Source: a virus
DNA length: 44,748 nucleotides
UHGV virus genome: UHGV-0124463
Strand: one strand, 5' to 3'
Shown: positions 1 to 44,748 of the stretch, piece by piece
Layout of the letters: each line of letters begins with the position of its first letter
Position numbering within the stretch: position 1 is the stretch's first letter
Made by a program: the position numbers and the translations under genes
Notes under the pieces: generated by a model
What the model was told of the DNA's origin: nothing
Database searches by the model: none
Seen by the model: the letters and a program-made list of their open reading frames with translations, nothing else

Positions 1-19
1 CAACCGATGCATTCAGTGA

Positions 20-73
20 CCAATCCTGAGCGTGCAGGCGCTGGAGGATGAGGTGTTCTTGTATATGCAAGGG
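20..73. repeat. 54-bp segment identical to the last 54 bp of the window (44695..44748); terminal redundancy / circular-permutation join
   Basis: Direct comparison: bases 20-73 and 44695-44748 are both ccaatcctgagcgtgcaggcgctggaggatgaggtgttcttgtatatgcaaggg; preceding base differs (a at 19, t at 44694). Confidence 0.85.
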
Positions 74-748
74 CCCAGTCCCAGCAACAAGCTTTTGATT
101 GTGTCTATGGACCCGCGTGAAGGTTATCAGCTGGGTTCGGAGTACCGCGAAGCCTACTCGGATTTGCAGAAGCAAGTTCAAGTGCAGGATGGGGTGTTTA
201 CTGTTCCGGCGGTACTGTGCCCCGTCGGGTGGGCTGACAACTACAAGGAAGAGCTTATCCTAACGTACTTGCCCAGCAACCCTATGGGGCCTACTGAGGT
301 TGGCATCAAGGAGATTGCCGGGGAGAACACCCTGCGGGTTGTGCGTGGTGTACCTGATGGCACCTACGTAATTGGGAGACGCTACCGCAGTACGTTCACT
401 CTAACTACGCCTATTCTACGGGACCAGAATGACAAGCTAGTGGGAAGTGGGCACGTGCGCCTGCTGCGCCTGGACGTAGCAGTACGTAACTCTGGGCACT
501 TCGATGTACAGGTACTAGACACCCCACGGGACGTCAACTGGGGTGGGGAACTAACCGGTATCTTGATGAACTCAAAGGAGCTAACGCTTGGGCAGGCCCT
601 GCGTATGGACTTGGCTACGATTACCGTGCCGTGCCGTACTAACGCAGACACAACCGAGGTGACGTTATTTACTGAGGGTTCTATGGAACTGAACGTGCTG
701 GATATCTCGTATATCCTGCGCTACAACCAACGCAGACGGAGAATTTAA
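32..748 (+). CDS. tail tubular protein B (T7 gp12-like), 3' portion; 5' portion is 43063..44748 across the permutation join
   Basis: Open frame at window end (43063..44748) continues in frame through the 54-bp repeat into this ORF; position after tail tubular A matches T7-like order. Confidence 0.7.
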   Translation: MQALEDEVFLYMQGPSPSNKLLIVSMDPREGYQLGSEYREAYSDLQKQVQVQDGVFTVPAVLCPVGWADNYKEELILTYLPSNPMGPTEVGIKEIAGENTLRVVRGVPDGTYVIGRRYRSTFTLTTPILRDQNDKLVGSGHVRLLRLDVAVRNSGHFDVQVLDTPRDVNWGGELTGILMNSKELTLGQALRMDLATITVPCRTNADTTEVTLFTEGSMELNVLDISYILRYNQRRRRI

Positions 749-749
749 T

Positions 750-1337
750 ATGTGGTGGATGGTTGCGGCCATGGCCGCTAAGGCCGTTCTGGGGCAGAGT
801 GCTCAGATTGAAGTGTCCAAGGCCAGGAACAAGACTGTGATTCAACAGACAGCCAAACAGTTAAACGATATAGCGCTGCAGCGTGCACAGTCCAGGGACA
901 GGACTGAGGTATCCCTGTTTAACATCCAGCAGCAGAAACTGCAGGCGCAGAGCCAAGTAGGACTGCAGGCAGCAGCCTCTGGCACTATGGGGGCCTCTGT
1001 TAAAGACGCCGTAGCCACCGTGAACACAGTAGCAGGGCGACAAGAGGCTAGCGTACGGGACCAGCAGGCAACCCAGGAAGAGGGCTTCCGGCTAATGACG
1101 GACAAGGCTGTGGATAGTGGTCTGGCTAACATGGACATGGAGGACCCGTACGATAACATGTTTAACTCGTTGCTAAGTGTTGGGGCATCTGCCGTTGGGC
1201 AGTACGCCGGTAACGCTGCGTCATCTTCTGACTCTGGCGGCTCATCCCCTGGTAGCGGTGCGTCGGCTACACAGAACACGGCATCCTCCTATGACTTATG
1301 GGGGAGTAAGGGTAACAGCTCAGTTCATACCTGGTAA
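750..1337 (+). CDS. internal virion protein (T7 gp14-like size class)
   Basis: 195 aa, Q/A-rich, Ser/Gly-rich C-terminus; position directly after tail tubular B. Confidence 0.45.
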   Translation: MWWMVAAMAAKAVLGQSAQIEVSKARNKTVIQQTAKQLNDIALQRAQSRDRTEVSLFNIQQQKLQAQSQVGLQAAASGTMGASVKDAVATVNTVAGRQEASVRDQQATQEEGFRLMTDKAVDSGLANMDMEDPYDNMFNSLLSVGASAVGQYAGNAASSSDSGGSSPGSGASATQNTASSYDLWGSKGNSSVHTW

Positions 1338-1354
1338 CTTAAGAGGAATATTAA

Positions 1355-4039
1355 ATGCCTGTGATTCAACCCAATAGACAGGGGCTAAATGTCGGTGGCG
1401 TACAATTGCAGGCCAACGATGTTAGCTTGCCGTCAACGGTGAGTGAGGTATCTGTTGATACCTCCAAAGCAAAACGTCTAGCCGCCCTGTCTGGGTTTGT
1501 GCAGGACTTCGGCGTAGGCTTTGACGAGGCAGTAAAAGAGAACGCCGCAGCCGCCACAGTGCGCGGCGCGATGGATGCTCAGGGTGCGGTGGACGCGATG
1601 GCCTCCAAGGACGAGGCTGTACAGAAGCAGAACATCTTCGTACGTGAAGCCTACCAGGATGGCTACGTATCCGCTGCTGCATACGACTCGCTAGCCAAGT
1701 GGCGCACAGACAGTATCGCCCGGGCTAAGAAAGCTGCCGAGTCCGGGTTGACTGACGAGGAGTTCCAGCAGCAGGAGCAAGAGCACGTCCAGTCTATGTC
1801 GGACAAGCTCGGTATGTATCTACCGGATATGTCCAAGCAGTCCGCTACCACCATACTGCAGCAGCTCCGTGCTACCAGCATGGCGAACTATACAGCCTTC
1901 CAGAAAGGTCGAGCTGCGTTTGCCCTGGCGCAGGCTGACCGTGCCCTAGACCGCGGCCTTAGCTCGTCCAGTGATGAGTTCTATCAGCGCCTACAAGCAG
2001 GGCAGGGTGCCGCTGCGCAGATGTCTATCAAGACCGGCTTAGACAGCATCCTGGCTGCTGAGCACCTGGATAAGAGCAAAAAGCTTGACCGGGCCAAGCA
2101 GTATTTGGTCAGCGTAGCGCAGCAGACGCAGGACCCGCTGGTAATCAACCAGCTGCAAGAAATGGCCACTAAGGAACTTGGTGTCAACTCCGTAGATGTC
2201 AACGCGGCGCTATATCAGGAGTTCAAGCGTGCTGGTGCTCAGATTGAGACCCAAGCCCGTTTCGAAATCTCTGATGCAATCCAGTCCCTTGAAGGGCAGA
2301 CCCCAGAGCAGCAGGAACAGACTATGGCGCATATTCGTAGTCGTGTCATTGAGCTGTCTGCATCTGATGTGCTCAGCGCTGGCACCAGTATGGAGTTCTG
2401 GAACAAGGCCCAGACCATCCGCGAGAAGGCAGCGGACACCCAGGCATTGCGCACAGCAATCACTGGGAATATGCCAAGCTCTACTTTAGCAGGCATGTTC
2501 AAAGGGGACTTAGATAAGGCGCGTACTCAGCTGCTCAAGAGCTTTCCGGACACCCCGGAAGGGAACCTGCAGTTGCTGGCATACGGGAGCAACAGCAAGG
2601 ATGCGTGGGCAGTCAACGAGGCGCACAAGCGTATGTCTTCGGACATGGCACGTACGCTGACTACGCTGGACCAGCTCGGTGAGGATGGCGAGGTTTCCCG
2701 CGAGAACGTCAACAGCATCAACTTGTGGGCACAGGCTTATAGCACCAGTACGGACTTAGGTAAGATGGCCCTGCTGTCTGAGGTCCCGTCCGAGTGGCAG
2801 GGGGTGGTGCAGAAAGCTATTGCACAAAACCCAAGCAATGCCAGCAATACTATCTTGGACGACCTGCGCCGCCAGGCGCGTAACAAGGCCAGTGGGCGCT
2901 ACAGCAATATCCAGAGTAACCCCACGGACAAGATGGTAGACCCTAGCGGTACCAGCAACTGGTTCAGTTTCTTTGGCGATGCCGACGCTCAGCGCCAGGA
3001 AGCGCGCGCTGCTATGGAGGAGGAGTACCGTTATACGTACAGCCGCAACCCAGAATCTCTGGTGGGTAAAGATGCCGAGGACATCAACACGATGCTAAAG
3101 GGTAACATCCAAGCCCGTAAGCTAGAGCTGGAAATTGCCGGTACGCCGAGGCACGTGTATCTGCCTGCCGGAACCTCTCTGCAGTCTATTATGGGTGACT
3201 ACAAGGGCGACCAGGAGCAGTTCAAGGCTACGCTGCAACAGCAGATTCAAAACCAAGTACAGGCTATCACTGACCCCAGCAACATGGAACGTGTAGTGGT
3301 GCAAGCCGCCACTGCGGGCAACGCAGGTCAGAACATGACCGTAACCGTGTTCGACAAGAAGGGCACATTCCAGACTATGTCTGTGAACCTTCGTGACGTT
3401 CAGGCTACTGCACAGGCTGCGTATGATTCAGCACTGGCGGGTGCTATGAAGATTGGTAGTGAGCAAGTAGGGGTACGTCCCGCCACCTTCTATGACCACG
3501 ATAATGGGCGCGCTGTCAGCGTGCAGGTCAACGGTCGTAACGCGGTGGGGCTGGAACCATCGCTGTTTAGTGACATCCTCGCCACCACTATGAAGTTCGA
3601 AGGGTTCCGAGAAGGCAAGGGCAAGGGTAGCGTAGGCTTCGGTCTGCACGTTAACTCGGGCATGCCTGTCCCTCAGAAAGTAACCATTGACGACGGTATC
3701 AGTATCCTTAAATCCTCTATGGAGAGGCAGTACGTTCCGAACGTGCAGAAGCAACTCAAGGGGCAGGGTTTGAATGCCTCCGATGAGGCGTTAAAGGTTA
3801 TGGTGGACCTGAACTATCACGGTGGTAACGGTAGCTCTGGTCCTGTAGCAGAGGCCATGGCACAGGTACGCAAGGCTGCTAAGTCCCCGGTGGGGGCGTA
3901 TCAGTATCCTGTATCTGAGGCCCAGGGTAGGGCTTGGCAAGCGCTGAGGAATACCCAGGCGTACAAGCAGGCCCAACCTGAGCGTAAGAAGTACCTGGAA
4001 CAAAACCTACGTGATTGGCTCTTTGAGGCAACGCACTAA
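1355..4039 (+). CDS. internal virion/core protein (T7 gp15-like position)
   Basis: 894 aa, RBS AAGAGGAA upstream; second of three large ORFs between tail tubular B and tail fiber, as in T7-like phages. Confidence 0.5.
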   Translation: MPVIQPNRQGLNVGGVQLQANDVSLPSTVSEVSVDTSKAKRLAALSGFVQDFGVGFDEAVKENAAAATVRGAMDAQGAVDAMASKDEAVQKQNIFVREAYQDGYVSAAAYDSLAKWRTDSIARAKKAAESGLTDEEFQQQEQEHVQSMSDKLGMYLPDMSKQSATTILQQLRATSMANYTAFQKGRAAFALAQADRALDRGLSSSSDEFYQRLQAGQGAAAQMSIKTGLDSILAAEHLDKSKKLDRAKQYLVSVAQQTQDPLVINQLQEMATKELGVNSVDVNAALYQEFKRAGAQIETQARFEISDAIQSLEGQTPEQQEQTMAHIRSRVIELSASDVLSAGTSMEFWNKAQTIREKAADTQALRTAITGNMPSSTLAGMFKGDLDKARTQLLKSFPDTPEGNLQLLAYGSNSKDAWAVNEAHKRMSSDMARTLTTLDQLGEDGEVSRENVNSINLWAQAYSTSTDLGKMALLSEVPSEWQGVVQKAIAQNPSNASNTILDDLRRQARNKASGRYSNIQSNPTDKMVDPSGTSNWFSFFGDADAQRQEARAAMEEEYRYTYSRNPESLVGKDAEDINTMLKGNIQARKLELEIAGTPRHVYLPAGTSLQSIMGDYKGDQEQFKATLQQQIQNQVQAITDPSNMERVVVQAATAGNAGQNMTVTVFDKKGTFQTMSVNLRDVQATAQAAYDSALAGAMKIGSEQVGVRPATFYDHDNGRAVSVQVNGRNAVGLEPSLFSDILATTMKFEGFREGKGKGSVGFGLHVNSGMPVPQKVTIDDGISILKSSMERQYVPNVQKQLKGQGLNASDEALKVMVDLNYHGGNGSSGPVAEAMAQVRKAAKSPVGAYQYPVSEAQGRAWQALRNTQAYKQAQPERKKYLEQNLRDWLFEATH

Positions 4040-4042
4040 CTA

Positions 4043-4060
4043 GAGGCCCTCCGGGGCCTC
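4043..4060 (+). terminator. GC-rich hairpin (7-bp stem gaggccc/gggcctc, loop tccg) followed by a T-rich stretch; weak terminator or RNA processing site
   Basis: Inverted repeat read directly from sequence between two core-protein genes; the T-run is imperfect. Confidence 0.3.
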
Positions 4061-4089
4061 CCCTTATCAAAATTCTTTTAGGAGATATT

Positions 4090-7000
4090 ATGGCTCAGTT
4101 TCTGAACCAAGAACCGAATCCACAGGAAAAGGATTCTGCTAAGGGCGCAACACTTAAACCTGCGCCTGAGCGCGTAGATTGGAACGATGCCGGGGACAAC
4201 GGCTTAAATGCACTGGAGCGAGCCTCCTTAATGGCGCAGGCCAAGACCCCAGCTACTACAGCCGGGGAGAGCTTTGCGTCGGGTATGGGCAACAGCATCA
4301 TCGCCGCAGCTATCCGCAAGGCCTCTGCCCCGGCATTTGACCGGGACCAGAACTTTAACGCCAAGCAGACTCTGAGCAGCGACACCCGAGCTAAGCTGTA
4401 TGCTCCAAATCAGGAAGAGATTGAGTACCTGCACGATTCCGTATCGGTCGAGGATTACAACTACCGCATGCAGCAGATGCTTGAGCAACGCGACCGTGAC
4501 CGCTTAATGGCTGACAACACGGTAGCCGGGTTCGCGGGTATGTTGGTGGGTGATTCTCCGTTCATCCTGGCCCCGATGTCTGCCGCTGGTATTGCTGGCC
4601 GCGCAGGCTTAGCTGCACGGACTGCTATCCGCGCTGCTGACGTAGGCTCCGCATTCTATGCGCAGGACCAACTGGGCCAGTCTGCTGCGGTAACTGCACT
4701 GGTAGCGGGCGTAGCTGGGTTGGACCAGCTCTGGGATATGTCTAGGGCTGCTAAAGCTGCTGCTAAGGCTCGTACTGGGCGTGAGCCTATGTTCGACCCA
4801 GAAGCGCCTACAACTCGTACAGCGAGGGACGCTAATGTTACAGGAGTAGGAGAGGGAGAGGAAATCCTTACTAAGACACTGGATGAAAGCATCCAAGTAT
4901 CTAGAAACAATACCGCCTCCGTGAACATGAAAGCACAGCACGTAGTTCAGTTCTTGAAGAAGTCCGAACACTTAACAGCAGGCCAGAAGGCTATTCTGGA
5001 CACGCTGGGCGATGCTGTAAATGACATTGATTTTAAACTGGTAGCAGGCTCCGCAAACCGCAGCCGCTACACTTACGCACAGCAAGATTTAGCTAAGCGT
5101 GGAGAGGTGTCTCTACGCGCACCTAAGCGAGCTAATGGCAGCACATGGACTACAGCAGGGGACGCACTGCGTGCTATGGATGCAGACACAAGCAGGGTAG
5201 CCGTGCACGAACTGATTCATGCCGCCACTGCGCGCGCCGTTGACAGTAACCCAGAGATTGCTAAGCGCCTGGATGAAGTGCGCGCTGTTATTGCAGCGGA
5301 CTCCACCTTGACGCCGCGTATGCGGTATTACGCTAGTAATGTGCACGAGATGCTGGCAGGCTTAGGTGACAGCCCTGAGTGGGTTGAGCATCTGGCGCGG
5401 ACGAAATCCCCAACCGGTAAGAGCATGCTCCGCCAACTGGGCGAGTACATCATGAATGCCCTGGGCATCAAGGCCAAAGGTTCTGCCTTGGAAGATGTCT
5501 TGGATGCGTACGAGGACGCCGTTAAGTGGACAGCTAAGGATTATGCAGACCAAGCCCAGAGCTTCCGTAGTGAAGCCTTCCAGGACCTGGCGGGCAGCAC
5601 TACCCTAAACGAGGCTAAGGGTGCCCAAGCTATGCTGGATGGCGCTAAGAAGAAGCTCTCTACTATGTTTGCCCTGTACGATAACATCGCTCAAGGCAAT
5701 GAAGACTTGGCTAAACTGCTAGTGTCGGATGCGTCCGCAGTAGGCGGCCGTCGCCCGTCTGTAGTGGACTTCAAGCGCAACCTCACTTTGGAGATGGACG
5801 CCAGCGCTAGCGTAGTGGAAGACGCTATCCTGGGCGCGTTGAAGGATAAGGGTGTAGGTTTCTCTGAGCGCTTCTTCCATCGTAGTAAGTTCCGCGCTGA
5901 GCGGGCTGCGCTGGAGGACCGCCTGAGCAAGTACCTGGATGCTGCCTATAGCGCTGACGTAAACGGTAGAGCTGTTCCTGTGCCGGATGCAGAGATTGCC
6001 ACACTGGTTGACGCCTACCGCCGCTCTGGCTGGGCTAGCAAGTGGCACGAGCATATGCTCAATGCCGGGCTAGTGGATGATGGTGCGTTGGTTAAATCCG
6101 ACTACTACTTCCCGCGTCAGTACAGCTACGACAAGATGCGTCAAGGTATCGCACAGGGTAACACTCTGGACGACTACCGCGCCCTGTTCCGGTCCGCCTT
6201 GCGGGACGTTTACCCGAGCATGGAGTCAGAGGTAGTGCAGCGTGTTGCCAAGGAGATGGTTGACGGCATCTACAATGGCCGTGCCGGACAGTCCGGCCCT
6301 ATGTGGAAGCAGCTGATTAACGGTATGGGTAACGATGAGGTCGTTATGGCTATGCGTAGCGCCGGTGTAGAGGAGTCTGCAATCCAGAGCTTCCTGGCTG
6401 GCAACGTACGCGAATCCGGCAGCACATCCCCTGCGCGGAACCTGCGTCAGCGTACTCGGTTCAACATGGACAAAGAGTATCTGGTGAACGGTAAGAGCAT
6501 GCGCATGCAGGACCTGATGGATACTGATGTAGCCAAGGTTATGCACGGGTACACTAACCGTATGTCTGGACGTGTAGGCATGGCCTATGCAGGCGTACAG
6601 GACCTGGGACAGCTCGCTAAGATGATTGATGAGTCCAAGCACGCACTGGCGGATTCCGCTAAGTGGGAGAAGACAATCAATGACACCATCGACTTTATCC
6701 TGGGTGGGGCTCCTGCTGACGCAGGGCAGCTTCCGGATTTGCTACGCGCAGCCGGGAACATGGCTAACGCCACCATGCTTAAGAACTCCGGGCTGTATCA
6801 GCTGACGGATACTGCGCTGGCTATGAAGGAGTTCGGCATGGCTAGAGTGCTGCGCAGTATGCGTGACCAGCCTTGGTTCAAGGAAGGTGCCGTAGCTATC
6901 AAGACTCCGGATATGGCTGCCCGTCTAGACACCGTGCTGCGTGGTAATATCCAGAAGGAGATGCGCTTCCGCTGGCTGAATACGTATGCTGACGATAACT

Positions 7001-7788
7001 TGGACCTGACCCGTCAGGCCTCTTGGTTCAACGTCACTCAGAACGTTGGGCAGGCTGCACGTCACGTCAACGGCATGAGTATGGTGCATCGGCTGCAGGT
7101 TAACCTGAACTCCGGTATTGTGGCAGATGAGCTTACGCAGATGTTCAAGGGCGATGCTGAGGCGTTTAAGCGTCTGGAGCGTTTCGGGCTTACCCGAGAC
7201 GTTGCGGACCGAGCTATCGCCGCCAACAAGGCTAACCCGGGAGCTATGTTCCAGCCGGACCTGCAAATGCAAGTTGAGGTTGTGGGGACGCGTATGATGG
7301 ACTACCTGGTACAGCAGGTTCGTACCGGTGAGACTTCACACTTTGCACAGTTCAACCCCATCGGCAAAGTCATTGTAGGGTACCAGAGCTTCGCACTGGC
7401 TGCCACTAACAAGATTCTGCGTAGGGAGCTGAACGATGCTGGGTGGATTGGTGTGGCCCATATTATGGCGTACCAGTTCCCATTGATGCTGCTGGCTACT
7501 ATGGCCAAGCACGGCATGGACGGGAAGGACGTAGACACCCAGAAACTCATCGGCGAGTCCGTGATGGGTATGAGTGCTATTGGCGGTGTATCCTTACTGC
7601 AGGATATCTTCCTGGGGGATTCTCCCCGCCACTCGTTGGCGTCTATGGGTTATGTCACAGGACTACTTGGGGCTGTGCAGGACCTAGCTACCGGTAATAT
7701 GGATATCAAGACCTTCACTAAGCAGGTACCGTTAATCCAGGAATTCGCACCTACGCGAGCTATCATCAATAACTTCGGAGACGATTAA
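4090..7788 (+). CDS. large internal virion/core protein (T7 gp16-like position)
   Basis: 1232 aa ORF with RBS GGAG upstream; position before tail fiber. Confidence 0.55.
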   Translation: MAQFLNQEPNPQEKDSAKGATLKPAPERVDWNDAGDNGLNALERASLMAQAKTPATTAGESFASGMGNSIIAAAIRKASAPAFDRDQNFNAKQTLSSDTRAKLYAPNQEEIEYLHDSVSVEDYNYRMQQMLEQRDRDRLMADNTVAGFAGMLVGDSPFILAPMSAAGIAGRAGLAARTAIRAADVGSAFYAQDQLGQSAAVTALVAGVAGLDQLWDMSRAAKAAAKARTGREPMFDPEAPTTRTARDANVTGVGEGEEILTKTLDESIQVSRNNTASVNMKAQHVVQFLKKSEHLTAGQKAILDTLGDAVNDIDFKLVAGSANRSRYTYAQQDLAKRGEVSLRAPKRANGSTWTTAGDALRAMDADTSRVAVHELIHAATARAVDSNPEIAKRLDEVRAVIAADSTLTPRMRYYASNVHEMLAGLGDSPEWVEHLARTKSPTGKSMLRQLGEYIMNALGIKAKGSALEDVLDAYEDAVKWTAKDYADQAQSFRSEAFQDLAGSTTLNEAKGAQAMLDGAKKKLSTMFALYDNIAQGNEDLAKLLVSDASAVGGRRPSVVDFKRNLTLEMDASASVVEDAILGALKDKGVGFSERFFHRSKFRAERAALEDRLSKYLDAAYSADVNGRAVPVPDAEIATLVDAYRRSGWASKWHEHMLNAGLVDDGALVKSDYYFPRQYSYDKMRQGIAQGNTLDDYRALFRSALRDVYPSMESEVVQRVAKEMVDGIYNGRAGQSGPMWKQLINGMGNDEVVMAMRSAGVEESAIQSFLAGNVRESGSTSPARNLRQRTRFNMDKEYLVNGKSMRMQDLMDTDVAKVMHGYTNRMSGRVGMAYAGVQDLGQLAKMIDESKHALADSAKWEKTINDTIDFILGGAPADAGQLPDLLRAAGNMANATMLKNSGLYQLTDTALAMKEFGMARVLRSMRDQPWFKEGAVAIKTPDMAARLDTVLRGNIQKEMRFRWLNTYADDNLDLTRQASWFNVTQNVGQAARHVNGMSMVHRLQVNLNSGIVADELTQMFKGDAEAFKRLERFGLTRDVADRAIAANKANPGAMFQPDLQMQVEVVGTRMMDYLVQQVRTGETSHFAQFNPIGKVIVGYQSFALAATNKILRRELNDAGWIGVAHIMAYQFPLMLLATMAKHGMDGKDVDTQKLIGESVMGMSAIGGVSLLQDIFLGDSPRHSLASMGYVTGLLGAVQDLATGNMDIKTFTKQVPLIQEFAPTRAIINNFGDD
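4834..4851 (+). promoter_or_regulatory. copy of 17-bp motif ATGTTACAGGAGTAGGA (candidate phage RNAP promoter), located inside the core-protein gene
   Basis: Exact match to the motif copies at 16426..16442 and 37985..38002. Confidence 0.3.
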
Positions 7789-7789
7789 T

Positions 7790-9415
7790 ATGGCATACAG
7801 CTGGCAAGAACAAATCAAGCCAGCTGGTACCCAGGATATCCAGTGTGATATTGAATATTTGGACAAGTCCTATATTCATGTATACCTAGACGGGGTGGAA
7901 ACTACTGGATACACCTGGACCAGCGCTACTAATATAAGACTGAACTCGGCCCTAACGACGAGCACCACTGTACTGCTAATCCGCAAGACTGAGCGCGAGT
8001 ATCTGTACATTGAATTTGCCAGCGGCTCCCCGTTCATTGAAGTGAATGTAGATTCCCAAAACACTCAGTTCTTGCACTTGGCGCAGGAGCTGGTGGAGGG
8101 GCGAGCTATACCTGGATTCTACGGTACCATTAGTATGAACGGGTACCGCATAGCTGACTTAGCCAACCCGATTAACAACCAAGACGCCGCTACCAAGTCT
8201 TATGTAGATGCCGCGGACACCTTACTGGGGCAACGCATTGACGCAGAGCATGCAGGGTGGGTGGATGCAGTAGCCGCCGAGGCAGCTACACGTAAAGCTG
8301 CAGACGACGCGCTAGATGTTCGTACTACCAACCTAGAGCAGACCTTTATCTCTGGGGAGCCTACTGTAAGCTATCCTTGGTATACTGTACTGGCTGAGGC
8401 TACTGACGAGGTAACGCCTGGATTGTCTTTCACAAAGGCTATAGTGTATGTGCAAGGCGTAAACCAGATTCCCGGCTATAGTTTTGAGGTGGTGGATAAT
8501 ACCCTACTGTTTGCAGAGGTACTTCCAGCAGGTACGTTGGTATCTGCCAGATTGGGTTATGACGCAGAGTTGTCGGAAACTTACGCCACAGCTACGGCAT
8601 TAGGGGAAGAGGCGTCAGCCAGGGCAAATGCCGATGCTCAGATAATTCTGGACTATCAAGCGGCAGTAGCGGCCAAGGCAGCCAAGGGTGCTAACTCCGA
8701 CATCACGAGCTTAAGTGGGCTGACTACTCCGCTGAGTAAAGCTCAAGGTGGTACTGGAAATACCTCTGGTGCCGCTGATTCGGCTGCAAAGCTAGCCACA
8801 GCAAGGGCCTTGGTGGTGGATTTGACGTCCACTACGCCCGCCAGTTTTGATGGTACGACCGACGCTACTCTGGGGGCAACCGGCAGTCTGCCGATTACAA
8901 AGGGGGGCACCGGGGCCGGTGACGCTGCTACTGCTAGGGCCAATCTGGGAGCAGCGGCGTCCGGTAGCAACGGCGACATCACGGCATTAACTGGGTTGAG
9001 CGGCGGTATATCCGGCTGCACTGACGGTGCAGCTGCAGCCGCCGGTGTAGTGGGGGAAGTCCTGAGTGCTGTAACTGCGGCAGCTGTAAGTGTTACTAGC
9101 GGCACCCCATTGAACGTTCTGTCCTTGAGCCTACCGGCGGGGGAGTACGAGCTTGAGAGTGCCCTGTTAGTCACTAATAGTGGCAACGTTACTGCTCTCA
9201 GTTTTGGAGTTAGTAGCACCAGCGCAGTGTTACCTAGCAACTGGTACGACTTATATTCCATAACCACCACGTTAGCGGCTGGGAATTCTTCGAGACAGGG
9301 CATGTCGCGCCGTCTACGGCTAAGTGCAACAACCACTGTGTACCTGGTAGCACAGGCCACCTTTACCGGGACCTGTACTGCCCAAGGTTATATTAGAGCG
9401 ATGAGGGTAAGATAA
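7790..9415 (+). CDS. tail fiber protein with T7 gp17-like N-terminal adaptor domain
   Basis: 541 aa; N-terminal ~150 aa resemble the T7 tail-fiber N-terminal pattern, Gly/Ala/Thr-rich distal region; position before terminase genes. Confidence 0.6.
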   Translation: MAYSWQEQIKPAGTQDIQCDIEYLDKSYIHVYLDGVETTGYTWTSATNIRLNSALTTSTTVLLIRKTEREYLYIEFASGSPFIEVNVDSQNTQFLHLAQELVEGRAIPGFYGTISMNGYRIADLANPINNQDAATKSYVDAADTLLGQRIDAEHAGWVDAVAAEAATRKAADDALDVRTTNLEQTFISGEPTVSYPWYTVLAEATDEVTPGLSFTKAIVYVQGVNQIPGYSFEVVDNTLLFAEVLPAGTLVSARLGYDAELSETYATATALGEEASARANADAQIILDYQAAVAAKAAKGANSDITSLSGLTTPLSKAQGGTGNTSGAADSAAKLATARALVVDLTSTTPASFDGTTDATLGATGSLPITKGGTGAGDAATARANLGAAASGSNGDITALTGLSGGISGCTDGAAAAAGVVGEVLSAVTAAAVSVTSGTPLNVLSLSLPAGEYELESALLVTNSGNVTALSFGVSSTSAVLPSNWYDLYSITTTLAAGNSSRQGMSRRLRLSATTTVYLVAQATFTGTCTAQGYIRAMRVR

Positions 9416-9717
9416 TGGCAGGGGCGGCTAAACGCAGTCGCCTCTCGGAGCTGCACCGCATGTTCACTGAGGCCTTGATTGAAGAAATCAAGCAGTCCAA
9501 GGAGGACGAGGTGCCGCTCCCCGCCGCAGATAAATCGGTTATCGCTAAGTTCTTGAAGGACAACGACATCACCGCGGACGCAGATTCCGAGGAGATGCAG
9601 GACCTTCGCGACGAGTTCGATGACGAACTAGCGGCGCGTAGAGAGGCGCGTAAGCAAGAGATTCTAAATAAAGTTGGTGGTTCAGACTCTGAGGACTTAC
9701 TAGAAGGAATTGTATAA
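9415..9717 (+). CDS. terminase small subunit (DNA maturase A) candidate
   Basis: 100-aa acidic protein immediately upstream of and overlapping the large terminase gene. Confidence 0.45.
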   Translation: MAGAAKRSRLSELHRMFTEALIEEIKQSKEDEVPLPAADKSVIAKFLKDNDITADADSEEMQDLRDEFDDELAARREARKQEILNKVGGSDSEDLLEGIV

Positions 9718-11573
9718 TGGTATCGGTGAAGACTGCGCGAAGACTGCGCATGCTCAACCAGAAACTTACTGGTTATAGTGCGAATCCGCGCAGTATTCCC
9801 AAAGAGGAGCGCGAGGACATCGCGATGATGATGGCCGCCGCGTTAAGTGACTTCCGGGAATTCGCGTACATCGGTATGCGATTCCTGGGTTTTACGCTGA
9901 CGGACATGCAGGCCGACATTGCAGAGTACATGCAGAAGGGCCCTAGGAAGCGCATGGTGGCTGCGCAGCGTGGTGAGGCTAAGTCTACACTAGCTGCGCT
10001 CTACGCCGTCTGGAGGCTCATACAGGACCAATCCTGCCGCATCCTGATTGTGTCCGGTGCAGAGAAGCAGGCGTCCGACGTTGCGAACCTTATCATCCGT
10101 ATGCTGGAAACCTGGCCGCTGCTGTGCTACTTGAAGGCTGACCCTACTCGTGGGGACCGTACTTCATTCGAAGGCTATGATGTCAACTGCGACCTGAAAC
10201 CGCTGGACAAATCCGCCAGCGTAGCCTGTGTAGGTATCACTGCATCCCTGCAGGGGAAGCGCGCGGACCTGCTGATTCCAGATGATATCGAGACCACCAA
10301 GAACGGTTTAACGCAAACCCAGCGTGAGCAGCTGCTGATGATTTCTAAAGACTTCGCAGCTATCTGTACGCACGGGGATACGCTGTACCTGGGCACACCG
10401 CAGACCAAGGACAGTATCTATAAAACCCTGCCGGGACGTGGCTTCGAGGTCCGCGTATGGCCCGGGCGCATTCCGTCTGTTGAAATGGAAGAGCGATATG
10501 GAAGTACACTTGCTCCTTATATCCTGGAGCTTATTGAGCGCGGCTATAAACGCACCGGCTTCGGCGTCGACGGGACGCTAGGCGAGAGCACGGACACCGG
10601 GCGCTATGACGAGGATGCGCTGATTGAGAAGGAGCTGGACTTTGGTCCAGAAGGCTTCCAGCTGCAGTACATGCTCGACACTACTCTGTCCGACCAGATG
10701 CGTACGCGCATCAAGCTTTCTGATATGCTGGTTTACTCCGGCAGCCAGGATTCCTCCCCGGAGACATTCTCCTACATTGCGGACCGCAGGTACCTGTACC
10801 AGCACGAGCATGAGGGGATTATGGGTCAGCAGATGTACTTCCCGGCATTCTACGGGGACATGCACCTGCCGTACCAGCATAAGGTACTGGTGGTGGACCC
10901 GGCTGGTTGTGGTGGGGACGAAGTGTCCTACGCTGCTGGAGGTGCTGCGAACTCGTACATTCACCTATTCTCCGTAGGCGGATTCCAAGGAGGTATCAGC
11001 GAAGAGAACATTGATAAACTGATTGACCTGTGTGTAGAGTTGGACATCCCGGATATGGTGGTGGAGAGCAATATGGGGCACGGTACCGTGTCTATGCTTA
11101 TCCTGAACCGATTACGTGAGCGGCGTCTCGCCGGTATCGGTGTAAGGGACCTGAATAACTCCACGCAGAAAGAGCGTCGTATCATCGACACAATCAGCCC
11201 AGTTACTCGTCGCCATCGCCTGGTAGTGCATGAGCGTGCTATTCACGACGATATCAGTACCTGTATGGCATATTCCCGCGATAGGCGTTGGCTGTACTCT
11301 GCGTTCGCGCAGTTGTCTGGTATCACGTACGACCGCGGTAGCCTTGCGAAGGATGACCGGGCAGACGCAATCGCCATGATGGTGGCTACGCTGAATGGGC
11401 ATCTGGTGGAAGATGAGAAAGTGGTGGCTGAGCGTGAGTCTGAGAAGATGGCTCGGGCCTTCATTGAGAACCCACTGGATTGGGCACAGAGCAAAGTGTC
11501 TAAGGGCCTTCGTGGTGTAGCTGCTCGGCTACATAACCGGGGCAGAGGTAAACAACATAGAGGAAGAAGATAA
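9717..11573 (+). CDS. terminase large subunit (DNA maturase B)
   Basis: 618 aa; Walker-A-like AAQRGEAKST, ATPase and nuclease acidic motifs; T7 gp19-like size and position. Confidence 0.8.
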   Translation: MVSVKTARRLRMLNQKLTGYSANPRSIPKEEREDIAMMMAAALSDFREFAYIGMRFLGFTLTDMQADIAEYMQKGPRKRMVAAQRGEAKSTLAALYAVWRLIQDQSCRILIVSGAEKQASDVANLIIRMLETWPLLCYLKADPTRGDRTSFEGYDVNCDLKPLDKSASVACVGITASLQGKRADLLIPDDIETTKNGLTQTQREQLLMISKDFAAICTHGDTLYLGTPQTKDSIYKTLPGRGFEVRVWPGRIPSVEMEERYGSTLAPYILELIERGYKRTGFGVDGTLGESTDTGRYDEDALIEKELDFGPEGFQLQYMLDTTLSDQMRTRIKLSDMLVYSGSQDSSPETFSYIADRRYLYQHEHEGIMGQQMYFPAFYGDMHLPYQHKVLVVDPAGCGGDEVSYAAGGAANSYIHLFSVGGFQGGISEENIDKLIDLCVELDIPDMVVESNMGHGTVSMLILNRLRERRLAGIGVRDLNNSTQKERRIIDTISPVTRRHRLVVHERAIHDDISTCMAYSRDRRWLYSAFAQLSGITYDRGSLAKDDRADAIAMMVATLNGHLVEDEKVVAERESEKMARAFIENPLDWAQSKVSKGLRGVAARLHNRGRGKQHRGRR

Positions 11574-11947
11574 TGGCATCAATCATCGCAGCTAAAACTG
11601 CGGACGTCCAGTACTCCATTGTAGGCACGTGCCAGAACCTGGAGAAGCAGGTGCAGCCGGACTACAACGTAGGCTTCGTAGGTACGACTGCCCTGACTAA
11701 GCTGAACGCGTTCTTCACGTACATGCAGTCCCAGGGCTATACGGCTACCCGTGCCGGTACAGCCTTTAAGGATGACGGTACGCTGCAGGCGCGCCTGTTC
11801 AGCATGCTGTCACAGCTCTCTAAGACCGGCTACGTTGCCCTTACAGGTACAGGTATGCCGCTCGGTGAGGGCTCCGGTACAGCGTTTGATGATTCGTTCA
11901 CTGCACTGCAGAGTGCATTCGTAGCCGCCACTGATGCGGCAGAATAA
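11573..11947 (+). CDS. hypothetical protein
   Basis: 124-aa ORF, start overlaps terminase stop (ATGA-type junction). Confidence 0.4.
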   Translation: MASIIAAKTADVQYSIVGTCQNLEKQVQPDYNVGFVGTTALTKLNAFFTYMQSQGYTATRAGTAFKDDGTLQARLFSMLSQLSKTGYVALTGTGMPLGEGSGTAFDDSFTALQSAFVAATDAAE

Positions 11948-11958
11948 GGAGAGTACAC

Positions 11959-12141
11959 ATGGCAATTGCAAAAGCAACCTCAGCGCAACAGCAGGAGCTG
12001 TTGCGTCAGCTGAACATTCTCGGTAAGGACCTGTATGCTATCCTTACGCAGCCGCAGAACGTGGCCCAGACTGGTGCTGCCTTCGATACCAAGATTGCTG
12101 CGCTTGAAGCCGCGGTGGCCGCAGTGAAGGCTGCTAGCTAA
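11959..12141 (+). CDS. hypothetical small protein
   Basis: 60-aa ORF with RBS GGAGAG upstream, Ala/Gln-rich helical-looking. Confidence 0.35.
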   Translation: MAIAKATSAQQQELLRQLNILGKDLYAILTQPQNVAQTGAAFDTKIAALEAAVAAVKAAS

Positions 12142-12545
12142 TGCGTAAACTGGTCGCTGGGTTGCTGCTCGCGGTTACTCTGACTGGTTGCTCGGCGACC
12201 TCTGCACTCACCGGCTTAGTTGGTTCTAAGCCGGATGTATCTGCTCAGGTTGGTGCCGAGAACACCAAACAAACCGTTGGCTTGAATAACAAGGTGGACT
12301 CCAGCACCACCAACAAAACTGATGTACAGGATTCTAACGTAGGCACTTTGGACACGTCCAGTAAGAAGCAGGTGCAAACTATTAGCACCGGGACAATCCA
12401 GGCAGAACGCCTGCAGGTGGTTAACAATGATAGTTACAGTCTTATCCTCGCCGGATTAGCTGGGGCCAGTATTCCTCTGGTCTTCCTAGTGGTCATTCTG
12501 GTGATTCGTAAGCTGTTCAGGAAGAAGGGGCAGCAGGATGATTAA
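12141..12545 (+). CDS. spanin-like lipoprotein with C-terminal transmembrane anchor (unimolecular spanin candidate)
   Basis: N-terminal signal plus lipobox LTGC, Ser/Thr-rich periplasmic region, C-terminal hydrophobic helix followed by RKLFRKK. Confidence 0.5.
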   Translation: MRKLVAGLLLAVTLTGCSATSALTGLVGSKPDVSAQVGAENTKQTVGLNNKVDSSTTNKTDVQDSNVGTLDTSSKKQVQTISTGTIQAERLQVVNNDSYSLILAGLAGASIPLVFLVVILVIRKLFRKKGQQDD

Positions 12546-12789
12546 GGTGGGAGACATGGTTGGAGCAGACCTCGCTACCCGGGCAGGTGCAGCAGTTACC
12601 GGCGCTACGGTATCAGGAGGTTGGTTGGCAGAGTTAATGAGCTGGAACTGGAGCACTATCAGCTTCATCACTGCGACTGTGTGCGCAGTGCTAACCCTGG
12701 CGTGGAATGCGTATTACAAGCGACGTACATTCAAGCTCCTAGAAGAGCAGGCGCGTAAGGGGACTATTAAATATGAGTTTAAGGACTAA
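12538..12789 (+). CDS. holin (pinholin-like) candidate
   Basis: 83 aa, weakly hydrophobic Gly/Ala-rich first segment and strongly hydrophobic second helix, charged C-terminus; sits immediately upstream of the SAR endolysin. Confidence 0.45.
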   Translation: MIKVGDMVGADLATRAGAAVTGATVSGGWLAELMSWNWSTISFITATVCAVLTLAWNAYYKRRTFKLLEEQARKGTIKYEFKD

Positions 12790-13381
12790 GGTTATTGCGG
12801 CCCTCACGGGGGCCACTATGCTGGGTGGTGCTATTACCGGGGTGGTTCAGCACAACGAGGGATTGAGCCTTACCGCCTATAAGGATAGTGCCGGTGTCCC
12901 TACAATCTGCTACGGGGAGACAAAGGGCGTCAAGATGGGCCAGAGAGCCACGCTGAGCGATTGTCAGAAGCAACTGATAGAATCAGCAGGGGCACATGCA
13001 AAGGCTCTTGACGGGCTTCCTATGCAGCTCTCTGACGTAGCTCTGGTTGGGTCTGTAGACTTCATTTATAACGTAGGCGTAGCTGGCTTCAACGGCAGTG
13101 CTGTGAAGCGGCACCTCAAAAGCCTGAATTACGCAGAAGCTGGAAAGGCCGTACTGGACTGGCGCTATATTAGCAAGTATCAGCAGAAATCCCCGGGCAT
13201 CGGTTGGGTGTACAAGGGCAGCAACCGCTGGACCTTCGACTGCTCTCAGTATATTAACGGGCAGCGCAATAAAGTGTGCTGGGGCCTATGGGAGCGCAGA
13301 CAGTGGCAGAGCAAGGCCATTGGGAATCAGTATAAGAATGTAAATGCTGCAGTGGCAGCTCTTACTAAGACCGGAGGATAA
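12773..13381 (+). CDS. SAR endolysin, T4-lysozyme-type muramidase
   Basis: N-terminal signal-anchor-release-like segment VIAALTGATMLGGAITGVV; catalytic E-8aa-D-5aa-T in NEGLSLTAYKDSAGVPT. Confidence 0.75.
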   Translation: MSLRTKVIAALTGATMLGGAITGVVQHNEGLSLTAYKDSAGVPTICYGETKGVKMGQRATLSDCQKQLIESAGAHAKALDGLPMQLSDVALVGSVDFIYNVGVAGFNGSAVKRHLKSLNYAEAGKAVLDWRYISKYQQKSPGIGWVYKGSNRWTFDCSQYINGQRNKVCWGLWERRQWQSKAIGNQYKNVNAAVAALTKTGG

Positions 13382-15337
13382 ATGGCGTTAATTAGATTAG
13401 TAGCTCCAGAGCGGGTATTCTCCGACTTGGCGAGCATGGTAGCATATCCAAACTTTCAGGTACAGGACAAGATTATCCTGCTGGGCAGCGCCGGTGGGGA
13501 CTTCACCTTTACTACTGCCGCGTCGGTAGTGGATAACGGAACTGTGTTTGCTGTACCTGGTGGGTATCTACTCCGTAAATTCGTGGGTCCGGCATACAGC
13601 TCCTGGTTCAGCAATTGGGCGGGCATAGTAACGTTCATGAGCGCACCTAATAGGCACCTGGTTGTGGACACAGTCCTGCAGGCCACGAGTGTGCTCAACA
13701 TCAAAAGCAACTCTACGCTGGAGTTTACTGATACCGGAAGAATCCTGCCGGATGCCTCGGTTGCACGTCAAGTGCTTAACATTATCGGCTCGGCACCCTC
13801 GGCATTCGTCCCGTTAGCGGCGGATGCCACAGCGGGCAGCAAAGTCATTACGGTGGCTGCCGGGGCTTTGTCTGCGGTAAAAGGTACGTACTTGTATCTT
13901 CGCTCTAACAAGCTGTGTGATGGTGGTCCTAACACCTACGGTGTAAAGATTTCCCAGATTAGGAAAGTGGTGGGGGTTAGCACCTCCGGTGGCGTCACCA
14001 GTATTCGGCTGGATAAAGCGCTGCACTATAACTACTACCTGTCTGATGCCGCGGAAGTAGGTATCCCGACAATGGTGGAGAACGTAACCTTAGTATCCCC
14101 GTACATCAACGAGTTCGGCTACGACGATTTGAACCGGTTCTTTACTATCGGTATCTCTGCCAACTTTGCCGCGGACTTGCACATCCAGGACGGGGTTATT
14201 ATTGGCAACAAACGCCCCGGGGCTTCTGATATAGAAGGGCGTAGTGCTATCAAGTTCAATAACTGCGTAGATAGTACCGTTAAGGGTACGTGCTTCTACA
14301 ACATCGGATGGTACGGGGTAGAGGTGCTCGGCTGCTCAGAGGACACGGAAGTACACGATATCCACGCCATGGACGTACGCCACGCAATCTCTCTGAACTG
14401 GCAGAGCACTGCAGACGGGGACAAGTGGGGAGAGCCTATCGAGTTCTTAGGCGTTAACTGCGAAGCCTACAGCACAACCCATGCCGGGTTTGATACTCAC
14501 GACATTGGTAAGCGTGTGAAGTTCGTTCGCTGCGTTTCATACGACAGTGCTGACGATGGGTTCCAAGCGCGCACTAACGGGGTAGAGTACTTGAACTGTC
14601 GAGCTTACCGCGCAGCATTTGATGGGTTCGCCTCCAACACCGGTGTAGGCTTCCCTATCTATAGAGAGTGCTTAGCTTATGACAACGTACGCTCTGGCTT
14701 TAACTGTTCGTACGGTGGTGGCTACGTTTATGACTGTGAGGCTCACGGTAGCCAGAACGGTGTCCGCACCAACGGAGGTTGTGTTAAAGGCGGTCGGTAC
14801 ACTCGCAACTCCAGCTCTCACATCTTCGTCACTAAGGATGTAGCTGAGACGGCGCAGACGTCCCTGGAGATTGATGGCGTGAGCATGCGCTACGACGGTA
14901 CCGGAAGAGCTGTGTACTTCCACGGGACTATGGGCATTAACCCTACCATGGTATCTATGTCCAATAATGACATGACCGGTCACGGCTTGTCCTGGGCATT
15001 ACTGAGTGGCTACACTGTTCAACCTACGCCTCCGCGCATGTCCAGGAACTTACTGGATGACACAGGTATCCGTGGAGTGGCAACGCTGGTTGCTGGCGAG
15101 GCTACAGTCAACGCCCGTGTACGCGGAAACTTTGGCAGCGTAGCTAACTCCTTCAAGTGGGTGTCTGAGGTTAAGTTGACGCGGTTAACCTTTCCTTCTA
15201 GTGCTGGGGCCTTGACGGTTACTGGCGTAGCACAGAACCAGGATGTACCTACACCTAATCCGGACCTAAACAGCTTCGTGATTAGGAGTAGTAACGCAGC
15301 GGATGTATCCCAGGTAGCCTGGGAGGTGTATCTCTAA
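13382..15337 (+). CDS. tailspike / polysaccharide depolymerase candidate
   Basis: 651 aa, rich in Gly/Asn/Thr/Val with periodic beta-strand-like repeats and scattered Cys; placed after the lysis cassette. Confidence 0.45.
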   Translation: MALIRLVAPERVFSDLASMVAYPNFQVQDKIILLGSAGGDFTFTTAASVVDNGTVFAVPGGYLLRKFVGPAYSSWFSNWAGIVTFMSAPNRHLVVDTVLQATSVLNIKSNSTLEFTDTGRILPDASVARQVLNIIGSAPSAFVPLAADATAGSKVITVAAGALSAVKGTYLYLRSNKLCDGGPNTYGVKISQIRKVVGVSTSGGVTSIRLDKALHYNYYLSDAAEVGIPTMVENVTLVSPYINEFGYDDLNRFFTIGISANFAADLHIQDGVIIGNKRPGASDIEGRSAIKFNNCVDSTVKGTCFYNIGWYGVEVLGCSEDTEVHDIHAMDVRHAISLNWQSTADGDKWGEPIEFLGVNCEAYSTTHAGFDTHDIGKRVKFVRCVSYDSADDGFQARTNGVEYLNCRAYRAAFDGFASNTGVGFPIYRECLAYDNVRSGFNCSYGGGYVYDCEAHGSQNGVRTNGGCVKGGRYTRNSSSHIFVTKDVAETAQTSLEIDGVSMRYDGTGRAVYFHGTMGINPTMVSMSNNDMTGHGLSWALLSGYTVQPTPPRMSRNLLDDTGIRGVATLVAGEATVNARVRGNFGSVANSFKWVSEVKLTRLTFPSSAGALTVTGVAQNQDVPTPNPDLNSFVIRSSNAADVSQVAWEVYL

Positions 15338-15433
15338 GTAGCTCCCTGGGGTATCTCTATGGTATCCCGGGGCACTACTTGGGGTGCACGTCTATACCTG
15401 GACCTGAAATTTATTAGACTTTAAAATGAGGAT

Positions 15434-15895
15434 ATGTCTATGAACATCAAATATGACACAACATCCCCTAGCTGCTTGGTGTGGCTCAAGGGTAGGCGCG
15501 CCGGTGCTCCAGCGGGTACCCGCAACACTCGTGGCTACTGGGTGGTACAGGTATCTGGTAGAAAGATACAGGCACACCGCCTCATCTGGGAACTACACAA
15601 CGGGCCTATTCCAGACGGATATGTGGTGGACCACATCAACCAAAACCCCAGTGACAACCGCCTAGAGAACCTGCGCTTGGCTACTCTCAGTGAGAATAAC
15701 TGCAATGCTCGCAGGGCTGAGCGCGAACACCCTAGAGGCGTATACTACACTGGCACTTGCTGGCGCGGGGAGTTCTGGAAGGACGGTAAGCGTTATATGA
15801 AGAAGCACAGCTCCTACGAGGTTATCTGCAAGTGGGTACAAGAGAAACGTCAAGAGCAACACAAGGCCTTCACCCCGGGGCAGGTGTATATCTGA
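15434..15895 (+). CDS. HNH homing endonuclease with AP2-like DNA-binding domain
   Basis: Motif VVDHINQNPSDNRLENLRLATLSEN followed by GVYYTGTCWRGEFWKDGKRY. Confidence 0.75.
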   Translation: MSMNIKYDTTSPSCLVWLKGRRAGAPAGTRNTRGYWVVQVSGRKIQAHRLIWELHNGPIPDGYVVDHINQNPSDNRLENLRLATLSENNCNARRAEREHPRGVYYTGTCWRGEFWKDGKRYMKKHSSYEVICKWVQEKRQEQHKAFTPGQVYI

Positions 15896-16425
15896 AACCA
15901 AAAATTATTATACTCGCCCTTGGGCCTCCCTCACCCTCAGCGCGAGCAATTGCCCCCATAGGGGGTGCCTAGCGCATAAACAGAGGGGGTGGGGCCACCT
16001 AGGGCGCACTAGTAGGCACCAGCGGGCCTCAGCGGGCCTGTGCTGCGTTCTAGTGCTATCGCTAGTGCTACCCTATGGCTATCCCTGTGCGTTCACTAGG
16101 GCGCTTCCTGTGCGCTCTCTGTGGGCCATAGGGGTGCGCTCTGCCTTACCTATTTTGTGCGCCTCAGTGTGGCACCTAGGGGCGTGTCCATTGCTTATTT
16201 TGCGCGTCCATAGTGGGCCCGCCTAGTGCGCTGTAGTGCGTCACGGTGCTATCCCTAGTATGCACTAGGCGATCCACTGGCTATCCCTAGTGCTTTACAT
16301 TGTGCCGATTATATGCTACGCTGCGCGCTCCCCCCTAGGGCGCACATCCTCACCCAACACTATCCCGGCGCTATCTCTTTGCTATCCTTTTGCTCTTACT
16401 TTCATTCGAAAGCTGTCATGAAATG
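15896..16425. repeat. repeat-rich non-coding region (short direct repeats and recurring 10-mer CTAGGGCGCA); probable genome-terminus region
   Basis: No credible ORF; CTAGGGCGCA at 15999 and 16335 (9/10 at 16096; also 17330), tandem cagcgggcct x2, repeated ctagtgcta and ctatccct. Confidence 0.5.
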
Positions 16426-16442
16426 ATGTTACAGGAGTAGGA
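16426..16442 (+). promoter_or_regulatory. copy of 17-bp motif ATGTTACAGGAGTAGGA (candidate phage RNAP promoter)
   Basis: Exact match to copies at 4834..4851 and 37985..38002; in non-coding DNA. Confidence 0.4.
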
Positions 16443-16633
16443 GGGTTTTAGGGCACTATATACACACTACTTACTACTACTCACTAGTAGTCACTAGTAT
16501 CCCCTAGTAATGCCCTGTATGACTGACCGTAGGGAGGGAAGCATTACCTAGAATCTTGTAACCTCCGCTCCTATCCCTCCGGGATATCGTCGCTATGGTT
16601 ACGCTACTAATCACTATGTAAGGAGATATTGTT

Positions 16634-17020
16634 GTGGCTAGAACATTTAAGATTGTGGTTGATAAGGAAGGTTATCCAGTGATTAATGGTGCTGGGCCTG
16701 AGTATGTGAATAAGCGAGGTAAGAGAGACTATAAGACTGTGGCGCTGCATAGGGCCGTGGTTATGGATGCTCTGGGAATCACTAGCTACGGTTCTGGCTA
16801 TCACGTACATCACTGTGACAGTAACCGCCTTAACTGTGACTTCAATAACCTGATACTGGTTAGCGCTGACACTCACCGGGCCATACACTTAGCACAGATT
16901 CAGGAAGGGAGATGCTTCACAAAGGATGAGTTATTGGCTAGTCCTGAGTACGATACTAACTGGCGAGAGTTCTACGTGACTTATGGGGACTACAATAGTT
17001 TACTGCACGCAGACCTTTAG
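16634..17020 (+). CDS. HNH endonuclease
   Basis: GTG start after RBS TAAGGAGA; motif HVHHCDSNRLNCDFNNLILVSADTHRAIH. Confidence 0.6.
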   Translation: MARTFKIVVDKEGYPVINGAGPEYVNKRGKRDYKTVALHRAVVMDALGITSYGSGYHVHHCDSNRLNCDFNNLILVSADTHRAIHLAQIQEGRCFTKDELLASPEYDTNWREFYVTYGDYNSLLHADL

Positions 17021-17070
17021 GGGTCTGCTTACTCTTTTTGCTCCCAGTGATAAAAAGTTTAAAAAAGTAC

Positions 17071-17100
17071 TTGCTTCTTTTGGTTCAATAGGGCTATAGT
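17071..17100 (+). promoter_or_regulatory. sigma70-like promoter candidate (TTGCTT-N18-TATAGT) with A-rich upstream element
   Basis: Read directly; preceded by gataaaaagtttaaaaaag. Confidence 0.35.
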
Positions 17101-17202
17101 TCAATCACCGGGAGGCACTGAGGCGCTAACCGGGGCAGAGTCGGGAGATTCAGCCGGATTAAAGCTAGATAGTGTGAAGGGTTAGACACTCAATAAAAAG
17201 AG

Positions 17203-17231
17203 TTGACACCGCGAAGAACATAAGCTAGATT
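17203..17231 (+). promoter_or_regulatory. sigma70-like promoter candidate (TTGACA-N17-TAGATT)
   Basis: Consensus -35 hexamer and 17-bp spacer read directly. Confidence 0.45.
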
Positions 17232-17271
17232 GAATCCCGAAGTAAGCAGTAAGGCAGTAAGAAATAAACGC

Positions 17272-17300
17272 TTGACAAGTTCTGATTCACTGAGTAACTT
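17272..17300 (+). promoter_or_regulatory. sigma70-like promoter candidate (TTGACA-N17-TAACTT)
   Basis: Consensus -35 hexamer and 17-bp spacer read directly. Confidence 0.4.
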
Positions 17301-17650
17301 AGATAGCGAACAAGGCAAGGATAACCACTCTAGGGCGCAAGGATGTGTGTCCCGTCGGATTAGGCTAGACGTTAAAAATGACCTCTTAAAGGTTTAGTAG
17401 TAAGCTGGTTTGCGGGGAGGCCCAGTACCTTGACTGGTACGTTGACGACCCACCCCTAGACAATCAGTTAAAGAGTAAACGTGCCGGACGTTATCACCGG
17501 GGTTCTGAGGCAAACCATACTGCCGAGGCGAGAGCAGCTCGCTCCTCTGAATCGAGGGAACAAGGCGCGGAGTGTATCCCGCAAAGAGCATATAACATAG
17601 CGCAGCAGTAACAAGGTTGCGCTAGATTATGTTCTCTGAGAGGTAAGAGT

Positions 17651-17848
17651 ATGCGCAAATCAAAGCGTTTAGCATTACGGCGGAATATGCAATTATCACT
17701 GAATCCCACCGACGACGTGCCGCTTACTGTGAAGCCTAGCAAACAAGGGTTGAGCAGTGAGCACAGGGTGAGGGGAAAGCAAAAACAAAAGGGCAGTAGC
17801 AGGCAGCCATCTGGATGGCCTACTGTTAACTCCCAATTTGGTCGATAA
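17651..17848 (+). CDS. small basic hypothetical protein (first early ORF)
   Basis: 65 aa, Lys/Arg-rich, strong RBS GAGAGGTAAGAG before ATG. Confidence 0.4.
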   Translation: MRKSKRLALRRNMQLSLNPTDDVPLTVKPSKQGLSSEHRVRGKQKQKGSSRQPSGWPTVNSQFGR

Positions 17849-17919
17849 TTACAGCCTATAGCATCCTACGGGGTGCTATGTGAAGTAATTACCTAAACAA
17901 CCAATCAAAGAGGTGCATT

Positions 17920-18519
17920 ATGACCCATTCAACTGGTAAAGTATTCAAGCTCACCGCTGCGGGCAGCATTCGTAAAGCGCTGGGCGACGTAGTGGAAGCA
18001 AAGCGCAACATCACTATTAGCGCGCTCTTCCACGGCCTGATTAGCAGCAACGTTTCCTGGGCTATGGATATGCAGCGCAGCGATGCCGCGGACTTTGATA
18101 TGGTGCTGCGTACGCTGCTGCCAATCAAGTTCAACAAAGAGTCCGGCAAGTACGAATTCAACGCTAAGAAGTGCTATGCGTCGGCTGAAAAGCTGGGTAT
18201 CGAACTGGACAGTATGCGTCTGGATTACAAGCAAGCTGACAAGCAAGGCCGCGAAGTAATCGTAGCCAGCTTCTATAGCTCCTGTATGGCCCTGTACGCT
18301 GCCGAAGCGGAGCGGGTGAAGAATGACGCGCTGGATGCCGATGCAGTGCGCTTGCAAGCGCTGGGGCGCGTTAAAAACGCCATCAAGAAGGCTAAAGAGA
18401 CTGGTGTAAGCGATGCTGACCTCGTGTCTATGCTGGTATCGCAAGGCGTGGACGTACGCGCTGTACTGGACGCCGTGAATCTTGGCATTATCACCGATTG
18501 GAGACAACTCTATGGTTAA
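17920..18519 (+). CDS. hypothetical early protein
   Basis: 199-aa ORF with balanced composition, RBS-like AAAGAGG upstream. Confidence 0.5.
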   Translation: MTHSTGKVFKLTAAGSIRKALGDVVEAKRNITISALFHGLISSNVSWAMDMQRSDAADFDMVLRTLLPIKFNKESGKYEFNAKKCYASAEKLGIELDSMRLDYKQADKQGREVIVASFYSSCMALYAAEAERVKNDALDADAVRLQALGRVKNAIKKAKETGVSDADLVSMLVSQGVDVRAVLDAVNLGIITDWRQLYG

Positions 18520-18775
18520 CGTATTCAACATCATTGTGACCAGCGCTATGCTGGTGCTGGGCAACGACATAAACAACCCAATCCCATACTGCACTGTGCA
18601 GTTGCAGCAACCGGCAACGCAGGAGCCGCAGCCGCGCCCTGAGTATGACCTCTTTGAAGACCCCGAGGGTGGTTGCAAAGAGCTGGGCGCACGTATCCTT
18701 GCGGCGGTGCAGGGGCAGTACCCGGACGCTGCGGTAACGCTCACGGTGGATGGTAAGAGCAATAACGAAATTTGA
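18512..18775 (+). CDS. hypothetical early protein (acidic, N-terminal hydrophobic segment)
   Basis: ATG at 18512 overlapping upstream stop; track ORF 18482..18775. Confidence 0.4.
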   Translation: MVNVFNIIVTSAMLVLGNDINNPIPYCTVQLQQPATQEPQPRPEYDLFEDPEGGCKELGARILAAVQGQYPDAAVTLTVDGKSNNEI

Positions 18776-18784
18776 GGTGGGGGC

Positions 18785-18964
18785 ATGCACGGAAAGAATC
18801 CTGAAACGCTGCTGATGCGTAAGCAGCAACCAACAATCGACAGGCTGGCGCGGGAGTACAACGCGAAGGCAGCGCTGCGCCAGCACTATGAGAAACAAGC
18901 AAAGCGCCTGGGTATGACCCTGCGCGGCTACTGCTTCCGGTTTAATGTGCGGGGTGTAGTATGA
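18785..18964 (+). CDS. hypothetical small early protein (59 aa)
   Basis: ATG preceded by GAGGTGGGGG; stop overlaps next ATG (ATGA); below the ORF-track length cutoff. Confidence 0.3.
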   Translation: MHGKNPETLLMRKQQPTIDRLAREYNAKAALRQHYEKQAKRLGMTLRGYCFRFNVRGVV

Positions 18965-19179
18965 GCAAGCAGGACATTTATGACGTATATAAGCGCCCTA
19001 ATGGGTTTCTTTACCGGGTACCTCTATGTAGTCCACTGCACGCCCTCGCAGAATTCTATGCAGAGGAGACTAGACTGTGGTTGCCGTCCAGTCACACAGT
19101 TGGCGGGGTGGTAATGCTAAGTTGTAGCACCCTTGTGGCCCGCAACGTGGTATTCAAGGATAGCGCATGCTCACAGTAG
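18961..19179 (+). CDS. hypothetical early protein
   Basis: 72-aa ORF in tight tandem with neighbours. Confidence 0.4.
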   Translation: MSKQDIYDVYKRPNGFLYRVPLCSPLHALAEFYAEETRLWLPSSHTVGGVVMLSCSTLVARNVVFKDSACSQ

Positions 19180-19511
19180 ACGAAACAGCGCTGCTGTGCT
19201 GGCGTCTGCTGGAAACGCAGGGCAAGTGCGGTTGCACTTGGGAAACATTCAAAGAGGTTCCTAATGAACTCAAGCAAATCGTGCCAGTTGAGCGTCGATT
19301 ACTCCGAGTTAGAAAAGAGGATATTGGCACTGTTCTCACAACCTATCGAGAGTACACTGAGTCTGCCGCGCGGAAGCTGCAAGAGCACATTGCATTCGAT
19401 GTGGTTGCAGCACTACGGCGGAATGGATACCGCGGAGCTTTTAAGCAATTTAGAGCCGCAGTCCGCGCCTATTATAAGCAGCAACAACTCTCCGCGTGGT
19501 ACGCACGCTGA
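19167..19511 (+). CDS. hypothetical early protein
   Basis: 114-aa ORF with protein-like balanced composition; overlaps upstream stop by 13 nt. Confidence 0.4.
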   Translation: MLTVDETALLCWRLLETQGKCGCTWETFKEVPNELKQIVPVERRLLRVRKEDIGTVLTTYREYTESAARKLQEHIAFDVVAALRRNGYRGAFKQFRAAVRAYYKQQQLSAWYAR

Positions 19512-19542
19512 ACTCTTAGTGCATGACGAAGTTCTATTAACT

Positions 19543-21234
19543 CGGGAGCAAATGAAAATGCAAGAAACTAACACAGCACCTATCGAATGGAAAGTAGTGT
19601 TACCGGAAGGTGCAAACGCACTGCCGATTAAAGAATCAATGTATTCCAGCGGTGATTACTGGACCCCGTTCCAGGACTTGCAAATGCAAGGGGAGGACCA
19701 TCCCCACACTGAGGGTCCGCTGCAGGTGCTTATGGGTCTCCGCACTGTCAGTGCGCACACTCCAGGCTTAGAGGTGACTATAGGCGGGGCACTGCACCCA
19801 GAGTATCGCGAATCAACGATGACGCTCGGCCCGTTGCAAAAGGTGGACCTGTACCGGTCCGGAACTTTCTGCGAACTCTTTGAACCGGTGCGAATCACCA
19901 TAGACAGCAAGTTCTGGGAACGCCGCCGCGACTTCTATGAGGGCGAGGATGTAGTGGTTGAGCGCGTAGTTGCTTGCGTCGAAGAATTCACAGGTTACAA
20001 GGTGCACAAGCAGGCCGTGCAGTTATTTGAGCGCATCATGCTTGCACCAGAAGAGCAGCAGCGCCGCTTATACACTGGCTACGATTACGGCCGCCACACC
20101 CGCGATGGCAACTTAGCTGCGCTGCTCATGAAGTTGCACGGCTTCGTAGTGTCTAGATTCGCCGTGCCTTTGGGCTTTGGTTTCCGCAACGGCGAACCTA
20201 TCGTGATGCTGGGGCAGCCGCGGATGCACAAGGACTTCGCAGCAGTTACTGAGTACCGCTGCGTAGAGATGCGCGTAGGTAAGTGGCTCGCTAACTACTA
20301 CGGAAATGGTGTGGACTTCCGCGATGCTATCGAAGACCTCAAGGCTATGAACGTAGACCCTACAACGTACCTGTGCAAGACCGAGCAGGAATGGTACGAC
20401 GCCTACGAGAATGGCCCGGGTAGCTGCATGAGCGGGTACTCATTTGAGCATAGCTCTGTGCGGACGTACGCTACCACCAGCCACGGGTTGCCGGATAATG
20501 GGCTGCGCCTGTTCATCCAGTACACCGGGGAGCTGTTCGGCGACGATTTCGAAGTGCAGGCACGGGCAATCGTTAACACAGAAACTAACGAGTACGTCCG
20601 CGCTTACGGCAACGCTGCGGATGCAATCCTGCGGGGGCATGGGTACACCAAAAACATTGAATGTCTCGAAGGGGTAATGCTGGCGCGAATACCGCACCCA
20701 ACATACAACGGCGCAGTGCTGATGCCATACCTAGATAGCAGCCAGTGCGGCGTAGATGAGTATGGGGATGATGCCTTTGTAATCCGTGATGCTTATGAGT
20801 ACGAGGCACAAGACTCAGAAGGATACATCTACGTAGGCACTGAGTCTGCTCGGTGCTGCTGCTGTGAATGTCGCCACTCTGTAGATGACATGCAGGAGAC
20901 CGCAGATGGTGATATGGTCTGCGACGGCTGCGTAGAAGAAGGGGATTTTGTGTACGTAGTTGGGCGTGATGGTCTGCATAATCGCTGGAGCTGCACCTGG
21001 TCTGATTACCACGACGCCTATGTATACGACGAGGACATAGAGCGCTGCGAAGTAGAGGGTGTAGTGCACGACCAAGAGGAACTGGTGTTTGCACAGGACC
21101 GGCAAGTGCTTATTGAGCACGCAGAAGAACACCCAGTGCACGGGTTAATTCTCACTGAGCATGCAGCTGATTGCTTGGGAGAGAAGTACCTGGGCAACGA
21201 TGAAGATGAAGAAGAAGCAGAGGAGGCAGCTTAA
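19543..21234 (+). CDS. large acidic early protein with cysteine cluster, unknown function
   Basis: Start chosen at ATG 19543 (RBS GGGAG); the track ORF extends to 19264 but that extension is Ser/Pro-rich and overlaps 19167..19511; CCCCECRH...CDGC cluster; acidic tail DEDEEEAEEAA. Confidence 0.5.
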   Translation, partial: REQMKMQETNTAPIEWKVVLPEGANALPIKESMYSSGDYWTPFQDLQMQGEDHPHTEGPLQVLMGLRTVSAHTPGLEVTIGGALHPEYRESTMTLGPLQKVDLYRSGTFCELFEPVRITIDSKFWERRRDFYEGEDVVVERVVACVEEFTGYKVHKQAVQLFERIMLAPEEQQRRLYTGYDYGRHTRDGNLAALLMKLHGFVVSRFAVPLGFGFRNGEPIVMLGQPRMHKDFAAVTEYRCVEMRVGKWLANYYGNGVDFRDAIEDLKAMNVDPTTYLCKTEQEWYDAYENGPGSCMSGYSFEHSSVRTYATTSHGLPDNGLRLFIQYTGELFGDDFEVQARAIVNTETNEYVRAYGNAADAILRGHGYTKNIECLEGVMLARIPHPTYNGAVLMPYLDSSQCGVDEYGDDAFVIRDAYEYEAQDSEGYIYVGTESARCCCCECRHSVDDMQETADGDMVCDGCVEEGDFVYVVGRDGLHNRWSCTWSDYHDAYVYDEDIERCEVEGVVHDQEELVFAQDRQVLIEHAEEHPVHGLILTEHAADCLGEKYLGNDEDEEEAEEAA

Positions 21235-22289
21235 TGTTCTTGAATCCGCACGGGATTGATATGCAGCTGCTCTTGCAGATACTGCAAACGCACCGGCCTA
21301 GCTGGGGTAGCACTAAGTGGTTCGAGCCGCTGCTTATGCAGTCGCTACAGGCACTTGGTAGCGGTGTGCACTACGTAAAGGATAAGCACGGGAACTACTT
21401 CGTGCTGGTGGGAGACTCAGAGCAAAGCGACGTAGCGTTTACATCGCACCTCGATACGGTGGCCCGTCCTGGTAGTGCAGCCCCGGACGTTGGTTGCACT
21501 AACAAGGGCATACTGTTCGTAAAGAATCCGCAACAAGCTGACTGCTTGGGGGCGGACTGCGGTGCTGGTATCTACCTGATGCTGGAGATGCTGCGGCGGG
21601 GTGTGCACGGACGCTACTGCTTCTTCGTGGATGAAGAGGTGGGCTGCGAAGGCAGCGCTGCATCGGTCAAGGATGACACTGGATTTTGGACTGGTGTCAA
21701 GGCGATGATTAGCTTTGACCGCCGCGGAGATGGTATCATTACGCACCAGCGGTACATGCGCTGCTGCTCTGATACCTTTGCCAAGACTCTGGCAGAGCGC
21801 CTAGGACGCACGGAGCAGCACTTACAAAAGGGTGTGTATACTGACTCAGCCGAGTTCGTCGGCATCATCCCTGAGTGCACCAACGTCGGTGTAGGGTACA
21901 TGCACGAGCACACTCCGGATGAGGTACTGGACCTGAACATCCTGGGGCAAGTGCTTGAGCGGGTACTGCAAGATGGTACGTTCTCGCACCTTCCGATTGA
22001 GCGGGACCCGAAGGTAGTAGAGACGGACCAATGGCTCTCTACATCTACTCTGAGTTTCCGGCAGCCGTGGGACATGCCCCCGGACGAGGACCCGCAATTG
22101 CTGGCTGCGTTCCGTGTAGTGTCACAGCTTTCTAAACAGCAACTGATTAGCTGGGTGCAGGAGAATCCAGAGAAGGCGGCGGAGTACATCATGGTGTTCT
22201 CCGATTATGGCTTCAAAGAGGAGCTGATTGAACTAGGCACCCGAGTCGTAGAAGACTGGGGCGGATACGATAATATTGTGGAGGGTTGA
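21234..22289 (+). CDS. metallopeptidase candidate (M20/M28-like zinc hydrolase motif set)
   Basis: Ordered motifs HLDTV, GADCGAG, DEEVGCEGS, and a later HEH; 351 aa. Confidence 0.4.
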   Translation: MFLNPHGIDMQLLLQILQTHRPSWGSTKWFEPLLMQSLQALGSGVHYVKDKHGNYFVLVGDSEQSDVAFTSHLDTVARPGSAAPDVGCTNKGILFVKNPQQADCLGADCGAGIYLMLEMLRRGVHGRYCFFVDEEVGCEGSAASVKDDTGFWTGVKAMISFDRRGDGIITHQRYMRCCSDTFAKTLAERLGRTEQHLQKGVYTDSAEFVGIIPECTNVGVGYMHEHTPDEVLDLNILGQVLERVLQDGTFSHLPIERDPKVVETDQWLSTSTLSFRQPWDMPPDEDPQLLAAFRVVSQLSKQQLISWVQENPEKAAEYIMVFSDYGFKEELIELGTRVVEDWGGYDNIVEG

Positions 22290-22738
22290 TTATGTCTAAA
22301 CTTTTTCAAGTGGGTGATAAGGTTCAGCGCATCAATAAGATTGAAGGTAAGACCATGCGCGGCGAGATAGTCACTAAGGGGCCTGGCCTCTGTATAGACA
22401 TCAAGCTAACCGAAGGAGCAGGGATTCGTTATGCCGGGGATATCTATGGCGGCTCTGCCGACTTCTGGCAGCTAATCGAGGAGGCGGACGAGCTGCCACC
22501 GGTTCCGTCTAGTGTAGCATATTTAAACACTAAACGAGACCCAGGAAACGACCAGCGGCTGGTATTAGAAAAGGACAGCGAGACTAACGAAGGACTACTA
22601 TACATCGGAATAGTGCCTAGAAAAGGCAGCACCCGGGCAGAGCGAGAGATTGGTATTAATATGAGCCCCGATTCAGCCCTGCAGTTGGCACATGACATTC
22701 GTCGAATGGCTATGAAAGTTAAGCGAGAGATTCAGTAA
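22286..22738 (+). CDS. hypothetical protein
   Basis: 150-aa ORF overlapping neighbours by 4 nt and 1 nt. Confidence 0.45.
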   Translation: MIMSKLFQVGDKVQRINKIEGKTMRGEIVTKGPGLCIDIKLTEGAGIRYAGDIYGGSADFWQLIEEADELPPVPSSVAYLNTKRDPGNDQRLVLEKDSETNEGLLYIGIVPRKGSTRAEREIGINMSPDSALQLAHDIRRMAMKVKREIQ

Positions 22739-23529
22739 TGGACCAGCCCTGGCTTAGAGCGTGCAAGCGCCTGGCCGTGGGGCAGAGGGCACGCTTTCGG
22801 TGCTGCGGCAGGGACGCCGCCGGGGTGCTCTACAATAACCCTGATGCCTGGGAATACTATTGCCACCGCTGTAAACAGGTGGGCAAGGAGCACAAGCAGT
22901 ACCAGCGCATACAGTTACAGGAAGAGCCGAGGGTGCAGCCCTCTGCACCTGCAGATGCAATTTGCATTAGCCAAGCGCCTGCGGAAACGCAGAGTTTTCT
23001 TTACGGATTCCTGACCACAAAGGGAATCATGCCTGAAATGGTGGAGGATGCAGAATGGAGCAAAGAGAAACAGCGGATAATATTCCGTGTCGGAAGCGCT
23101 GCTCTGGGCCGTGCAGTGCATGCCCGACAGCAACCGAAGTGGGTAATGTACGGCCAGCCAATGCCGTTCGCTGCCGCGGCACCTGCCGTAGCGCCGGATG
23201 TAGCTGCGGCCGCACCTCTAAAGGTCGTGCTCACCGAGGACTATCTATCAGCGATCAAATATCAGCACGCGATTACGAACTACTCTGCAATGAACGTGCA
23301 GGCTATAGCTATGCTGGGTACTCGCTTGCCCGTGCAGTTAAGGGCGTGGCTGATACAGAACAAACCGACAGTGATACTGTCCCTGGATAATGACCAAGCG
23401 GGACACTCCGGCGCGGCCATGATACGGCGCGCGCTACGTCCCTTTATGTCGTGCCACGAAATCTACTACGACGGGGACCCAAAAGAGGCAACAATACAGG
23501 AGTTATTAGATGGTATTAGGCGCGTGTAA
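22738..23529 (+). CDS. DNA primase (zinc-ribbon + TOPRIM)
   Basis: N-terminal CCGRD...YYCHRC zinc-binding motif; TOPRIM-like TEDYLSAIKYQH and LSLDNDQAG. Confidence 0.65.
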   Translation: MDQPWLRACKRLAVGQRARFRCCGRDAAGVLYNNPDAWEYYCHRCKQVGKEHKQYQRIQLQEEPRVQPSAPADAICISQAPAETQSFLYGFLTTKGIMPEMVEDAEWSKEKQRIIFRVGSAALGRAVHARQQPKWVMYGQPMPFAAAAPAVAPDVAAAAPLKVVLTEDYLSAIKYQHAITNYSAMNVQAIAMLGTRLPVQLRAWLIQNKPTVILSLDNDQAGHSGAAMIRRALRPFMSCHEIYYDGDPKEATIQELLDGIRRV

Positions 23530-23947
23530 AGAGCACAAACAGAAAGGCGGACCAAAGGGTTACGGAAATACCCCGTTCAAAGGGCGGAAGATACCCCTGC
23601 ATAGAGAGGTGTATTGCTCGGCGAACGATATATCTCCGGAGAGCATAGTGGGGCTAGTTGTGCGCCATAAGTGTGACAACCCGAGATGTATTAATCCCGA
23701 GCATTTAGAATTAGGTACGGTCAAGGATAACGTCCATGACTGTATTGCCCGGGGTAGGGCTAGACGTGGAGTTTCTAAAGGGGAGCAGAATGGGTACTCC
23801 AAGCTAACAGCGCAGCAGGTGGACTATATCAGGAAGACCTACAGGCGGTACAGCAGGGAACACGGCACACCGGCCATAGCTGCTAGCCTTGGTGTAAGTG
23901 TGTCAGCAGTGCACGATGTATTGAAAGCTAAAACTTGGAGGCTCTAA
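23510..23947 (+). CDS. HNH homing endonuclease (paralog 1 of 3)
   Basis: Motif LVVRHKCDNPRCINPEHLELGTVKDNVHD; overlaps primase 3' end. Confidence 0.7.
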   Translation: MVLGACKEHKQKGGPKGYGNTPFKGRKIPLHREVYCSANDISPESIVGLVVRHKCDNPRCINPEHLELGTVKDNVHDCIARGRARRGVSKGEQNGYSKLTAQQVDYIRKTYRRYSREHGTPAIAASLGVSVSAVHDVLKAKTWRL

Positions 23948-25228
23948 TTGGATCTAATAGTTGTTCGTGCGATGTGCACGCAGAAGGTTTGGAACCGACT
24001 GCGAGAGCAGATTCCTAAGTCGATGCTTGCGCCGGATACGTCGAACCTTCTGGACTGGGTGGGGCTGTACTGGAACACGTACCCGGAGCACCAGGAGGTT
24101 CAGTGGGATGCAATGCAGAGCATGCTCAATCTCCGGGCGGGACACCTATCCCGGGAAGAGCGGGTAATCATGGACGAGCTTATGCGGGGAGTACAAGCCG
24201 TACCGCAGGATTCTGTGGTGGGGATTGTCCAGACCCTGAATGAGCTGGCCTACAGCGGAGAGGTGGCGGCGCTGACGCAACGCTACCAAGACGGCGAGGA
24301 GATTGATTACCTCCTGGAGATGAAGCACCTACAGCGCAAGTACGGTGATGGCGCTGCGGTGCATGAGTCGCTGCTTGAATGGGAGAGCGGTAGTGTTGAC
24401 GAGATACTTGCCGCGACTGATGAGAGCGGCGGTCTTAAACTGGGCGTGTTCGAGCAACTCGCTAGCAACATCCGAGGTCTACGTGGCGGGGACTGTATCG
24501 CAGTGGCTGCTCCTGTGGACTCTGGTAAAACTAGTCTGCTTGCTGCTATTGCTGTGGATTTTGCTGAGCAAATGCAGCAGCAGCCGGAAGTGTACGGAGA
24601 CCGCCCGATTCTCTGGCTGGTTAACGAAGGTCCGGCGACGCGCACAGTGCCGCGGGTATATCAAGCGGCGCTGCACTGGACTCTGGCTGAGATTAAGGAC
24701 CGGCACAGTAAGCAAGAGTTCGTGCCAGCCTACCTCAAGAAAGTAGGCAGGGCTGACCGGATTCGTGTTAAGGCTGCGCATTCCTTGACTATGGCGCAGA
24801 TATCCACGCTCATGGAGGAGATGCGCCCTGCGGTAATCATCATCGACATGGTGGCGAACATCCGTGGCGGCACTATGGAGACCGAGCACCAGAACCTCGA
24901 GGCGAAATGGCAGGAGCTGCGCATACTTGGGTGCGAGAACGATTGCGCTATTGTAGGCACTATGCAGCTTTCACTCGAAGGTTACAACATGCTGTTCCCG
25001 CCACTCACCGCTATGAAGCAGAGCAAGATTGGTGTACAGGGTGCCTTGGACTTAGCTATTATGATGGGGTGCTTGGACAGAAACGAGCAGCCGCACATGC
25101 AAAACGTACGCGGTATCAGTACTCCGAAGAACAAGATGGCACTATCTGGTAAAGAATCGCTCCTGCAATTCGAGGTGGGATTCGAGCCGGGTCGTTGCCG
25201 CTTTGACGAAGGCCAGATTAACCGGTGA
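23948..25228 (+). CDS. replicative DNA helicase (DnaB / T7 gp4 helicase-domain-like)
   Basis: Walker A AAPVDSGKTSLL; RecA-fold helicase motifs; 426 aa. Confidence 0.75.
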   Translation: MDLIVVRAMCTQKVWNRLREQIPKSMLAPDTSNLLDWVGLYWNTYPEHQEVQWDAMQSMLNLRAGHLSREERVIMDELMRGVQAVPQDSVVGIVQTLNELAYSGEVAALTQRYQDGEEIDYLLEMKHLQRKYGDGAAVHESLLEWESGSVDEILAATDESGGLKLGVFEQLASNIRGLRGGDCIAVAAPVDSGKTSLLAAIAVDFAEQMQQQPEVYGDRPILWLVNEGPATRTVPRVYQAALHWTLAEIKDRHSKQEFVPAYLKKVGRADRIRVKAAHSLTMAQISTLMEEMRPAVIIIDMVANIRGGTMETEHQNLEAKWQELRILGCENDCAIVGTMQLSLEGYNMLFPPLTAMKQSKIGVQGALDLAIMMGCLDRNEQPHMQNVRGISTPKNKMALSGKESLLQFEVGFEPGRCRFDEGQINR

Positions 25229-25280
25229 CTTCCCTAGCGCCTTCTATGAGGGCGCTATGTAGGTACAATAGGAGGCTACT

Positions 25281-25436
25281 ATGCTTAAACCGTCAGACAT
25301 TAACTACCTCGATGAAGAGGTAATCAAGGCGTACGCTGCATCTGCAGGTACTTTCCGTAAACAGTTTGCACTGGACAGCAGCCAGCTGATTGTGCATCTG
25401 GCGATTAATAAGGCTCGGAGGGCTAATTGGAAATGA
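25281..25436 (+). CDS. hypothetical small protein (51 aa)
   Basis: ATG preceded by AGGAGG; stop overlaps the HNH ATG. Confidence 0.3.
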   Translation: MLKPSDINYLDEEVIKAYAASAGTFRKQFALDSSQLIVHLAINKARRANWK

Positions 25437-25882
25437 CAGGTTGTATTGACCACGGACAGAAGGGAAGCACTTGCCGAGGAAAGGGCGCTGGGTATGGCCG
25501 CTCCAGATTTGACGGGAAGACAACTGGCAGCCACCGCAAAGCATACTGTGTAGCTCACAACTTGAAGCTGAGCGATATCGCGGGACTTGTAGTCCGGCAT
25601 TCGTGCGACAATCCTCGGTGCATAAATCCGGAGCACCTGCTACTAGGGACTTCTAGCGATAATATGCAGGACCGAAATAAAGGTGCGCGTAATTTGCTGG
25701 GCAGCCGCAACCCTGCTGCCAGACTTACCCCAGAAGACGTGCACAGCATACGAGAAGCATACGCTGGCGGTGAGACCCAGGTATCTATAGCGAGACGCTT
25801 CGGGACAAGTCAAGGATACATATCTAATATCATAAAGGGGAGGGTATGGAATGAGCAGAAGCATCCTGATAACGGATTATGA
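25433..25882 (+). CDS. HNH homing endonuclease (paralog 2 of 3)
   Basis: Motif LVVRHSCDNPRCINPEHLLLGTSSDNMQD; track ORF 25427..25882, ATG at 25433 after GGAGGG. Confidence 0.7.
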   Translation: MTGCIDHGQKGSTCRGKGAGYGRSRFDGKTTGSHRKAYCVAHNLKLSDIAGLVVRHSCDNPRCINPEHLLLGTSSDNMQDRNKGARNLLGSRNPAARLTPEDVHSIREAYAGGETQVSIARRFGTSQGYISNIIKGRVWNEQKHPDNGL

Positions 25883-28229
25883 GACGCAAAACCACCCATA
25901 TTACGGTAGTGTTGCTTCCCCGTACTGTCCGGATAATTACATCGTAGAATCAGCGTGGCGTATTGACCGCACGCACGATGACGGTACGGTAGAAGTAGGC
26001 CCCGTAGAGAGTGTACGGTATAACAGTCGCGCGCACTTTGAAGCGGCACCTGTATCAGAATGGCTCCCAATACCAGCTGACTGTTGGCTGATTGTGGCTC
26101 ACAACGCCGCATATGAGATTAGCTGGTTCCTAACCTTTGCGCGCGCCGAGTTTGAGGCCTTCCTAAAGCGGGGAGGTCGCGTATTCTGTACGATGCATTC
26201 TGAGTACATCGCCTCGGACTTTCAGAGCATGTATCCGTCGCTGGACGAGACGGCTCCTAAGTACGGTGGTACGCACAAAGTAGACGGGGTTAAGATTCTA
26301 TGGGAGCAGGGTGTGTTAACCTCCCAGATTGACCCGATGCTGCTGCATGACTACCTGGTTAACGGGGACATCCCGAACACGGCTCTGTGCTTCTACGGTC
26401 AGTGCGCTACGTTCGCCCAGCGCAATCAGATGCAGTACGTGTGGGAGCGCATGGATGCTCTGCTAGCCTGGGCGTACTGCGAATGGTTCGGCCTGTTCGT
26501 TAATATGCCAATTGCGCGCAAGAACCAAGAGGAGCAGGAGCAGCGCATCCGCGAGATTAAGCAGGAGCTGCAGCAGTACATCCCTAAGGACTTGCCGGAG
26601 GCACTGGATTTCAACTTCGGTTCGGACTTTCATATGTCTGCACTGGTGTACGGTGGGCCTATCAAGTACCGCAAGAAGGTGCCCTATGACCCTCCTCAGT
26701 ACGTCAAGTACGATGCCTACTTAGCAGACGTCAATGGAACGTTGCAGTATATTGATGTGTCCGACTGGCAGCCAGAATGGACGTACCCGCGGACACTGTA
26801 TAAGTCCGGCAAGAACAAGGGGCTTCCCAAAGTGTTCCGCCTTGATACCGAGGAGGAGAAACTTAAGTGGGAGGATGACCTTTACTTCTGCCCGGGCCTA
26901 GTGAACATCCAGGAGCTGCCGGAAGTTATCCGGGAGAAGTACACAGAGCGCGGAGAGTTCCGGCAGGCGCGGAACCTGCAGGATGACACTCCTGTGTATA
27001 GTACCAGCACTGACGCAATGGAGGCACTGGCTCGCCAAGGTTTCGAGTTCTGTAAGTTGGTGAACGAGCTGGCGGCGCTGGAGAAGGACACTGGAACTTA
27101 CTACTTGCGTGAAGTTCTGGACGCAGAGGGTAAAGTCAAAGAGCGGAAGGGCATGTTACAGTACGTAATCCCTGAGCGTCCTGATGGTTCTGGCATCATA
27201 CACCACCGACTGAATACCTGCGCCACCGTAACCGGGCGCTTGAGTAGCTCTAACCCGAACCTGCAGAACCTACCCCGCCCGGATGAGGATGGGGATGGGG
27301 TAGCTAAATCCAAGGTGAAGCAGGTATTCACCAGCCGATTCGGGGATAACGGACGCATCACTGAGGTTGACTACTCGGCGCTGGAAGTGGTTATGTCCTG
27401 CGTGCATACGGGGGACACCAAACTACTGGGGCTGCTGCAGGGCGGCACGGATATGCACTGTTACCGCCTAGCTTTCCGCGAGGAACTGCCGTATGAAGAA
27501 GTGTATGAGCGCTGCCACAACAAGAAGCACGAGCTGCATCCGCTTTGGAAGGCAATGCGTACAGGTATTAAGGCTCCTAGCTTCGCAGCCCAGTATGGCG
27601 CTACGGCTAAGGGGATTGCGTTTGCTACTGGATGTACGGTGGAATTCGCACAGGCTTTCTTGGACAACGAGGCTGCGCTGTTCCCGCAAACAATTGGCTT
27701 CCGCGCTGTTATCAAGGAAGAAGTAGAGCGCACCGGGGCAGCCGGGCGCATGTACCGCGAGCAGGCTGACGATGGCAGCTACCGAGTCTACCGCATCGGG
27801 ACGTGGACTAGCCCAGCAGGTGCCCGCTATAGCTTCCGCCAGAAGGAGCAGTGGAAAGAGGTTGTGCCTGGGCAGCGTAAGCAGAAGGTAATGGACTACA
27901 AGGAAACAGAGATGGCTAACTACTGGTGCCAGGGGGAAGCATTCTTCCTGATGGCGGTAGCCGCCGGTATGGTTCTGCGTGCACTCCTGGCCCGTGACTG
28001 GTTCGACAATCAGGTGTGCCTGATTACGAACGTGCACGATGCGTTGTATCTGGACAGCGCCAACCCGGAGGTTGGACGTGAGGCGAGCCTGCTGGTTAAG
28101 CAGTGCATGGAGGATGCACCTAAGCGTATTCACCAGCTCTGGCCTAACTACGGCATCATTGGTGAGGTCCCGTTCCCGGCGGAATGTGAGATGGGGGTAA
28201 GCATGTATGCCAAAGAGAAAATTGAGTGA
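25851..28229 (+). CDS. DNA polymerase, family A, with 3'-5' exonuclease domain
   Basis: Exo motif ITDYET; pol motifs DYSALEVV, RTGIKAPSFAAQYG, NVHDALYLD; 792 aa. Confidence 0.85.
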   Translation: MSRSILITDYETQNHPYYGSVASPYCPDNYIVESAWRIDRTHDDGTVEVGPVESVRYNSRAHFEAAPVSEWLPIPADCWLIVAHNAAYEISWFLTFARAEFEAFLKRGGRVFCTMHSEYIASDFQSMYPSLDETAPKYGGTHKVDGVKILWEQGVLTSQIDPMLLHDYLVNGDIPNTALCFYGQCATFAQRNQMQYVWERMDALLAWAYCEWFGLFVNMPIARKNQEEQEQRIREIKQELQQYIPKDLPEALDFNFGSDFHMSALVYGGPIKYRKKVPYDPPQYVKYDAYLADVNGTLQYIDVSDWQPEWTYPRTLYKSGKNKGLPKVFRLDTEEEKLKWEDDLYFCPGLVNIQELPEVIREKYTERGEFRQARNLQDDTPVYSTSTDAMEALARQGFEFCKLVNELAALEKDTGTYYLREVLDAEGKVKERKGMLQYVIPERPDGSGIIHHRLNTCATVTGRLSSSNPNLQNLPRPDEDGDGVAKSKVKQVFTSRFGDNGRITEVDYSALEVVMSCVHTGDTKLLGLLQGGTDMHCYRLAFREELPYEEVYERCHNKKHELHPLWKAMRTGIKAPSFAAQYGATAKGIAFATGCTVEFAQAFLDNEAALFPQTIGFRAVIKEEVERTGAAGRMYREQADDGSYRVYRIGTWTSPAGARYSFRQKEQWKEVVPGQRKQKVMDYKETEMANYWCQGEAFFLMAVAAGMVLRALLARDWFDNQVCLITNVHDALYLDSANPEVGREASLLVKQCMEDAPKRIHQLWPNYGIIGEVPFPAECEMGVSMYAKEKIE

Positions 28230-28686
28230 GTGTATTAATCATCCCGGAGGTATGTTCCCTTCTGGGTACGGTGCTAAATGGTGGCTAGGAGCCACCAGAA
28301 AGGCCCACCGGGTGGCGTATTGCCAGGCGCACGGTCTGCTGCCGGAGGATATAGAGGGTATCATAATCCGACACAAGTGCGACAATAGGGCATGCGTAAA
28401 CCCAGACCACCTGGAGCCGGGAAGCCATGCCGACAATATGCGGGACATGGTTGAGCGAGGACGCTCGGCGATGGGCGTTCGTAACAGCAAGGCCAAACTA
28501 ACGCCTGAGCAAGTAGCCGAAATACGCCGAACGTTTGTACCCCAATCCACGGAGTACGGCTCAGTGGCTCTAGGCCGGTTGTATGGGGTGAGTAACAGCA
28601 CAATCAACCGCATAGTGCGTGGACTCTATTGGGTAGCAGAGGCTGAGATGGGTACGAGTATGTACAGTAAGGAGAAGGTAGAATGA
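28207..28686 (+). CDS. HNH homing endonuclease (paralog 3 of 3), ending in a polymerase-tail-like peptide
   Basis: Motif IIIRHKCDNRACVNPDHLEPGSHADNMRD; last 16 aa AEAEMGTSMYSKEKVE mirror the polymerase C-terminus AECEMGVSMYAKEKIE. Confidence 0.7.
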   Translation: MPKRKLSECINHPGGMFPSGYGAKWWLGATRKAHRVAYCQAHGLLPEDIEGIIIRHKCDNRACVNPDHLEPGSHADNMRDMVERGRSAMGVRNSKAKLTPEQVAEIRRTFVPQSTEYGSVALGRLYGVSNSTINRIVRGLYWVAEAEMGTSMYSKEKVE

Positions 28687-28904
28687 GTATAAAGTCTGGC
28701 AGTGTTGTGGAGTTGATGGACCTGGGGCCTGAGCCGATAGACCCGCGGTATGCAGCATACTTCACCCCGGGTACGAGGCACACGGTTATGTTCTTCGACC
28801 CGGTTACTGGGGAGATAGAACTAAGTTATCCTGGACTAGTAGTAAGTAGACCGGGGGATGGTGTTACCTTCTTCCCGGGGGAGTACAAGCTTATCGTGGA
28901 ATAG
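28683..28904 (+). CDS. hypothetical protein
   Basis: 73-aa ORF with strong RBS AAGGAGAAGG. Confidence 0.4.
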   Translation: MSIKSGSVVELMDLGPEPIDPRYAAYFTPGTRHTVMFFDPVTGEIELSYPGLVVSRPGDGVTFFPGEYKLIVE

Positions 28905-28961
28905 TGATAGGTGGACCCTTGGGTGGTGTAGGGGGTTAGGGTAGCATGGAAATACACTAGG

Positions 28962-28996
28962 GTCAACTAAATAATTAAATAAAATTATTTGTTGAC
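28962..28996. promoter_or_regulatory. AT-rich imperfect palindrome (GTCAAC-T-AAATAATT-aaataa-AATTATTT-GTTGAC); candidate operator or origin element
   Basis: Inverted repeat read directly; lies in a ~160-bp non-coding AT-rich gap. Confidence 0.35.
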
Positions 28997-29065
28997 TCTG
29001 GCTTGATTCTGTGATTCCCAGCAAATTAATGTGATACGAGTAGGAACAACACAAGAGAGGCAACC

Positions 29066-30109
29066 TTGGCCAAAGTAAGTCTAATAAAACTATTCACCAA
29101 AGAGCAGCACCAGGCAATCCTGGGCCAGTACTTGGATAACTCGACGGCTGCTAAAGCATATAACGTACTACTGGCTTACGGGGAGATACCGCAGTACAAG
29201 GAGAGTGCAGAATACTATGGCACCCTTGGTACCGCAGAGTGCGTGGTGTCTCGCCAGCTTGTACGCTACTGGCGCAGCATCTTCATGGATAACAAGGGCA
29301 GCAAGGCCAGCGCCAACCGCGGGCTGCAGGAAGCGCGCAAGCTAATCCAACCGAGCCCGACGGACGACATCGGGAATACACTGGTGCCGGATATGTGTCA
29401 CCGCATCCTGGTGGTTGGGGACTTGCACGCCCCATATACCCATGTAGACGCTATGCCGTTCCTTGAGAGTGTACGTGACGCCTACTGCCCGGACATGGTG
29501 GTGCAGGTAGGTGACGAAACCGACGGACACGCAATCAGCTTCCATGACTCTGACCCGAACCTAGATAGCGCCGGGGTGGAGCTGGAGAAAGCCAAGCTCG
29601 TACTGGAGGAGCTGCATGAACTATTCCCGAACCTACTGGTTTGCGATTCCAATCACGGCAGTCTGGTTTACCGCAGGGCGAAAGCTCACGGGCTACCAGT
29701 GCAATTCATCAAGAAGTACCGAGATATACTTTTCCCTGAGCATGGTGCCCCGGCGTGGTCTTGGGCTGACGCATGGGTACTCAATACCCCACTTGGCCAG
29801 GTTAGATTCCAGCATCAAGTGTCGGGCGATTTCATGCTCAATGCCAGCCACGAAAGAACCAGCCTTGTACTTGGCCACGAACATGGCCGCTTTGAGGTGC
29901 AATATGCAGCTAGCTCAACAGCTCTGTACTTTGGTGCGTACGCTGGGTGTCTGATTGACCGCAAGAGCATGGCCTTTGCTTACGGCAGGCTCACTCGCAA
30001 GAAACCAATCCTGGGTGTGATGGTAATCACCGAGGGTTGCCCGCAGTTAATTCCAATGCTGCTTGATGATTCCGGAAGGTGGTGTGCAAGAGATAAAACC
30101 AAAGACTGA
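29066..30109 (+). CDS. calcineurin-like metallophosphoesterase (phosphatase or Mre11/SbcD-like nuclease fold)
   Basis: Motifs VVGDLHAPY, VQVGDETDGH, CDSNHGS, LGHEHG in canonical order; TTG start after RBS AGAGAGG. Confidence 0.55.
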   Translation: MAKVSLIKLFTKEQHQAILGQYLDNSTAAKAYNVLLAYGEIPQYKESAEYYGTLGTAECVVSRQLVRYWRSIFMDNKGSKASANRGLQEARKLIQPSPTDDIGNTLVPDMCHRILVVGDLHAPYTHVDAMPFLESVRDAYCPDMVVQVGDETDGHAISFHDSDPNLDSAGVELEKAKLVLEELHELFPNLLVCDSNHGSLVYRRAKAHGLPVQFIKKYRDILFPEHGAPAWSWADAWVLNTPLGQVRFQHQVSGDFMLNASHERTSLVLGHEHGRFEVQYAASSTALYFGAYAGCLIDRKSMAFAYGRLTRKKPILGVMVITEGCPQLIPMLLDDSGRWCARDKTKD

Positions 30110-30131
30110 TACAGGAAAGAGATTCCGCGGT

Positions 30132-30635
30132 ATGGTTGTTTATACCTGGGACTGCCCTTACTGTGGCGAGGAGTTTGAGGCGATACGCACTAAGCTATTC
30201 AATACCAGTAAGCGCGGCGGCCTTGGTCACTGCGGATGTCAAACTAAACTCAGGCAAAGTGAGAAGAATACTGGACGAACTCCGCCTAATAAGCTGGACG
30301 ACTTAACAGTATCGGCGAATAAGGTATGGGCCTTTAGCACTAAGTTAGGTAGGAGTATTACTAAGGAAGACGCCAAGGCCTTAGTAAGCGCAGATTGTTA
30401 TTACTGCGGCGCGCCACCCAGTACCTACCGGGAACTCGGCAGTGGGAGATGGGCGCGTAAATCCACGGTACCCACTAACGGGATAGACCGGAAGGATTCA
30501 CGCATTGGGTACCATTTAGACAACTGTGTGCCATGCTGCCCTACCTGCAACTATATGAAGTCTGACATGCACCACGATGACTTCGTAGGACTGTGCAAAC
30601 GCATAGCCCTGCATCTGCACGTAAATATCATTTAA
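30132..30635 (+). CDS. zinc-ribbon protein with HNH-like nuclease motif
   Basis: CPYCGEEF...HCGC and NGIDRKDSRIGYHLDNCVPCCPTCNYMKSD; track ORF starts at 30063 and overlaps upstream gene, ATG 30132 has RBS AGGAAAGAG. Confidence 0.5.
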   Translation: MVVYTWDCPYCGEEFEAIRTKLFNTSKRGGLGHCGCQTKLRQSEKNTGRTPPNKLDDLTVSANKVWAFSTKLGRSITKEDAKALVSADCYYCGAPPSTYRELGSGRWARKSTVPTNGIDRKDSRIGYHLDNCVPCCPTCNYMKSDMHHDDFVGLCKRIALHLHVNII

Positions 30636-30656
30636 ACTAAACGAGGACGTAATTAT

Positions 30657-31490
30657 ATGACTACGAATGTATTGGCATCCCTGAACGCTCTGGTAGACGC
30701 AGCAATCGAAACCCAAGATGTAGATATGCGGGAAACCGCACAGGGCGGTGCGTATGAGGACGTGCTGCTGCCGAAGGGTGAGTACTACGGCTACTTCACC
30801 GAGTACGTGGAAATCGGTAAGCGCCTGCCAACTAAGGGCGGTAAGCCTACCGGTAAGCCTGCGGTGGCTAACGTACGAATCGGCATTGTAGTGTTCGGCC
30901 CTAACGGTGAGGTGAAGCGTATTCGCCCGTTCCCGATGGCTATCAGTAACTTTGAGCGCGCAGGTTTCAAGAAGTTCTTCGACAAGCTCAACTACGATAA
31001 CAGCATTAAGCATGCGGCACAGCGTCTGGGCCAGGCCTTCACCTTCCCGATTGATGAACACACCAGCGCCGCGGGCAAGAAGTCCAACATCGTGGACCTG
31101 TCCGGTATCCGCCCGATTCCTAAGTTCGACCCGAACACCGGCGAGCCTATCAAAATGCCTGCCCTGGACGCCTCCGAGATTAAGCTGTTCCTGTGGAACA
31201 ACCCAACCAAAGAGACCTGGGATAGCCTGCACATCGAAGGCACCTTCGACGACGGTAAGAGCAAGAACTGGATTCAGGAGGATATGTACAAGGCCGTAGA
31301 CTTCCCGGGCAGTGCTCTGGACATTCTGCTGAACGCTGGCTCGGTCCCGAGTCCGGCGGCTATGCAGGCACCAGCGGCACCGGCTGCTCCTGCGACCCCA
31401 GCTGCTCCGGTAGCCCCGGCTGCACCAGCAGCCCCTGTGGCTCCTGTGGCTCCTGTGGCGCCAACAGCACCTGCTGCACCACAAGCCTAA
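30657..31490 (+). CDS. hypothetical protein with Pro/Ala-rich low-complexity C-terminus (possible ssDNA-binding protein by position)
   Basis: 277 aa; C-terminal ~45 aa of PAAPA/PVAPA repeats. Confidence 0.45.
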   Translation: MTTNVLASLNALVDAAIETQDVDMRETAQGGAYEDVLLPKGEYYGYFTEYVEIGKRLPTKGGKPTGKPAVANVRIGIVVFGPNGEVKRIRPFPMAISNFERAGFKKFFDKLNYDNSIKHAAQRLGQAFTFPIDEHTSAAGKKSNIVDLSGIRPIPKFDPNTGEPIKMPALDASEIKLFLWNNPTKETWDSLHIEGTFDDGKSKNWIQEDMYKAVDFPGSALDILLNAGSVPSPAAMQAPAAPAAPATPAAPVAPAAPAAPVAPVAPVAPTAPAAPQA

Positions 31491-31781
31491 TTGGACATTG
31501 TTGGAGGGAACATGAAAGCTGTACGCTTGACTGTGAGTCTGTATGACATTGATGAACACGCTCAGAAATTTATGAGTCGGTTGGGGGTAGAGTACGGTTT
31601 GGCAGTCCCACAGAGTATTGCTGACTGTTGGCAATTTTATATGTGCGACTATGACCCGAATACGCTGCCGGGTTTCGTGGATGTAAGAAACGATATAGAC
31701 CCTATGCGGTTGGTGGGTTATGGTTTGAGTCAGGGGAATGCCATAAATATTGTCAAGTGGATGGAAGAAAATAATTTATAG
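31491..31781 (+). CDS. hypothetical protein
   Basis: 96-aa ORF; start may be the internal ATG after GGAGGGA. Confidence 0.35.
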   Translation: MDIVGGNMKAVRLTVSLYDIDEHAQKFMSRLGVEYGLAVPQSIADCWQFYMCDYDPNTLPGFVDVRNDIDPMRLVGYGLSQGNAINIVKWMEENNL

Positions 31782-31865
31782 GCAACTGCGTAAACCTCGT
31801 GCCACAAGCCTAATCAACCCTAACATAAACTAATACGGCCCCTCAGAGGGCCTTAGAGGAAGCTT

Positions 31866-32144
31866 ATGAACATCATCACATGGGTCAAAGAACAGTACGC
31901 TGTGTTTCTGCTTCTGCGTGCACAGCGTTTGCAGAAGCGAGCGAATGACTGGCACTGGGCGGCTAACTCTCACGCACACAGGGTGAGCCTCATGGGCAAC
32001 GAGATTAGTGCACACCGCTATCACCTGACTCGCCAGTGCGCCAAGTCCCGCCGCCGTGCATACGCCCTGGGCGCAGAGGCTACGGCCACTGAGACCAAAG
32101 CCCACAATTTCATTTCAAAACACAAACTGAAAGGATTTGACTAA
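31866..32144 (+). CDS. hypothetical protein
   Basis: 92-aa basic ORF with RBS AGAGGAAG. Confidence 0.4.
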   Translation: MNIITWVKEQYAVFLLLRAQRLQKRANDWHWAANSHAHRVSLMGNEISAHRYHLTRQCAKSRRRAYALGAEATATETKAHNFISKHKLKGFD

Positions 32145-32515
32145 TGGACAAAGTACTAGACGTATACAAGAAACTGGTTCTGGCTGTAGGTTACGTGAAC
32201 TGTAGCGCCGTTCAAGGTTTCGACAATGGTGACCAGCTCGGCGCTGTGTACGATGCTCTGGACAAGCTGGCGGCCCTGTACGGCATGGACCTGGAGTTGG
32301 CCGCTACCGCCTTCAAGGAGCACAACGACCTGGCGGCACATGCCGATAAGCTACGTGGCGACGACCTCGTGCTTATCCGTGTAGTGGGTACGCTAAGCAT
32401 CGGGCTGGCGGAGATTGGTTCCTGCATCTACGACGTAGACCAGAGCCTGCGTACTCCGGAAGTAATCGGGGACATGCTCGGCACCGTGCTGGTGCTATCT
32501 GAGCTGGAGGCTTGA
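32144..32515 (+). CDS. hypothetical protein
   Basis: 123-aa acidic ORF, ATGA-type overlap with neighbours. Confidence 0.45.
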   Translation: MDKVLDVYKKLVLAVGYVNCSAVQGFDNGDQLGAVYDALDKLAALYGMDLELAATAFKEHNDLAAHADKLRGDDLVLIRVVGTLSIGLAEIGSCIYDVDQSLRTPEVIGDMLGTVLVLSELEA

Positions 32516-32715
32516 GCATGGGCGTACGTGTAGAGGTGCACGCACCTAGGCACAGCTTTATGGCACCTTATGCTGAGCATGCCTGCAACCGCTGGTACGT
32601 AACCTTTATCCGGGAGGACGACCCTTGCACCATGTACGTGGTGCGCTGGGCCGCTAAACCTACCCGTAAGCAGGTGAAATCAGCTACTAAATCAGTAGCT
32701 AGACTGGAGATTTAA
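32512..32715 (+). CDS. hypothetical protein
   Basis: 67-aa ORF. Confidence 0.35.
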   Translation: MSMGVRVEVHAPRHSFMAPYAEHACNRWYVTFIREDDPCTMYVVRWAAKPTRKQVKSATKSVARLEI

Positions 32716-32717
32716 TA

Positions 32718-32879
32718 ATGCGAAATACCCTTGCCAGAGTATTTTATTTTATGCTAGTGGCCCCTCTAGTACCGGTAGCCATCTTGTGCTGGGTGTTTGA
32801 GAAGGTAGAGAACAGCAAGGCGCTGACCGCCTGGGAATCCTGGGCGCGTAAGTTGACCAAGAAGGTTACGGGGGTCTGA
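32718..32879 (+). CDS. small membrane protein candidate (53 aa)
   Basis: Hydrophobic helix FYFMLVAPLVPVAILCWVF; stop overlaps next ATG; below the ORF-track length cutoff. Confidence 0.3.
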   Translation: MRNTLARVFYFMLVAPLVPVAILCWVFEKVENSKALTAWESWARKLTKKVTGV

Positions 32880-33847
32880 TGATTATCAACGGGGTTGACT
32901 TGTCCCAGCTCGGGGAGCAGTTAGCTCCGCAGAACTCTGGGAAGATTCTGTTGTACGATGCGGATTTCACAGTTTATAAATCTGCCGCTACAGTGAAACG
33001 TTTGGATACCGCGATACGCCGCTTCTATCAGCTGGTGCTTGAGGACATGTTCCTGGTCGGCTGCTCAGAAGCAGTGGCGTATCTTACACCGACTGGGTGC
33101 GCTAAGTGCCTGCGCTGGCACTTGCCCACCGCTAAGCCCTACCAGGGGCAGCGGGCTAATCGGCAGGAGCTTCCGCTGAAAGCGCCTTTGAAGCGGCACC
33201 TGATTGAGAACCCGGACCAGTATTCTGAGCAGGGGATACAGGTGGTTAGCAGCAACTTCTTCGAGGCGGACGACATGTTCATCATGGACTCATACGCCTT
33301 CGGGGACCGTGGCATCCTAATGTCCCAGGATAAAGATTCCTGGCTCAGCCCTATGGCTCGGTTCGATATCCCGACCGGAACCGTGTGGCCTGCCTTGGAT
33401 AACCCCTTCGGCTGGATTAAGTGGGATGATACCCAGGCTATGCCGGTACGAGCGCACGGCTTAAAGTTCTTCTGGTGGCAGATGCTAGCAGGGGATGACG
33501 CAGACAACGTCAAAGGCATCACATTGCTTGATGGGAAGCTCTGTGGGAAGAGAACGGCCTTTGATGCTATCAACCCTATTACCTCAGAGCAGGACGCCGC
33601 AGAATTCGTTGTGGCGGCTTACGCTCGAAACAACCAAGATGTACTCGCAGAGGCAGAATGCCTGTTCCTGCGGCGCTCCCCGTCAGATTCAGCGTACCTG
33701 TATCTGATGTCACTGTTGACTACTCCCAGTCTACGTGACTGGGTGCATTCGCTGCACGAGTACCATAAACAGCACATACAGTGGATACAGGAGCACCCAG
33801 ACAATGGCGAAGATGACTGCAAAGGAAATGAGCCTGCGGGCGATTGA
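32879..33847 (+). CDS. 5'-3' exonuclease (T7 gp6-like, FEN family)
   Basis: N-terminal GKILLYDADFTVYKSAA resembles T7 gp6 GILVMDGDWLVFQAMSAA; acidic clusters; 322 aa. Confidence 0.6.
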   Translation: MIINGVDLSQLGEQLAPQNSGKILLYDADFTVYKSAATVKRLDTAIRRFYQLVLEDMFLVGCSEAVAYLTPTGCAKCLRWHLPTAKPYQGQRANRQELPLKAPLKRHLIENPDQYSEQGIQVVSSNFFEADDMFIMDSYAFGDRGILMSQDKDSWLSPMARFDIPTGTVWPALDNPFGWIKWDDTQAMPVRAHGLKFFWWQMLAGDDADNVKGITLLDGKLCGKRTAFDAINPITSEQDAAEFVVAAYARNNQDVLAEAECLFLRRSPSDSAYLYLMSLLTTPSLRDWVHSLHEYHKQHIQWIQEHPDNGEDDCKGNEPAGD

Positions 33848-34004
33848 GTTATACTACGAGGGGAAACACGATGAACTTGAAACTATTCTGGATGCGCTGC
33901 GTGAACGAGCACCCAAAACACATCGAAGAACGGTTGAGCATTTGGATTCTCTCATTCACGACAATGCTATGCTGGATGTAGTAGGGGAGATTCAGGTATG
34001 GTAG
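33804..34004 (+). CDS. hypothetical small protein
   Basis: Track ORF 33735..34004; trimmed to ATG 33804 because the upstream part overlaps the exonuclease gene; start uncertain. Confidence 0.3.
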   Translation: MAKMTAKEMSLRAIELYYEGKHDELETILDALRERAPKTHRRTVEHLDSLIHDNAMLDVVGEIQVW

Positions 34005-34420
34005 CGCGCCGTATAACACGGGGACAGGTCAGGGCCGTAACATTGAAACTGCTAAAAGAGCAGGATGGGTTGTGCTTAATCTGCGGTAAGCCCATAGAGT
34101 TAACGGCTAAAAGCACTTCCGGGGACGGTCCGGCACTTGACCATTCACACCGTACTGGGCGCATTCGCGGGGTGCTGCACCGCTCATGTAACGGGGGTAT
34201 TGGCCGAGCAGAGTCTGTGATAGGTCGGTGGGTTACAGGGTCCATGCAGGATGAGGTTGCTATTGTAGATGACATGCAGCGAATGGTAGACTATCTGCGC
34301 AAGCCTGAGACTGACTTGATTTATTATACACACAAATCCCCAGAAGAATTGGCGCAGGCACAGAAGCTCAAGGCCCGCAAAGCCAGAGCACGACGCAAAG
34401 CACGGGAGACTATTAAATGA
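33998..34420 (+). CDS. endonuclease VII-like Holliday junction resolvase
   Basis: CLICGKP...LDHSHRTGRIRGVLHRSCNGGIG matches the T4 endonuclease VII zinc/His-Cys motif pattern. Confidence 0.65.
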   Translation: MVARRITRGQVRAVTLKLLKEQDGLCLICGKPIELTAKSTSGDGPALDHSHRTGRIRGVLHRSCNGGIGRAESVIGRWVTGSMQDEVAIVDDMQRMVDYLRKPETDLIYYTHKSPEELAQAQKLKARKARARRKARETIK

Positions 34421-34875
34421 GTAAGTTCAAAGTTGGTGATGTAGTGGTACGTAAGCCCGAGTACCGCAATGAGAACTGGCGCAATCGGTTTAAAGAGCTT
34501 CCAGAAGGTGCCCCGCACGTGGTGGCTGCTGTCCGTTATAATGATATTATTGAGTTGGATCATTTACCTTGTGGTTGGGACTCAGACTTATTTGATTTGG
34601 TAAGTGCCCCCGGCATACCGGAAGAGCTGCCCGCACCGAAAGCGTCCGACGCAGTGAACTCCCCTAAGCACTACCAGTTCTTCCCGGACCTGGAGGCAAT
34701 CGAGGTGATTGCACGCAGTATGACCAAGGAACAATTCTATGGCTATTGTCTCGGGAACAGATTAAAATATAGGCTGCGCGCTGGGAACAAGGATAAGCTG
34801 GAGCAGGACATTGCTAAGTCTGATAAATACTTGGAGTTGTATGAGCAGCACAATGGAAAATGTATTGACGCCTAG
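34417..34875 (+). CDS. hypothetical protein
   Basis: 152-aa ORF, ATGA-type overlap with upstream gene. Confidence 0.45.
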   Translation: MSKFKVGDVVVRKPEYRNENWRNRFKELPEGAPHVVAAVRYNDIIELDHLPCGWDSDLFDLVSAPGIPEELPAPKASDAVNSPKHYQFFPDLEAIEVIARSMTKEQFYGYCLGNRLKYRLRAGNKDKLEQDIAKSDKYLELYEQHNGKCIDA

Positions 34876-35006
34876 CGCGTGGTGTCACGGGATGTGGCAG
34901 AAAGCAGTAGAGCGGGGCGATGCTACCGCCGCTAAAGACTACCTGGAGATGTACAATCTCTGGGTTAGCAGGAGCCTATAAGGACATAACCGAGGAGATT
35001 ACATTG

Positions 35007-35504
35007 ATGCCAAGTAAGCAGTCTCTATCAGAAGCTTTTAAGTATGACCCTTTAACTGGAACGTTAACTCGACGTGTAAAAAGAGGCAGTTCTAAACTAG
35101 ATGCTGCTAGAGAGCTTACTAATTCAGGATACCTTCGGACATGGTTCAAAGGGAAGCGATACTTTACACATCGATTAGTATACATCATGCATTGCGGAGA
35201 AATCCCAGATGGCATGGAAGTGGACCACATTAACCAGCTTCGTACTGATAATCGAATAGAGAATTTACGGTTGGCGAGCAGGGCGGATAACAGCAGAAAC
35301 CGCACTCGACACAGTAATAATATTAGCGGAACTACTGGGGTACATTGGTCTAAAGATAAAGGGAAGTGGCGCGCCGGGATTAGGGTTAACGGCGAGTATA
35401 AAAGCCTCGGATGCTTCACCGACTTAGAGGACGCAGTAGCTGCTCGTAAGGCGGCAGAAAATACATACGGATTCCACGAGAACCACGGTAGCGCAAAGAG
35501 ATAA
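35007..35504 (+). CDS. HNH homing endonuclease with AP2-like domain (paralog of 15434..15895)
   Basis: EVDHINQLRTDNRIENLRLASRADN plus GVHWSKDKGKWRAGIRVNGEY; ATG 35007 after GAGGAG (track ORF starts 34920). Confidence 0.7.
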   Translation: MPSKQSLSEAFKYDPLTGTLTRRVKRGSSKLDAARELTNSGYLRTWFKGKRYFTHRLVYIMHCGEIPDGMEVDHINQLRTDNRIENLRLASRADNSRNRTRHSNNISGTTGVHWSKDKGKWRAGIRVNGEYKSLGCFTDLEDAVAARKAAENTYGFHENHGSAKR

Positions 35505-35510
35505 GGGGCC

Positions 35511-37976
35511 TTGACAATGCTAACCTATGTACAGAACCCAGAAGCAGAGTTAGTACAGCGCCAGCTGGAGCTCGAAGAGACCTATAAGATTCGCGGAATC
35601 GAGCGGGCACGTAAGCTGATTACGGACGCATTGCAGAACGGTGGGATTATGAACCTGCCGATGACGCAGCGTATGCTCACCTCAGCATACGAGGTGGCTG
35701 CTGCTGCTATCGATGAGATGCGAAATGTCAAAGCCCCAGGCATTGGCGGCAAGTATCGCCGGTTCCTGCGCTTAATCCCCTTGGATGTCCTGACCACCCT
35801 GAGCCTGTGCACAATGTTTGAGGCGTTCAGCGTCGCCCCAGGTGAGTCCGCCAGTCGCCGCCAGACTGCACAAGCAGTAATGTCCGCATTGGGTAGGAAC
35901 GTGCAGTCAGAGCTACTGGCTCTGCAGTTACGTAACGTAGCCCCTGCGTACATGGACCGTGTGTACGAGTACCTCACTGAGCGCCGTACGAAGTCCCCTT
36001 CGCACATCCTGCGTACGCTCCGTGCCAGTGCCGAGAACGTGCACTATGGGCACGAGCCTTGGACCAATGCCCAGAACATCTCCGTAGGGCGTCTGCTGTG
36101 TGCCGCGGTGTTTGAGACGGGCCTGTTCCAGTGGAAGACAGGTAGCGGGAACCTGAGCATGCTCTACCCAGCTGATGACGTTATGGAGGCCTTCCAGAAA
36201 CTGGTGGAATCTGCCGACACTGTAACGATGAAGCCGCCTATGCTGGTCCCCCCGGTGCAGCACACCACTATGTGGGGTGGTGGGTACCTTACTCCTATCG
36301 ACAACCGCGGTACTTACCATAACTCGCACATCGACCGAGCCAGGCTGCGTGAAGTAGCGGAAGCATTTAAGTCCGCGGACGGCATCAAGAAGGCGCTTAA
36401 TAAGGCACAGGAAACCCCGTACCGTATTAATAAGCGCATACTGGAACTGGTGCAAGAAGCACGGGCCATGGGTATTGGGGTGGGTATGCCCCGCTCAGTT
36501 CCGGAGCCCAAGCCAGAGTGGTATCTGGACGGGGTGCCGAAAGAGAACTACACCGAAGAAGAACTGGACCGCTTCGGTGAGTGGAAGACGCGTATGTCCC
36601 TATGGTACAGCGCAGACCGTAAGCGCGTGTCTCAACTACGTAGCCTGTTGACCACGCTGGAAATGGCGGAGGAATTCAAAGATGAGAAAGCTCTGTACTT
36701 CCCAACCTGTGTGGATTGGCGGTACCGGTTGTACTTCAAGTCCTCGCTGCACCCTCAAGGTTCTGATTTGCAGAAAGCCCTTCTTGAGTTTGGTAGAGGA
36801 AAACCTCTGGGTGATCGCGGCTTATTCTGGCTCAAGGTGCATGTCGCCACATGCTTTGGTTATGACAAGACCCTATTCGAAGACCGCGCAGCTTGGGTTG
36901 ATGCGAACTTTGCAGAGATTGAGCAGCTTACAGTTTCACCGTTTGATTGCCCTGCTTTCACCTCCGCGGACAGCCCTTGGTGCCTGCTGGCCGCCGCTAT
37001 CGACTTGGTTAATGCGGTTCGTTCTGGATGCCCAGAAGAGCATATTAGCCGAATCCCAGTTGCTATGGACGCTACAAACTCAGGTGGACAGCATCTCTCA
37101 GCGCTCCTGAGAGACCCTGTGGGCGGACGCTTGACGAACCTGTACTGGGAGGGTAATGATAAGAAAGCGGACCTGTACATGGACGTGAAGCGCCGTACGG
37201 ACGAGAAGGTGATACTGGACCTGGACAAGGAGGATTTCGTTATCCAGAGCACGTACTGGAGAGAGAACGAAATCACCCGCAGCATGACCAAGCGCCCTAG
37301 TATGACCTACTTCTACAGCGCCACTGTGCGCAGCTGCAGCGACTACATCTTCGAAGGCGCTTGCGCTGAGGGGTACGAGGGTACTGAGACTAACAGTCTG
37401 TGGAACTTGTCATGCTACCTGGCTCCGCGTATGCGCACTGCTATCGAGGAGGCAAACCCAGCCGCAGCCGCAGTTATGGGGTACTTGCAGAACCTCGCTA
37501 GGCGTGTACCGGCAAGCCAGCATCTGCAGTGGTATACGCCGCTGGGTGGGCTCGTAATGAACCGCTACACGCAGCGTGAAGAAGTGCGCGTACGTATTGA
37601 CTGCATGAACCTGTCAGCGGTACTGGTACACAACCGGGACTTCAAAACTTGCAACAAGCGCAAGGCAGCCTCCGGGATTGCCCCGAACTTTGTGCATAGC
37701 CTGGACAGTACGCACTTGATGATGGTGCTCTGTGCTGCGGAGGGGTTGGACATTGTGCCTATTCACGACTCGCTGGCTACTCACGCAGCTGACGTTGACG
37801 CTATGCATAGGCACATCCGTGAGCAGTTTGTGCGCCTGTATGAAGAGAATGACCTGCTTGGCGACATTACTCGCGCGGCAGCAGCAGCCGGGGCAGACTT
37901 GACGGACCTGGACATGCCGGAAGTGGGCACTTTGGACATCCGGCAAGTGCTAGAATCCCCGTTCTTCTTCTGCTAA
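35511..37976 (+). CDS. single-subunit DNA-dependent RNA polymerase (T7 RNAP family)
   Basis: 821 aa; blocks matching T7 RNAP: FPTCVDWRYRLY, DATNSGGQHLSALLRD, ASGIAPNFVHSLDSTH, IHDSLATH, C-terminal LESPFFFC. Confidence 0.9.
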   Translation: MTMLTYVQNPEAELVQRQLELEETYKIRGIERARKLITDALQNGGIMNLPMTQRMLTSAYEVAAAAIDEMRNVKAPGIGGKYRRFLRLIPLDVLTTLSLCTMFEAFSVAPGESASRRQTAQAVMSALGRNVQSELLALQLRNVAPAYMDRVYEYLTERRTKSPSHILRTLRASAENVHYGHEPWTNAQNISVGRLLCAAVFETGLFQWKTGSGNLSMLYPADDVMEAFQKLVESADTVTMKPPMLVPPVQHTTMWGGGYLTPIDNRGTYHNSHIDRARLREVAEAFKSADGIKKALNKAQETPYRINKRILELVQEARAMGIGVGMPRSVPEPKPEWYLDGVPKENYTEEELDRFGEWKTRMSLWYSADRKRVSQLRSLLTTLEMAEEFKDEKALYFPTCVDWRYRLYFKSSLHPQGSDLQKALLEFGRGKPLGDRGLFWLKVHVATCFGYDKTLFEDRAAWVDANFAEIEQLTVSPFDCPAFTSADSPWCLLAAAIDLVNAVRSGCPEEHISRIPVAMDATNSGGQHLSALLRDPVGGRLTNLYWEGNDKKADLYMDVKRRTDEKVILDLDKEDFVIQSTYWRENEITRSMTKRPSMTYFYSATVRSCSDYIFEGACAEGYEGTETNSLWNLSCYLAPRMRTAIEEANPAAAAVMGYLQNLARRVPASQHLQWYTPLGGLVMNRYTQREEVRVRIDCMNLSAVLVHNRDFKTCNKRKAASGIAPNFVHSLDSTHLMMVLCAAEGLDIVPIHDSLATHAADVDAMHRHIREQFVRLYEENDLLGDITRAAAAAGADLTDLDMPEVGTLDIRQVLESPFFFC

Positions 37977-37984
37977 AAAATTTA

Positions 37985-38002
37985 ATGTTACAGGAGTAGG
38001 AA
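37985..38002 (+). promoter_or_regulatory. copy of motif AATGTTACAGGAGTAGGA directly downstream of the RNAP gene (candidate phage RNAP promoter; also overlaps the RBS of the next gene)
   Basis: Exact match to copies at 4834 and 16426; the ATG of 38002..38442 follows immediately. Confidence 0.4.
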
Positions 38003-38442
38003 TGAAGTTAAAACACACTAGTAAAACTTCCGACTACACTCTCAGAGTTCTGTATAAGTCTGACGACATTACGGACGCAGTGAAGCAACTGCATGAACTG
38101 GGCCACGGCATTAGTCGGGGCCTGGCTCCAGAGCAGCACTACTGGAGGGTGCTGGGAAGTATACTGGGTAAACAGTATATACTAGGAGTCTATGACTCCC
38201 AAGGCGACTTAGTCGGTGCTGTCAGCTACTACCCAGAGGCTGTAGAGGACTGTCATTACGTAGAGCCTGTGCTGTATACAGACTTCTTCGTATTGAAACC
38301 GGACAACGGCGCGGCAGTGTCTGTGATTATGCAAGGCCTGCGCGCAATAGCCAAATGCATGCGCGCTGGGCGTATAGCCATTAGCCGGAGTACATCGGAT
38401 AACACGTACAAGACAACTTATCATTTAGTGAGGTCAGAATGA
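38002..38442 (+). CDS. hypothetical protein
   Basis: 146-aa ORF. Confidence 0.5.
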   Translation: MKLKHTSKTSDYTLRVLYKSDDITDAVKQLHELGHGISRGLAPEQHYWRVLGSILGKQYILGVYDSQGDLVGAVSYYPEAVEDCHYVEPVLYTDFFVLKPDNGAAVSVIMQGLRAIAKCMRAGRIAISRSTSDNTYKTTYHLVRSE

Positions 38443-38705
38443 GTGGTGGTAATTTAGGTAAGCTGTTAGGTAAGGCCACGGACATGCTCGGCCTTACTGA
38501 CAACGCAGGATTAGAGGCGCAGCAGCGCTTGGCAGAGCAGCAGGCCAGCGCAGCTAAACAACAGGCTGCCTTAGAGGCTAATAGCGCCGCAGATAACATT
38601 GCTGAGATTGACCCCGCAGGGGCTGCCTCTGAATCTGCAGATGCAATTACGTCTGAGCAGAAGAAACGGCGACAAGCAGGGCAGAGCAATCCTCTGGGCC
38701 TGTAA
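38439..38705 (+). CDS. hypothetical protein (possible virion protein by position)
   Basis: 88-aa Ala/Gln-rich ORF upstream of portal. Confidence 0.4.
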   Translation: MSGGNLGKLLGKATDMLGLTDNAGLEAQQRLAEQQASAAKQQAALEANSAADNIAEIDPAGAASESADAITSEQKKRRQAGQSNPLGL

Positions 38706-38714
38706 GGGGGTAGC

Positions 38715-40310
38715 TTGGAACAAAAAGCAACATTAGCAGAACTCTTTAAGAAGGACCAGGACGCAGGTGTATTGGATGCCTCCGAGAAGTTCGCGCAGTG
38801 GACGCTCAGCACTATCTTTACCCGGGACGATTCCCTGGACGGTAGACGCAGACCGCTAGAGCGTGACTACCAGAGCACCGGCGCGCAGCTGGTCAACACT
38901 GCAGCCACTAAGATTGTAGGGGCACTGTTCCCTCAGGGCACTAGCTTCTTCCGGTTCTCCAAGAGTTCGGACCTGGACGAGTTCATTAGTTCTCTGGGCA
39001 GTGCAGCTACAGCAGAATCTAAGCTGGCTGAGGTAGAGAACACAGCGTCACAGAAAGTATTTGAGAAAGACGGTTATGCTGCGAAGTTGCAAGCTGTGAA
39101 GCTGCTGCTGGTTACAGGTAACGCGTTGGAGTATATTGATGAGAGGACAGGTAAATCCATCGTCTACTCAGTCCGTAACTTTACCGTTCGAAGGGATGGC
39201 AGCGGGAACGTCCTGCGACTCATTATCAGAGAGCGCGCAAGCGTCCAGGACCTGCCAGAAGATTTCCGCGGCACATTCTACCGTGACAAAGACCCATACG
39301 GCGACGTTGATATCTACACTGCCGCTTGTCGCAAGGTTAAGCGGACAGAGGACGGTGCAGAGGTAGTAAGCTACGAGGTGTACCAAGAAGCAGACGGGCA
39401 CCGCATCGGAGACAGTAGCACCTATCCGGAGCTGGAGCTTCCCTACAACGTGCTGGTGTGGAACCTTGTTAGCGGTGAGCATTACGGTCGCGGCTTGGTA
39501 GAGGACTACGCCGGGGACTTTGCTCGGTTGTCGGTACTATCGGAAGCATTAACTAACTACGAGGTTGAGTCTGCGCGGCTAATCCCGCTGATTGACGCAA
39601 GCTCTGGGTTAGACGTGGACGAGTTCTCAACGTCGGAGACTGGTGAGGCTGTGCAGGTGGGTGGTGGTGGTTCCAACGGGAACAGCAAATCCCCCGTCAC
39701 TGCTTACGAGGGTGGCTCTGCCCAGAAGATTCAGTGGATTGCCAGCAACATTCAGATGCTCGAACAGAAACTATCTCGTGCGTTTATGTACACCGGTAAC
39801 TCCCGGCAGGGTGAGCGTGTCACGGCTTACGAGATTCGCCAGAATGCCAAAGAGGCGGAAGCCGCTATGGGTGGTGGGTTCAGTATCCTGAGCGACACAT
39901 GGCTGCGTAAGCTGGCGTACCTGTACACTGCGCTGGTGTACCCTCGCTTTAAGCTGTACCTCAGTGAAGGCGTGGTGAATATCAACGTTACTGTGGGCAC
40001 CTCTGCACTCGCTAAAGCCGCGGCAGCGGACAAGCTGTTAGAGGCGGCACAGTCCATGCAGCTGGCTATCCCGGTGCTTGAGCAGATTACTCCGCGCTTC
40101 AACAAGGATGCGTGTGTAGACTGGTACTTCGACGCCTACGGTATCGTCAGCGAGCCGTTCATGTACACCGAAGAGCAGCTGCAGCAGAAGCAACAGGTTC
40201 AGGATGCATCTGCCGATACGTCAGCAGGTCTAGCGCAGGACCAACTCCAGGGCTTGACAGCAGCGGACCCAACAGTAGCAGGTAAGCAGCTGGGCTTATT
40301 ACCAAGTTAA
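38715..40310 (+). CDS. portal (head-tail connector) protein
   Basis: 531 aa, T7 gp8-like size and position upstream of scaffold and capsid; TTG start after GGGGG RBS. Confidence 0.65.
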   Translation: MEQKATLAELFKKDQDAGVLDASEKFAQWTLSTIFTRDDSLDGRRRPLERDYQSTGAQLVNTAATKIVGALFPQGTSFFRFSKSSDLDEFISSLGSAATAESKLAEVENTASQKVFEKDGYAAKLQAVKLLLVTGNALEYIDERTGKSIVYSVRNFTVRRDGSGNVLRLIIRERASVQDLPEDFRGTFYRDKDPYGDVDIYTAACRKVKRTEDGAEVVSYEVYQEADGHRIGDSSTYPELELPYNVLVWNLVSGEHYGRGLVEDYAGDFARLSVLSEALTNYEVESARLIPLIDASSGLDVDEFSTSETGEAVQVGGGGSNGNSKSPVTAYEGGSAQKIQWIASNIQMLEQKLSRAFMYTGNSRQGERVTAYEIRQNAKEAEAAMGGGFSILSDTWLRKLAYLYTALVYPRFKLYLSEGVVNINVTVGTSALAKAAAADKLLEAAQSMQLAIPVLEQITPRFNKDACVDWYFDAYGIVSEPFMYTEEQLQQKQQVQDASADTSAGLAQDQLQGLTAADPTVAGKQLGLLPS

Positions 40311-40324
40311 CAACAGAGGCATAG

Positions 40325-41167
40325 ATGGATAACGTAGAAAACGGTCAAAACGTAGAAACTACACAGGTAGAGAACCAGGGTGGCCCTAAGATTCCGGGCC
40401 TAGGTGCTCCCCTTAACGCCCCGAACAATCAAGGCGTGCAGGATGCACAGACCACTACCCAGCAGCAACAGGGCAAAGATTCCCCTGACCCTGCTAAGAT
40501 TCCTCTGGATATCGAAGCCTTAAAAGCGGCCCTGGATAAGGGTGGCGATAGCGCTAAAGAGCAGCCCCAGGAGCTAGCTAAGACAGGCAATCCGACGATT
40601 GACGCCGGGGTAGCCATGTTGCAGAAAGTCTCTGGGTTAACTGACTCTGATATGGTGCGGGCACTTGGCAAGGCCCTGGAGTATCAGGACCCTAACCTAA
40701 TCGATACGGCCTTCATTAAGGAACGTTTCGGAGAGCACGCTGCTTATGCAGAGTTGCTGGCTAAAGCGTATCTGGAAGACCAGGTTGGTCAAGCCACCAA
40801 AGCAGTACAGGAAGCTTACGATATCGTGGGCGGCAAGGAGAACTGGGAGGTAGCAGCGCAGCTGTTTAATTCCAAGGCCCCTGAACCTCTGCGTAACGCA
40901 GCTCGTGTACTCGCTAACTCGGGTGAGCTTAAGCAGGCCGCTGAGTTGGTGGCGAGCTTCTGCCGGGATATGGGTCTTATCAAGACACAGAACCCAATGG
41001 TACGCGGCGTAGCCAGCAACAATGCACTATCTGCTGCGGAATTCCGCGCAGAATATACCAAACTCCGTCAGGAAGCGGGCAACCGTAGCTTGGCGTCTCC
41101 ACAGTTCAGTAAACGTTATAACGATTTGCTCGCACGCCGCGAAGCTGGTAAGCGCGTAGGTCTTTAA
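40325..41167 (+). CDS. capsid assembly scaffolding protein
   Basis: 280 aa, acidic helical protein between portal and major capsid genes. Confidence 0.55.
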   Translation: MDNVENGQNVETTQVENQGGPKIPGLGAPLNAPNNQGVQDAQTTTQQQQGKDSPDPAKIPLDIEALKAALDKGGDSAKEQPQELAKTGNPTIDAGVAMLQKVSGLTDSDMVRALGKALEYQDPNLIDTAFIKERFGEHAAYAELLAKAYLEDQVGQATKAVQEAYDIVGGKENWEVAAQLFNSKAPEPLRNAARVLANSGELKQAAELVASFCRDMGLIKTQNPMVRGVASNNALSAAEFRAEYTKLRQEAGNRSLASPQFSKRYNDLLARREAGKRVGL

Positions 41168-41192
41168 TCTCATTTAAAAGGAAAAGTAAGAT

Positions 41193-42212
41193 ATGGCAGA
41201 TACTATCTATAAAAGCGCCCTGACCCGAGCCCATTGGGGCGGCGCGGCATCTGATGTAGACATTCACCTGGAAGTGTATCAGAATGAAGTAGACACCCGC
41301 TTCCAGTACCAGGCTCTGTTCCTGGGCCTATCCAGCCAGCGCTCTATCAGCGGTTCCAACACCTACCGTATTGACCGCCTGAACACCTCTTCGGTGAAGG
41401 GTCGTCGCTCCGGTGAGGCGCTGGATAGCACTCCGGTCCGTAACGATAAGATGATTATCGTGGTGGATACGGTGCTGTATATCCGTAACCCGATTGACTA
41501 CCAGGATGACTGGACCGGTCCGGACTTCCTGACTGAGATGGGCCAGAACAACGGCTCGGAGTTCGCGGAGACCTTCGACCAGGCGCACCTGATTCAGCTC
41601 ATCAAAGGCCGTTCCTGGGTTGCCCCGGCGCACCTGAAACCGGCGTTCAACGACGGTATCGAGGTAGGTGCGGCTATCCTTGTTCCGGGTACCGCCACCG
41701 CCACGCAGCTGACCCAGGCTGAGATGGAGGCTAACGCCATGAACATCAACCTGGCCCACAAGGCTGGTATTGATGAACTCATCAAGCGCAAGACCCCGCT
41801 GGCGGACATGATTACCCTGGTGGATGTCGATACCTATTCGCGTCTGCTGGAGCATCCGAAGCTCCTGAACCTGGACTTCGGTGCGTCCAACAACGACGGT
41901 TACAAAGACCGTCGTGTAGTGAAGATGAACGGCGTGCCTGTAGTAGAGTGCACCGAGTTCCCGACCTCGGCTGGTACGCACCCTCTGGGCTCTGCTTACA
42001 CCGTCACCGCTGACGACGCGCTGTGCCGTATGGTGACTTTCAGCAAGTCCAAGACCCTGGTGACTGTTGAAGCTAAGCCGTTCACCTCCCGTATCTGGGA
42101 TGATGAGCGCGAGTTCAGCAACGTTCTGGACTGCTACGCGATGTACAACATCGGCCTGCGTCGTCCGGACACCGCTGCAGTGACTAAGTTCACCTTCACC
42201 ACCAAGTCCTAA
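41193..42212 (+). CDS. major capsid protein
   Basis: 339 aa, T7 gp10A-like size; strong RBS AAAGGAAAAG; followed by a strong terminator as in T7. Confidence 0.7.
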   Translation: MADTIYKSALTRAHWGGAASDVDIHLEVYQNEVDTRFQYQALFLGLSSQRSISGSNTYRIDRLNTSSVKGRRSGEALDSTPVRNDKMIIVVDTVLYIRNPIDYQDDWTGPDFLTEMGQNNGSEFAETFDQAHLIQLIKGRSWVAPAHLKPAFNDGIEVGAAILVPGTATATQLTQAEMEANAMNINLAHKAGIDELIKRKTPLADMITLVDVDTYSRLLEHPKLLNLDFGASNNDGYKDRRVVKMNGVPVVECTEFPTSAGTHPLGSAYTVTADDALCRMVTFSKSKTLVTVEAKPFTSRIWDDEREFSNVLDCYAMYNIGLRRPDTAAVTKFTFTTKS

Positions 42213-42223
42213 TTGGAGGTTCG

Positions 42224-42406
42224 ATGGCAGTAATCGCTACGTTCGGTCTGGAGACTCTCCAGGCCAATGCAGCTCAGCGGGAGGCGGTTAAGGCCGCCAC
42301 CGATGTAGCTAAGAACATCCAGGTGGCCTCGGTCGAGTCTGGCCGCAAGGCTACCAAGAAAACCCGTAAGGCGGCGGATGCAGCTGCCGACACTGCGGAA
42401 GAGTAA
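42224..42406 (+). CDS. hypothetical small protein downstream of capsid gene
   Basis: 60-aa ORF with RBS GGAGG, inside the capsid transcription unit before the terminator. Confidence 0.35.
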   Translation: MAVIATFGLETLQANAAQREAVKAATDVAKNIQVASVESGRKATKKTRKAADAAADTAEE

Positions 42407-42411
42407 TACGC

Positions 42412-42447
42412 GCCCCTGGTGCCTTCGGGTGCCGGGGGCTTTTTTTT
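42412..42447 (+). terminator. rho-independent terminator (12-bp stem with UUCG tetraloop, then T8)
   Basis: gcccctggtgcc-ttcg-ggtgccgggggc followed by tttttttt, read directly. Confidence 0.8.
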
Positions 42448-42492
42448 GTCCCTGTCTTAAGGGTCCAAGGGGTCTTTAATAGAGGAACAAAT

Positions 42493-43053
42493 ATGAGAGA
42501 ATTAGACGCTGTGAACCTGACGCTGGAAGCCCTTGGGGAGTCTCGCGTTATGGACATCAACACCAGTAACCCTAGTGCTGGGTTAGCTCGCTCTGCACTC
42601 GCACGTAACCGTCGCGGGTTACTAAGCACGGGGTTCTGGTTTAACGTGGTCGAGCGCGAAGTTACCCCCACCACTGACGGCCTGATTAAGGTGCCGTGGA
42701 ACCAGCTGGCCGTGTACGATGCCTGCTCAGAATCCAAGTACGGGGTACGTGACGGGAACCTATACGACCTGGTAGAGCAGAACCAATACTTCGATGCACC
42801 TGTGCGTATTCGTGTGGTCCTGGATTTGGCCTTTGAGGACCTGCCGGAGCACGCCGCTATGTGGGTGGCTAACTACACCACTGCACAGGTGTATCTAAAC
42901 GACCTGGGCGGCGACAGTAACTACGCTAATTACGCACAGGAAGCTGAGCGCTACAAGAGCATGGTGCTGCGTGAGCATCTGCGCAACCAGAGATTCAGCA
43001 CCAGCAAGACCCGCTTTGCTCGTAGAATCCGCCGCGCTCGTTTTATGGTTTAA
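42493..43053 (+). CDS. tail tubular protein A (T7 gp11-like)
   Basis: 186 aa; T7 gp11-like size, followed by the gp12-like gene. Confidence 0.6.
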   Translation: MRELDAVNLTLEALGESRVMDINTSNPSAGLARSALARNRRGLLSTGFWFNVVEREVTPTTDGLIKVPWNQLAVYDACSESKYGVRDGNLYDLVEQNQYFDAPVRIRVVLDLAFEDLPEHAAMWVANYTTAQVYLNDLGGDSNYANYAQEAERYKSMVLREHLRNQRFSTSKTRFARRIRRARFMV

Positions 43054-43062
43054 GGAGAGGTT

Positions 43063-44748
43063 ATGGCGCAATCATTAGAAGGTACTATTCAGAGCTTGCT
43101 GCAGGGCGTTTCCCAGCAGGTTCCGAGAGAGCGCCAACCAGGACAACTGGGGGCGCAGCTGAACATGCTCAGCGACCCGGTTTCCGGTATCCGCCGCAGA
43201 CCCCCGGGTGAGATTGTCTGGGAAAGCACGATTGATAATCCAGGGCTTGATTCCCTGTTCACTGAATACGTAGAGCGTGGAACTGACGGCAGGCACCTGC
43301 TGATTAACACCAGCAACGGTAACTGGTGGTTACTGGCTAAGAATGGAAAGACCATCCTTAACTCCGGAAACGACCCGTACTTTATTACCACCGTGGGTCA
43401 GACCTCTTTGCAGACCGCGAGTATTGCTGGACTGACTTATATCCTGAATACGGAGATGGCCCCGAACACAACCGTGGACAATACGGGGCGTATTGACCCA
43501 GGCACCACTGGGTTCTTCTACGTTAAATCTGCAGCATTCCAGAAACGCTGGAACGTCACTGTTACATCTGCCGGGGTAGATTACTCCGGGGACTACACCG
43601 CCCCAGCTGCTGGCAGTACCAGTGGTAACGCTGAGGAGGTATCAGGTGCCTACGTTGCTCAGCAGCTGCGAGACTCTCTTGTAGCGAATGGATTGCCAGC
43701 TGGGAACGTTAGCGTACGCGGCGCATACTTGTTCTTCTATGGGTTGAGCAACTGTGTGGTATCCTCCGACGCTGGCGATACTTATGCTGGGGTATCCAAC
43801 CAGTCTCGTGTAGACCAGGAGCAGGACCTACCTGCACAGCTCCCAGCGCAAGCTGACGGGGCGATGTGTCGTGTAGGTACAGCCTCGTCTGAGACAGCGT
43901 GGTACCAGTTCAGCTACAGCACCCGCACCTGGTCTGAGGTGGGAGCGTACGGCAGCATCACCAAGATTACGAACATGCCCCGAGAGCTTGCTGCAGATGA
44001 CAACATTATTGCGCGGGATTGGGAGGGGCGTTTAGCTGGTAACGACGACAATAACAGCGACCCCGGATTCGTGGAGAATGGATACATCACCGGCATTGCA
44101 GCTTTCCAGGGCCGCTTGGTTCTGCTTAGTGGTAGCTCCGTGGATATGTCTGCCTCAGGTCTGTACCAGCGCTTCTACCGCTCCACTGTGACGTCTCTGC
44201 TGGATACGGACCGTATCAGCATTAGCTCTGCGTCTGCACAGGATTCTGTGTATCGTACCGCTGTGCAGTTCAACCGGGACTTGGTCCTGTTTGCTAACAG
44301 CATGCAGGCGGTTGTGCCGGGTTCAGCGGTACTCACCCCCACTAACGCAAGTATTAGCATCACCAGCACCTACGAGTGTGATAGCCGTGTGACTCCGGTA
44401 ATGGCGGGGCAGACGGTAATCTACCCGAATAAGCGCAACAACAGCTACGCGGGTATACTGGAGCTAATCCCATCACCATATACTGCGGCGCAGTACACTA
44501 CGCAGGACGCCACGGTGCACCTGCCGCGGTACATTCCCGGCAGGGTATTGCAGATGCAAAACTCCAGTGTCACCAATATGGCCTTCTCACGAATGTCCGG
44601 AGAGCGAAATAACCTGCTGGTCTATGAGTTTATGTGGGGTGGGAGTGATGGTGCTAAGATGCAAGCGTCGTGGCATAAATGGACGTTCCCATATCCAATC
44701 CTGAGCGTGCAGGCGCTGGAGGATGAGGTGTTCTTGTATATGCAAGGG
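43063..44748 (+). CDS. tail tubular protein B (T7 gp12-like), 5' portion; continues at window start
   Basis: ATG 43063 after AAGGAGAGG; frame stays open to the last base and continues in frame into 32..748 via the 54-bp repeat. Confidence 0.7.
   Translation, partial: MAQSLEGTIQSLLQGVSQQVPRERQPGQLGAQLNMLSDPVSGIRRRPPGEIVWESTIDNPGLDSLFTEYVERGTDGRHLLINTSNGNWWLLAKNGKTILNSGNDPYFITTVGQTSLQTASIAGLTYILNTEMAPNTTVDNTGRIDPGTTGFFYVKSAAFQKRWNVTVTSAGVDYSGDYTAPAAGSTSGNAEEVSGAYVAQQLRDSLVANGLPAGNVSVRGAYLFFYGLSNCVVSSDAGDTYAGVSNQSRVDQEQDLPAQLPAQADGAMCRVGTASSETAWYQFSYSTRTWSEVGAYGSITKITNMPRELAADDNIIARDWEGRLAGNDDNNSDPGFVENGYITGIAAFQGRLVLLSGSSVDMSASGLYQRFYRSTVTSLLDTDRISISSASAQDSVYRTAVQFNRDLVLFANSMQAVVPGSAVLTPTNASISITSTYECDSRVTPVMAGQTVIYPNKRNNSYAGILELIPSPYTAAQYTTQDATVHLPRYIPGRVLQMQNSSVTNMAFSRMSGERNNLLVYEFMWGGSDGAKMQASWHKWTFPYPILSVQALEDEVFLYMQG

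Follow-up and report, generated by a model that had tools for sequence, protein, structure and literature searches.

A probable u-spanin, pinholin and SAR endolysin lysis cassette in the genome of a KP34-like Klebsiella phage

The gene order u-spanin, holin, SAR (signal-anchor-release) endolysin has been described as a hallmark of the "Kp34likevirus" group and serves as a genus criterion; the cassette was reported for KP34, SU503, SU552A, NTUH-K2044-K1-1 and F19 (Eriksson et al. 2015, PMC4411677). In the same study this order was contrasted with the holin-endolysin-Rz-Rz1 order of phiKMV, and the similarity between the phiKMV and KP34 cassettes was given as about 30% over 22% coverage. As cited in that paper, phiKMV represents a related podophage group with a pinholin and SAR endolysin strategy (Briers et al. 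2011, via PMC4411677). The KP34-like gene order is also found in the Drulisvirus phage JKP2 (PMC10194101), and a spanin-first order has been reported for Phimunavirus phages of Pectobacterium (PMC6115819). The prototype of the unimolecular spanins (u-spanins) is encoded by gene 11 of phage T1, which complements the lysis defect of lambda RzRz1, and Table 5 of the same work lists KP34, F19 and NTUH-K2044-K1-1 in the 28-member T1 gp11 family (PMC6139136). For the lysis proteins of Drulisvirus (the KP34 group), the searchable literature yielded in-silico descriptions and reviews only, and no experimental test.

The window analysed in the current study is the whole stretch of 44,748 nucleotides deposited as UHGV virus genome UHGV-0124463. 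A 2-kb query from it was 95–98% identical at the DNA level to BUCT-H1, BUCT631, KpV41 and NTUH-K2044-K1-1, and vB_KpnP_BUCT712 fell into the same identity group. The query matched 250 phage records, 234 of them named Klebsiella phage, with a coverage of at least 80% in 208 of the 250. The taxonomy of BUCT631 is given as Autographiviridae; Slopekvirinae; Drulisvirus, and the long ORFs of the window all lie on one strand. The DNA identity, the classification of BUCT631 and the one-strand arrangement together identify the window, at the level of sequence, as the complete, circularly permuted genome of a KP34-like Klebsiella podophage (Drulisvirus). The features needed for the following discussion are:

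9717-11573, large terminase subunit (Pfam T7 terminase RNaseH-like domain, PHROG 38)
11959..12141, plus strand, conserved 60-aa ORF, hypothetical (phrog_7375; annotated as "hypothetical" in relatives)
12141..12545, plus strand, putative unimolecular spanin of the T1 gp11 family, 134 aa (motifs and homology)
12538..12789, plus strand, holin, 83 aa, probably a pinholin of the phage 21 type (PF04971, PHROG 20)
12773..13381, plus strand, predicted SAR endolysin, T4-lysozyme-like muramidase, 202 aa (PF00959, PHROG 7)

A preliminary description of this DNA, made from the letters alone, had read a lysis cassette from the last three of these ORFs, and all three were recovered on the plus strand at the same positions. 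In the current analysis they very probably form a lysis cassette that acts in three steps and belongs to a Klebsiella phage of the KP34-like group (Drulisvirus), and no observation spoke against this overall reading. The presence of the genes, their motifs and their relatedness to T1 gp11 and the S and R families of phage 21 are direct observations.

Upstream of the cassette lie the gene for the large terminase subunit and a pair of small, conserved ORFs without known function, and a gene for a 651-aa K1-capsule-lyase tailspike follows directly after the endolysin gene. The junctions are tight, in the manner of a cassette with translational coupling: the stop codon of the 60-aa ORF overlaps the spanin start (TAATG), the spanin and holin genes overlap by 8 nt, the holin and endolysin genes by 17 nt, and the TAA of the endolysin gene adjoins the ATG of the tailspike gene. 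A purine-rich, Shine-Dalgarno-like sequence is present 5' of each cassette start.

The 60-aa ORF is noted for this translational juxtaposition only, and not as an established part of the lysis system. A scan of positions 9500–15600 for sigma-70 promoters and intrinsic terminators gave counts no higher than those in shuffled sequence, with none sensibly placed, and at this chance level a promoter or terminator inside the cassette was rejected as a supported feature.

The N-terminus of the 134-aa protein consists of MRK, a 13-residue hydrophobic core and the lipobox LTGC (residues 14–17), and reads MRK-LVAGLLLAVTLTG-C17, with Ser18 at position +2. The Pfam model LPAM_1 matched it at 20.3 bits (cut-off 20). 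A residue other than Asp after the lipidated Cys leads to Lol-dependent sorting of a lipoprotein to the outer membrane. At the other end of the protein, a helix with the sequence SLILAGLAGASIPLVFLVVILVI (about residues 100–122) is uncharged, has a mean Kyte-Doolittle value of 2.69 and is more hydrophobic than any other part of the protein; it is directly followed by the basic tail RKLFRKKGQQDD (RKLFRKK after residue 122). A lipoprotein signal and a helix at the C-terminus, the lack of either of which had been named in the preliminary description as grounds for dropping the spanin reading, are both present, and the lipobox, membrane helix and basic tail claimed there were borne out by hydropathy and the LPAM_1 match.

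The periplasmic domain between these two elements comprises 82 residues, with Thr, Ser and Val in high proportion. A single-sequence AlphaFold model (mean pLDDT 57.5) had helices at the termini, the C-terminal one at residues 97–129, a block with pLDDT values of 65–83. In the gp11 family the periplasmic region is expected to show a short helix followed by at least four beta strands, without a coiled coil; in the model, residues 30–95 were of low confidence (about 48–53) and contained a short helix at residues 34–40 only.

Homology searches assigned the protein over its whole length to PHROG 1804 ("Rz-like spanin") at 6e-52. Compared with T1 gp11 (sequence taken from NC_005833) it was 42% identical over 125 of 134 residues (pairwise E 3e-26), and tblastn against the T1 genome gave 47% over residues 17–99 (E 3e-13). 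For membership of the gp11 family, an identity of at least 40% that extends across 40% or more of the length has been required (PMC6139136), a threshold that the alignment with T1 gp11 exceeds. A four-way alignment of this spanin with those of T1, Erwinia phage Loshitsa2 and Salmonella phage KKP 3828 contained 38 invariant columns, including the block AQVGAENTKQ, and close homologues in relatives are labelled "U-spanin" or "spanin" in GenBank. These results support homology of the 134-aa lipoprotein to T1 gp11, the prototype among unimolecular spanins, in agreement with the first assignment of the protein as a unimolecular spanin.

A unimolecular spanin had been proposed in place of a two-component pair, with the suggestion that alternative frames be checked for an embedded second spanin ORF. 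A six-frame lipobox scan of positions 11500–13500 returned only the ORF at 12141 and no second lipobox ORF. When the whole window was scanned more strictly, with a basic N-terminus and an uncharged hydrophobic core required, the coding strand yielded no further convincing candidate for a lipoprotein ORF. The other regular-expression matches were minus-strand, antisense ORFs within long structural genes, or a 30–38-aa GTG ORF at 16110 without other support. An embedded or separate o-spanin was ruled out by these two scans.

Phage lipoproteins with other roles exist, and the spanin role of the KP34-group protein has been assigned by sequence comparison; the 134-aa protein could in principle be a lipoprotein of this kind, e.g. 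one for superinfection exclusion or receptor blocking of the Llp/Cor type. Such a role is extremely improbable, however, for a protein that carries a C-terminal membrane helix besides its lipobox, is encoded by a gene overlapping the holin gene within a lysis cassette, belongs to a genome in which the whole-window scan found no other spanin candidate, and is homologous to T1 gp11, the gene of which complements the RzRz1 defect (PMC6139136).

The spanin gene is followed by that of the holin, which matched PHROG 20 (holin) at 4.7e-17 and PF04971 ("P21 holin S") over residues 27–66 at 26.6 bits, a marginal score against the gathering cut-off of 26 (E 6.1e-06). The earlier designation of the protein as pinholin-like was upheld by this match, just above the cut-off. 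A strong hydrophobic segment at about residues 38–60 is followed by a charged C-terminal tail, and a weak segment at residues 16–31 is uncharged and 75% Gly/Ala/Ser/Thr. The holin was 28% identical to EssD of the DLP12 prophage, with both hydrophobic segments in register, and its first segment is more hydrophobic than that of EssD (mean Kyte-Doolittle 1.03 vs 0.68). EssD is encoded by the first gene of the DLP12 lysis cassette, upstream of rrrD, and we take it, partly from this position, to be the counterpart of phage 21 S.

In the pinholin of phage 21, the first membrane segment leaves the membrane and the active form has one helix. Because the first segment exits in this paradigm, one-helix predictions and a two-segment reading are compatible, and a prediction of one helix with the N-terminus out corresponds to the topology of the active pinholin. 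Homology makes the two-segment holin of the preliminary description plausible, but published topology predictions give one helix. The holin is likely to be a two-segment pinholin, and its weak homology together with the SAR endolysin pairing suggests that it probably belongs to the pinholin class, whose small holes depolarise the membrane without letting endolysin through.

It is unlikely that the protein is instead a large-hole holin of the canonical type, with a single membrane helix (class III), whose pairing with a Sec-exported endolysin would be incidental to hole size. Residues 38–60 are the only ones at which the 19-residue Kyte-Doolittle mean exceeds 1.0, segment 16–31 lying below, but that segment, with its high content of small residues, aligns with the first segment of EssD and is the more hydrophobic of the two. 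The PF04971 score is barely over its cut-off, and Eriksson et al. (PMC4411677) and the JKP2 paper (PMC10194101) predicted a single transmembrane helix for the Drulisvirus holin; both nevertheless concluded that it is a pinholin, on the basis of the SAR-type endolysin.

The holin gene also contains a second in-frame ATG (Met7, position 12556) with its own Shine-Dalgarno-like sequence, AAGGTGG, and Met1 is likewise preceded by such a sequence. Met7 is absent from the 65%-identical holin of Koutsourovirus KKP 3828, in which the Met1/Met7 pair is not conserved, and a dual-start antiholin is unsupported because the pair is not kept in this nearest other genus. It is quite unlikely that dual Met1/Met7 products form an antiholin/holin pair, or that the two-Cys insertion of the endolysin, described below, has a regulatory or wall-binding function. 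Were dual products and an exiting first segment real, the published description of the Drulisvirus holin as a one-helix "class III" protein would be wrong.

The third gene of the cassette encodes a protein that matched PF00959 at 1.1e-20 and the PHROG 7 endolysin family. It carries the catalytic triad E29-X8-D38-X5-T44, and these three residues were invariant across five aligned endolysins (this protein, RrrD, T1 gp12 and two podophage homologues). The best PDB matches were 3hde, which we take to be full-length R of phage 21, and 4zpu (RrrD); both alignments begin at residue 2 and include the SAR segment. Residues 7–25 (VIAALTGATMLGGAITGVV) form this segment, which is preceded by R4 and K6, is uncharged and lacks Cys, and consists of 58% Gly/Ala/Ser/Thr with a mean Kyte-Doolittle value of 1.82 (RrrD: 63% and 2.11). 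The catalytic Glu29 is located only 4 residues past the segment. A SAR lysozyme with an intact E-D-T triad, as first described, is supported by the triad and by the alignment with 3hde from residue 2.

Among SAR endolysins, regulation of the R21 type is distinguished from disulfide caging, as in P1 Lyz. The lack of Cys in the SAR segment points to regulation of the R21 type in the present enzyme rather than to caging of the P1 Lyz type. Compared with R21 and RrrD, the protein has an insertion of ~32 aa (roughly residues 138–170, with Cys157 and Cys169) and an extra C-terminal tail of ~20 aa, both of which are common to the Koutsourovirus and Loshitsa2 enzymes.

The basic n-region (R4, K6) and hydrophobic core would also suit an ordinary cleaved signal peptide, in which case the enzyme would be secreted as an "SP-endolysin", and a signal peptide was predicted for the orthologous endolysin of JKP2 (PMC10194101). 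This is very unlikely, however, for a segment that resembles that of RrrD in length and composition (58% Gly/Ala/Ser/Thr), shows a residue-for-residue alignment to the phage 21 R SAR domain (3hde), and is followed within 4 residues by Glu29, as in SAR endolysins.

With a u-spanin, a pinholin and a SAR endolysin as the preferred readings, a lysis pathway can be proposed, every step of which is modelled on the phage 21 and T1 paradigms. The endolysin would be exported by the host Sec system and remain inactive in the inner membrane, tethered there by the N-terminal SAR segment with its weak hydrophobicity. The 83-aa holin would build up in the inner membrane and trigger at a programmed time, its small holes collapsing the proton-motive force so that the endolysin is released into the periplasm. 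The released enzyme would refold and cut the glycan strands of the peptidoglycan with its E29/D38/T44 site. The 134-aa lipoprotein would receive its lipid at Cys17 and, since the +2 residue is Ser and not Asp, be directed to the outer membrane; with its C-terminal helix in the inner membrane it would span the periplasm across the meshwork of peptidoglycan. After degradation of the wall, the spanin would be free to draw both membranes together and to fuse or disrupt them, allowing the progeny to leave the cell.

Neither the cassette with its gene order nor the assignment of the u-spanin is new: they were published in 2015 and 2018 (PMC4411677, PMC6139136), and the annotation is already carried by hundreds of GenBank records of Drulisvirus; near-identical phages are labelled with "U-spanin", "holin" and "endolysin". 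In practical terms, the value of the current analysis is confined to annotation: the window is confirmed as a phage of the KP34-like Klebsiella group that carries a K1-lyase tailspike, and phages of this type are used in phage-therapy work. The analysis further shows that a u-spanin, pinholin and SAR-endolysin cassette can be recovered from raw sequence by a first-stage reader. The residual uncertainty concerns the topology and class of the holin and the role of the endolysin insertion, and neither outcome would surprise a specialist.

Among the known systems, phiKMV as presented in PMC4411677 differs from the present cassette in its holin-first order and in having a two-component spanin. Phage 21 (S21/R21) and the DLP12 prophage (EssD/RrrD) share with it the PF04971 holin and an endolysin with the E-X8-D-X5-T triad and SAR segment, but the window proteins are only 27–28% identical to theirs, and DLP12 has a two-component spanin, RzpD with RzoD embedded. 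The spanin resembles T1 gp11 in its lipobox (LSGC in T1, LTGC here), its periplasmic domain of ~80 residues, its C-terminal membrane helix, its length (133 aa in T1, 134 aa here) and the common AQVGAENTKQ block, whereas the sequences of the C-terminal helix and tail are not conserved. In T1 the spanin gene is last (holin-endolysin-spanin) and in the window it is first, a real, but published, difference.

The preliminary description was correct in placing spanin, holin and endolysin in this order downstream of the terminase, but the order is not distinctive to this genome, being the published KP34-like hallmark and occurring also in Phimunavirus; the records of Koutsourovirus KKP 3828 and Erwinia phage Loshitsa2 show it too. 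KP34 and other Drulisvirus phages have these three genes in an identical order and location, behind the gene for the large terminase subunit and two small ORFs, and their holin has the same size (83 aa). In tblastn searches, the holin encoded by the KP34 record GQ413938.2 was 98.8% identical, and a spanin with an identity of at least 90% to that of the window was encoded in about 250 phage records. The K1-lyase tailspike downstream of the cassette is found as in NTUH-K2044-K1-1. There is no difference of substance between the window and these phages, and it represents another isolate of the genus.

The lysis genes of this Klebsiella Drulisvirus are flanked by two small conserved ORFs on one side, and by a tailspike gene and a further ORF on the other:

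11573-11947, + strand, conserved small ORF (124 aa; phrog_7128)
11959-12141, + strand, conserved small ORF (60 aa; phrog_7375)
13382-15337, + strand, K1-capsule-specific polysaccharide lyase tailspike (651 aa; Pfam and phrog_18512)
15434-15895, + strand, 153-aa ORF (counterpart in the relative BUCT631 annotated as 'putative HNH endonuclease')

The two small ORFs separate the gene for the large terminase subunit from the spanin gene, and the stop codon of the second overlaps the spanin ATG. Both are labelled 'hypothetical' in relatives, and inspection of their translations revealed no obvious hydrophobic segment; the Kyte-Doolittle runs covered the cassette proteins instead.

The tailspike gene follows immediately 3' of the endolysin gene. 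Its product matched the Pfam K1-lyase_N, Rider and C domains, as well as phrog_18512 along its full length. Judging from this predicted K1-capsule lyase, the phage is probably specific for capsule type K1, as is its relative NTUH-K2044-K1-1. The 153-aa ORF is located 3' of the tailspike gene, and is followed by a region (about 15900-17900) in which long ORFs are few and similarity to relatives is patchy (76–86% query coverage, in 3–5 pieces). Both features are in keeping with this being the phage's variable early region and genome-end area.

An exact 54-nt direct repeat was found at both window ends (20-73 and 44695-44748; copies 44,675 nt apart), and resembles the overlap left when a circular genome is assembled. 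Bases 1-19 did not match 44676-44694, suggesting that the beginning of the window contains a small artefact of assembly or trimming.

Within the cassette, the holin gene contains two in-frame ATGs (Met1 and Met7; 12538-12558), each preceded by a Shine-Dalgarno-like sequence. In alignments, Met7 paired with the first Met of EssD, from the holin position of the DLP12 prophage cassette, and had no counterpart in Salmonella phage KKP 3828.

The endolysin carries additional sequence at residues about 138-202 (13184-13381), comprising an insertion of ~32 residues, with two Cys (157 and 169), and a C-terminal tail of ~20 residues. According to the alignments, both elements are absent from the SAR endolysins R21 (phage 21) and RrrD (DLP12) and from the phage T1 endolysin gp12, whereas both are present in the endolysins of the Koutsourovirus KKP 3828 and Erwinia phage Loshitsa2.

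Follow-up and report, generated by a model that had tools for sequence, protein, structure and literature searches.

A probable K1 capsule-specific polysaccharide lyase as second receptor-binding protein in a Drulisvirus Klebsiella phage genome

Results and Discussion

The 651-residue protein encoded at 13382..15337 of the window, by which we mean the whole stretch of DNA analysed (44,748 nucleotides), is very probably, as judged from its sequence, a polysaccharide lyase specific for the K1 capsule and, as such, the second receptor-binding protein (RBP2) of a KP34-like Klebsiella podophage (Drulisvirus). None of the results speaks against this identification. The window itself is a circularly permuted genome of such a phage. 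An earlier sequence-only reading had suggested a capsule or O-antigen depolymerase with a beta-helix fold; the capsule part of this proposal stands through the K1 lyase orthologue, while the O-antigen part does not. The comparisons thus support a refinement in which the protein would act on the capsule and not on the O-antigen, as a lyase (beta-elimination) and not as a hydrolase, and with K1 specificity. The enzyme, the fold and the genome position are all already described, and there is nothing new in this gene.

Identity of the protein and conservation of its functional residues

Homology comparison with known depolymerases shows the protein to be near-identical to the K1 lyase of phage NTUH-K2044-K1-1, a characterised tailspike, and the PDB entries for 'K1 LYASE' (7W1C, 7W1D and 7W1E) match it gap-free over residues 1-651 (E=0). 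The gene and the domains of its product are placed as follows.

13382..15337 (+): gene of the probable K1 capsule-specific polysaccharide lyase (RBP2, tailspike), 651 aa plus stop codon
13382..13594 (+): N-terminal domain, putative particle-binding and trimerisation 'head', aa 1-71; Pfam PF24145 K1-lyase_N, E=9e-40, 135 bits
13592..15058 (+): central right-handed beta-helix, aa 71-559 (limits from PMC8822698), with the catalytic groove and, between subunits, the non-catalytic pocket that binds capsule
13805..14071 (+): 'rider', a beta-barrel inserted at rung 2 of the helix, aa 142-230; Pfam PF24149 K1-lyase_Rider, E=2.8e-37, 127 bits
15059..15334 (+): C-terminal beta-sandwich domain, aa 560-651; Pfam PF24146 K1-lyase_C at residues 563-649, E=2.1e-16, 61 bits

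All three matches to the K1-lyase families lie above the Pfam cut-off, which is 27 bits for each of them, and the generic Beta_helix family gives a weak match at residues 359-467, below its curated cut-off. The beta-helix fold proposed earlier very probably holds, as the 97%-identical orthologue has been crystallised (PMC8822698); its structure includes a product complex at 1.46 Å (PDB 7W1C/7W1D/7W1E) and shows a trimer built of right-handed beta-helices with 14 rungs, in which every subunit has an N-terminal particle-binding head, the rider and a C-terminal beta-sandwich. In the same work the N-terminal domain is called a putative particle-binding domain, the rider is assigned to trimer stabilisation and to a contribution to both carbohydrate sites, and the K1 capsular polysaccharide is seen bound in a long positively charged groove (PMC8822698).

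The chemistry described for the orthologue is a syn beta-elimination at glucuronic acid, with Tyr311 proposed as the base, His373 as the acid and Arg397 as the residue neutralising the carboxylate. It releases oligosaccharides of 1-3 repeat units that carry a delta-4,5-unsaturated pyruvylated GlcA at the non-reducing end and in which pyruvylation and O-acetylation are kept, and the K1-specific lyase activity was shown by LC-MS together with the product complex (PMC8822698). The pyruvyl group is gripped by a non-catalytic pocket between subunits (Arg472, Thr474, Arg475, His455 and others), on which efficient depolymerisation, adsorption and infectivity depend; when placed in the phage genome, the R472A substitution reduces both adsorption and infectivity, and it also relieves product inhibition (PMC8822698).

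All 31 published functional residues (PMC8822698) are kept in the window protein. These comprise the catalytic Y311, H373 and R397 with the groove contacts, where 21 of 21 listed residues are found at the same positions, and the full set of ten residues of the second site (Arg472, Thr474, Arg475, His455, Asp434, Tyr409, Lys177, Asn217, Lys377 and Arg378). Residues 463 and 467, neighbours of this second site, differ from the orthologue.

The gene and its alleles

The open reading frame, present in the ORF listing exactly as the sequence-only reading had it, starts with ATG, stops with TAA and is by far the longest over the 13382..15337 stretch when both strands are compared. Against ORF34 of NTUH-K2044-K1-1 it is 97.2% identical in amino acids and 95.2% in nucleotides, with 18 substitutions in 651 residues and no indels. 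Altogether 89 codons differ between the two genes and, as the amino acid is changed in only 18 of them, the comparison indicates that the lyase gene is under purifying selection and is a real gene.

The protein belongs to a well-populated family. Its exact sequence is already public on 8 contigs, its cluster at 90% identity has 357 members, and PHROG 18512 matches it over its full length. At the nucleotide level the gene is matched by 51 phage records with 90-97% identity, nearly all of them Klebsiella phages and several naming K1 hosts (NTUH-K2044, K1 NCTC5054). Among 15 sequences compared, 80 of the 651 positions are polymorphic, in a scattered and neutral-looking manner, and five residues (S126, F413, G423, T463 and C467) are private to the window lyase.

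Genome position and neighbouring elements

The elements that surround the lyase gene are listed below.

12141..12545: Rz-like/u-spanin, upstream of the holin
12538..12789: holin, upstream of the endolysin
12773..13381: endolysin (Pfam Phage_lysozyme)
13373..13378 (+): GGAGGA, Shine-Dalgarno-like, within the 3' part of the endolysin gene, read from the sequence
15332..15384 (+): strong hairpin over the lyase stop codon, no U-tract (RNA fold)
15434..15895: HNH endonuclease, downstream of the lyase
about 15930-16141: collapsed terminal repeat, placed by homology

The gene indeed follows the lysis cassette, as had been proposed, with spanin, holin and endolysin preceding it, and it is the last virion gene before the HNH endonuclease and the terminal repeat, in keeping with its earlier description as the last structural-type gene before the terminal region. 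The endolysin stop codon TAA (13379-13381) directly abuts the lyase ATG (13382), which suggests that translation of the two genes is coupled. The separation from the tail fibre gene at 7790..9415 holds as well: this T7-type fibre gene lies 3,966 bp upstream of the lyase gene, and terS and terL separate the two. Such a location apart from the other tail genes is not unusual, since the right end of the genome, behind the endolysin, is the canonical place of RBP2 in every KP34-like phage (Latka 2019, PMC6872550). The lyase locus occupies the same position in NTUH-K2044-K1-1, Kp2, SRD2021 and AttikonH2, and with NTUH-K2044-K1-1 the gene order is identical (fibre, terS, terL, hypothetical, spanin, (holin), endolysin, lyase, HNH).

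Folding of the RNA of 15330-15440 yields -42.6 kcal/mol (z = -4.75), and 0 of 200 shuffles were as stable. The inner stem of the hairpin, CCCYGGGGTATC...GGTATCCCGGGG, is kept in NTUH-K2044-K1-1 and OU509534, and the structure is a candidate for a phage-RNA-polymerase terminator or for an element that would stabilise the mRNA. Searches of the whole window with Rfam (gathering threshold) and a tRNA scan gave no matches, and sigma-70 promoter matches around the lyase gene are at chance level (7 found against 7.0 expected).

The RBP2 cassette and its presumed docking partner

Two further features bear on the attachment of the enzyme to the particle.

13382..13402 (+): codons for the heptapeptide MALIRLV, which fits the RBP2 docking peptide MALxxLV
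7790..9415 (+): tail fibre of 541 aa, the first receptor-binding protein (RBP1), on which the K1 lyase is presumed to dock

The MALxxLV motif was defined, its role as a docking peptide described, and the heptapeptide found to be the only part common to Drulisvirus RBP2 by Latka 2019 (PMC6872550), where NTUH-K2044-K1-1, KpV71, KpV475 and KpV41, with RBP2 of 651 aa, are placed in the KP34virus anchor-branch model. The dependence on a branching domain and a conserved peptide was shown experimentally in KP32, with KP34 RBP2 included in constructs (PMC13352976). The N-termini of otherwise unrelated RBP2 read MALVNLV in Kp2, MALVKLV in SRD2021 and MALTRLV in AttikonH2. These three phages, of which SRD2021 has a K47 host, carry an RBP1 about 91% identical to that of the window, yet at the same locus their RBP2 are unrelated: BLASTP of the window lyase against them gave nothing better than E=0.057, MALxxLV alone being in common. 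We also considered whether the whole N-terminal domain (aa 1-90) is common to all Drulisvirus RBP2, and rejected it, as tblastn with these residues finds K1-lyase-type proteins only (63 records, 12 of them below 60% identity); a search with the first 30 residues returned the 51 close orthologues only.

Unrelated enzymes at one locus in sister phages are what is expected of a host-range cassette, and we infer that the lyase locus is such an exchangeable cassette of the genus. Two earlier suggestions gain from these observations. That the protein is a second receptor-binding protein agrees with the near-identical orthologue being a beta-helix tailspike in which R472A impairs adsorption and infectivity; that it determines host range is borne out by the unrelated enzymes that sister phages carry at this position. 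[quoted passage not shown] The lyase gene would therefore confine the phage to K. pneumoniae of capsule type K1 (KL1).

The presumed partner RBP1 begins with a T7-type tail anchor, continues with a coiled coil, a beta-domain and a shaft rich in Gly, and ends in a jelly-roll tip. Its sole Pfam match is Phage_T7_tail on residues 13-141 (64.7 bits). Over residues 1-267 it shares 84% identity with the RBP1 (318 aa) of NTUH-K2044-K1-1, beyond which the two are unrelated, and the protein is 91% identical to Kp2 gp49. In the PDB it matches by sequence the PhiM1 fibre gp47 (8VBX, E=7e-138) and, with its N-terminus, the HRP29 tailspike adapter gp44 (8ES4, E=1.3e-72). A conserved beta-domain lies at about aa 195-255 in the AF2 model, with many invariant columns at 192-256; a T4gp10-like branching/docking region has been reported at about aa 186-243 of RBP1, with HHpred probabilities of 84-95% to T4 gp10 for RBP1 proteins that are 84-91% identical to that of the window (Latka, PMC6872550). 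T4 gp10 was absent among the top Foldseek PDB matches of the whole-chain AF2 model, which was computed as the monomer of a trimer and has low overall confidence (mean pLDDT 61, pTM 0.30).

In the AF2 model the coiled coil and a small beta-domain are seen, together with a Gly-rich shaft of low confidence and, as the tip, a jelly roll of ~120 aa (about aa 421-541); there is no beta-helix. Foldseek returns TNF/C1q-like lectin folds over about 120-160 aligned columns, among them the N-terminal domain of BC2L-C (TM 0.59 normalised to target), ExsFA and Pgp3; from the aligned length and the confidently modelled fold, these matches probably belong to the C-terminal tip. RBP1 belongs to the long form of 541 aa; its tip is predicted to be a lectin-like jelly roll, and it shows no enzyme domain. 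We rejected RBP1 as a second depolymerase: Pfam finds the T7 anchor only, the AF2 model is without a beta-helix, the Foldseek matches are lectin/TNF-like and the PhiM1 homologue gp47 is described as a fibre. Enzymatic domains have been predicted in 4 of 5 'group B' first receptor-binding proteins (Latka 2019, PMC6872550).

Relationship to known systems

The closest system is K1-ORF34 of NTUH-K2044-K1-1 (YP_009098385; Tu et al. 2022, PMC8822698), which has the same 651 residues, four-part architecture, locus and downstream HNH endonuclease. The differences are the 18 substitutions and the RBP1, of 541 aa in the window and truncated to 318 aa in NTUH-K2044-K1-1. The Drulisvirus K1 depolymerases (Dep_kpv71 of KpV71, and those of KpV41, KpV475, RCIP0104, RCIP0106 and OU509534) sit at the same locus with 95-98% amino acid identity and differ only as alleles. 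RCIP0104, RCIP0106 and OU509534 combine the lyase with a long 541-aa RBP1, as in the window, so that this exact pairing is already in GenBank, and KpV41 pairs the same lyase with an RBP1 of 858 aa (PMC6872550). In DepoCatalog the Drulisvirus enzymes, at >95% identity, fall into a uniform 'K1 group 1', and this structural group also takes in distant K1-lyase-type enzymes.

Such distant enzymes are found in podophages of about 45 kb (KPN7, ZK1 and Roth32; 56-59% identity to the window lyase) and in phages of about 50 kb (vB_LZ2044 and others; about 37%). A 'Depolymerase, capsule K1-specific' with 33% identity is found as PDB 9K4A, which we take, from the deposited molecule name, to be S2-4 of the jumbo phage PhiK64-1. 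In all of them homology covers the beta-helix, the rider and the C-terminal domain (residues 40-651, roughly), but the N-terminal attachment modules differ; in 9K4A, of 922 aa, homology begins at its residue 335. The differing N-termini illustrate module shuffling between phage lineages.

A distinct relationship is seen with KP34 gp57 and the KP34virus anchor-branch system (PMC6872550, PMC13352976), where RBP2 follows the endolysin, begins with MALxxLV and is paired with a T7-type RBP1 anchor as here. The catalytic body of gp57 is unrelated, the heptapeptide being all that is shared (Latka table, PMC6872550), and KP34 belongs to group A (truncated RBP1), whereas the window phage is of 'group B' (long RBP1). 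Among other beta-helix polysaccharide-lyase tailspikes, KflA, the K5 lyase of coliphage K5A, is also a trimeric beta-helix lyase, with a catalytic centre that superimposes on that of the K1 lyase (PMC8822698), but its substrate is K5 heparosan; a PDB sequence search with the window lyase at E<=1e-3 did not match it.

Alternative explanations

Other specificities do occur at this locus in sister phages, a generic Beta_helix match is present and the earlier reading had left an O-antigen target open, so that one may think of a hydrolase-type tailspike, or of an O-antigen or other K-type target, like the P22-type endorhamnosidases or the glycosidase-type Drulisvirus depolymerases. We regard this as extremely unlikely given the 97% identity to a proven K1-specific lyase (LC-MS, 1.46 Å product complex), the complete retention of the catalytic Tyr, His and Arg and of the pockets that recognise pyruvate, and the lack of significant similarity between the window lyase and the RBP2 of Kp2, SRD2021 and AttikonH2. 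It is likewise very unlikely that the lyase is mainly or only a free soluble depolymerase released at lysis and not attached to the virion. The gene adjoins that of the endolysin, with probable translational coupling, and RBP2 that was not built into the particles of an engineered KP32 phage still made halos (PMC13352976); free and virion-borne enzyme can, however, coexist. The window protein has the MALxxLV docking peptide and an intact N-terminal head, fibre-plus-spike complexes are found on the related PhiM1 and HRP29 virions, and phage-borne R472A in the orthologue lowers adsorption and infectivity (PMC8822698), which requires a particle-borne protein.

A variant of the K1 lyase reading is that the private substitutions I463T, R467C and M413F shift the properties of this allele, leaving fold and chemistry unchanged, through altered product inhibition or adsorption or through tolerance of K1 capsule without pyruvate or acetate. 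F413, T463 and C467 are unique to the window lyase among the 15 sequences, residues 463 and 467 lie just upstream of Arg472 and residue 413 near Tyr409 in sequence, both of the second site, and R472A is known to relieve product inhibition (PMC8822698). Nevertheless, every sugar-contacting residue is unchanged and the family is polymorphic in the scattered, neutral-looking manner described above. Moreover, 8 independent contigs of about 44 kb carry this very sequence, which argues for a viable natural allele and not an oddity. A shift of this kind seems to us improbable. Rather doubtful, too, is the wider proposal that these substitutions tune capsule affinity or product inhibition, or let the phage adsorb to K1 variants whose pyruvylation or acetylation is altered, and, together with the lectin-like tip of RBP1, would give a two-receptor mode absent in NTUH-K2044-K1-1. 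Literature on the Kp7/Kp9 cryo-EM tail complexes yielded nothing usable.

Significance

The K1 capsule is a hallmark of hypervirulent, liver-abscess-associated K. pneumoniae, and K1 lyases are under development both as agents against virulence and for use in the production of glycoconjugate vaccines. The window lyase is one more natural allele of a well-sampled and strongly conserved family and opens no new question; its identification marks the genome as that of a very probably K1-specific Drulisvirus and locates the host-range cassette.

Identity of the protein encoded at 13382..15337

The open reading frame at 13382..15337 (+) is present exactly as the sequence-only reading had described it, running from ATG to TAA and encoding 651 amino acids, and no frame of comparable size overlaps it on either strand. 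It differs from its orthologue in Klebsiella phage NTUH-K2044-K1-1 at 89 codons, only 18 of which change the amino acid, and this, together with the occurrence of the exact protein on 8 public contigs, indicates a genuine gene. The corresponding 90%-identity cluster comprises 357 sequences, and the gene is carried by 51 phage records at 90–97% nucleotide identity.

Three strong and specific Pfam matches, K1-lyase_N (1-71), K1-lyase_Rider (142-230) and K1-lyase_C (563-649), are accompanied by a sub-threshold match to Beta_helix. In a PDB sequence search all 651 residues align ungapped with 'K1 LYASE' (7W1C/7W1D/7W1E, E=0), and residues 46-650 match 9K4A, a 922-residue 'Depolymerase, capsule K1-specific'. 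The identity to native ORF34 of NTUH-K2044-K1-1 amounts to 97.2%. The ORF34 enzyme cuts the K1 capsule by β-elimination into products of 1–3 repeat units which retain pyruvate and acetate, with catalysis carried out by Tyr311, His373 and Arg397; efficient depolymerization, phage adsorption and infectivity further depend on a second pocket, non-catalytic and formed between subunits around Arg472 (Tu et al. 2022, PMC8822698). The groove and catalytic residues named in that study are all present in the window protein (21/21), as are those of the second site (10/10).

At the level of sequence, these comparisons support the assignment of the product as a K1 capsule-specific polysaccharide lyase (K1 lyase) and as the second receptor-binding protein (RBP2) of a Drulisvirus. 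The earlier proposal of a capsule or O-antigen depolymerase stands as to depolymerase and is narrowed to this K1-specific activity, while the anticipated β-helix, carbohydrate-active fold is borne out by the crystal structure of the 97%-identical protein, which is itself a virion protein and not a non-virion homologue. Previous work has already described the sequence and structure of the K1 lyase, how it acts, where its gene lies in the genome and its exchange as a module.

Among 15 aligned family members, S126, F413, G423, T463 and C467 are private to the window allele, the other differences being common polymorphisms. T463 and C467 precede Arg472 and F413 lies near Tyr409, both Arg472 and Tyr409 belonging to the non-catalytic capsule-binding site; the private substitutions near this second site may matter. 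Compared with the window protein, the construct deposited in the PDB has Ala-Ala for Asp-Asp at ~391-392 and Thr for Ala at ~213, three positions at which the GenBank NTUH sequence equals the window protein; at least one of the Asp positions at ~391-392 is Asp in every natural sequence read.

Genome organization and flanking elements

The window is a complete, circularly permuted Drulisvirus phage genome (Autographiviridae, Slopekvirinae; KP34-like), with ~90% nucleotide identity to many Klebsiella phages of this genus. It encodes a single-subunit RNA polymerase, DNA polymerase A and helicase, the portal, nozzle, internal virion proteins and T7-type fiber, the packaging proteins TerS and TerL, and a lysis cassette. 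A 54-nt exact direct repeat at the window ends (20-73 = 44695-44748) indicates a circularized assembly with a unit length of 44,675. The nozzle (tail tubular B) gene is interrupted by the cut point, and nucleotides 1-19, which lie outside the 54-nt repeat, may be an artefact of the assembly edge.

Features around the K1 lyase gene
12141..12545, u-spanin, upstream of the K1 lyase gene
12538..12789, holin, upstream of the K1 lyase gene
12773..13381, endolysin, directly upstream of the K1 lyase gene
13382..15337 (+), K1 lyase
15332..15384, hairpin overlapping the K1 lyase stop codon
15434..15895, HNH endonuclease (Pfam HNH_3, E=2.9e-22), between the K1 lyase gene and the terminal repeat
~15930..16141, homologue of the 234-bp direct terminal repeat of NTUH-K2044-K1-1, in single copy
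16.1–17.9 kb, early/promoter region

By homology, the physical genome ends map to ~15930-16141, the terminal repeat having been collapsed by assembly, and the ~1.7 kb that follow are the early/promoter region, with a lower GC content (0.48–0.50) and few open reading frames. Given this mapping, no virion gene lies beyond the K1 lyase gene at the right genome end, as had been supposed, and the HNH gene is the only one between it and the mapped ends. The HNH gene is also found in NTUH-K2044-K1-1 but is absent from this site in OU509534, Kp2, SRD2021 and AttikonH2, a patchy presence which fits, as expected, a mobile homing-type insertion. In KP34-like phages the first receptor-binding protein (RBP1) is encoded by a T7-type fiber gene adjoining the internal virion protein genes, and the RBP2 depolymerase gene lies at the far right end, 3′ of the endolysin (PMC6872550). 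The distance of the K1 lyase gene from the other tail genes is thus real, as the sequence-only reading had remarked, but it is not unusual, the position being canonical for RBP2.

The endolysin stop codon abuts the K1 lyase start codon. The hairpin at the other end of the gene is very stable (z = -4.75) and lacks a U-tract; NTUH-K2044-K1-1 and OU509534 share its inner stem, and a conserved block of ~40 nt, TGGGGTGCACGTCTATACCTGGACCTGAAATTTATTAGACT, lies 3′ of the hairpin. Hairpin and block may serve as a phage-polymerase terminator and a downstream promoter, respectively. The endolysin N-terminus begins MSLRTKVIAALTGATMLGGAITGVV and resembles a signal-arrest-release (SAR) anchor. With the adjoining holin, a P21-type (pin)holin, the endolysin would make up a phiKMV/KP34-style SAR lysis system.

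The partner fiber and exchange at the RBP2 locus

The RBP1 of the window (7790-9415) comprises 541 residues, whereas that of NTUH-K2044-K1-1 has 318; over residues 1-267 the two forms share 84% identity, and the remainder is unrelated. It is homologous over its full length to fiber gp47 of Pectobacterium phage PhiM1 (8VBX), whose fibers are described as also holding spike-protein trimers, and it has an N-terminal match to gp44, the tailspike adapter of HRP29 (8ES4). The AF2 model (mean pLDDT 61) is confident only in parts and displays, in order, an anchor, a long helix, a small β-domain (195-255), a poorly predicted Gly-rich shaft and a confident C-terminal jelly-roll (~421-541). Foldseek returned TNF/C1q-like lectin folds over ~120–160 aligned columns, among them the BC2L-C N-terminal lectin (TM 0.59 normalized to target), ExsFA and Pgp3; as the output carries no query coordinates, these matches are taken to be to the C-terminal tip of the model, on the grounds of aligned length and of the confident jelly-roll. 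No enzyme domain was found in the window RBP1. Three GenBank entries, RCIP0104, RCIP0106 and OU509534, already combine the long fiber with the K1 lyase.

The catalytic body of the K1 lyase is found in other phage lineages with different attachment modules, with identities to the window protein of 56–59% in other podophages of ~45 kb, ~37% in phages of ~50 kb and 33% in S2-4 of jumbo phage PhiK64-1, assumed from the deposited molecule name to be 9K4A; the DepoCatalog 'K1 group 1' agrees with this spread. GenBank OQ503491.1, 'Acinetobacter phage vB_AbaA_LLY', is ~92% identical over most of the window genome and encodes a 96.8%-identical K1 lyase; its host label (A. baumannii) looks doubtful.

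RBP2 presumably attaches to RBP1 through a short conserved N-terminal peptide, MALxxLV, which would engage a T4gp10-like branching domain of the fiber (Latka 2019, PMC6872550); experiments in the KP32 scaffold showed that neither this domain nor the peptide can be dispensed with (PMC13352976). The RBP1 proteins of Kp2, SRD2021 (K47 host) and AttikonH2 are ~91% identical to that of the window, and their RBP2-locus proteins (584–669 residues) do not significantly resemble the K1 lyase except in the N-terminal heptapeptide, which reads MALVNLV, MALVKLV and MALTRLV, respectively, versus MALIRLV in the window. The N-terminal head beyond this heptapeptide is specific to K1-lyase-type proteins. Closely similar fibers, unrelated RBP2 proteins and a shared heptapeptide indicate that the locus is an exchangeable host-range cassette, in line with the earlier view of a second receptor-binding protein that sets host range. 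Since the long-fiber RBP1 type is conserved across phages of differing capsule specificity, this argues that K-type specificity is set by the K1 lyase and not by the fiber, whose lectin-like tip, as modeled, may act as a non-enzymatic secondary receptor binder.

Follow-up and report, generated by a model that had tools for sequence, protein, structure and literature searches.

The Klebsiella phage genome UHGV-0124463, a circularly permuted, KP34-like Drulisvirus specific for K1, carries seven HNH-type nuclease genes. Judging from their sequences and from comparison with related phages, we consider that these are probably (at a probability of about 80%) free-standing homing-endonuclease cassettes of the HNH (His-Me-finger) superfamily that spread by intronless homing. 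The pattern of seven genes is real and well supported, and the type of element is an ordinary one, already familiar in this phage group. The window referred to below is the whole stretch of 44,748 nucleotides that was analysed.

Seven HNH-type genes of four lineages

All seven ORFs were found on the + strand at the coordinates noted earlier (Table 1), every one of them has a Shine-Dalgarno-like motif on its 5′ side, and together they cover 3,219 nt (7.2% of the genome length). A Pfam search showed that six passed the gathering cutoff of HNH_3 (PF13392; 24.8 bits) with scores of 30.3–78.5 bits, and the seventh, at 30132, was identified by a family profile that matched PacI and by a structure model. 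These searches confirmed the count of seven made in the sequence-only reading, the HNH folds that it had proposed to verify and its description of HNH-B as a divergent HNH. When 121 ORFs (at least 50 aa on the + strand and at least 110 aa on the − strand) were scanned, exactly six HNH_3 members and one Endonuclease_7 member were obtained.

The genes belong to four lineages. Lineage A (HNH-A1 and HNH-A2) combines an I-HmuI-like HNH with a putative AP2-type DNA-binding domain, lineage B (HNH-B) is a short HNH_3 protein, lineage C (HNH-C1, HNH-C2 and HNH-C3) is an HNH with a zinc loop and a C-terminal helix-turn-helix, and the fourth is PacI-like. Family alignments revealed that the family-invariant catalytic and zinc residues were intact in the window copies, including alignment columns D73, H74, N86 and N98 of the A family and C9, H34, H56, C58, N60, C63, N65 and H68 of the C family. 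The three C genes, with their RHxCDNxxCxNPxHL motif, had been described as closely related; they do form one family, but at 38–42% amino-acid identity they are not close, and they are therefore not recent intragenomic duplicates. For HNH-C1, the zf-His_Me_endon and HTH matches in Pfam were weak.

An AP2 domain had been proposed for both A genes. Single-sequence Pfam searches found it in neither, with no match for HNH-A1 and a value of E=0.37 (PF00847; 11.6 bits against a cutoff of 33.3 bits) for HNH-A2. A profile of 18 A-family members, however, matched the plant AP2/ERF structures WRI1, TEM1, ERF096 and AtERF1 (7e-8 to 1.6e-4) over profile positions 96–159. HNH-A2 agreed well with the AP2 consensus and HNH-A1 was without the LGxF element; support for the domain is at the family-profile level for HNH-A2 and is weak for HNH-A1.

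Among solved structures, the A family was closest to I-HmuI (PDB 1U3E), the intron-encoded HNH homing endonuclease of Bacillus phage SPO1, which was matched by the family profile at E=2.5e-10 and by the single HNH-A2 sequence at E=3e-4; its match to the C family was weak (E=0.007). Both families have the I-HmuI layout of an N-terminal HNH and C-terminal DNA-binding modules, but the modules are unlike those of I-HmuI, being AP2-type in HNH-A1 and HNH-A2 and sigma-70-region-4-like helix-turn-helix in HNH-C1 to HNH-C3. The I-HmuI gene is housed in a group I intron. For the Drulisvirus genes no intron was detectable: neither a group I intron nor any other Rfam family reached its gathering score in the window, and the ORFs for DNA polymerase, primase and RNA polymerase were all continuous, which does not fit an intron-encoded context.

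The accessory gene at 30132 lies between metallophosphoesterase and SSB-like genes and is usually annotated as 'endonuclease VII'. Its ORF gave no significant Pfam match (PF01844, E=0.15) and missed the HNH_3 cutoff. A profile of 49 homologues searched against the PDB matched PacI (3LDY; E=6.3e-8), and the AlphaFold model (pLDDT 89.9) had 3ldy_A as its sole significant Foldseek match (E=3e-5, probability 1.00), with a TM-score of 0.38–0.43 indicating that the match rests on the core and not on the whole protein. PacI, a rare-cutting HNH restriction endonuclease, and the phage protein have in common the motif G(I/V)DRxDSxxGY...N...C..CNxxKS and zinc-binding cysteines; C89, C92, D119, R120, N131, C135, C136, C139, N140 and K143 are invariant in the phage family. 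Unlike PacI, the phage protein carries a helical region as well as an additional zinc ribbon at its N-terminus; its gene lacks a methyltransferase partner and occurs sporadically, as an insertion, in a lytic phage. The earlier label of a zinc-ribbon HNH-like gene thus agrees with both profile and structure model. We rejected it as a true endonuclease VII, because PF02945 was not matched even at E up to 10 and PacI is the closest structure.

One further His-Me-finger nuclease, the eighth and not counted before, is the core endonuclease VII at 33998–34420. An endonuclease VII is annotated at this position in five of five annotated relatives; it is this gene, outside the mobile set, that encodes the genome's true endonuclease VII.

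Table 1. HNH-type genes, linked flanking sequences and the core endonuclease VII in the window
Feature	Coordinates	Strand	Evidence or detail
HNH-A1, I-HmuI-like HNH_3 nuclease, divergent AP2-like C-terminus	15434..15895	+	Pfam HNH_3 2.9e-22, 78.5 bits; PHROG_99 2.5e-46
Native copy of the 38-nt sequence duplicated around HNH-A1	15383..15420	+	blastn breakpoints overlap by ~38 nt (relatives L001 and L002)
Second, diverged 38-nt flank copy	15877..15914	+	27/38 identity to 15383–15420 (local alignment)
HNH-B, short divergent HNH_3 nuclease	16634..17020	+	Pfam HNH_3 1.5e-7, 31.4 bits; PHROG_7545 2.2e-13
Primase 3′-end allele linked to HNH-C1	23200..23529	+	97–100% identity in carriers L003 and L005; 64–87% in non-carriers
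HNH-C1, His-Me-finger nuclease, C-terminal helix-turn-helix	23510..23947	+	Pfam HNH_3 5.9e-8, 32.7 bits; PHROG_6254 4e-29
HNH-C2, HNH-C1 family	25433..25882	+	Pfam HNH_3 3.3e-7, 30.3 bits; Sigma70_r4-like HTH 4.7e-4
DNA polymerase 5′ allele linked to HNH-C2	25851..26170	+	About the first 105 codons, DxE exonuclease motif included
Recoded last 22 DNA polymerase codons	28164..28229	+	...AECEMGVSMYAKEKIE, then stop; same tail in all five carriers
HNH-C3, HNH-C1/C2 family	28207..28686	+	Pfam HNH_3 4.8e-11, 42.6 bits
Displaced native DNA polymerase tail	28636..28686	+	AEAEMGTSMYSKEKVE, then stop; 0–4/51 nt differ from non-carrier DNA polymerase 3′ ends
PacI-like HNH nuclease, N-terminal CxxC zinc ribbon	30132..30635	+	PHROG_1035 1.5e-26
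Core endonuclease VII, junction resolvase, His-Me finger	33998..34420	+	Pfam Endonuclease_7 (PF02945) 5.8e-13
HNH-A2, I-HmuI-like HNH_3 nuclease, AP2-type C-terminal domain	35007..35504	+	Pfam HNH_3 6.5e-19, 67.7 bits
Replaced RNA polymerase gene 5′ end, linked to HNH-A2	35517..35558	+	MLTYVQNPE... replaces MISALNTVVVPE...

Sporadic carriage and linked alleles at gene ends

When the genes were searched by Megablast against 50,697 phage records, with the ~235 records holding the neighbouring primase gene as denominator, carriers numbered 27 for HNH-A1, 16 for HNH-B, 12 for HNH-C1 (full length), 27 for HNH-C2, 2 for HNH-C3 (plus two IMG/VR contigs), 8 for the PacI-like gene and 5 for HNH-A2; these counts are lower bounds, as orthologues below ~80% identity escape. 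Every copy was therefore sporadic in the comparison that the sequence-only reading had called for: each is missing from 88–99% of close relatives, none is syntenically conserved across the group, and KpV41 has none of the seven. A terminase-associated packaging HNH was also ruled out, since no HNH lies beside the terminase genes (9415–11573; the closest is 3.9 kb off) or is conserved group-wide.

The density of HNH genes, which had been called high, is so in comparison with T7, but within the genus it merely falls in the upper part of the range, given as 0–7 HNH_3 genes per genome at ~15 sites in a non-random sample of 16 genomes drawn partly from the carrier lists (one with seven, two others with six). 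The combination of six HNH_3 genes and one PacI-like gene was matched by no database record. The same intergenic slots hold unrelated HNHs in different phages.

HNH-C1, HNH-C2 and HNH-A2 were 98–99% identical to their counterparts in other phages, the genomes of which share ~90% identity overall. HNH-A1, HNH-B, HNH-C3 and the PacI-like gene were 80–95% identical to their database counterparts, and their spread is therefore not demonstrably recent.

Breakpoint mapping located the empty sites to within a few bases and, together with alignments, showed that the placement at replication-gene boundaries noted earlier is exact. Linked flanking alleles were found for HNH-C1, HNH-C2, HNH-C3 and HNH-A2. 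Tracts of 96–100% identity reached 300–400 nt into the genes for primase and DNA polymerase in carriers only, and carrier and non-carrier alleles differed by ~35–40% in amino acids exactly at the ends of these genes.

HNH-C1 and the primase gene share 20 nt at the primase stop, and the helicase ORF begins 1 nt past the end of HNH-C1. Its full-length carriers were up to 98.8% identical. Over the last 90 aa of the primase, one carrier (L003) was 100% identical and another (L005) had one difference, compared with about two-thirds identity in non-carriers. Across the database this primase allele occurred only with intact HNH-C1 (12 records) or with a remnant (five PWKp phages); the remnant has a ~292-nt internal deletion and the allele is kept. 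In cp48, HNH-C1 is broken into two ORFs.

A similar association was seen for HNH-C2, which separates the helicase gene from that of the DNA polymerase, shares 32 nt with the start of the latter and was at least 95% identical in 31/32 matching records. The linked DNA polymerase 5′ allele had 100% amino-acid identity in carriers and ~60% in non-carriers, and non-carriers gave no blastn alignment over 25500–26000. Among 30 matching database records, none had the allele beside an empty site; allele and HNH-C2 occurred together in 26, and the other four were partial matches, one of which was a deletion derivative retaining most of HNH-C2.

HNH-A2 directly adjoins the RNA polymerase gene on its upstream side. 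Homology to non-carriers picks up only at 35559, and AttikonH4, an HNH-A2 carrier, shares the RNA polymerase N-terminus. HNH-A1, flanked by the K1-lyase tailspike gene on one side and the right terminal repeat on the other, occupies the same site in all of its database carriers and was missing from 15/15 sampled relatives. Where it is missing, the 38-nt sequence directly adjoins the terminal repeat; in the window the second copy overlaps the final 19 nt of the HNH-A1 ORF. At the HNH-B site, in the early region a short way in from the left end, window positions 16551–17024 (474 nt) stand in place of 137 nt in AttikonH2, and at the PacI-like site ~522 nt of the window stand in place of 17 nt in AttikonH4.

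HNH-C3 inside the DNA polymerase 3′ end

HNH-C3 is inserted 51 nt (stop codon included) upstream of the native end of the DNA polymerase gene. The recoded tail, within which HNH-C3 also has its ribosome-binding site and start codon, differed from non-carriers at 17–21 of 66 nt (26–32%) with 4 of 22 amino acids changed, whereas the 300 nt upstream of it differed by 2–4% with no amino-acid change. The displaced native tail now forms the C-terminus of HNH-C3, in frame, and its stop still overlaps the start of the gene that follows (ATGA); the family alignment showed that the family domain stops ahead of this 16-aa extension, and 67 database records matched the HNH-C3 query over the displaced-tail part only. 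The arrangement is kept in five genomes, the HNH genes of which differ by ~15%.

The cassette supplies the last 16–22 DNA polymerase codons in recoded form, restoring a full-length polymerase, and the HNH-C3 ORF then continues through the displaced native tail up to the native stop codon. HNH-C3 illustrates how an element can occupy an essential ORF, with neither intron nor intein, while the gene is kept functional. Insertions of homing endonucleases in mitochondria, for example in Allomyces atp6, create a duplicate of the host-gene 3′ end, and mobE of Aeromonas phage Aeh1 splits nrdA. HNH-C3 resembles these cases in that a coding sequence is invaded, a replacement end is supplied and the original end is left downstream. 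It differs from the Allomyces type in that the displaced end is no dead remnant but is translated with its stop/start overlap kept, and from Aeh1 in that the host gene still encodes a single polypeptide.

It is a tentative idea, which we consider less likely than not, that the cassette (28164–28686), with its recoded terminus duplicate, represents a general and so far undescribed intron- and intein-free route into essential ORFs. The duplicate would keep the host protein full-length, destroy the target site and avoid repeat-mediated deletion; it would hold the endonuclease ribosome-binding site and start in another frame, with the endonuclease made as a fusion to the native terminus. Variants of this strategy may be HNH-A1 with its diverged flank duplication, HNH-A2, next to which the N-terminus of the RNA polymerase is replaced, and an HNH that relatives carry at a capsid/tail-tube site. 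In a bolder version, the captured 16-residue DNA polymerase tail may give the nuclease a putative function.

Intronless homing and alternative explanations

Repeated homing with co-conversion would be expected to leave near-identical genes and linked alleles in carriers, as observed. The repeated homing suggested at the outset is thus favoured, at the level of sequence comparison, by the sporadic copies, the near-identical genes and the linked primase, DNA polymerase and RNA polymerase alleles; the decayed HNH-C1 copies of the PWKp phages and cp48 fit the decay stage of a homing cycle. During mixed infection, the nuclease would cut a cassette-free relative at or near the empty site, which is in or beside the terminus of an essential gene, be it primase, DNA polymerase or RNA polymerase, and repair off the carrier genome would copy in the cassette with a few hundred bases of flank. 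The carrier would be protected because the insertion and the heavily substituted linked allele destroy the target.

Ordinary mosaic recombination of HNH-bearing blocks could also yield linked divergent flanks. The genes might be inert passengers of modular recombination, or mainly weapons against competing phage or host DNA (marker exclusion, defence), although we regard this as unlikely. Drulisvirus is strongly mosaic away from the HNH genes, for example at 22300–22700, 27100–27700, 31500–31800 and 34000–34300, blocks that are divergent or absent in sampled relatives. However, divergence at the cassettes is concentrated exactly at the junctions, the HNH–allele linkage is essentially complete over ~30 records, and the change in the DNA polymerase tail is largely synonymous, suggesting selection on the DNA as a target and not neutral block exchange. 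Marker exclusion has been documented for comparable HNH genes of Skunavirus (PMC12724721), but as a weapon the nuclease is only partly a rival to homing, exclusion and homing being two outcomes of one cleavage.

Less probable still is that the genes are domesticated phage functions, acting as working partners of the replication genes and not as selfish elements, in replication/recombination nicking, packaging/terminal-repeat processing or transcription regulation through AP2/HTH. The tight packing and the overlaps with primase, helicase and DNA polymerase starts or stops suggest co-expression, HNH-A1 directly adjoins the terminal repeat, all the HNH proteins have DNA-binding modules, and some cos phages need terminase-adjacent HNH proteins for packaging. 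Against this, the relatives that lack each gene, including KpV41, are all viable isolates, no HNH gene adjoins the terminase genes, decayed copies are tolerated and unrelated HNHs fill the same slots.

Homing cassettes of this kind have precedents. The T4-type mobE, SegB, SegF and SegG are intergenic, lie beside essential genes, are variably present and show flank co-conversion (PMC2790892, PMC2988022, PMC2330249), the same mechanism as we infer for the Drulisvirus cassettes. The Seg proteins, however, are of the GIY-YIG family and the Drulisvirus cassettes are HNH; and cleavage and biased inheritance were shown experimentally for the T4 enzymes, whereas DNA cleavage, cut position and preferential inheritance are deduced for the Drulisvirus cassettes. 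Closer to the present genome, KP34, the type Drulisvirus, has two HNH genes, one of which lies immediately 5′ of that for DNA polymerase (PMC3082699). Homing endonucleases distinguish the piVLC phages from one another (PMC7013548), and they are also variable in the PhiM1-like relatives, to which phage CB5 belongs (PMC6115819). In Skunavirus, 212 I-HmuI-like HNH genes in 89 genomes cluster by insertion site (PMC12724721). UHGV-0124463, with six HNH_3 genes and one PacI-like gene, has more than any of these systems.

The finding of seven genes leaves the current understanding of homing endonucleases unchanged. The genus nevertheless offers a compact natural system of the homing cycle, in which several lineages compete at each of ~15 sites and the stages of invasion, fixation and decay are all visible, and HNH-C3 is a clean example of a selfish element within a functional essential gene. 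Drulisvirus phages are widely used as Klebsiella phage therapy candidates and are often mixed in cocktails. If active, the homing endonucleases would lead to directional gene conversion among cocktail members and to marker exclusion of competing phages, and for this reason the cassette content and immune alleles of a phage would be useful to know.

Nuclease families of a KP34-like Klebsiella phage

The plausible genes of the window lie without exception on the plus strand. When the 23-kb region around the HNH genes was compared with phage records, 281 matched it (234 of them Klebsiella phages) at ~90% identity, covering at most 78% of its length, and gene order was the same in annotated relatives including KpV41 (Drulisvirus, Slopekvirinae, Autographiviridae) and AttikonH2. 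These matches and the common gene order identify the window, by comparison, as a circularly permuted genome of a KP34-like Klebsiella podovirus. The physical genome ends fall near 15.9-16.1 kb of the window, and no identical database record was found. The tailspike (13382-15337) holds all three K1 capsule-specific lyase domains, from which the phage is predicted to target Klebsiella of capsule type K1.

Nuclease genes of the window and records with full-length megablast matches
Gene	Coordinates	Strand	Records
HNH-A1	15434-15895	+	27
HNH-B	16634-17020	+	16
HNH-C1	23510-23947	+	12
HNH-C2	25433-25882	+	27
HNH-C3	28207-28686	+	2
PacI-like gene	30132-30635	+	8
Core endonuclease VII	33998-34420	+	
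HNH-A2	35007-35504	+	5

A scan of all 121 window ORFs gave exactly six matches to HNH_3 and one to Endonuclease_7. Six of the seven ORFs proposed as HNH genes by the sequence-only reading exceeded the Pfam HNH_3 gathering cutoff, and PHROG HNH families matched at 1e-13 to 1e-67; an NCBIfam search with all eight nucleases gave no useful match. A1 and A2 are 49% identical within the HNH core only. The profile of their family, built from both proteins and 16 homologues from sampled relatives, matched I-HmuI at its N-terminus (2.5e-10) and plant AP2/ERF domains at its C-terminus (7e-8 to 1.6e-4). Single sequences fell below significance for Pfam AP2 (A2, E=0.37; A1, no match), so that the reading of two AP2-domain HNH genes stands for A2 at the family level but is weak for A1. 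Gene B, noted earlier as divergent, encodes a separate short HNH_3 protein. The RHxCDNxxCxNPxHL motif and a helix-turn-helix at the C-terminus unite C1, C2 and C3 in one family, but 'closely related' overstates an identity of just 38-42%. At this divergence none of the three is a recent copy of another, and recent intragenomic duplication was ruled out by this identity together with the closer orthologues found at each gene's own site elsewhere.

The gene at 30132 lacked a significant Pfam or NCBIfam match, and its PHROG match was labelled 'endonuclease VII'. A homologue search with its protein returned 195 proteins, nearly all without Pfam domains, and an alignment of 49 family sequences revealed invariant C89, C92, G117-I-D-R120, Y127, N131, C135, C136, C139, N140 and K143. 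The profile of this alignment matched the HNH restriction enzyme PacI (E=6.3e-8). Furthermore, PacI was the sole significant Foldseek match (E=3e-5) of the AlphaFold model (mean pLDDT 89.9), lesser matches being other HNH nucleases. By profile and predicted structure the gene product is therefore a PacI-like protein of the HNH fold that carries a zinc ribbon at its N-terminus, as first suspected, and not the T4-type endonuclease VII that relatives' annotations and PHROGs name. It is the core gene (PF02945, 5.8e-13) that encodes the true endonuclease VII, an eighth His-Me-finger nuclease that the original count of seven, otherwise correct, had left unlisted. The 5′ three-quarters of this core gene (33998-34320) is a rare allele: of 15 sampled relatives, 13 gave no blastn match to it. 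It shares 92.6% identity with phage 128-44573 and 78% with cmc20191, which has an HNH gene immediately upstream. The allele may be an immune one left behind after loss of a homing endonuclease.

Sporadic presence, linked flanks and decayed copies

The match counts in the table come from searches of each of the seven genes against 50,697 phage records, and the 235 records that matched the adjacent primase segment give the total with which they are compared. KpV41 carried none of the seven nuclease genes, and the window's combination of seven was found in no database record. Breakpoints against non-carriers were sharp: C1 and the PacI-like gene each replace ~16-17 nt of AttikonH4, and relative to other genomes they stand in place of small ORFs. 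The best database copies of C1, C2 and A2 reached 98-99% identity, despite ~90% identity genome-wide. A packaging-HNH role was excluded by position and non-conservation. A scan of the whole window at Rfam gathering thresholds found no family and no group I intron, which ruled out involvement of an intron or other RNA and indicates that the elements are free-standing.

Flank identity was then measured in sliding windows against five full genomes. In the final 300 nt of primase, C1 carriers were 97-100% identical to the window and non-carriers 64-87%; in the opening 300-400 nt of the DNA polymerase gene, C2 carriers were 96-100% identical, whereas non-carriers gave no alignment at all. At the protein level, the carrier alleles of these ends were identical or differed by one residue, against ~35-40% difference in non-carriers, and the divergence affected only the C-terminal 90 residues of primase and the N-terminal 105 of DNA polymerase. 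A composite query, half C2 and half the DNA polymerase allele, matched 30 records, 26 of which contained both parts; the other four were Kpn BHU1 and BHU2, which stop short of the polymerase allele, one match starting at the record start and one deletion derivative. None of the 30 had the polymerase allele beside an empty site. In A2 carriers the first ~nine RNA polymerase codons are replaced.

Decayed copies were also found. The primase allele accompanied intact C1 in 12 records, while five PWKp phages (for example PWKp1, sequence L008, 1780-1900) kept the linked allele at 99% beside a C1 with a ~292-nt internal deletion, and in cp48 (L015, 34814-35328) C1 is broken into two ORFs. Linked flanks, near-identical copies and decay are the traces that homing with co-conversion classically leaves in sequences, and all stages of the homing cycle (invasion, fixation and decay) are visible. 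Collectively, sporadic presence, sharp breakpoints, linked flanks and decayed copies support, as comparative evidence, the earlier suggestion of repeated homing; from the sequences we infer that the proteins cleave DNA, where they would cut and that they would be inherited preferentially.

Several neighbouring features were observed. In Klebsiella phage SRD2021 (L009, 1500-1720), a ~217-nt deletion takes the 3′ end of C2 and the first ~50 codons of DNA polymerase, among them those of the DxE exonuclease motif. The polymerase CDS annotated there begins within what is left of the HNH gene, which points either to an assembly error or to a natural fusion of HNH and polymerase. The HNH-B stop codon (17018-17020) is crossed by a GC-rich hairpin with a T-run behind it (17009-17028), and because homology to non-carriers resumes right there, at 17025, this structure could act as a terminator where the B cassette ends. 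Upstream of HNH-B, the early region contains three 14-nt units (CTAGTAGTCACTAG-like) 10 nt apart (16474-16507), with two looser copies further on. Another mosaic segment lies inside the DNA polymerase gene (27100-27700; 59-73% identity to some relatives, flanks >90%), and the window genome has no HNH gene beside it. A 96-aa ORF without Pfam or PHROG match (31491-31781) occurs in one of the 15 sampled relatives (OU509534, 94%).

The C3 insertion in the DNA polymerase gene

Most records matching the C3 query aligned over its last 52 nt only, where their annotation places the DNA polymerase 3′ end. The native polymerase ends in PFPAEAEMGTSMYSKEKVE before the stop and that of the window in PFPAECEMGVSMYAKEKIE. 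In the last 66 nt of the window gene 17-21 nt are changed and four residues differ, whereas the preceding 300 nt are 2-4% different with no residue change. The recoded stretch holds, in another frame, the C3 start codon and a GGGGG ribosome-binding motif. The C3 HNH domain ends in GLYW, the same stopping point as in other family members, and the ORF then runs on in frame through an intact native polymerase tail (28636-28686; non-carriers differ at 0-4 of its 51 nt) as far as the native stop, which has kept its overlap with the start of the next gene. The predicted extension ends in AEAEMGTSMYSKEKVE.

The same arrangement was found in RCIP0106, pKP-M186-2.2 and two IMG/VR contigs, the HNH genes of the two database records being 84-86% identical in nucleotides to that of the window. 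When IMG/VR was scanned for the exact fusion junction, no match was returned; a protein-guided scan recovered the two contigs, whose junctions differ by single bases.

The C3 target would span the insertion point at the native polymerase 3′ end, predicted as GGTGAGGTTCCATTCCCA joined to GCAGAGGCTGAGATGGG, and both copies of the tail would thus be immune. Recoding would keep the polymerase C-terminus, which is functionally important in T7 DNA polymerase, and would also stop deletion between direct repeats. No relevant description of terminus-duplicating HEG insertions in phages was found in the literature searched, and this gene-internal insertion with a recoded and a captured polymerase tail is the one feature that we did not find described for phages there.

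A similar, diverged 38-nt duplication at A1 adjoins the terminal repeat. Flanking duplications were detected through overlapping blastn breakpoints and local alignment, and a repeat search of the window did not pick them up because they are only ~70% identical. In two relatives (L013, 26482-27012; L014, 26796-27335) an HNH gene at the capsid/tail-tube-A junction resembles (~1e-11) the stretch by which the tail-tube ORF is extended upstream in non-carriers, a hint that a host terminus may have been duplicated or fused in a further insertion.

HNH density across the genus

ORFs of 15 full relatives were searched by two phmmer rounds seeded with the window's six HNH_3 proteins, excluding spurious matches to the extended tail-tube ORF and short remnants. 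The relatives had 0, 1, 2, 3, 3, 3, 3, 3, 4, 4, 4, 5, 6, 6 and 7 HNH_3 genes, against six in the window, and the HNH genes of the sampled genomes were spread over ~15 sites. The helicase/DNA polymerase, primase/helicase, exonuclease/endonuclease VII and peptidase/primase slots hold different HNHs in different phages, each just 33-43% identical to the window's copies. For comparison, T7 has about three predicted HNH genes. The density described as high is in the upper part of the genus range, with six or seven genes, but is no outlier in a sample (0-7) partly biased toward carriers. Published descriptions agree with such a range: KP34 has two HNH genes (PMC3082699), piVLC phages differ by homing endonucleases (PMC7013548), and in Skunavirus HNH genes form a comparable site-specific population that shows marker exclusion (PMC12724721). 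In summary, the observation of seven HNH genes is confirmed and concerns a kind of element that is already well known, to which the gene-internal C3 insertion adds modest extra interest.

Follow-up and report, generated by a model that had tools for sequence, protein, structure and literature searches.

Does the stretch of about 740 bp that separates two HNH endonuclease genes in the virus genome UHGV-0124463 (positions 15896–16633) hold the physical ends of the packaged DNA? The window analysed here is the whole deposited sequence, 44,748 nucleotides of one strand read 5′ to 3′, and all coordinates refer to it. The initial annotation, made from the letters alone, described the stretch as repeat-rich and non-coding, likened it to the short-repeat arrays of T7-like phages and placed the true linear ends in it or just downstream. 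Each motif that it listed is found in the sequence where it had been placed. By comparison with relatives of known genome structure, we conclude that the region is very probably the concatemer junction of a Drulisvirus genome lying within a circularised short-read assembly.

The affiliation of the window is clear. Between 248 and 251 phage records match here, nearly all of them Klebsiella Drulisvirus; for 15400–17700 there are 248, at 80–92% identity, and the best records reach only 79–91% over the gene-free region. The source is a Drulisvirus (KP34-like; Autographiviridae, Slopekvirinae; T7-supergroup), and its end region is that of an ordinary member of a kind already known. All long ORFs lie on the plus strand, and from 9717 to 15337 they match VKV295 ORF for ORF and in length (terminase, two hypotheticals, spanin, holin, endolysin, tail fibre). 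The genes that bear on the question are these:

9415–9717, plus strand: terminase small subunit (Pfam DNA_Packaging_2, E = 1.7e-19)
9717–11573, plus strand: terminase large subunit (Pfam Terminase-T7_RNaseH-like, E = 1.3e-30)
13382–15337: tail spike (Pfam K1-capsule lyase domains: N-terminal, Rider, C-terminal)
15434–15895, plus strand: HNH endonuclease gene, the last before the right end (Pfam HNH_3, E = 2.9e-22)
16634–17020, plus strand: HNH endonuclease gene, the first after the left end (Pfam HNH_3, E = 1.5e-7)
35511–37976, plus strand: single-subunit RNA polymerase (Pfam RNA_pol, E = 6.7e-88)

Judged by its domains, the terminase is of the T7 type, and the junction would be the expected substrate of both subunits. 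The RNA polymerase shares 98% identity with its KP34 counterpart. The K1 capsule-specific lyase domains of the tail spike suggest that the host is a Klebsiella with capsule type K1.

The ends of the window itself are of a different nature. Its final 54 nt (44695–44748) duplicate nt 20–73, and both of its ends fall within the tail tubular protein B gene, which indicates a circularised assembly with an arbitrary opening point. The first 19 nt (CAACCGATGCATTCAGTGA) match neither the rest of the window nor the relatives; taken with the duplicated stretch, they suggest an overlap left by assembly and a short artefact. The unique circle thus comprises about 44,675 bp. Collapse of terminal repeats during assembly is usual in T7-like phages (PMC10438801).

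To locate the ends we aligned the window to eight relatives with annotated terminal repeats:

KP34 (GQ413938.2): 216 bp
KpV71: 246 bp
Kp_Pokalde_001 (Pokalde): 247 bp
AttikonH2: 214 bp
AttikonH5: 215 bp
AttikonH4: 297 bp
VKV295: 181 bp, corresponding to window 15968–16144, an outlier
fHe-Kpn01 (MN380459): 222 bp, experimentally mapped

The termini of fHe-Kpn01 are blunt, as established by PhageTerm, restriction digests, fragment ligation and Sanger sequencing (PMC7291057). Some other repeat annotations, for example those of SU503 and SU552A, were set by homology to KP34 (PMC4411677). The repeat starts at window 15928/15929 in seven of the eight relatives, with the boundary sequences CCTCACCC... 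and CCTCACCCT..., and finishes at window 16140–16144 in all eight, where ...GTGCGCTC is followed by TGCC and ...GGGGTGCGCTC by TGCCTT. At both boundaries the window agrees with the aligned relatives exactly or almost exactly. These shared starts and finishes lead to a predicted repeat at 15929–16141, with cuts between 15928 and 15929 and between 16141 and 16142; the expectation that the physical ends lie in or just downstream of the region is thereby borne out by homology, which puts both cuts inside it. Two records count against a shared left end: that of VKV295 is annotated 39 nt further in, at 15968, and OU509534 begins at about 15945 of the window. The features around the two predicted cuts are as follows:

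15880–15928, plus strand: unique right-end sequence before the repeat, made up of the last HNH-gene codons and a 33-nt spacer; conserved
15929–16141, unstranded: predicted direct terminal repeat, 213 bp, from alignment to relatives with annotated repeats
15953–15965, unstranded: CCCCCATAGGGGG (CCCCC-ATA-GGGGG), nt 25–37 counted from 15929
16130–16160, unstranded: conserved right-end cut sequence, GGGGTGCGCTC before the cut and TGCCTTACCTATTTTGTGC after it, near-invariant in 36 Drulisvirus sequences

A direct terminal repeat at 15929–16141, present as a single collapsed copy, is strongly supported by these alignments. No second copy of the 213 bp was found anywhere in the window, as expected where the assembly has collapsed both ends into one. 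The virion DNA is predicted to begin 5′-CCTCACCCTCAG... at 15929 and to finish ...GGGGTGCGCTC-3′ at 16141; a genome opened at 15929 would measure about 44.9 kb (about 44,675 unique bp plus 213 bp).

Conservation is concentrated at these two cuts, among other places. A profile of 36 Drulisvirus sequences, taken from a collection of viral contigs, has its highest values at 15929–15975, 16050–16160, 16246–16350 and 16380–16460, and over the 50 nt that precede the left cut. These approximately 50 nt are also conserved in 25 junction-spanning Drulisvirus contigs, and window 15880–15928 is near-identical to the sequence ahead of the right repeat of fHe-Kpn01. KP34 and fHe-Kpn01 share with the window the boundaries themselves (CCTCACCCT... 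on the left, ...GCGCTC before the cut on the right), the CCCCCATAGGGGG element, the conserved block at 16246–16350 described below, a left-end promoter about 480–510 nt from the end in each, and the order of the genes that flank the junction. They differ from it in the interior of the repeat and at 16160–16245, two variable stretches where indels reach 82 nt, and in the HNH genes, which in the window phage flank the junction on either side. At the right-end cut, no common motif was found across the subfamilies compared.

The sequence upstream of the left cut takes two forms: AAATTTATTAGACTCACGCGAG, which contains GACTCAC, occurs in most relatives (loci L015–L063), and the window has the diverged form AAAATTATTATACTCGCCC. 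The 7-mer GACTCAC also forms part of the T7 promoter consensus.

On the model of T7, the junction would be used in the following manner. Replication would yield concatemers with one copy of the repeat per junction. A T7-type terminase would recognise conserved sequence on either side of each cut, including CCCCCATAGGGGG 25 bp inside the left end, and would cut between 15928 and 15929 and between 16141 and 16142; DNA synthesis would duplicate the repeat, giving a packaged genome with a copy at each end. The phased short repeats and conserved blocks would most likely serve as sites of protein binding or bending, candidate terminase sites that assist cutting.

The element CCCCCATAGGGGG is invariant in the 36 Drulisvirus sequences, lies at nt 25–37 from the left end also in loci L167, L168, L169, L170 and L173, and occurs as the same 13-mer in T7 at nt 26–38 from the T7 left end, while T7 and Drulisvirus otherwise share no DNA similarity. 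T7 starts TCTCAC...CCCCCATAGGGGGTACCTA (TCTCACAGTG...CCCCCATAGGGGGTACCTAAAG) and the window, read from 15929, CCTCAC...CCCCCATAGGGGGTGCCTA (CCTCACCCTC...CCCCCATAGGGGGTGCCTAGCG). In T3, gh-1, SP6, K1-5 and phiKMV a related CCCC[AG]TAG begins 25–30 nt inside the left end as deposited, a placement expected by chance with a probability of roughly 5e-4 per genome; in LKA1, LIMElight and Syn5 a variant of the C-run occupies the corresponding place. From nine genomes we derived a left-end signature (a C-run or CCCC[AG]TAG about 25–30 nt from the terminus), and the window carries it as CCCCCATAGGGGG at nt 25–37. When the collection was scanned for the bare 14-mer CCCCCATAGGGGGT, many unrelated contigs matched; the anchored pattern CTCAC-N15-24-CCCCCATAGGGGGT returned mostly contigs of Drulisvirus size (about 43–44 kb), and T7. 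A full-text search, beyond whose reach lie the classic T7/T3 packaging papers, found no description of the CCCCCATAGGGGG/CCCC[AG]TAG element.

The initial annotation had read the same letters as a hairpin. The sequence is present at 15953–15965, but its stem as single-stranded DNA is worth only –4.7 kcal/mol (z = –0.7) and the 3′ arm of the palindrome is not kept in T3 and phiKMV. We therefore set the hairpin reading aside as weak and take CCCCCATAGGGGG as a double-stranded sequence element and a candidate terminase site. That T7 carries it equally far from its terminus points to a sequence rule by which the ends of Autographiviridae genomes could be located. We put forward, as a tentative proposal more apt to fail than to hold, that the C-run/CCCC[AG]TAG is an Autographiviridae-wide terminase positioning signal that measures the left cut, with the CTAG-rich, ~11-bp-phased repeats and the 105-bp conserved block forming a wrapping surface for the small subunit. 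If so, the recognition site of the left-end cut would be defined for the T7 supergroup and ends could be predicted from sequence alone; this site is not known to have been defined family-wide at the sequence level.

To the right of this element begins the repeat-rich part of the region:

15986–16400, unstranded: degenerate ~11-bp array (CTAGGGCGC, CAGCGGGCCT twice, CTAGTGCTA, GCTATCCCT, CTGTGCGC and others), from autocorrelation and CTAG and k-mer enrichment

The array covers the inner part of the terminal repeat and 260 bp to its right. That the region is rich in repeats holds well above chance. CTAG occurs 16 times in 15896–16633, where the genome-wide density predicts 1.8 (Poisson p ~1e-10), the highest count among all sliding windows of the genome; the number of repeated 8-mers is 41, compared with 8.5 ± 4.1 (maximum 24) for equally long windows elsewhere; and self-similarity by autocorrelation peaks at lags of 10–13, 22–23, 32–35 and 44–45 (z up to 5.3). 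Individual units include a tandem pair of CAGCGGGCCT at 16020–16039, CTAGTGCTA at 16050 and 16062, and CTATCCCT at 16079, 16249, 16281 and 16571. The 10-mer CTAGGGCGCA, presented earlier as a motif of the region, has three exact copies, all on the plus strand, at 15999, 16335 and 17330 (0.19 expected; three or more copies in none of 100 shuffles), and a copy matching at nine of ten positions, CTAGGGCGCT, at 16096. Positional conservation is confined to some of the repeat copies: the one at 15999 sits in a variable stretch, and that at 17330 falls outside 15896–16633, amid the host promoters, and is probably incidental, since it is absent from the early-region sequence compared for VKV295, AttikonH4 and fHe-Kpn01. 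The left ends of T7, T3, SP6, phiKMV and gh-1 show the same 11–13-nt periodicity, so the comparison with T7-like repeat arrays proved correct. A role of the short repeats as packaging signals is one that we infer only.

Two further conserved elements lie within or beside the right part of the array:

16246–16350, plus strand: near-invariant block of about 105 bp, 90–100% conserved across the 36 sequences, with both flanks variable
16399–16412, plus strand: palindrome CTTTC-ATTC-GAAAG (contains TTCGAA), invariant in the alignments, 11 nt upstream of the phage promoter

The block includes a universally conserved copy of CTAGGGCGCAC at 16335–16345 and the promoter-like TTTACA-N17-TACGCT (16294–16322), which scores 8/12, under the threshold of the sigma-70 scan; no sigma-70 promoter at threshold was found by the scan within 15896–16633. 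The fold of the palindrome stands out against shuffles (z = –3.5). A scan of 15300–18100 against Rfam at E ≤ 1 gave no match, so a known RNA family does not explain the region.

In its right third, from 16424 onwards, the region changes character, and here its description as an end structure, which stands for the repeat part, gives way to a phage promoter and the leader of an HNH gene that the initial annotation had not recognised:

16424–16439, plus strand: predicted strong promoter of the phage RNA polymerase, TGATGTTACAGGAGTA, identical at 16 of 16 positions to the KP34 promoter at nt 475–490
16440–16633, plus strand: leader predicted to be transcribed, with 10-nt tandem units (ACTCACTAGT-like, 16468–16499) and a ribosome-binding site AAGGAG at 16621–16626
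17203–17231, plus strand: host sigma-70 early promoter TTGACA-17-TAGATT, from the scan; outside 15896–16633, downstream
17272–17300, plus strand: host sigma-70 early promoter TTGACA-17-TAACTT, from the scan; outside 15896–16633, downstream

The KP34 promoter at nt 475–490 is active in vitro with the KP34 RNA polymerase (Lu et al. 2019, PMC6834552), and the two host promoters have the same sequences as those put forward for Kp34-like viruses by prediction (PMC4411677 Table 3). The promoter core ATGTTACAGGAGTA at 16426–16439 had been noticed before as a motif copy at 16426. Transcription would be expected to start at G 16440. Exact promoter copies are found at 16424, at 37983, just after the RNA polymerase gene, and at 4833; for KP34-type promoter matches with up to three mismatches, 0.37 are expected. 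Counted from the predicted left end they stand at 496, 22055 and 33580, in synteny with 475, 22197 and 33721 of KP34, and a weak promoter at 37929 is syntenic as well. The 16-nt sequence of the KP34 promoter (T(A/G)ATGTTACAGGAGTA with its initiating G), its copy number and its positions are thus the same in the window, whereas other Drulisvirus have variants at the same place, for example TGAAGTTACCGGAGTA and TGAAGTAACCGGAGTA. By its position the 16424 promoter is the left-end promoter, the counterpart of T7 phiOL: in T7 and T3, phiOL lies between the repeat and the host promoters, as the 16424 promoter does in the window.

This arrangement also lends itself to a different account, namely that the array and the conserved block are mainly a replication origin or an entry-related signal and not a packaging one, with the 16424 promoter priming replication and the 11-bp units binding a replication or host protein. 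T7 itself can use phiOL as a secondary origin, and the promoter of the window is placed as phiOL is in T7 and T3; the ~11-bp phasing of the units resembles iterons, and the sequence after the promoter, with its tandem 10-nt units, is repeat-rich and more AT-rich. Against this, the array lies partly inside the terminal repeat and conservation peaks at both cut sites, and we regard a main role as origin or entry signal as unlikely, though it deserves to be kept in mind. It is compatible with the terminal-repeat explanation.

Some relatives are annotated with small proteins at this locus, which would make the repeats incidental. Short CDSs are placed over homologous DNA in KpV71 (kpv71_01) and in the Attikon phages (hypothetical proteins), and the window has one forward ORF of at least 50 aa in the region, at 16053–16226 (57 aa, GTG start). 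This ORF would straddle the boundary of the terminal repeat, however, and in the homologous segment all seven aligned relatives have stops or length changes that shift the frame: the length differs by non-multiples of three in five of the seven, in-frame stops precede the end of the segment in six, and the alignment includes a 31-nt indel. Given such stops and frameshifts we rejected a coding reading of the ORF, in agreement with the earlier view that 15896–16633 has no credible ORF. No 3-nt coding periodicity appeared in the self-similarity analysis of the region; combined with self-similarity at ~11 bp, this identifies a degenerate array and not coding sequence. We give a protein-coding origin of the region hardly any weight.

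Equally improbable is headful packaging of a circularly permuted genome, in which the region would be an intergenic regulatory zone without fixed ends: the assembly does close to a circle, as that of a permuted genome would, but the terminase domains are of the T7 type, a close relative has experimentally shown blunt, fixed termini, many relatives are deposited with identical starts and repeats at both ends, and the left-end element of T7 is found at the right distance.

If the region is read as a concatemer junction, its layout can be compared directly with the left end of T7, where a 160-bp terminal repeat is followed on its right by a short-repeat array (called SRL), phiOL and then the host promoters A1–A3. 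The window has its elements in the same order: repeat, short-repeat array, phage promoter, host promoters. In both phages the terminus begins YCTCAC, CCCCCATAGGGGG followed by T-R-CCTA stands 25–26 nt from the end, and a short motif recurs every 11–13 nt, both within the repeat and on its right. Beyond this there is no nucleotide similarity between them, and the promoter sequences are unrelated. The repeated motif is based on CTAG in the window and is CCTAAAG in T7. T7 has copies of the CCTAAAG/CCTAAGG type just ahead of the right repeat, where the window has only 33 non-coding nt, and the window, unlike T7, has an HNH gene between the phage promoter and the host promoters. For A0, the leftward host promoter of T7, no counterpart was found in the window; a minus-strand TATAAT at 16308–16313, picked out by eye, was rejected because it has no usable –35 and is not conserved.

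The left HNH gene (16634–17020) is accessory: among relatives it is present in only some, including VKV295 and AttikonH4. Homology to relatives that do not have it ends near 16550, and the first 893 nt of KP34 carry no annotated CDS. The HNH genes that flank the junction probably represent mobile insertions of the homing type, placed at the ends of the genome. A terminator-like hairpin, GCAGACCTTTAGGGGTCTGC with a T-rich tail (17009–17028), overlaps the last codons and the stop of the left HNH gene and lies directly ahead of the host early promoters.

Correct ends matter for annotation, for comparative genomics and for the engineering of therapeutic Klebsiella phages. Here the practical value is in annotation, the assembled sequence having been opened within a tail gene and with no second copy of the repeat.

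Among Drulisvirus the left-end promoter occurs in at least four variants (TGATGTTACAGG, TGAAGTTACCGG, TGAAGTAACCGG and TGAAGTTACAGG; loci L001, L002 and L005–L010). These variants may track two groups of RNA polymerase specificity loops, which were described by Eriksson et al. 2015.

Follow-up and report, generated by a model that had tools for sequence, protein, structure and literature searches.

Predicted host sigma70 promoters clustered near the left end of a KP34-like Klebsiella phage and its relationship to the early promoters of phage T7

Introduction

Which RNA polymerase starts transcription in a KP34-like phage, and from where, is the question raised by a short non-coding stretch near the left end of the virus genome UHGV-0124463. 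A first-pass annotation of the window (the whole stretch of 44,748 nucleotides that was analysed) had described three sigma70-like sites between 17071 and 17300, upstream of the early genes, as a promoter cluster. From the signals present, their conservation and their relationship to phage T7, the region 17046-17308 is very likely an early promoter cluster used by the host sigma70 RNA polymerase in a phage of the KP34-like group (Drulisvirus).

Promoters of this kind would be the switch that starts infection, and would determine in which hosts the early genes can be expressed. The counterpart sites of T7 have a further role in driving the genome into the cell. For the engineering or therapeutic use of KP34-like phages, the sites would offer presumably strong host promoters and points at which the life cycle might be controlled.

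The genome and its left end

The window belongs to a Klebsiella phage of the genus Drulisvirus (KP34-like; Autographiviridae, Slopekvirinae). A megablast search with positions 16000-18000 returned 247 phage records, nearly all of them Klebsiella Drulisvirus, and the closest GenBank phages are 91-93% identical to the window, none of them being identical. The long ORFs are on the + strand throughout. A single-subunit RNA polymerase gene occupies 35511-37976, immediately before the structural genes, and a tail fibre gene is found at 13382-15337. Because of this order of polymerase, structural and tail fibre genes, the window is read as a circularly permuted genome. The features that surround the promoters are as follows.

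15929..16170, + strand: direct terminal repeat, present as a single collapsed copy (approximate limits)
16424..16439, + strand: predicted phage RNA polymerase promoter TGATGTTACAGGAGTA, in a phiOL-like position 5' of the host promoters
16634..17020, + strand: HNH endonuclease gene, an insertion found in a minority of relatives
17009..17028, + strand: terminator-like hairpin plus T-run that closes the HNH cassette, just 5' of P1 (-13.6 kcal/mol, z = -2.7)
17651..17848, + strand: predicted first conserved early gene, 65 aa

The terminal repeats annotated in KpV41, AttikonH4, KpV475 and VKV295 map from 15929 or 15968 to about 16170, which puts the physical left end of the genome at ~15929-15968. 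A motif at T7 nt 26-44 matches positions 15953-15971 of the window, at an equal offset from the genome end. The promoter cluster is thus located 1.14-1.37 kb to the right of the left end, of which ~0.45 kb is taken up by the HNH insertion; in the relatives, the promoters are found ~0.65-1.05 kb from the left end. The inserted gene was assigned through PHROG HNH families, has low 12-mer conservation and is annotated in VKV295 and AttikonH4. Further conserved blocks of unassigned role are also present in the left end.

The ORF at 17651 is the first with a good Shine-Dalgarno sequence (ribosome-binding site). It matches phrog_32970 (E = 1e-42), and tblastn finds homologues at the same position in 43 of 43 related loci, which identifies it as a real gene.

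The sequence at 16424 is an exact match to the strong promoter S2 of KP34 reported by Lu et al. 2019 (PMC6834552), the source for the promoters of KP34-type RNA polymerases. Matches to the pattern T(A/G)ATGTTACAGGAGTA with up to two mismatches were found at 4833, 16424 and 37983 only. At the same threshold there is no KP34-type phage promoter in 17071-17300, and P1, P2 and P3 therefore fall outside that class.

Three sigma70-like sites

The sites are co-directional and were named P1, P2 and P3 from left to right.

17046..17070, + strand: UP-like A/T-rich element of P1, with two phased A-tracts (AAAAA at 17052-17056, AAAAAA at 17061-17066)
17071..17100, + strand: predicted promoter P1, TTGCTT-N18-TATAGT (-35 box 17071-17076, -10 box 17095-17100; predicted start A17107), the T7 A1 homologue by position and sequence
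17155..17202, + strand: conserved block 5' of P2, including an A-tract at 17195-17199; near-invariant in 37 loci and homologous to the sequence 5' of T7 A2 (aligns with T7 nt 546-588)
17203..17231, + strand: predicted main promoter P2, TTGACA-N17-TAGATT (-35 box 17203-17208, -10 box 17226-17231; predicted start ~17238-17240), the T7 A2 homologue
17272..17300, + strand: predicted optional third promoter P3, TTGACA-N17-TAACTT (-35 box 17272-17277, -10 box 17295-17300; predicted start ~17306-17308)

The perfect TTGACA boxes with 17-bp spacers that the first-pass annotation had placed at 17203 and 17272 are present in the sequence as described, and so are the TTGCTT-N18-TATAGT arrangement and the A-rich upstream element of the site at 17071. 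The leader of ~350 nt that it gave before the ORF at 17651 comes to ~344 nt when counted from the predicted P3 start.

All three sites have near-consensus hexamers with T-12, A-11 and T-7, separated by spacers of 18, 17 and 17 nt in P1, P2 and P3, respectively. The -35 box of P1 matches the consensus in 4/6 positions, and the -10 box of P3 (TAACTT) is weak, with 3/6. The cluster also has A/T-rich sequence at -40 to -60, the place of the UP element, which sigma70 promoters may lack but strong ones typically have; the promoter upstream regions were compared with an UP-element consensus that is reportedly that of Estrem and colleagues (1998). The A+T content from -60 to -36 is 0.80 for P1, 0.64 for P2 and 0.60 for P3 versus 0.46 for the genome. 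The 25-mer upstream of P1, at 80% A+T, is among the top 0.14% of all 25-mers in the window, and an A-rich stretch is found upstream of P3 at 17261-17269.

Two other candidates were discarded. TAGATA at 17300 was ruled out as the -10 box of P3, since it would give a spacer of 22 nt. A fourth promoter in 17398-17468, made from TTGACT or TTGACG with TAGACA or GACAAT, would have spacers of 21-23 or 9-11 nt, and the distance shifts by 1-3 nt among relatives.

Scores against chance

The sites were scored with a simple sigma70 position weight matrix built from classical hexamer frequencies, which are reportedly those of Hawley and McClure and of Harley and Reynolds. Among the ~89,000 positions on both strands of the 44.7 kb, P2 scores 16.1 bits, P3 14.0 and P1 10.8, corresponding to ranks 1, 2 and 20. 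The window was shuffled 300 times with dinucleotides preserved: the top site attains 16.14 in 12% of the shuffles, a shuffled genome has 1.8 sites of 13.97 bits or more, and sites of 10.81 bits or more number 30 +/- 6 against the 20 observed. A separate promoter scan gave two sites in 14000-21000 versus 6.0 +/- 2.3 in shuffles, with 17203 alone passing among P1, P2 and P3, and seven sites versus 14.5 +/- 3.9 in 18000-37999. Promoter-prediction scoring, proposed in the first-pass annotation as a check, thus singles out P2 and P3 as the top two sites and leaves P1 at rank 20, with all scores, taken alone, within the reach of shuffled sequence. By themselves the consensus scores are compatible with chance, and the genome is depleted of sigma70-like sites.

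The same matrix was calibrated on the proven promoters of T7, where it gives 12.3 bits for A1, 14.5 for A2 and 15.3 for A3 and places the starts within 1 nt of the annotation; P2 and P3 therefore score in the range of proven promoters. In addition, P2 and P3 are found 69 nt apart on one strand in the non-coding left end. The chance of this for the two top ranks is about 200/89,500, or ~0.2% by our own estimate. What goes beyond chance is this adjacency of the two top sites, the conservation footprint of the cluster and the relationship of P1 and P2 to T7 A1 and A2.

Conservation in relatives

The cluster was followed through 43 related left ends, consisting of three GenBank records and 40 IMG/VR contigs. 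The contigs were retrieved via the conserved gene at 17920, and the sample was therefore not selected on the promoters. Every one of the 43 loci has a P1-type and a P2-type site, and 31 of 43 have P3; the 12 relatives without P3 include KP34 itself. The P1-type sites take the form TTGCTT-18-TATAGT or TATATT, with one TTACTT variant.

Changes are concentrated outside the hexamers. When columns were counted over distinct sequences, using probes that reach 15 nt to each side of every promoter, five of 36 hexamer columns were found to vary versus 70 of 142 columns in spacers and flanks (Fisher p = 6e-5). For P1, the figures are one of 12 hexamer columns versus 12 of 18 spacer columns. Variation in the -10 boxes is confined to the tolerant middle positions (TAGATT/TAGCTT/TATAGT; TAACTT/TACCTT/TAAATT), and T-12, A-11 and T-7 are invariant in P1, P2 and P3 across the relatives. 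Spacer lengths are constant in the 43 loci, while spacer sequences are variable.

Six loci (L007, L021, L025, L026, L041 and L043) make up a divergent subgroup, whose spacers and inter-promoter sequence are unrelated to those of the window. This subgroup keeps the A-tract and CTTGCTT-N18-TATA(T/G)T, followed 126 nt further on by TTGACA-N17-TATAGT. The A-tracts of P1 are kept throughout the relatives, the divergent subgroup included, and align with the A-tract upstream of T7 A1.

An alignment-free 12-mer profile gave a conservation for 17050-17310 that equals or exceeds that of the neighbouring coding gene, followed by a stretch (17310-17390) without conservation. Of 50,697 GenBank phage records, 215 carry the P1 block, 217 the P2 block and 199 the P3 block, nearly all of these being Klebsiella Drulisvirus. 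Conservation of the 48-nt block 5' of P2 and of the initially transcribed regions exceeds what promoters need, so part of the stretch may serve another function.

Homology with the early promoters of T7

In the divergent subgroup, the P2 region includes 55-57 nt that are 93-95% identical to T7 541-597 (57 nt at 94.7%, E = 2e-20), a segment made up of the A2 upstream region and -35 box. The window itself is collinear with T7 from 17050 to 17230 (T7 441-618), with an alignment score of 40 versus 20.2 +/- 2.8 in shuffles, none of 500 of which reaches 40. This alignment pairs the A-tract, -35 and -10 boxes of T7 A1 with those of P1 and the A2 upstream block, TTGACA and -10 box with those of P2, and a six-way alignment agrees with it. 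The match between P1 and A1 extends to the start region CCATCGA. In the divergent subgroup, the P1 start region TATATT-TATCCCATCGAAAGCGATACGG matches the GATACT-TACAGCCATCGAGAGGGACACGG of T7 A1 at a collinear distance. The T7 module was found in 484 phage records, from many genera of Studiervirinae and from Drulisvirus genomes such as Henu1_2. Because of the collinear alignment and the 57-nt identity in the subgroup, P1 and P2 are homologues of A1 and A2, not mere look-alikes.

The third promoter is a different case. Comparison of P3 with the T7 A3 region gave no significant similarity (75 of 1000 shuffles reach the observed score), and neither did comparison of the leader with T7 750-925; both were dropped as candidate homologues. 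The resemblance to the tandem strong early promoters of T7 that the first-pass annotation had noted is thus one of common descent for P1 and P2 with A1 and A2, homology of P3 to A3 is not demonstrable, and the strength of the promoters is presumed.

Candidate RNA elements between and beyond the promoters

Several candidate RNA elements are found in and around the predicted leader.

17133..17154, + strand: predicted hairpin GGCAGAGTC-GGGA-GATTCAGCC with a GNRA loop, in the P1-P2 interval
17398..17468, + strand: conserved block of ~70 nt in the 5' leader of all predicted early transcripts
17585..17637, + strand: predicted folded element (-26.1 kcal/mol, z = -4.5)
17846..17891, + strand: predicted intercistronic hairpin with an internal loop (z = -3.6), the motif that Eriksson et al. 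2015 called a "putative phage promoter"

Consensus folding of the mixed alignment was uninformative for the P1-P2 interval, in which the divergent subgroup misaligns, and hairpin variants were tallied directly instead. Two pairs of the GNRA hairpin have compensatory double changes, and G-U pairs occur on the + strand only.

The block at 17398-17468 is near-invariant in 38 of 44 sequences and forms the top 12-mer conservation peak (0.73). In the relatives, it comes directly after P3, or after P2 where P3 is missing. Its consensus fold consists of an outer stem plus a hairpin in which one pair is compensatory, a modest degree of covariation support, and the block is probably a structured RNA.

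The motif at 17846-17891 exists in three versions, whose lower stems are wholly different yet complementary and whose upper stem covaries between A-U and G-C. The internal loop AGCC/UGAA is fixed, and the motif is always found 10-30 nt before the ribosome-binding site of the next gene. Its architecture recalls the early RNase III sites of T7. This pattern suggests a signal for RNA processing or stability, which may be of the RNase III type; no paper linking the 2015 motif to RNase III sites was found in the literature searched. In vitro, the motif was inactive as a promoter for the KP34 RNA polymerase (PMC6834552).

A search of 15300-19000 against Rfam (E <= 1) gave no match, and no tRNAs were found in the region searched; the leader is explained by no known RNA family. 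It is unlikely that the conserved elements, namely the ~50 nt upstream of P2/A2, the GNRA hairpin and 17398-17468, do more than recruit polymerase. In one version of that idea, they might make the host polymerase processive and termination-resistant, or stabilise the early transcripts, so as to cover the ~18 kb to the polymerase gene. The put RNAs of phage HK022 turn host RNA polymerase into such a processive, termination-resistant form.

A model for the start of transcription

In the proposed scheme, the left genome end would enter the cell. The Klebsiella sigma70 holoenzyme would then bind the three co-directional promoters: P1 with its UP-like A-tracts, P2, which is predicted to be the strongest, and P3. 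Initiation is predicted at ~17107, ~17238-17240 and ~17306-17308, and transcription would proceed rightward through the ~340-nt leader into the early genes. The layout of the genome, with its genes on a single strand and the polymerase gene 18 kb downstream, fits such host-driven early transcription.

No convincing plus-strand intrinsic terminators and no other good sigma70 sites were found from the 17300s to the polymerase gene at 35511. Since the genome is poor in sigma70 sites and free of such terminators up to that point, host transcription from the cluster probably supplies both the early and the middle genes. Transcription would then pass to the phage polymerase, acting at its own promoters (16424, 37983 and 4833).

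In T7, the A1-A3 array has been described as an "internalisation signal", through which the transcribing host polymerase brings the genome into the cell, and its timing is early only (PMC11863960). The cluster may have this function too, with transcription drawing the remaining DNA inwards.

Alternative explanations

It is unlikely that only P2, perhaps together with P3, works, and that P1 was kept as a DNA or RNA element at the left-end boundary with incidental hexamers. P1 does have the lowest score of the three, at a level (10.8 bits, rank 20) for which 30 +/- 6 sites per genome are expected by chance; its -35 box matches in four of six positions before an 18-nt spacer, its conservation runs ~25 nt past the -10 box, and it is absent from the Eriksson 2015 predictions and the KpV475 annotation. 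Against this, the -35 box and the TATAGT/TATATT -10 box are fixed in 43 loci in which 12 of 18 spacer columns vary, and the divergent subgroup has kept the site along with its A-tracts and its spacer of 18 nt. Alignment with T7 A1 up to and including CCATCGA, and an upstream 25-mer in the top 0.14% for A+T, also argue for P1 as a promoter.

The other two explanations concern the cluster as a whole. A virion-carried phage RNA polymerase could start infection at 16424, leaving the sigma70-like sites auxiliary or vestigial. A KP34-type strong promoter does lie 5' of the cluster in the same direction, 18 kb separate the left end from the polymerase gene, and, for purified particles of the relative fHe-Kpn01, the phage RNA polymerase is flagged among the proteins detected by LC-MS/MS. 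With that promoter and a polymerase in the particles, a host-independent start of transcription is conceivable. However, the fHe-Kpn01 mass-spectrometry list of 29 proteins includes evident non-structural ones, such as a peptidase, and carry-over of the polymerase is therefore likely. If the sites were unused, it would be hard to see why their sigma70 hexamers have been under purifying selection throughout the genus and as far back as T7. T7 likewise has phiOL followed by A1, yet depends on the host polymerase (PMC11863960), and the left-end sigma70 promoters of LUZ19 are active (PMC10914365). Taken together, this makes initiation by a packaged polymerase very unlikely.

That the three sites are chance consensus matches, in a stretch conserved for packaging, replication or DNA ejection, is extremely improbable. 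Comparable scores are appreciably frequent in shuffles, the promoter scan shows no excess of sites, and the left end has other conserved blocks without an assigned role. A chance origin does not account for two top-ranked sites that are adjacent and co-oriented, for hexamers that are fixed between variable spacers, for signals kept in a sequence-divergent subgroup or for a module homologous to experimentally proven T7 promoters. Use by the host sigma70 polymerase is the preferred reading. Growth of phage phiKMV is possibly insensitive to rifampicin, a piece of background that was kept out of the evidence.

Relation to earlier promoter predictions

The cluster has already been described, and P2 and P3 are not new. 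Table 3 of Eriksson et al. 2015 (Viruses 7:1804; PMC4411677) lists predicted sigma70 host promoters of KP34, SU503, SU552A, NTUH-K2044-K1-1 and F19. P2 is identical to its entry TTGACACCGCGAAGAACATAAGCTAGATT (KP34, SU552A) and P3 to its entry TTGACAAGTTCTGATTCACTGAGTAACTT (NTUH-K2044-K1-1). In the GenBank record KX211991 (KpV475), P2 and P3 both carry promoter annotations, at the same distance of 69 nt that they have in the window. The 2015 predictions were made by consensus matching only; neither the conservation footprint nor the T7 homology was reported there.

P1 is found neither in Table 3 of PMC4411677 nor in KX211991, and its sequence was not found in the phage literature searched. It would thus add to the literature a conserved third member of the cluster that is apparently undescribed. 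Two further points go beyond earlier work: P1 and P2 are homologous to T7 A1 and A2, in two subfamilies with little nucleotide similarity elsewhere, and the motif called a "phage promoter" in 2015 has the behaviour of a conserved RNA hairpin. A literature search found no transcriptomics, start-site mapping or reporter data for any Drulisvirus, and promoter function is therefore inferred.

Comparison with known systems

LUZ19, a phiKMV-like phage of Pseudomonas, is one comparable system with experimental data. Five left-end start sites have been mapped in it, four of which are sigma70-like and active in reporter assays (PMC10914365). LUZ19 and the window both have sigma70-like promoters clustered in tandem at the left end (P002-P006 in LUZ19; Putzeys et al. 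2024, PMC10914365). In both phages, the polymerase gene adjoins the structural genes, and phage promoters are found right after the polymerase gene and within the structural region. The two cases differ in that the LUZ19 sites are five starts, experimentally mapped and reporter-tested in another host, whereas those of the window are three predicted sites known from sequence.

Phage T7, whose early promoters A1, A2 and A3 are used by the E. coli RNA polymerase (Dunn and Studier 1983; annotated in NC_001604), is another counterpart. P2 and P3 are 69 nt apart versus 124 nt for the corresponding T7 pair, and P3 is optional, unlike A3. No third promoter homologous to A3 was found. T7 has the early terminator TE, whereas no TE-like terminator was seen in the window. 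The polymerase gene is 18 kb away, as opposed to ~2.4 kb in T7, and host transcription must therefore presumably reach much further.

In both phages, the cluster is located 0.5-1.3 kb from the left end, and its three rightward sigma70 promoters, which are predicted ones in the window, are arranged in tandem, with -35 boxes close to consensus, spacers of 17-18 nt, imperfect -10 boxes and upstream sequence rich in A. The A1-to-A2 distance of 128 nt in T7 compares with 132 nt from P1 to P2. A promoter for the phage polymerase precedes the first host promoter in each case, phiOL at 405 before A1 in T7 and the site at 16424 before P1 here, both of them past the terminal repeat. A non-coding leader comes before the first gene, and irregular hairpins are found between the early cistrons in both. 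The predicted cluster has the location typical of a T7-type cluster, and its first two promoters are homologous to those of T7. These results leave unchanged the general view of how transcription begins in T7-like phages.

Conserved putative RNA structures around the predicted early promoters

Three elements lie within and just downstream of the cluster of predicted host promoters (P1 to P3, in order along the plus strand):

17133-17154: hairpin GGCAGAGTC-GGGA-GATTCAGCC, between P1 and P2
17398-17468: early-leader block of about 70 nt, almost invariant
17846-17891: conserved intercistronic hairpin, a motif that Eriksson 2015 called a "putative phage promoter"

The intercistronic hairpin has an upper stem of 10 bp, a lower stem of 7-8 bp and a fixed internal loop, AGCC/UGAA. 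There is one copy in the window and two in relatives, always 10-30 nt 5' of the following gene's ribosome-binding site. The lower stems of the copies (TAATTAC, TAGTAGCA and GGTTAAT) are wholly different in sequence, with their complementarity kept. This motif was found by Lu 2019 not to be active with the KP34 RNA polymerase. The hairpin resembles an RNase III processing signal of the T7 type.

The leader block was found in 38 of 44 sequences, and in relatives it sits immediately 3' of P3, or of P2 if P3 is missing. Its consensus fold includes an outer stem, in which 17403-17409 pairs with 17462-17468, as well as a hairpin, GUACC/GGUAC, in which one pair is compensatory; a comparison of the block with Rfam gave no match. 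Further along the leader, at 17481-17600, is an ORF of 39 codons with a GTG start, which is 95-100% conserved in 13 loci, with few substitutions, so that coding and non-coding sequence are alike possible.

The hairpin in the P1-P2 interval shows compensatory changes at two pairs and a conserved internal mismatch, and its G-U pairs can form on the plus strand only.

KP34-type phage promoters and a possible further host promoter

The strong promoter of the KP34 RNA polymerase, T(A/G)ATGTTACAGGAGTA, has three exact copies in the window:

4833-4848: KP34-type phage promoter, within an ORF of 1232 aa
16424-16439: KP34-type phage promoter, in the left-end non-coding region
37983-37998: KP34-type phage promoter, directly 3' of the polymerase gene

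At the left-end site, relatives carry the variant TGAAGTAACCGGAGTA. For a close relative, fHe-Kpn01, the list of proteins detected by LC-MS/MS in purified particles includes the phage RNA polymerase (g36), alongside further non-structural proteins (Table S2, PMC7291057).

Between the terminal repeat and the left-end phage promoter is a sigma70-like site, TTTACA-N17-TACGCT (16294-16322, 10.3 bits on the sigma70 weight matrix), within a block conserved in 43 of the 44 sequences. This site may be a fourth host promoter of minor importance, or its conservation may have some other cause. Over the whole window, sigma70-like sites are depleted (20 observed against 30 +/- 6 in shuffles), as they are in 18000-37999 (7 against 14.5 +/- 3.9). 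A scan of the plus strand over 18000-37999 revealed no convincing intrinsic terminator in the stretch that separates the early promoters from the polymerase gene.

The genome ends and the comparison with T7

Two HNH endonuclease genes lie on either side of the genome ends:

15434-15895: HNH endonuclease gene, left of the ends
16634-17020: HNH endonuclease gene, right of the ends

The right-hand gene, which only a minority of relatives carry, is an insertion that has a terminator-like hairpin of its own. In two loci of a divergent subgroup (L007 and L025), this place, just 5' of P1, is occupied by a different terminator hairpin.

Two elements of this region are shared with T7. The sequence CCCCCATAGGGGGTGCCTA at 15953-15971, part of a palindrome in the terminal repeat, has a single mismatch to T7 nt 26-44, and its offset from the mapped left end, 25 nt, is the same as in T7. 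The other element is the stretch of about 50 nt 5' of the A2-type promoter, A2 being the early T7 host promoter homologous to P2. This stretch (17155-17202; 541-588 in T7, L045) is conserved from T7, T3 and many further genera of Studiervirinae through to Drulisvirus (484 records), and over its length one subgroup of Drulisvirus has 95% identity with T7, a conservation that would seem to go beyond the apparent need of an UP element.

Follow-up and report, generated by a model that had tools for sequence, protein, structure and literature searches.

The window, a viral genome of 44,748 nucleotides (UHGV virus genome UHGV-0124463), is a Drulisvirus genome (KP34-like; Autographiviridae, Slopekvirinae). 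Its early block, which precedes the genes for primase, helicase, and DNA polymerase, carries an intact open reading frame for a putative peptidase. The earlier note had singled out this gene at 21234-22289 for four ordered motifs, and we recover it there as a plus-strand ORF of 351 amino acids. A large gene directly upstream, referred to here as the partner, and a small gene directly downstream complete the locus:

19264..21234, plus strand: partner gene, 656 amino acids, PHROG 6980, function unknown
21220..21226, plus strand: Shine-Dalgarno sequence GAGGAGG, 7 nt 5' of the peptidase ATG and within the 3' end of the upstream gene
21234..22289, plus strand: peptidase gene, 351 amino acids plus stop, intact
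21234..22013, plus strand: clan MH catalytic domain (residues 1-260), without an M20 lid and without an M42 PDZ-like insert
21447..21449, plus strand: H72 codon, predicted metal ligand 1, in HLDTV; aligned to the His of PepT "SHMDTV"
21555..21557, plus strand: D108 codon, predicted bridging metal ligand, in GADCGAG (GADDKAG in most relatives)
21633..21638, plus strand: E134 and E135 codons, predicted general base and metal ligand; PepT "GEESG"
21717..21719, plus strand: D162 codon, predicted fourth metal ligand, in ISFDRRG at the end of strand 157-163
21909..21911, plus strand: H226 codon, predicted fifth metal ligand; aligned to the His of PepT "EEIHTTNE"
22014..22286, plus strand: C-terminal helical tail of ~90 amino acids, acidic (pI 4.05), modeled with low confidence
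22292..22738, plus strand: small downstream gene, about 148 amino acids, with an ATG at 22292 (the ORF lister placed the start at a TTG at 22286)

Read from the sequence, the stop codon of the upstream gene overlaps the peptidase start codon (TAATG, 21232-21236). The encoded protein is acidic (pI 4.8), and its motifs lie at residues 72-76 (HLDTV), 106-112 (GADCGAG), 133-141 (DEEVGCEGS), and 224-226 (HEH). A scan for promoters and terminators around the gene returned sites no more numerous than in shuffled sequence. The gene is under strong purifying selection, with dN/dS of 0.04-0.08 relative to its homologues.

At the annotation level, this gene is already known and is ordinary for its lineage. 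It shares 92-94% nucleotide identity, and up to 97% protein identity, with its counterparts in more than 200 Klebsiella phage Drulisvirus genomes, where it is annotated as "peptidase", "putative peptidase", or "peptidase family M28 protein"; nucleotide alignments spanning 80% or more of the gene exist for 240 phage records. The PHROG 4191 ("peptidase") profile matches residues 6-350 (E 5e-156), and gene order at the locus is the same as in KpV74, the homologues being KP34 gp11 and KpV74 gp10. This full-length profile match and conserved genomic position place the gene in PHROG 4191 and among the Drulisvirus core genes. KP34p11 was listed as a "putative peptidase" in 2011 (PMC3082699), and the proposed "Kp34likevirus" genus counts the gene among its core set (PMC4411677). 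The Pectobacterium-phage homologue PhiM1_10 (IPR007484) is the sole putatively assigned ORF among six conserved early-region ORFs (PMC6115819). A search of the full-text literature on the family returned these genome-annotation mentions only and no functional study. The earlier suggestion that such an enzyme is unusual in a T7-like early region does not hold, as KP34 gp11 and its homologues belong to the core genes in three Autographiviridae lineages.

The assignment to a peptidase family, first made from the motifs, was borne out by profile searches. Beside the full-length match to PHROG 4191, the Pfam M28 model (PF04389) scored just above its gathering cutoff (22.8 bits versus 21.3; E 8.5e-5). 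Membership in M28 is marginal because only residues 58-167 match, although the single-domain architecture is present. The Pfam M20 model did not match the peptidase, and the NCBIfam models for PepT-like proteins, allantoate amidohydrolase, and LysW-lysine hydrolase matched far below their cutoffs. An AlphaFold2 model based on 41 diverse homologues has a mean pLDDT of 84, with residues 1-260 mostly above 90, and displays the alpha/beta catalytic-domain fold of clan MH. Its Foldseek matches in the PDB are PepT (3gb0, 1.5e-11), M42 TET aminopeptidases, and lid-less constructs of the DapE catalytic domain.

The predicted active site is equally recognizable. HMMER alignments set H72, D108, E134-E135, and H226 against SHMDTV, GADDKAG, GEESG, and IHT of PepT-like chains, and the same residues are in register with TET1; GGGSDA and HTxxE motifs are also common to the peptidase and PepT-like chains. 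Across 214 representatives of clusters at no more than 50% identity, H72, D74, and D108 are conserved in 99.5% and E134, E135, D162, and H226 in 100%. This register and conservation support the original claim that the motifs follow the metal-ligand pattern of M20/M28/M42-type enzymes, with one amendment: within HEH, the second histidine (H226) is the invariant, predicted ligand, whereas the first (H224) is not conserved. D162 is assigned as the likely fourth ligand because it is invariant and closes a beta-strand, the HMMER register with TET1 being ambiguous by two residues. With D162 so placed, the protein carries the ordered ligand set of clan MH (His, Asp, Glu-Glu, Asp or Glu, His). Based on the fold model, the alignment and conservation of the ligands, and dN/dS, the peptidase is very probably an active co-catalytic metallohydrolase of clan MH. 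Separately, C177, C178, and C215 were considered as an obligatory extra metal site or disulfide and rejected, because they are not universal among relatives (C178 is Ala in 7%, C215 is conserved in 98.6%, and C177 in less than 90%).

In its architecture, the peptidase is a bare PepT-like (M20B-like) catalytic domain followed by a lineage-specific tail. The M20 lid/dimerization domain is absent, because residues 144-181 (38 amino acids) occupy the place of residues 151-301 (151 amino acids) in PepT; the distance from D162 to H226 is 64 residues. A PDZ-like insert of the M42 type is likewise ruled out, because only 36 residues separate H72 from D108, and the alignment with TET1 skips roughly residues 66-165 of that chain. 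The segment that replaces the lid carries family-specific residues that are invariant or nearly so (R163, Q172, S179, and C178, the last at 92%), and E214, C215 (98.6%), N217, and R257 are further conserved residues specific to the family. The C-terminal tail of ~90 amino acids is specific to the Drulisvirus-like lineage, and other lineages feature unrelated extensions. It was rejected as a family-wide domain, as it was found only in close relatives plus two others.

Homologues of the partner stand upstream of the peptidase gene in Vibrio phage VP93 (5e-34) and Pectobacterium phage Peat1 (2e-8), and the relatives among the matches listed in large-database searches are all at least 79% identical to the partner. 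Its conserved core (residues ~330-590) features GPxSCM, R434, VRxYG, and MPYLD motifs and has no match in Pfam, in PDB sequences searched by profile, or in any annotated PHROG. A CxxC...CxxC cluster follows the core motifs, and the protein then closes in an acidic tail, ...EEAEEAA; the C-terminal end (the last 15-20 residues) reads ...GNDEDEEEAEEAA. A C-terminal Ala is found in 18 of 35 partner clusters, 10 of which end in Ala-Ala, usually after an acidic run, as in ...EEAEEAA in the window and ...LELDLALAA elsewhere. The excess of Ala-ending tails has a binomial P of about 5e-7, uncorrected for the relatedness of these sequences and measured against a crude background of 15% taken from all long ORFs in the same loci. 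The ...LELDLALAA ending resembles an ssrA-type ClpX degron. The signal may partly arise at the nucleotide level, because the tail overlaps the ribosome-binding region of the peptidase.

The two genes are paired in many phages. Among diverse IMG/VR loci with enough upstream sequence to be assessed, in which the peptidases are 31-45% identical to the query, searches with an HMM of the partner core placed a partner homologue immediately upstream and in the same orientation in 36 of 46, and within about 1 kb in three more. Among the matches listed from bacterial genomes and MAGs, a partner homologue adjoins the peptidase in nine of 14 loci, two of which (L014 and L023) lie outside the training set of the partner HMM. 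The nine come from Bradyrhizobium, Microvirga, a Rhizobiales isolate, Flavobacteriaceae, Bacteroidota, Phycisphaerales, Burkholderiaceae, a Proteobacteria MAG without further classification, and a MAG of Spirochaetaceae with inverted gene order. Record counts in the phage database are identical for peptidase and partner (Klebsiella, 232; Vibrio, 42; Escherichia, 10; Shigella, 4). Within Autographiviridae, this synteny could partly reflect common descent. A "large-phage" subfamily (contigs of 45-476 kb) has no strong partner adjacent to the peptidase, and at most a weak partner-like ORF just downstream, so the enzyme evidently can work without one. No fusion of peptidase and partner was found among 266 family members. 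Overall, gene order suggests that peptidase and partner constitute a two-gene module, and its occurrence across very different phages is the one potentially new point of this analysis.

The family itself is broad. When 1.84 billion cluster representatives were searched with a profile, with family size counted as 50%-identity clusters, 8,602 proteins reached E <= 1e-3 and 2,588 reached E <= 1e-30. Its members in the phage database come from phages of Klebsiella, Vibrio, Pectobacterium, Escherichia, Thermus, Bacillus, and Cellulophaga and from huge uncultured phages. A pattern scan covering a single genome for each bacterial or archaeal species identified at least about 14 true members; among the matches listed, these are mostly MAG contigs with few isolates (Bradyrhizobium, Microvirga, and Rhizobiales), and the remaining bacterial and archaeal matches are ordinary cellular PepT-like genes that match in the N-terminal half only.

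Several members carry additional segments around this core. In one, a PcrA/UvrD Tudor domain is attached at the C-terminus (E 6e-9), the sole statistically supported Tudor fusion; the domain is an RNA-polymerase-binding module. Weak matches to DnaJ-type zinc fingers are present in two members, and a recurrent N-terminal extension is common to nine. The small downstream gene encodes a C-terminal domain that is conserved in Drulisvirus and Phimunavirus, and one related phage contig joins this domain directly to a peptidase core. Such variable extensions and fusions on a constant core would suit an enzyme that is docked onto macromolecules. By eye, a Tudor-like N-terminal segment is also seen in another family member.

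We propose that the peptidase is a cytoplasmic, lid-less two-metal exopeptidase or amidohydrolase of clan MH that works with or on the partner protein, a composite explanation that we hold with a little better than even confidence. By analogy with clan MH, H72, D108, E135, D162, and H226 would hold two metal ions, most likely zinc, and E134 would activate the metal-bridging water for attack on a terminal peptide or amide bond; this exopeptidase chemistry and its polarity are presumed, as is a physical partnership between the two proteins. Because the lid/dimerization domain is absent, the active site should be open, as in single-domain M28 aminopeptidases, and specificity may be supplied by the partner or by the extensions in place of an M20-type lid. 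Alternatively, the partner itself may be trimmed, with its acidic, Ala-terminated C-tail as a candidate ligand. The target would be the terminus of a protein or peptide, possibly the partner's own tail. Since the pair recurs across phages of many bacterial phyla, the enzyme most likely works with or on the partner rather than as a free-standing metabolic enzyme.

A more ambitious version of this proposal is tentative, and we regard it as rather unlikely in full. Peptidase and partner would represent a new two-component module of Proteobacteria, Bacteroidota, Planctomycetota, and Spirochaetota phages, in which the partner either serves in trans as the "lid" or specificity subunit or is processed at its ssrA-degron-like tail. 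The pair would modify a host protein during takeover or defense evasion, and the Tudor domain would dock some relatives to RNA polymerase.

Other explanations must be weighed against the partnered enzyme. A free-standing aminopeptidase or tripeptidase could scavenge nutrients, converting host peptides to amino acids for phage protein synthesis independently of its neighbors. Such a role accords with PepT-type tripeptidases being the best relatives in both structure and sequence, with the large-phage subfamily that lacks an adjacent partner, and with an open active site like that of the broad-specificity M28 aminopeptidases. It is nonetheless unlikely, since most lineages pair the gene tightly with the partner, in one case with the gene order inverted, and since the variable docking-type extensions and fusions would be needless for bulk peptide scavenging; furthermore, general aminopeptidases are presumably encoded by the Klebsiella host itself. 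An improbable reading is a deacylase of small molecules (DapE, ArgE, or carboxypeptidase G2 type) that would rewire host metabolism or remove a modification from a metabolite or nucleotide. The peptidase is without the lid domain needed to complete an M20 deacylase active site, and the lid-less DapE constructs (4h2k and 4onw) are reported to be inactive. Likewise, NCBIfam models of the DapE/ArgE type matched far below their cutoffs, and no metabolic genes are consistently adjacent to the peptidase, whereas a large non-metabolic partner is.

It is very improbable that the protein is an inactive scaffold (pseudoenzyme) or a mono-zinc enzyme resembling glutaminyl cyclase, which shares the M28 fold; the reduced ligand set of the latter, in which the first His and the fourth ligand are lost, is not found here. 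Finally, action on the stem peptides of peptidoglycan in lysis or entry is chemically conceivable in that M20/M28 enzymes can cleave D/L-amino-acid amides, and the earlier note had named cell-wall peptides as a possible substrate. Such a role is scarcely credible for a protein in which no signal-peptide-like hydrophobic stretch is seen by eye at the N-terminus, whose gene lies in the early block beside replication genes and outside the lysis cassette, and which is absent from the genes marked structural in the published KP34 table. That table has a separate endolysin (KP34p56, 202 amino acids), and a 202-amino-acid ORF at 12773..13381 in the window is a candidate counterpart by its length.

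As a sequence feature, the peptidase is ordinary, a "putative peptidase" in hundreds of Klebsiella phage genomes. Its importance is mild and stems from the very large family (about 2,600 50%-identity clusters), the strong purifying selection, and the few bacterial-genome members among the matches listed. Because Drulisviruses rank among the leading candidates for phage therapy against Klebsiella, an uncharacterized but conserved early enzyme is a gap in what is known of the effects of these phages on the cell. The conserved pairing with the partner makes the module a concrete and cheap experimental subject.

With regard to known systems, KP34 gp11, VP93 ORF7, and PhiM1 gp10 (the phiKMV-like "putative peptidase" of PHROG 4191) are the same gene as the window peptidase. 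The latter shares 92-97% protein identity with hundreds of Drulisvirus records, and its position between a large hypothetical gene and the primase is that of the KP34 gp11 relatives; at 351 amino acids, versus 348 in many relatives, it shows no substantive difference from KP34 gp11. The PepT tripeptidases (MEROPS M20B; 3gb0, 3rza, 1fno, and 1vix) are only 22% identical to the phage peptidase, which scores 16.8 bits against the 274-bit cutoff of the NCBIfam PepT-like model (TIGR01883). Between ligands four and five they carry a lid/dimerization domain of ~110 residues that the phage peptidase does not have, whereas the phage peptidase adds the C-terminal tail and the invariant residues R163, Q172, S179, E214, C215, and R257. 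The M42 TET/FrvX enzymes (2cf4, 1y0r, and 1ylo) differ in a PDZ-like oligomerization domain between the first two ligands, a gap of about 100 residues in TET1 and of 36 in the phage peptidase. The M28 aminopeptidases of Aeromonas proteolytica (1rtq) and Streptomyces griseus (1cp7) are, like the phage peptidase, single domains without a lid, and the ligand spacings of the phage peptidase (36/27/27/64) are similar to those of the Aeromonas enzyme (roughly 20/35/27/77).

In most lineages, spanning several bacterial phyla, a gene for a large partner protein lies immediately upstream of the peptidase gene. Besides the window, this observation draws on the compared peptidase loci L011, L013-L015, L017, L018, L022, L023 and L063-L114. 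The partner core is marked by the motifs GPxSCM, VRxYG and MPYLD, followed by a CxxC...CxxC cluster, and it has no match in Pfam, PDB sequences or annotated PHROG. A 611-aa protein from a 44,759-bp JGI contig (P0122) is 100% identical to the partner. The features of the window considered here are as follows.

19167-19511, + strand, 114-aa ORF that overlaps the partner gene at its 5' end, in a different frame
19264-21234, + strand, partner gene (large protein), immediately 5' of the peptidase gene
21190-21231, C-terminus of the partner, ...GNDEDEEEAEEAA
22292-22738, + strand, small gene downstream of the peptidase gene
23510-23947, + strand, HNH homing-endonuclease gene (145 aa; PHROG 6254, 4e-29)

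Across the partner ORF ends in loci L001-L114, an acidic run is the usual terminus. Partner clusters end in Ala in 18 of 35 cases and in Ala-Ala in 10 of 35 (e.g., ...LELDLALAA), and these Ala-ending tails resemble an ssrA-type degron. This tail may serve the adjacent predicted exopeptidase as a ligand or substrate; alternatively, it may be a side effect of its overlap with the ribosome-binding site. At the other end of the gene, the true start is uncertain because of the overlapping 114-aa ORF, an arrangement that is likewise annotated in KpV74 (gp08 and gp09) and KP34 (p09).

Drulisvirus and Phimunavirus share a conserved C-terminal domain in the product of the small downstream gene (see also L003 4903-5337). 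In one Drulisvirus-like contig, this domain replaces the usual helical tail and is fused to the peptidase core (P0054, L010 4290-5351).

Some family members carry extra domains (P0295, P0328, P0325, P0341 and P0286/P0297/P0303/P0308/P0323/P0324/P0364/P0370). These include a PcrA/UvrD Tudor domain in P0295 (6e-9), a Tudor-like segment judged by eye in P0328, weak DnaJ CXXCXGXG-like zinc-finger matches in two members, and a recurrent N-terminal extension common to nine, P0328 included. Several paralogues occur within single genomes of huge uncultured phages; phage record LR745206.1 has five places matching the peptidase, and IMGVR_UViG_3300042878_001826 is the source of both L071 and L098. Separately, one large viral contig encodes a RimB-like (PF05618) protease two genes upstream of its peptidase homologue (L008 7059-7457).

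The window (1-44748) appears to be a complete Drulisvirus genome in circularly permuted form. Its 1-15.3 kb stretch is occupied by large ORFs that agree in size with the internal-virion, core and endolysin genes of KP34, and the early region begins near a strong sigma-70-like site (17203-17231). The HNH gene lies between those for primase and helicase, where KpV74 instead has two small hypothetical genes.

Follow-up and report, generated by a model that had tools for sequence, protein, structure and literature searches.

Why should the 3′ end of a phage DNA polymerase gene occur twice, once on either side of a nuclease gene? The locus lies in a window of 44,748 nucleotides, the whole stretch of DNA analysed, whose source is a KP34-like Klebsiella phage (Drulisvirus). 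A sequence-only reading had placed an HNH endonuclease gene at the polymerase 3′ end, flanked by two versions of the polymerase tail, one native and one recoded, and had interpreted the arrangement as a homing-endonuclease insertion with co-converted flanking sequence. The features concerned are:

25851..28229, + strand: family-A DNA polymerase gene, 792 aa (ORF list; Pfam DNA_pol_A, E = 1.9e-27)
28178..28634, + strand: inserted cassette, 457 nt, boundary ambiguous by 1 nt (alignment of filled and empty sites)
28179..28229, + strand: replacement polymerase tail AECEMGVSMYAKEKIE and stop (allele comparison; motif of distant polymerases)
28207..28686, + strand: putative HNH_3 homing-endonuclease ORF, 159 aa (Pfam, PHROG, alignment, AlphaFold model)
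28636..28686, + strand: relic of the ancestral polymerase tail, AEAEMGTSMYSKEKVE, and ancestral stop (empty-site comparison)
28670..28685, + strand: Shine-Dalgarno AAGGAG and ATG of the 73-aa gene, both within the relic (read from the sequence)
28683..28904, + strand: downstream 73-aa gene (ORF list; PHROG match; annotation in KP34 and relatives)

Two tails of one polymerase gene

The polymerase, whose protein is identical to P0130 (found on ~44-kb contigs), ends in AECEMGVSMYAKEKIE before its stop (nucleotides PFPAECEMGVSMYAKEKIE-TGA), and the HNH ORF (28207-28686) ends in AEAEMGTSMYSKEKVE (nucleotides YWVAEAEMGTSMYSKEKVE-TGA). The two segments are in register, 457 nt apart, and agree at 30 of 48 nucleotides (62.5%), or at 33 of 51 (65%) with the stop codon included. 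Their peptides share 12 of 16 residues, and 8 of the 12 codons that differ between the copies are synonymous. The nucleotide identity had been put at about 70%; the similarity itself holds, but the figure has to be lowered to 62-65%. On both strands of the window (89,400 positions) no other position reaches 30/48 against the upstream tail, and the second-best 16-residue peptide in the six frames matches at only 7 of 16 residues. It is hardly credible that the resemblance is a coincidence or an assembly artefact, a reading favoured by nothing except that the segments are short (48 nt): the similarity clearly exceeds what chance would give, no tail-like peptide occurs on an unrelated gene, the downstream copy is base for base the polymerase end of empty-site relatives, and the duplicated layout recurs in independent isolates and in metagenome assemblies.

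The relic is identical at 52 of 52 nucleotides to the polymerase 3′ end of the empty-site phages RCIP0044 and JLBP1002, and relic-type tails are the commonest among related polymerases (88 of 120 clusters, with nine of the replacement type; clusters were found with the full-length query, the C-terminal 119-aa query having returned only nine fragments). Because the empty-site polymerases examined end with the downstream copy, sequence comparison indicates that this copy is the ancestral tail and that the upstream one came with the HNH gene. The two copies on either side of the HNH gene stand in the order recoded, then native, which refines the earlier reading: the former is now the polymerase C-terminus and the latter, a relic, continues the HNH protein in frame.

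The upstream copy is in frame with the polymerase and closes with a stop. Distant family-A polymerases end in a conserved motif, PFPAxAExGxSMYxKEK, to which this copy corresponds and which is kept in polymerases that are only 40-55% identical. Seven alleles vary at seven sites of the replacement tail; in the polymerase frame six of the sites are synonymous and one is an I/V exchange, and of the four that overlap the HNH frame three alter the HNH protein. This evidence points to the replacement tail as the C-terminus that the polymerase uses, under constraint in the polymerase frame. Unusual substitutions amount to 4/16 in relic tails against 2/107 in native tails (Fisher p = 0.0025, on samples that are not independent), and constraint on the relic appears relaxed.

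The replacement tail doubles as the translation-initiation region of the HNH gene, whose ATG sits inside it in the +1 frame relative to the polymerase. The changes TAC>TAT and AGT>GCC create the HNH start codon, and ACG>GTA yields a G-rich, Shine-Dalgarno-like run ahead of it. At the other end, the last codons of the relic form the ribosome binding site of the next gene, as the sequence-only reading had noticed: AAGGAG (28670-28675) lies 7 nt 5′ of the ATG (28683) of the 73-aa gene, a homologue of KP34 gene 21 (phrog_6862, E = 4.9e-40), and this ATG overlaps the TGA stop of the HNH ORF as ATGA. At empty sites the polymerase is joined to the 73-aa gene by the same binding site and ATGA. The 73-aa gene therefore keeps its original translation signals, since the relic holds both the binding site and the stop that overlaps its start.

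An insert with an HNH gene and an intact native tail downstream could also be a group I intron that splices itself out, or some other element that is spliced or bypassed, in which case the mature polymerase would be joined to the native tail; T7-like phages are known to have HNH-bearing group I introns in their DNA polymerase genes, one being that encoding I-PfoP3I in Pf-WMP3 (PMC3428280). We judge this very improbable. Rfam covariance models recognised no ribozyme core in 27500-29300, both strands having been scanned at a permissive E ≤ 1, and the insert is nearly all HNH coding sequence, leaving no room for one. The polymerase ORF is complete without splicing, closing with the whole conserved C-terminal motif ahead of the HNH body, and constraint on the substitute tail in the polymerase frame would be pointless if that tail were spliced out. 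The HNH frame also runs through the relic in every intact allele. An intein was ruled out as well, the HNH gene being in the +1 frame, with a stop at 28229 and no Pfam intein domain.

A 457-nt cassette at filled and empty sites

Alignment to homologous phages that lack the insertion, the check suggested beforehand, revealed many from which exactly 457 nt are absent and in which the polymerases read end with the downstream copy. The cassette is present in only 4 of 271 related phage records, and more than 200 lack precisely this length. In empty-site records the matched places measure 438-444 nt against a 901-nt query, and 444 nt where they span the query. Five filled and four empty sites, aligned together, have identical junctions, and the insertion point lies 16 codons before the ancestral polymerase stop, between ...PFP and AEAEMG..., so that the last 16 codons and stop of the polymerase gene come from the cassette. 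The polymorphism thus concerns one exact site among close relatives whose empty sites are intact, as expected of a homing element. A scan for promoter-like and terminator-like sites found none inside the cassette.

Comparison of the window with phage RCIP0106 revealed 69 differences, all within 28190-28634; the cassette alleles are 84% identical, and there are no mismatches over 27700-28189 or over 28635-28763. These flanks are also common to the empty-site phage RCIP0044. The history of the cassette is discordant with that of its flanks, a second mark of homing elements. As alleles of 84% identity sit between flanks of 100% identity, the cassette is, by this comparison, a unit that moves discretely and can be exchanged; we infer its mobility from its distribution and its mosaic boundaries. 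The insertion part of the original interpretation is borne out by the empty sites, and the recoded copy is something other than ordinary co-converted flank: it is integral to the 457-nt unit, it contains the HNH start codon, and the differences between the two cassette alleles stay inside 28190-28634.

Homologous HNH genes occur in other backbones. One of these (L011-L013, polymerase 55% identical) has a 66%-identical HNH gene directly 3′ of the polymerase and no relic, with DNA similarity that continues through the polymerase stop into the HNH start (ATTAAGTGAGTGCATAAATCAT in L011 versus ATTGAGTGAGTGTATTAATCAT). Since this similarity exists without a relic, the overlap of tail and HNH gene should predate the duplicated state, and the pairing of substitute tail and HNH gene is, on these alignments, old. 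Another (L014, polymerase 76% identical) has the same duplicated layout with a third substitute tail, ASAEMGPSMYEKSEVV, which carries GGAGG for the HNH gene; its relic is conserved, and its polymerase and HNH frames overlap as ATGA, a relative frame different from the +1 of the window. A frameshift fusion of polymerase and HNH protein was rejected on account of these differing frames and the lack of an evident slippery site.

The upstream copy might not have been imported from a foreign polymerase allele but have arisen by local tandem duplication of the polymerase 3′ end, diverging in place until it escaped cleavage and hosted the HNH start. This concerns origin only, the architecture being the same, and we find it doubtful. 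Some Drulisvirus tails at empty sites, that of L018 among them, have residues of the replacement type (C, V, I) too, so no distant donor is required, and two of the four amino acid changes directly make the HNH start codon and the Shine-Dalgarno-like run. Against this, the relic-free L011 backbone also has the DNA similarity that crosses the polymerase stop into the HNH start, and eight synonymous differences in 16 codons have the look of a long divergence shaped by selection, not of a recent change in place. No donor lineage with the exact replacement tail and no relic was found among the 120 closest polymerase clusters, among the ~75 best of 150 distant representatives, or in IMG/VR; the nearest cases are L018, with an empty site, and L011-L013, with an HNH gene after the polymerase and a different tail.

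Hybrid tails are seen at three sites without the HNH gene: L101 and L016 (both empty) and L015 (a different ORF there). The switch from replacement to native sequence falls within the two longest blocks common to the copies, GARATGGG and AGTATGTA, which suggests occasional loss of the cassette. The patchy tail at the empty site of L018, AECEMGVSMYSKEKIE, may be a natural allele rather than a footprint of loss, and some of the hybrid tails could be ancestral polymorphism.

Such tails are also the expected residue if the cassette were an old, essentially vertical resident, patchy through repeated deletion between the tail copies, with the HNH gene retained because it pays in some other way, for example by interfering with relatives that infect the same cell. 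Several observations agree with this. HNH alleles are deeply diverged, with dN/dS of 0.016-0.067 at dS 0.7-2.2, and to judge by these values the HNH protein is under strong purifying selection; a homologue adjoins the polymerase even in the backbone with a 55%-identical polymerase; and HNH divergence roughly follows that of the polymerase (66% versus 55%, 80% versus 76%). Yet the identity in the RCIP0106 comparison, in flanks that also match an empty-site phage, changes exactly at the cassette edges, so that at least one precise insertion or replacement event is needed, and filled sites are found with both allele classes of the downstream gene. A purely vertical history is accordingly unlikely in our view, and homing and a competitive benefit are not mutually exclusive. 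Divergence between cassette alleles is as great as that between the phage backbones; this, and the tracking of polymerase by HNH divergence, would also fit long vertical residence with rare exchange.

The HNH protein and a proposed cycle

The HNH ORF comprises a nuclease domain (~aa 8-85), a helix-turn-helix (~aa 90-141) and the relic tail (aa 144-159). That it encodes an HNH endonuclease was confirmed with Pfam (HNH_3, E = 4.8e-11, 42.6 bits versus a cutoff of 24.8, profile positions 1-46 of 46), and PHROG HNH families match it with E-values down to 8e-29. In an alignment of 42 HNH homologues H56, C58, D59, C63, H68 and N77 are invariant, giving a His-Me finger domain with intact catalytic and zinc-binding residues. 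The DNA-binding HTH family phrog_517 matches aa 90-141, where the AlphaFold model has helices at 100-137; sequence and model agree on a separate DNA-binding domain C-terminal to the nuclease. To judge from its sequence, the gene is functional. The paralog HNH-1 has weak matches to Sigma70_r4 and HTH_28.

The model is confident over residues 10-143 and falls below pLDDT 50 for 146-159, the relic portion being predicted as disordered. Homology to the HNH family stops at aa 142-143, exactly at the relic junction. The best fold match is I-HmuI (1U3E), covering both domains in 143 columns, and is weak (E = 0.012, TM ~0.36). A PDB sequence search returned only TAL effectors, which we set aside as an artefact: YCQAHGLLPEDI resembles the TALE repeat LCQAHGLTPEQV, the resemblance is summed over repeats, and no single stretch is significant. 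One GenBank record labels the HNH ORF as DNA polymerase, a mislabel that the relic layout explains.

We consider it likely that a free-standing, I-HmuI-like HNH_3 homing-endonuclease cassette inserted into the polymerase coding sequence and supplied it with a substitute tail. The first 51 nt of the cassette would encode the recoded 16-residue C-terminus and stop, and because the cassette brings both, a complete 792-aa polymerase would be made; the HNH ORF would continue into the displaced ancestral tail and end at the ancestral polymerase stop. In a mixed infection the enzyme would nick or cut the uninterrupted polymerase 3′ end of cassette-free relatives, the cut being expected on the empty site near ...CCGTTCCC/RGCRGARGCTGA. 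Recombinational repair would then copy the entire cassette, with the polymerase body as left homology arm and the relic and downstream gene as right arm. Carriers would be protected by the split site and by the 18 of 51 changed bases in the substitute tail. They still hold the complete ancestral tail, and recognition restricted to its 48 nt would leave them without immunity; the recognition site must therefore span the disrupted junction or lie elsewhere. Recombination between the tail copies would remove the cassette and leave hybrid tails. More speculatively, the peptide that the HNH protein has from the polymerase may have taken on a role of its own.

If the strategy is general, short relics of gene ends may go unnoticed wherever else in phages an HNH gene adjoins an essential one, and such cassettes could swap segments of essential genes between phage lineages. 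We scanned HNH_3 loci (IMG/VR), stop-anchored and free, and found no duplicated neighbour tail at the ~38 testable loci of 77 (best 6/16; the positive control scored 12/16). A third nuclease ORF in the window (30063-30635), overlapping the end of a phosphoesterase, has no relic copy.

Relation to known systems

The locus would exemplify how a selfish nuclease gene can be housed, without cost to the host and without intron or intein, inside a phage gene that is essential and highly conserved, and its empty sites, allele swaps and loss footprints are all visible in public genomes. The junction of polymerase and gene 21 would be an insertion hotspot in KP34-like therapeutic Klebsiella phages, useful for engineering and comparison. 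With 457 nt and with filled and empty isolates in culture collections, the cassette offers a compact system in which homing, immunity and loss can be tested. Related HNH_3 proteins are common in T7-like phages. In T7, gene 5.3 lies downstream of DNA polymerase gene 5.

Among the free-standing homing endonucleases of phages are the T4 seg and mob genes, known for 'intronless homing'; HNH genes are also described that adjoin essential replication genes (PMC2988022, PMC2790892, PMC10448857). Like these, the cassette carries a small nuclease with a C-terminal DNA-binding domain, adjoins an essential conserved gene, varies in presence between close relatives and lies at a boundary of genetic exchange. 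Described free-standing cases are intergenic or split a gene so that it yields two polypeptides (Aeh1 nrdA, T4 gene 60/39, phage 25 gene 43; PMC2988022), whereas the Klebsiella phage polymerase stays whole by means of its substitute end. The cassette has in common with I-HmuI and I-PfoP3I (PMC3428280) the target class, a phage DNA polymerase gene, and the HNH catalytic residues; unlike at I-HmuI, no intron was found, and sequence identity to that enzyme is ~17%.

The closest layout is that of mORF hybrids in fungal mitochondria, in which a foreign C-terminus and an endonuclease ORF are followed by the native C*-terminus as a relic, as in Glomus atp6, atp9, cox2 and nad3 (PMC3630166). Allomyces macrogynus atp6 is a further example, as reported there from Paquin et al. 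1994; in Endoconidiophora, cob and atp6 have C-terminal duplications (PMC6279837). The order is the same (gene body, substitute C-terminal segment, endonuclease ORF, displaced native segment), and the native copy is likewise near-identical to that of element-free relatives. The two features of the mORF type, a pair of flanking tail copies and use of the upstream copy by the host protein, appear from the sequence to be present here. The inserted copy is 64-81% identical in nucleotides with a similar protein in mORF hybrids, and 62-65% in nucleotides and 75% in amino acids in the Klebsiella phage. The mORF endonucleases are GIY-YIG or LAGLIDADG enzymes and that of the phage is HNH_3. The phage case also differs in having a dsDNA phage host and a DNA polymerase gene as target, in a duplicated segment of only 16 codons, in an endonuclease start codon placed out of frame within the substitute tail, and in a relic that retains a clear job as binding site and overlapping start of the next gene. 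Full-text literature searches turned up the mitochondrial precedent and no phage description of this layout, and the locus links phage biology to an arrangement hitherto described in fungal mitochondria.

Within phages, the ShiLan domain is an out-of-frame, 'hidden' HNH insertion in an actinophage methylase gene (PMC11855218), and likewise an HNH element in a coding sequence with overlapping frames and neither intron nor intein. Translation passes in frame through the ShiLan insert, which becomes an additional loop in the protein of its host gene, whereas the Klebsiella phage protein ends with a substitute tail and the original is displaced. Tentatively, the cassette may represent a third and as yet unrecognised means by which homing endonuclease genes settle in phage coding sequences, beside introns or inteins and gene splitting, in which the element brings a substitute gene end that is also its own initiation region, and puts the displaced end to new use, both as its own C-terminus and for starting its neighbour.

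The duplicated polymerase tail and its empty sites

The window is a KP34-like Klebsiella phage (genus Drulisvirus, family Autographiviridae); 233 of the 257 phage records matched by 25400-29100 (megablast) come from Klebsiella phages. Two overlapping ORFs carry the tail copies.

25851-28229, + strand: family-A DNA polymerase ORF, C-terminal end PFPAECEMGVSMYAKEKIE-TGA
28207-28686, + strand: HNH ORF in frame +1 relative to the polymerase, its ATG (28207) within the last polymerase codons, end YWVAEAEMGTSMYSKEKVE-TGA

The sequence-only reading held that the polymerase tail is duplicated around the HNH ORF, and this is borne out: two 16-codon segments lie in register, 457 nt apart, and agree at 12/16 amino acids and 30/48 nt (33/51 including the stop). 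The similarity stands, at a measured nucleotide identity of 62-65% instead of the "about 70 percent" first given. Eight of the 12 altered codons are synonymous changes. The best match to the upstream tail is unique among 89,400 window positions, with a runner-up peptide match of 7/16, and sequence comparisons exclude chance similarity or an artefact.

A sensitive blastn search with 28000-28900 matched 271 records. Only four (RCIP0106, pKP-M186-2.2, Henu2_3, PSK2) cover the whole query; more than 200 match as two pieces spanning 438-444 nt versus 901 nt. The span at these empty sites is 444 nt where the whole query is covered, so exactly 457 nt are missing. Multiple alignment locates the insert (the cassette) between ...CCGTTCCC and RGCRGARGCTGA, at 28178-28634 in the window (±1 nt). 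The polymerase ends in AEAEMGTSMYSKEKVE-stop, the same as the downstream copy, at all four empty sites read (RCIP0044, KP34, JLBP1002, ZX6), and in AECEMGVSMYAKEKIE-stop in 4/4 filled relatives. A census of the 120 closest polymerase clusters in a large protein collection found the native tail in 88, single-residue variants of it in ~18, the replacement type in nine and native/replacement mosaics in a few. These comparisons establish the cassette anatomy, the empty sites and the polarity of the two copies: by the empty-site ends and the census, we read the downstream copy (the relic) as the ancestral polymerase end and the upstream copy (the substitute tail) as having arrived with the HNH gene.

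Constraint and translational wiring of the cassette

The tail is a conserved C-terminal motif of the polymerase family, with PFPAxAExGxSMYxKEK recognisable in homologues only 45-55% identical. Seven replacement-tail alleles differ at seven sites, of which six are synonymous and one is I/V in the polymerase frame; four sites overlap the HNH frame, where three alter the protein (P/L, L/S, E/K). Polymorphism that is silent in one frame and protein-changing in the other identifies the polymerase frame as the constrained one, a frame-specific constraint seen at the level of sequence, and we take the substitute tail to be the working polymerase end. Unusual substitutions are more frequent in relic tails (4/16) than in native tails (2/107; Fisher p = 0.0025, the samples being non-independent). 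An intron is rejected, since 27500-29300 gave no Rfam match at E <= 1, the host coding sequence is already complete, and selection in the polymerase frame acts on the substitute tail.

The HNH ORF matches Pfam HNH_3 across the full profile; among PHROG families it matches HNH ones and, at residues 90-141, an HTH one. Its catalytic and zinc-binding residues do not vary across 42 aligned sequences, and similarity to other HNH_3 proteins stops at residue 142-143, the exact relic start. In the AlphaFold model (mean pLDDT 83) confidence is high over 10-143, and pLDDT falls below 50 at 146-159; the best solved structural match, with both domains aligned, is I-HmuI, a weak hit (E = 0.012, probability 0.97). 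A dN/dS of 0.016-0.067 among five alleles (dS 0.7-2.2) indicates that purifying selection maintains the protein. The Henu2_3 copy (PQ394119.1) is frameshifted, with 9 nt of added poly-G and 1 nt missing; its record calls it a truncated "endonuclease". In pKP-M186-2.2 (OP413829.1; 523-987 of locus L004) the ORF carries the annotation "DNA-directed DNA polymerase", to which the relic tail presumably gave rise. TAL effectors, the sole matches of a PDB sequence search (E ~1e-20), were rejected as an artefact: HNH residues 36-47 (28312-28347, YCQAHGLLPEDI) are similar to the TALE repeat LCQAHGLTPEQV, and scores are summed over repeats, no single stretch being significant.

The substitute tail has four amino-acid changes, and two of them give rise to the HNH initiation region. 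TAC>TAT with AGT>GCC (S>A) created ATG 28207, and the run GGGGGTAAG that precedes it came from ACG>GTA (T>V); the native ribosome-binding site AAGGAGAAGG is changed to AAAGAGAAAA in this copy, where it is no longer needed. The relic places AAGGAG 7 nt 5' of ATG 28683, the start of the 73-aa next gene, which forms an ATGA overlap with the shared stop. In-frame fusion and shared stop are kept in all intact alleles retrieved (proteins P0001-P0009 and the loci). No promoter-like or terminator-like site was found within the cassette. The downstream gene may be translationally coupled. Another locus, L014 (polymerase 76%, HNH 80% identical), has the same layout with differing details: its substitute tail, ASAEMGPSMYEKSEVV, differs from both others and carries GGAGG; the HNH start and the polymerase stop share an ATGA; and the relic AEAEMGTSMYSKEKVQ is likewise in frame with HNH and overlaps the next gene's start. 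Because the frames differ, and differently in the window and L014, an intein or frameshift fusion is rejected.

Proposed mobility, origin and loss

The window and RCIP0106 have no mismatch in 27700-28189 and 28635-28763; between these flanks they have 69 mismatches, every one within 28190-28634. Empty-site RCIP0044 shares these flanks without mismatch, and a wider profile gives the three phages a 100%-identical haplotype from ~27718 to ~28763. The two cassettes are only 84% identical (dS ~0.8), which in identical flanks requires that a precise insertion or replacement happened at the cassette edges at least once; from sequence, cassette and flank histories are discordant. The serious rival, an old vertical resident repeatedly lost, fits the deep divergence of the alleles but leaves diverged cassettes in identical flanks unexplained, and we regard it as unlikely. 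For a mobile cassette, we propose that the HNH enzyme would cleave the empty site, that carriers would be immune, and that break repair would copy the cassette. Both allele classes of the downstream gene occur with filled sites.

Three loci (L011-L013) on a different backbone, with a 55%-identical polymerase and a DNA ligase gene upstream, carry a 66%-identical HNH directly 3' of the polymerase, ending ...GTYWA-stop with no relic. Their DNA similarity to the window extends beyond the polymerase stop and into the 5' end of HNH, with LSECINH[PT]GGMFPSGYGAKW readable in the +1 frame. The overlap of polymerase end and HNH start is thus older than the duplicated state, which makes a joint import of tail and HNH likelier than a duplication confined to this site. 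Neither the 120 closest polymerase clusters, nor the ~75 best of 150 distant representatives, nor IMG/VR yielded an exact donor.

Loss could proceed by recombination between the two tail copies. Hybrid tails occur without HNH in L101 and L015 (AECEMG/TSMYSKEKVE) and in L016 (AECEMGI/SMYSKEKVE); L101 and L016 are truly empty, and the L015 site holds a nucleotidyltransferase-like ORF. Their DNA switches from replacement to native type within GARATGGG and AGTATGTA, the two longest blocks common to the copies, as expected of leftovers of recombinational deletion. The patchy tail AECEMGVSMYSKEKIE at the empty site of L018 may be a natural allele instead, so these footprints are suggestive rather than proven.

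Neighbouring loci and known mobile ORFs

The polymerase/gene 21 junction of Drulisvirus is an insertion hotspot. In L015 (3873-4421) and L019 (4333-4881) it holds a 182-aa nucleotidyltransferase-like ORF (phrog_1614), placed after HNH and relic in L019, which begins in an ATGA shared with the stop of the polymerase or relic and provides gene 21 with an AGGAGG and an ATG of its own. At the other end of the polymerase gene, 25433-25882 encodes a paralogous HNH_3 + HTH protein, 42% identical to the cassette HNH. It starts at ATGACA, the polymerase start codon in genomes without that gene (L018), overlaps the present polymerase start (25851) by 32 nt and carries the Shine-Dalgarno GGGGAGGG for the polymerase. 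The polymerase N-terminal allele MSRSILITDYETQNHP accompanies it (window, L016); elsewhere this reads MTTSIMHIDLE.

Among close relatives (window versus L103 and L104) the polymerase gene shows strong mosaicism. Identity between RCIP0106 and the window is 63-77% over 27418-27718 and 100% from ~27718; 26639-26818 and the first ~290 nt of the gene (25851-26139) show 46-71% identity in both comparisons. A third nuclease ORF (30063-30635; phrog_1035, "endonuclease VII" type, no Pfam match) overlaps the metallophosphoesterase 3' end by 47 nt; the last ~6 metallophosphoesterase residues are unlike those of relatives, with no relic copy of its tail. The 277-aa protein at 30657-31490 has a long low-complexity run rich in proline and alanine at its C-terminal end (PAAPAAPATPAAPVAPAAPAAPVAPVAPVAPTAPAAPQA), and the overlapping 372-aa antisense ORF (30516-31634, minus strand) is probably spurious.

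Neither the endonuclease family, an ordinary one, nor the homing logic is new. Reviews and surveys give phage homing endonucleases four settings: within introns, within inteins, as free-standing genes between other genes, and at split genes (PMC2988022, PMC10448857); a methylase gene that holds an HNH out of frame is also reported (PMC11855218). A full-text literature search turned up no account of the substitute-tail layout in phages, and 77 other HNH_3 loci (~38 testable) gave no second duplicated neighbour tail. The cassette has the same layout as fungal mitochondrial mobile ORFs, in which an inserted C-terminus and endonuclease ORF precede the native C-terminus, the native copy being near-identical to that of relatives and the inserted one 64-81% identical (PMC3630166, PMC6279837); Allomyces atp6 is such a case cited in PMC3630166. 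The architecture is thus known from mitochondria and apparently new for phages, and in this phage tight translational wiring is part of it.
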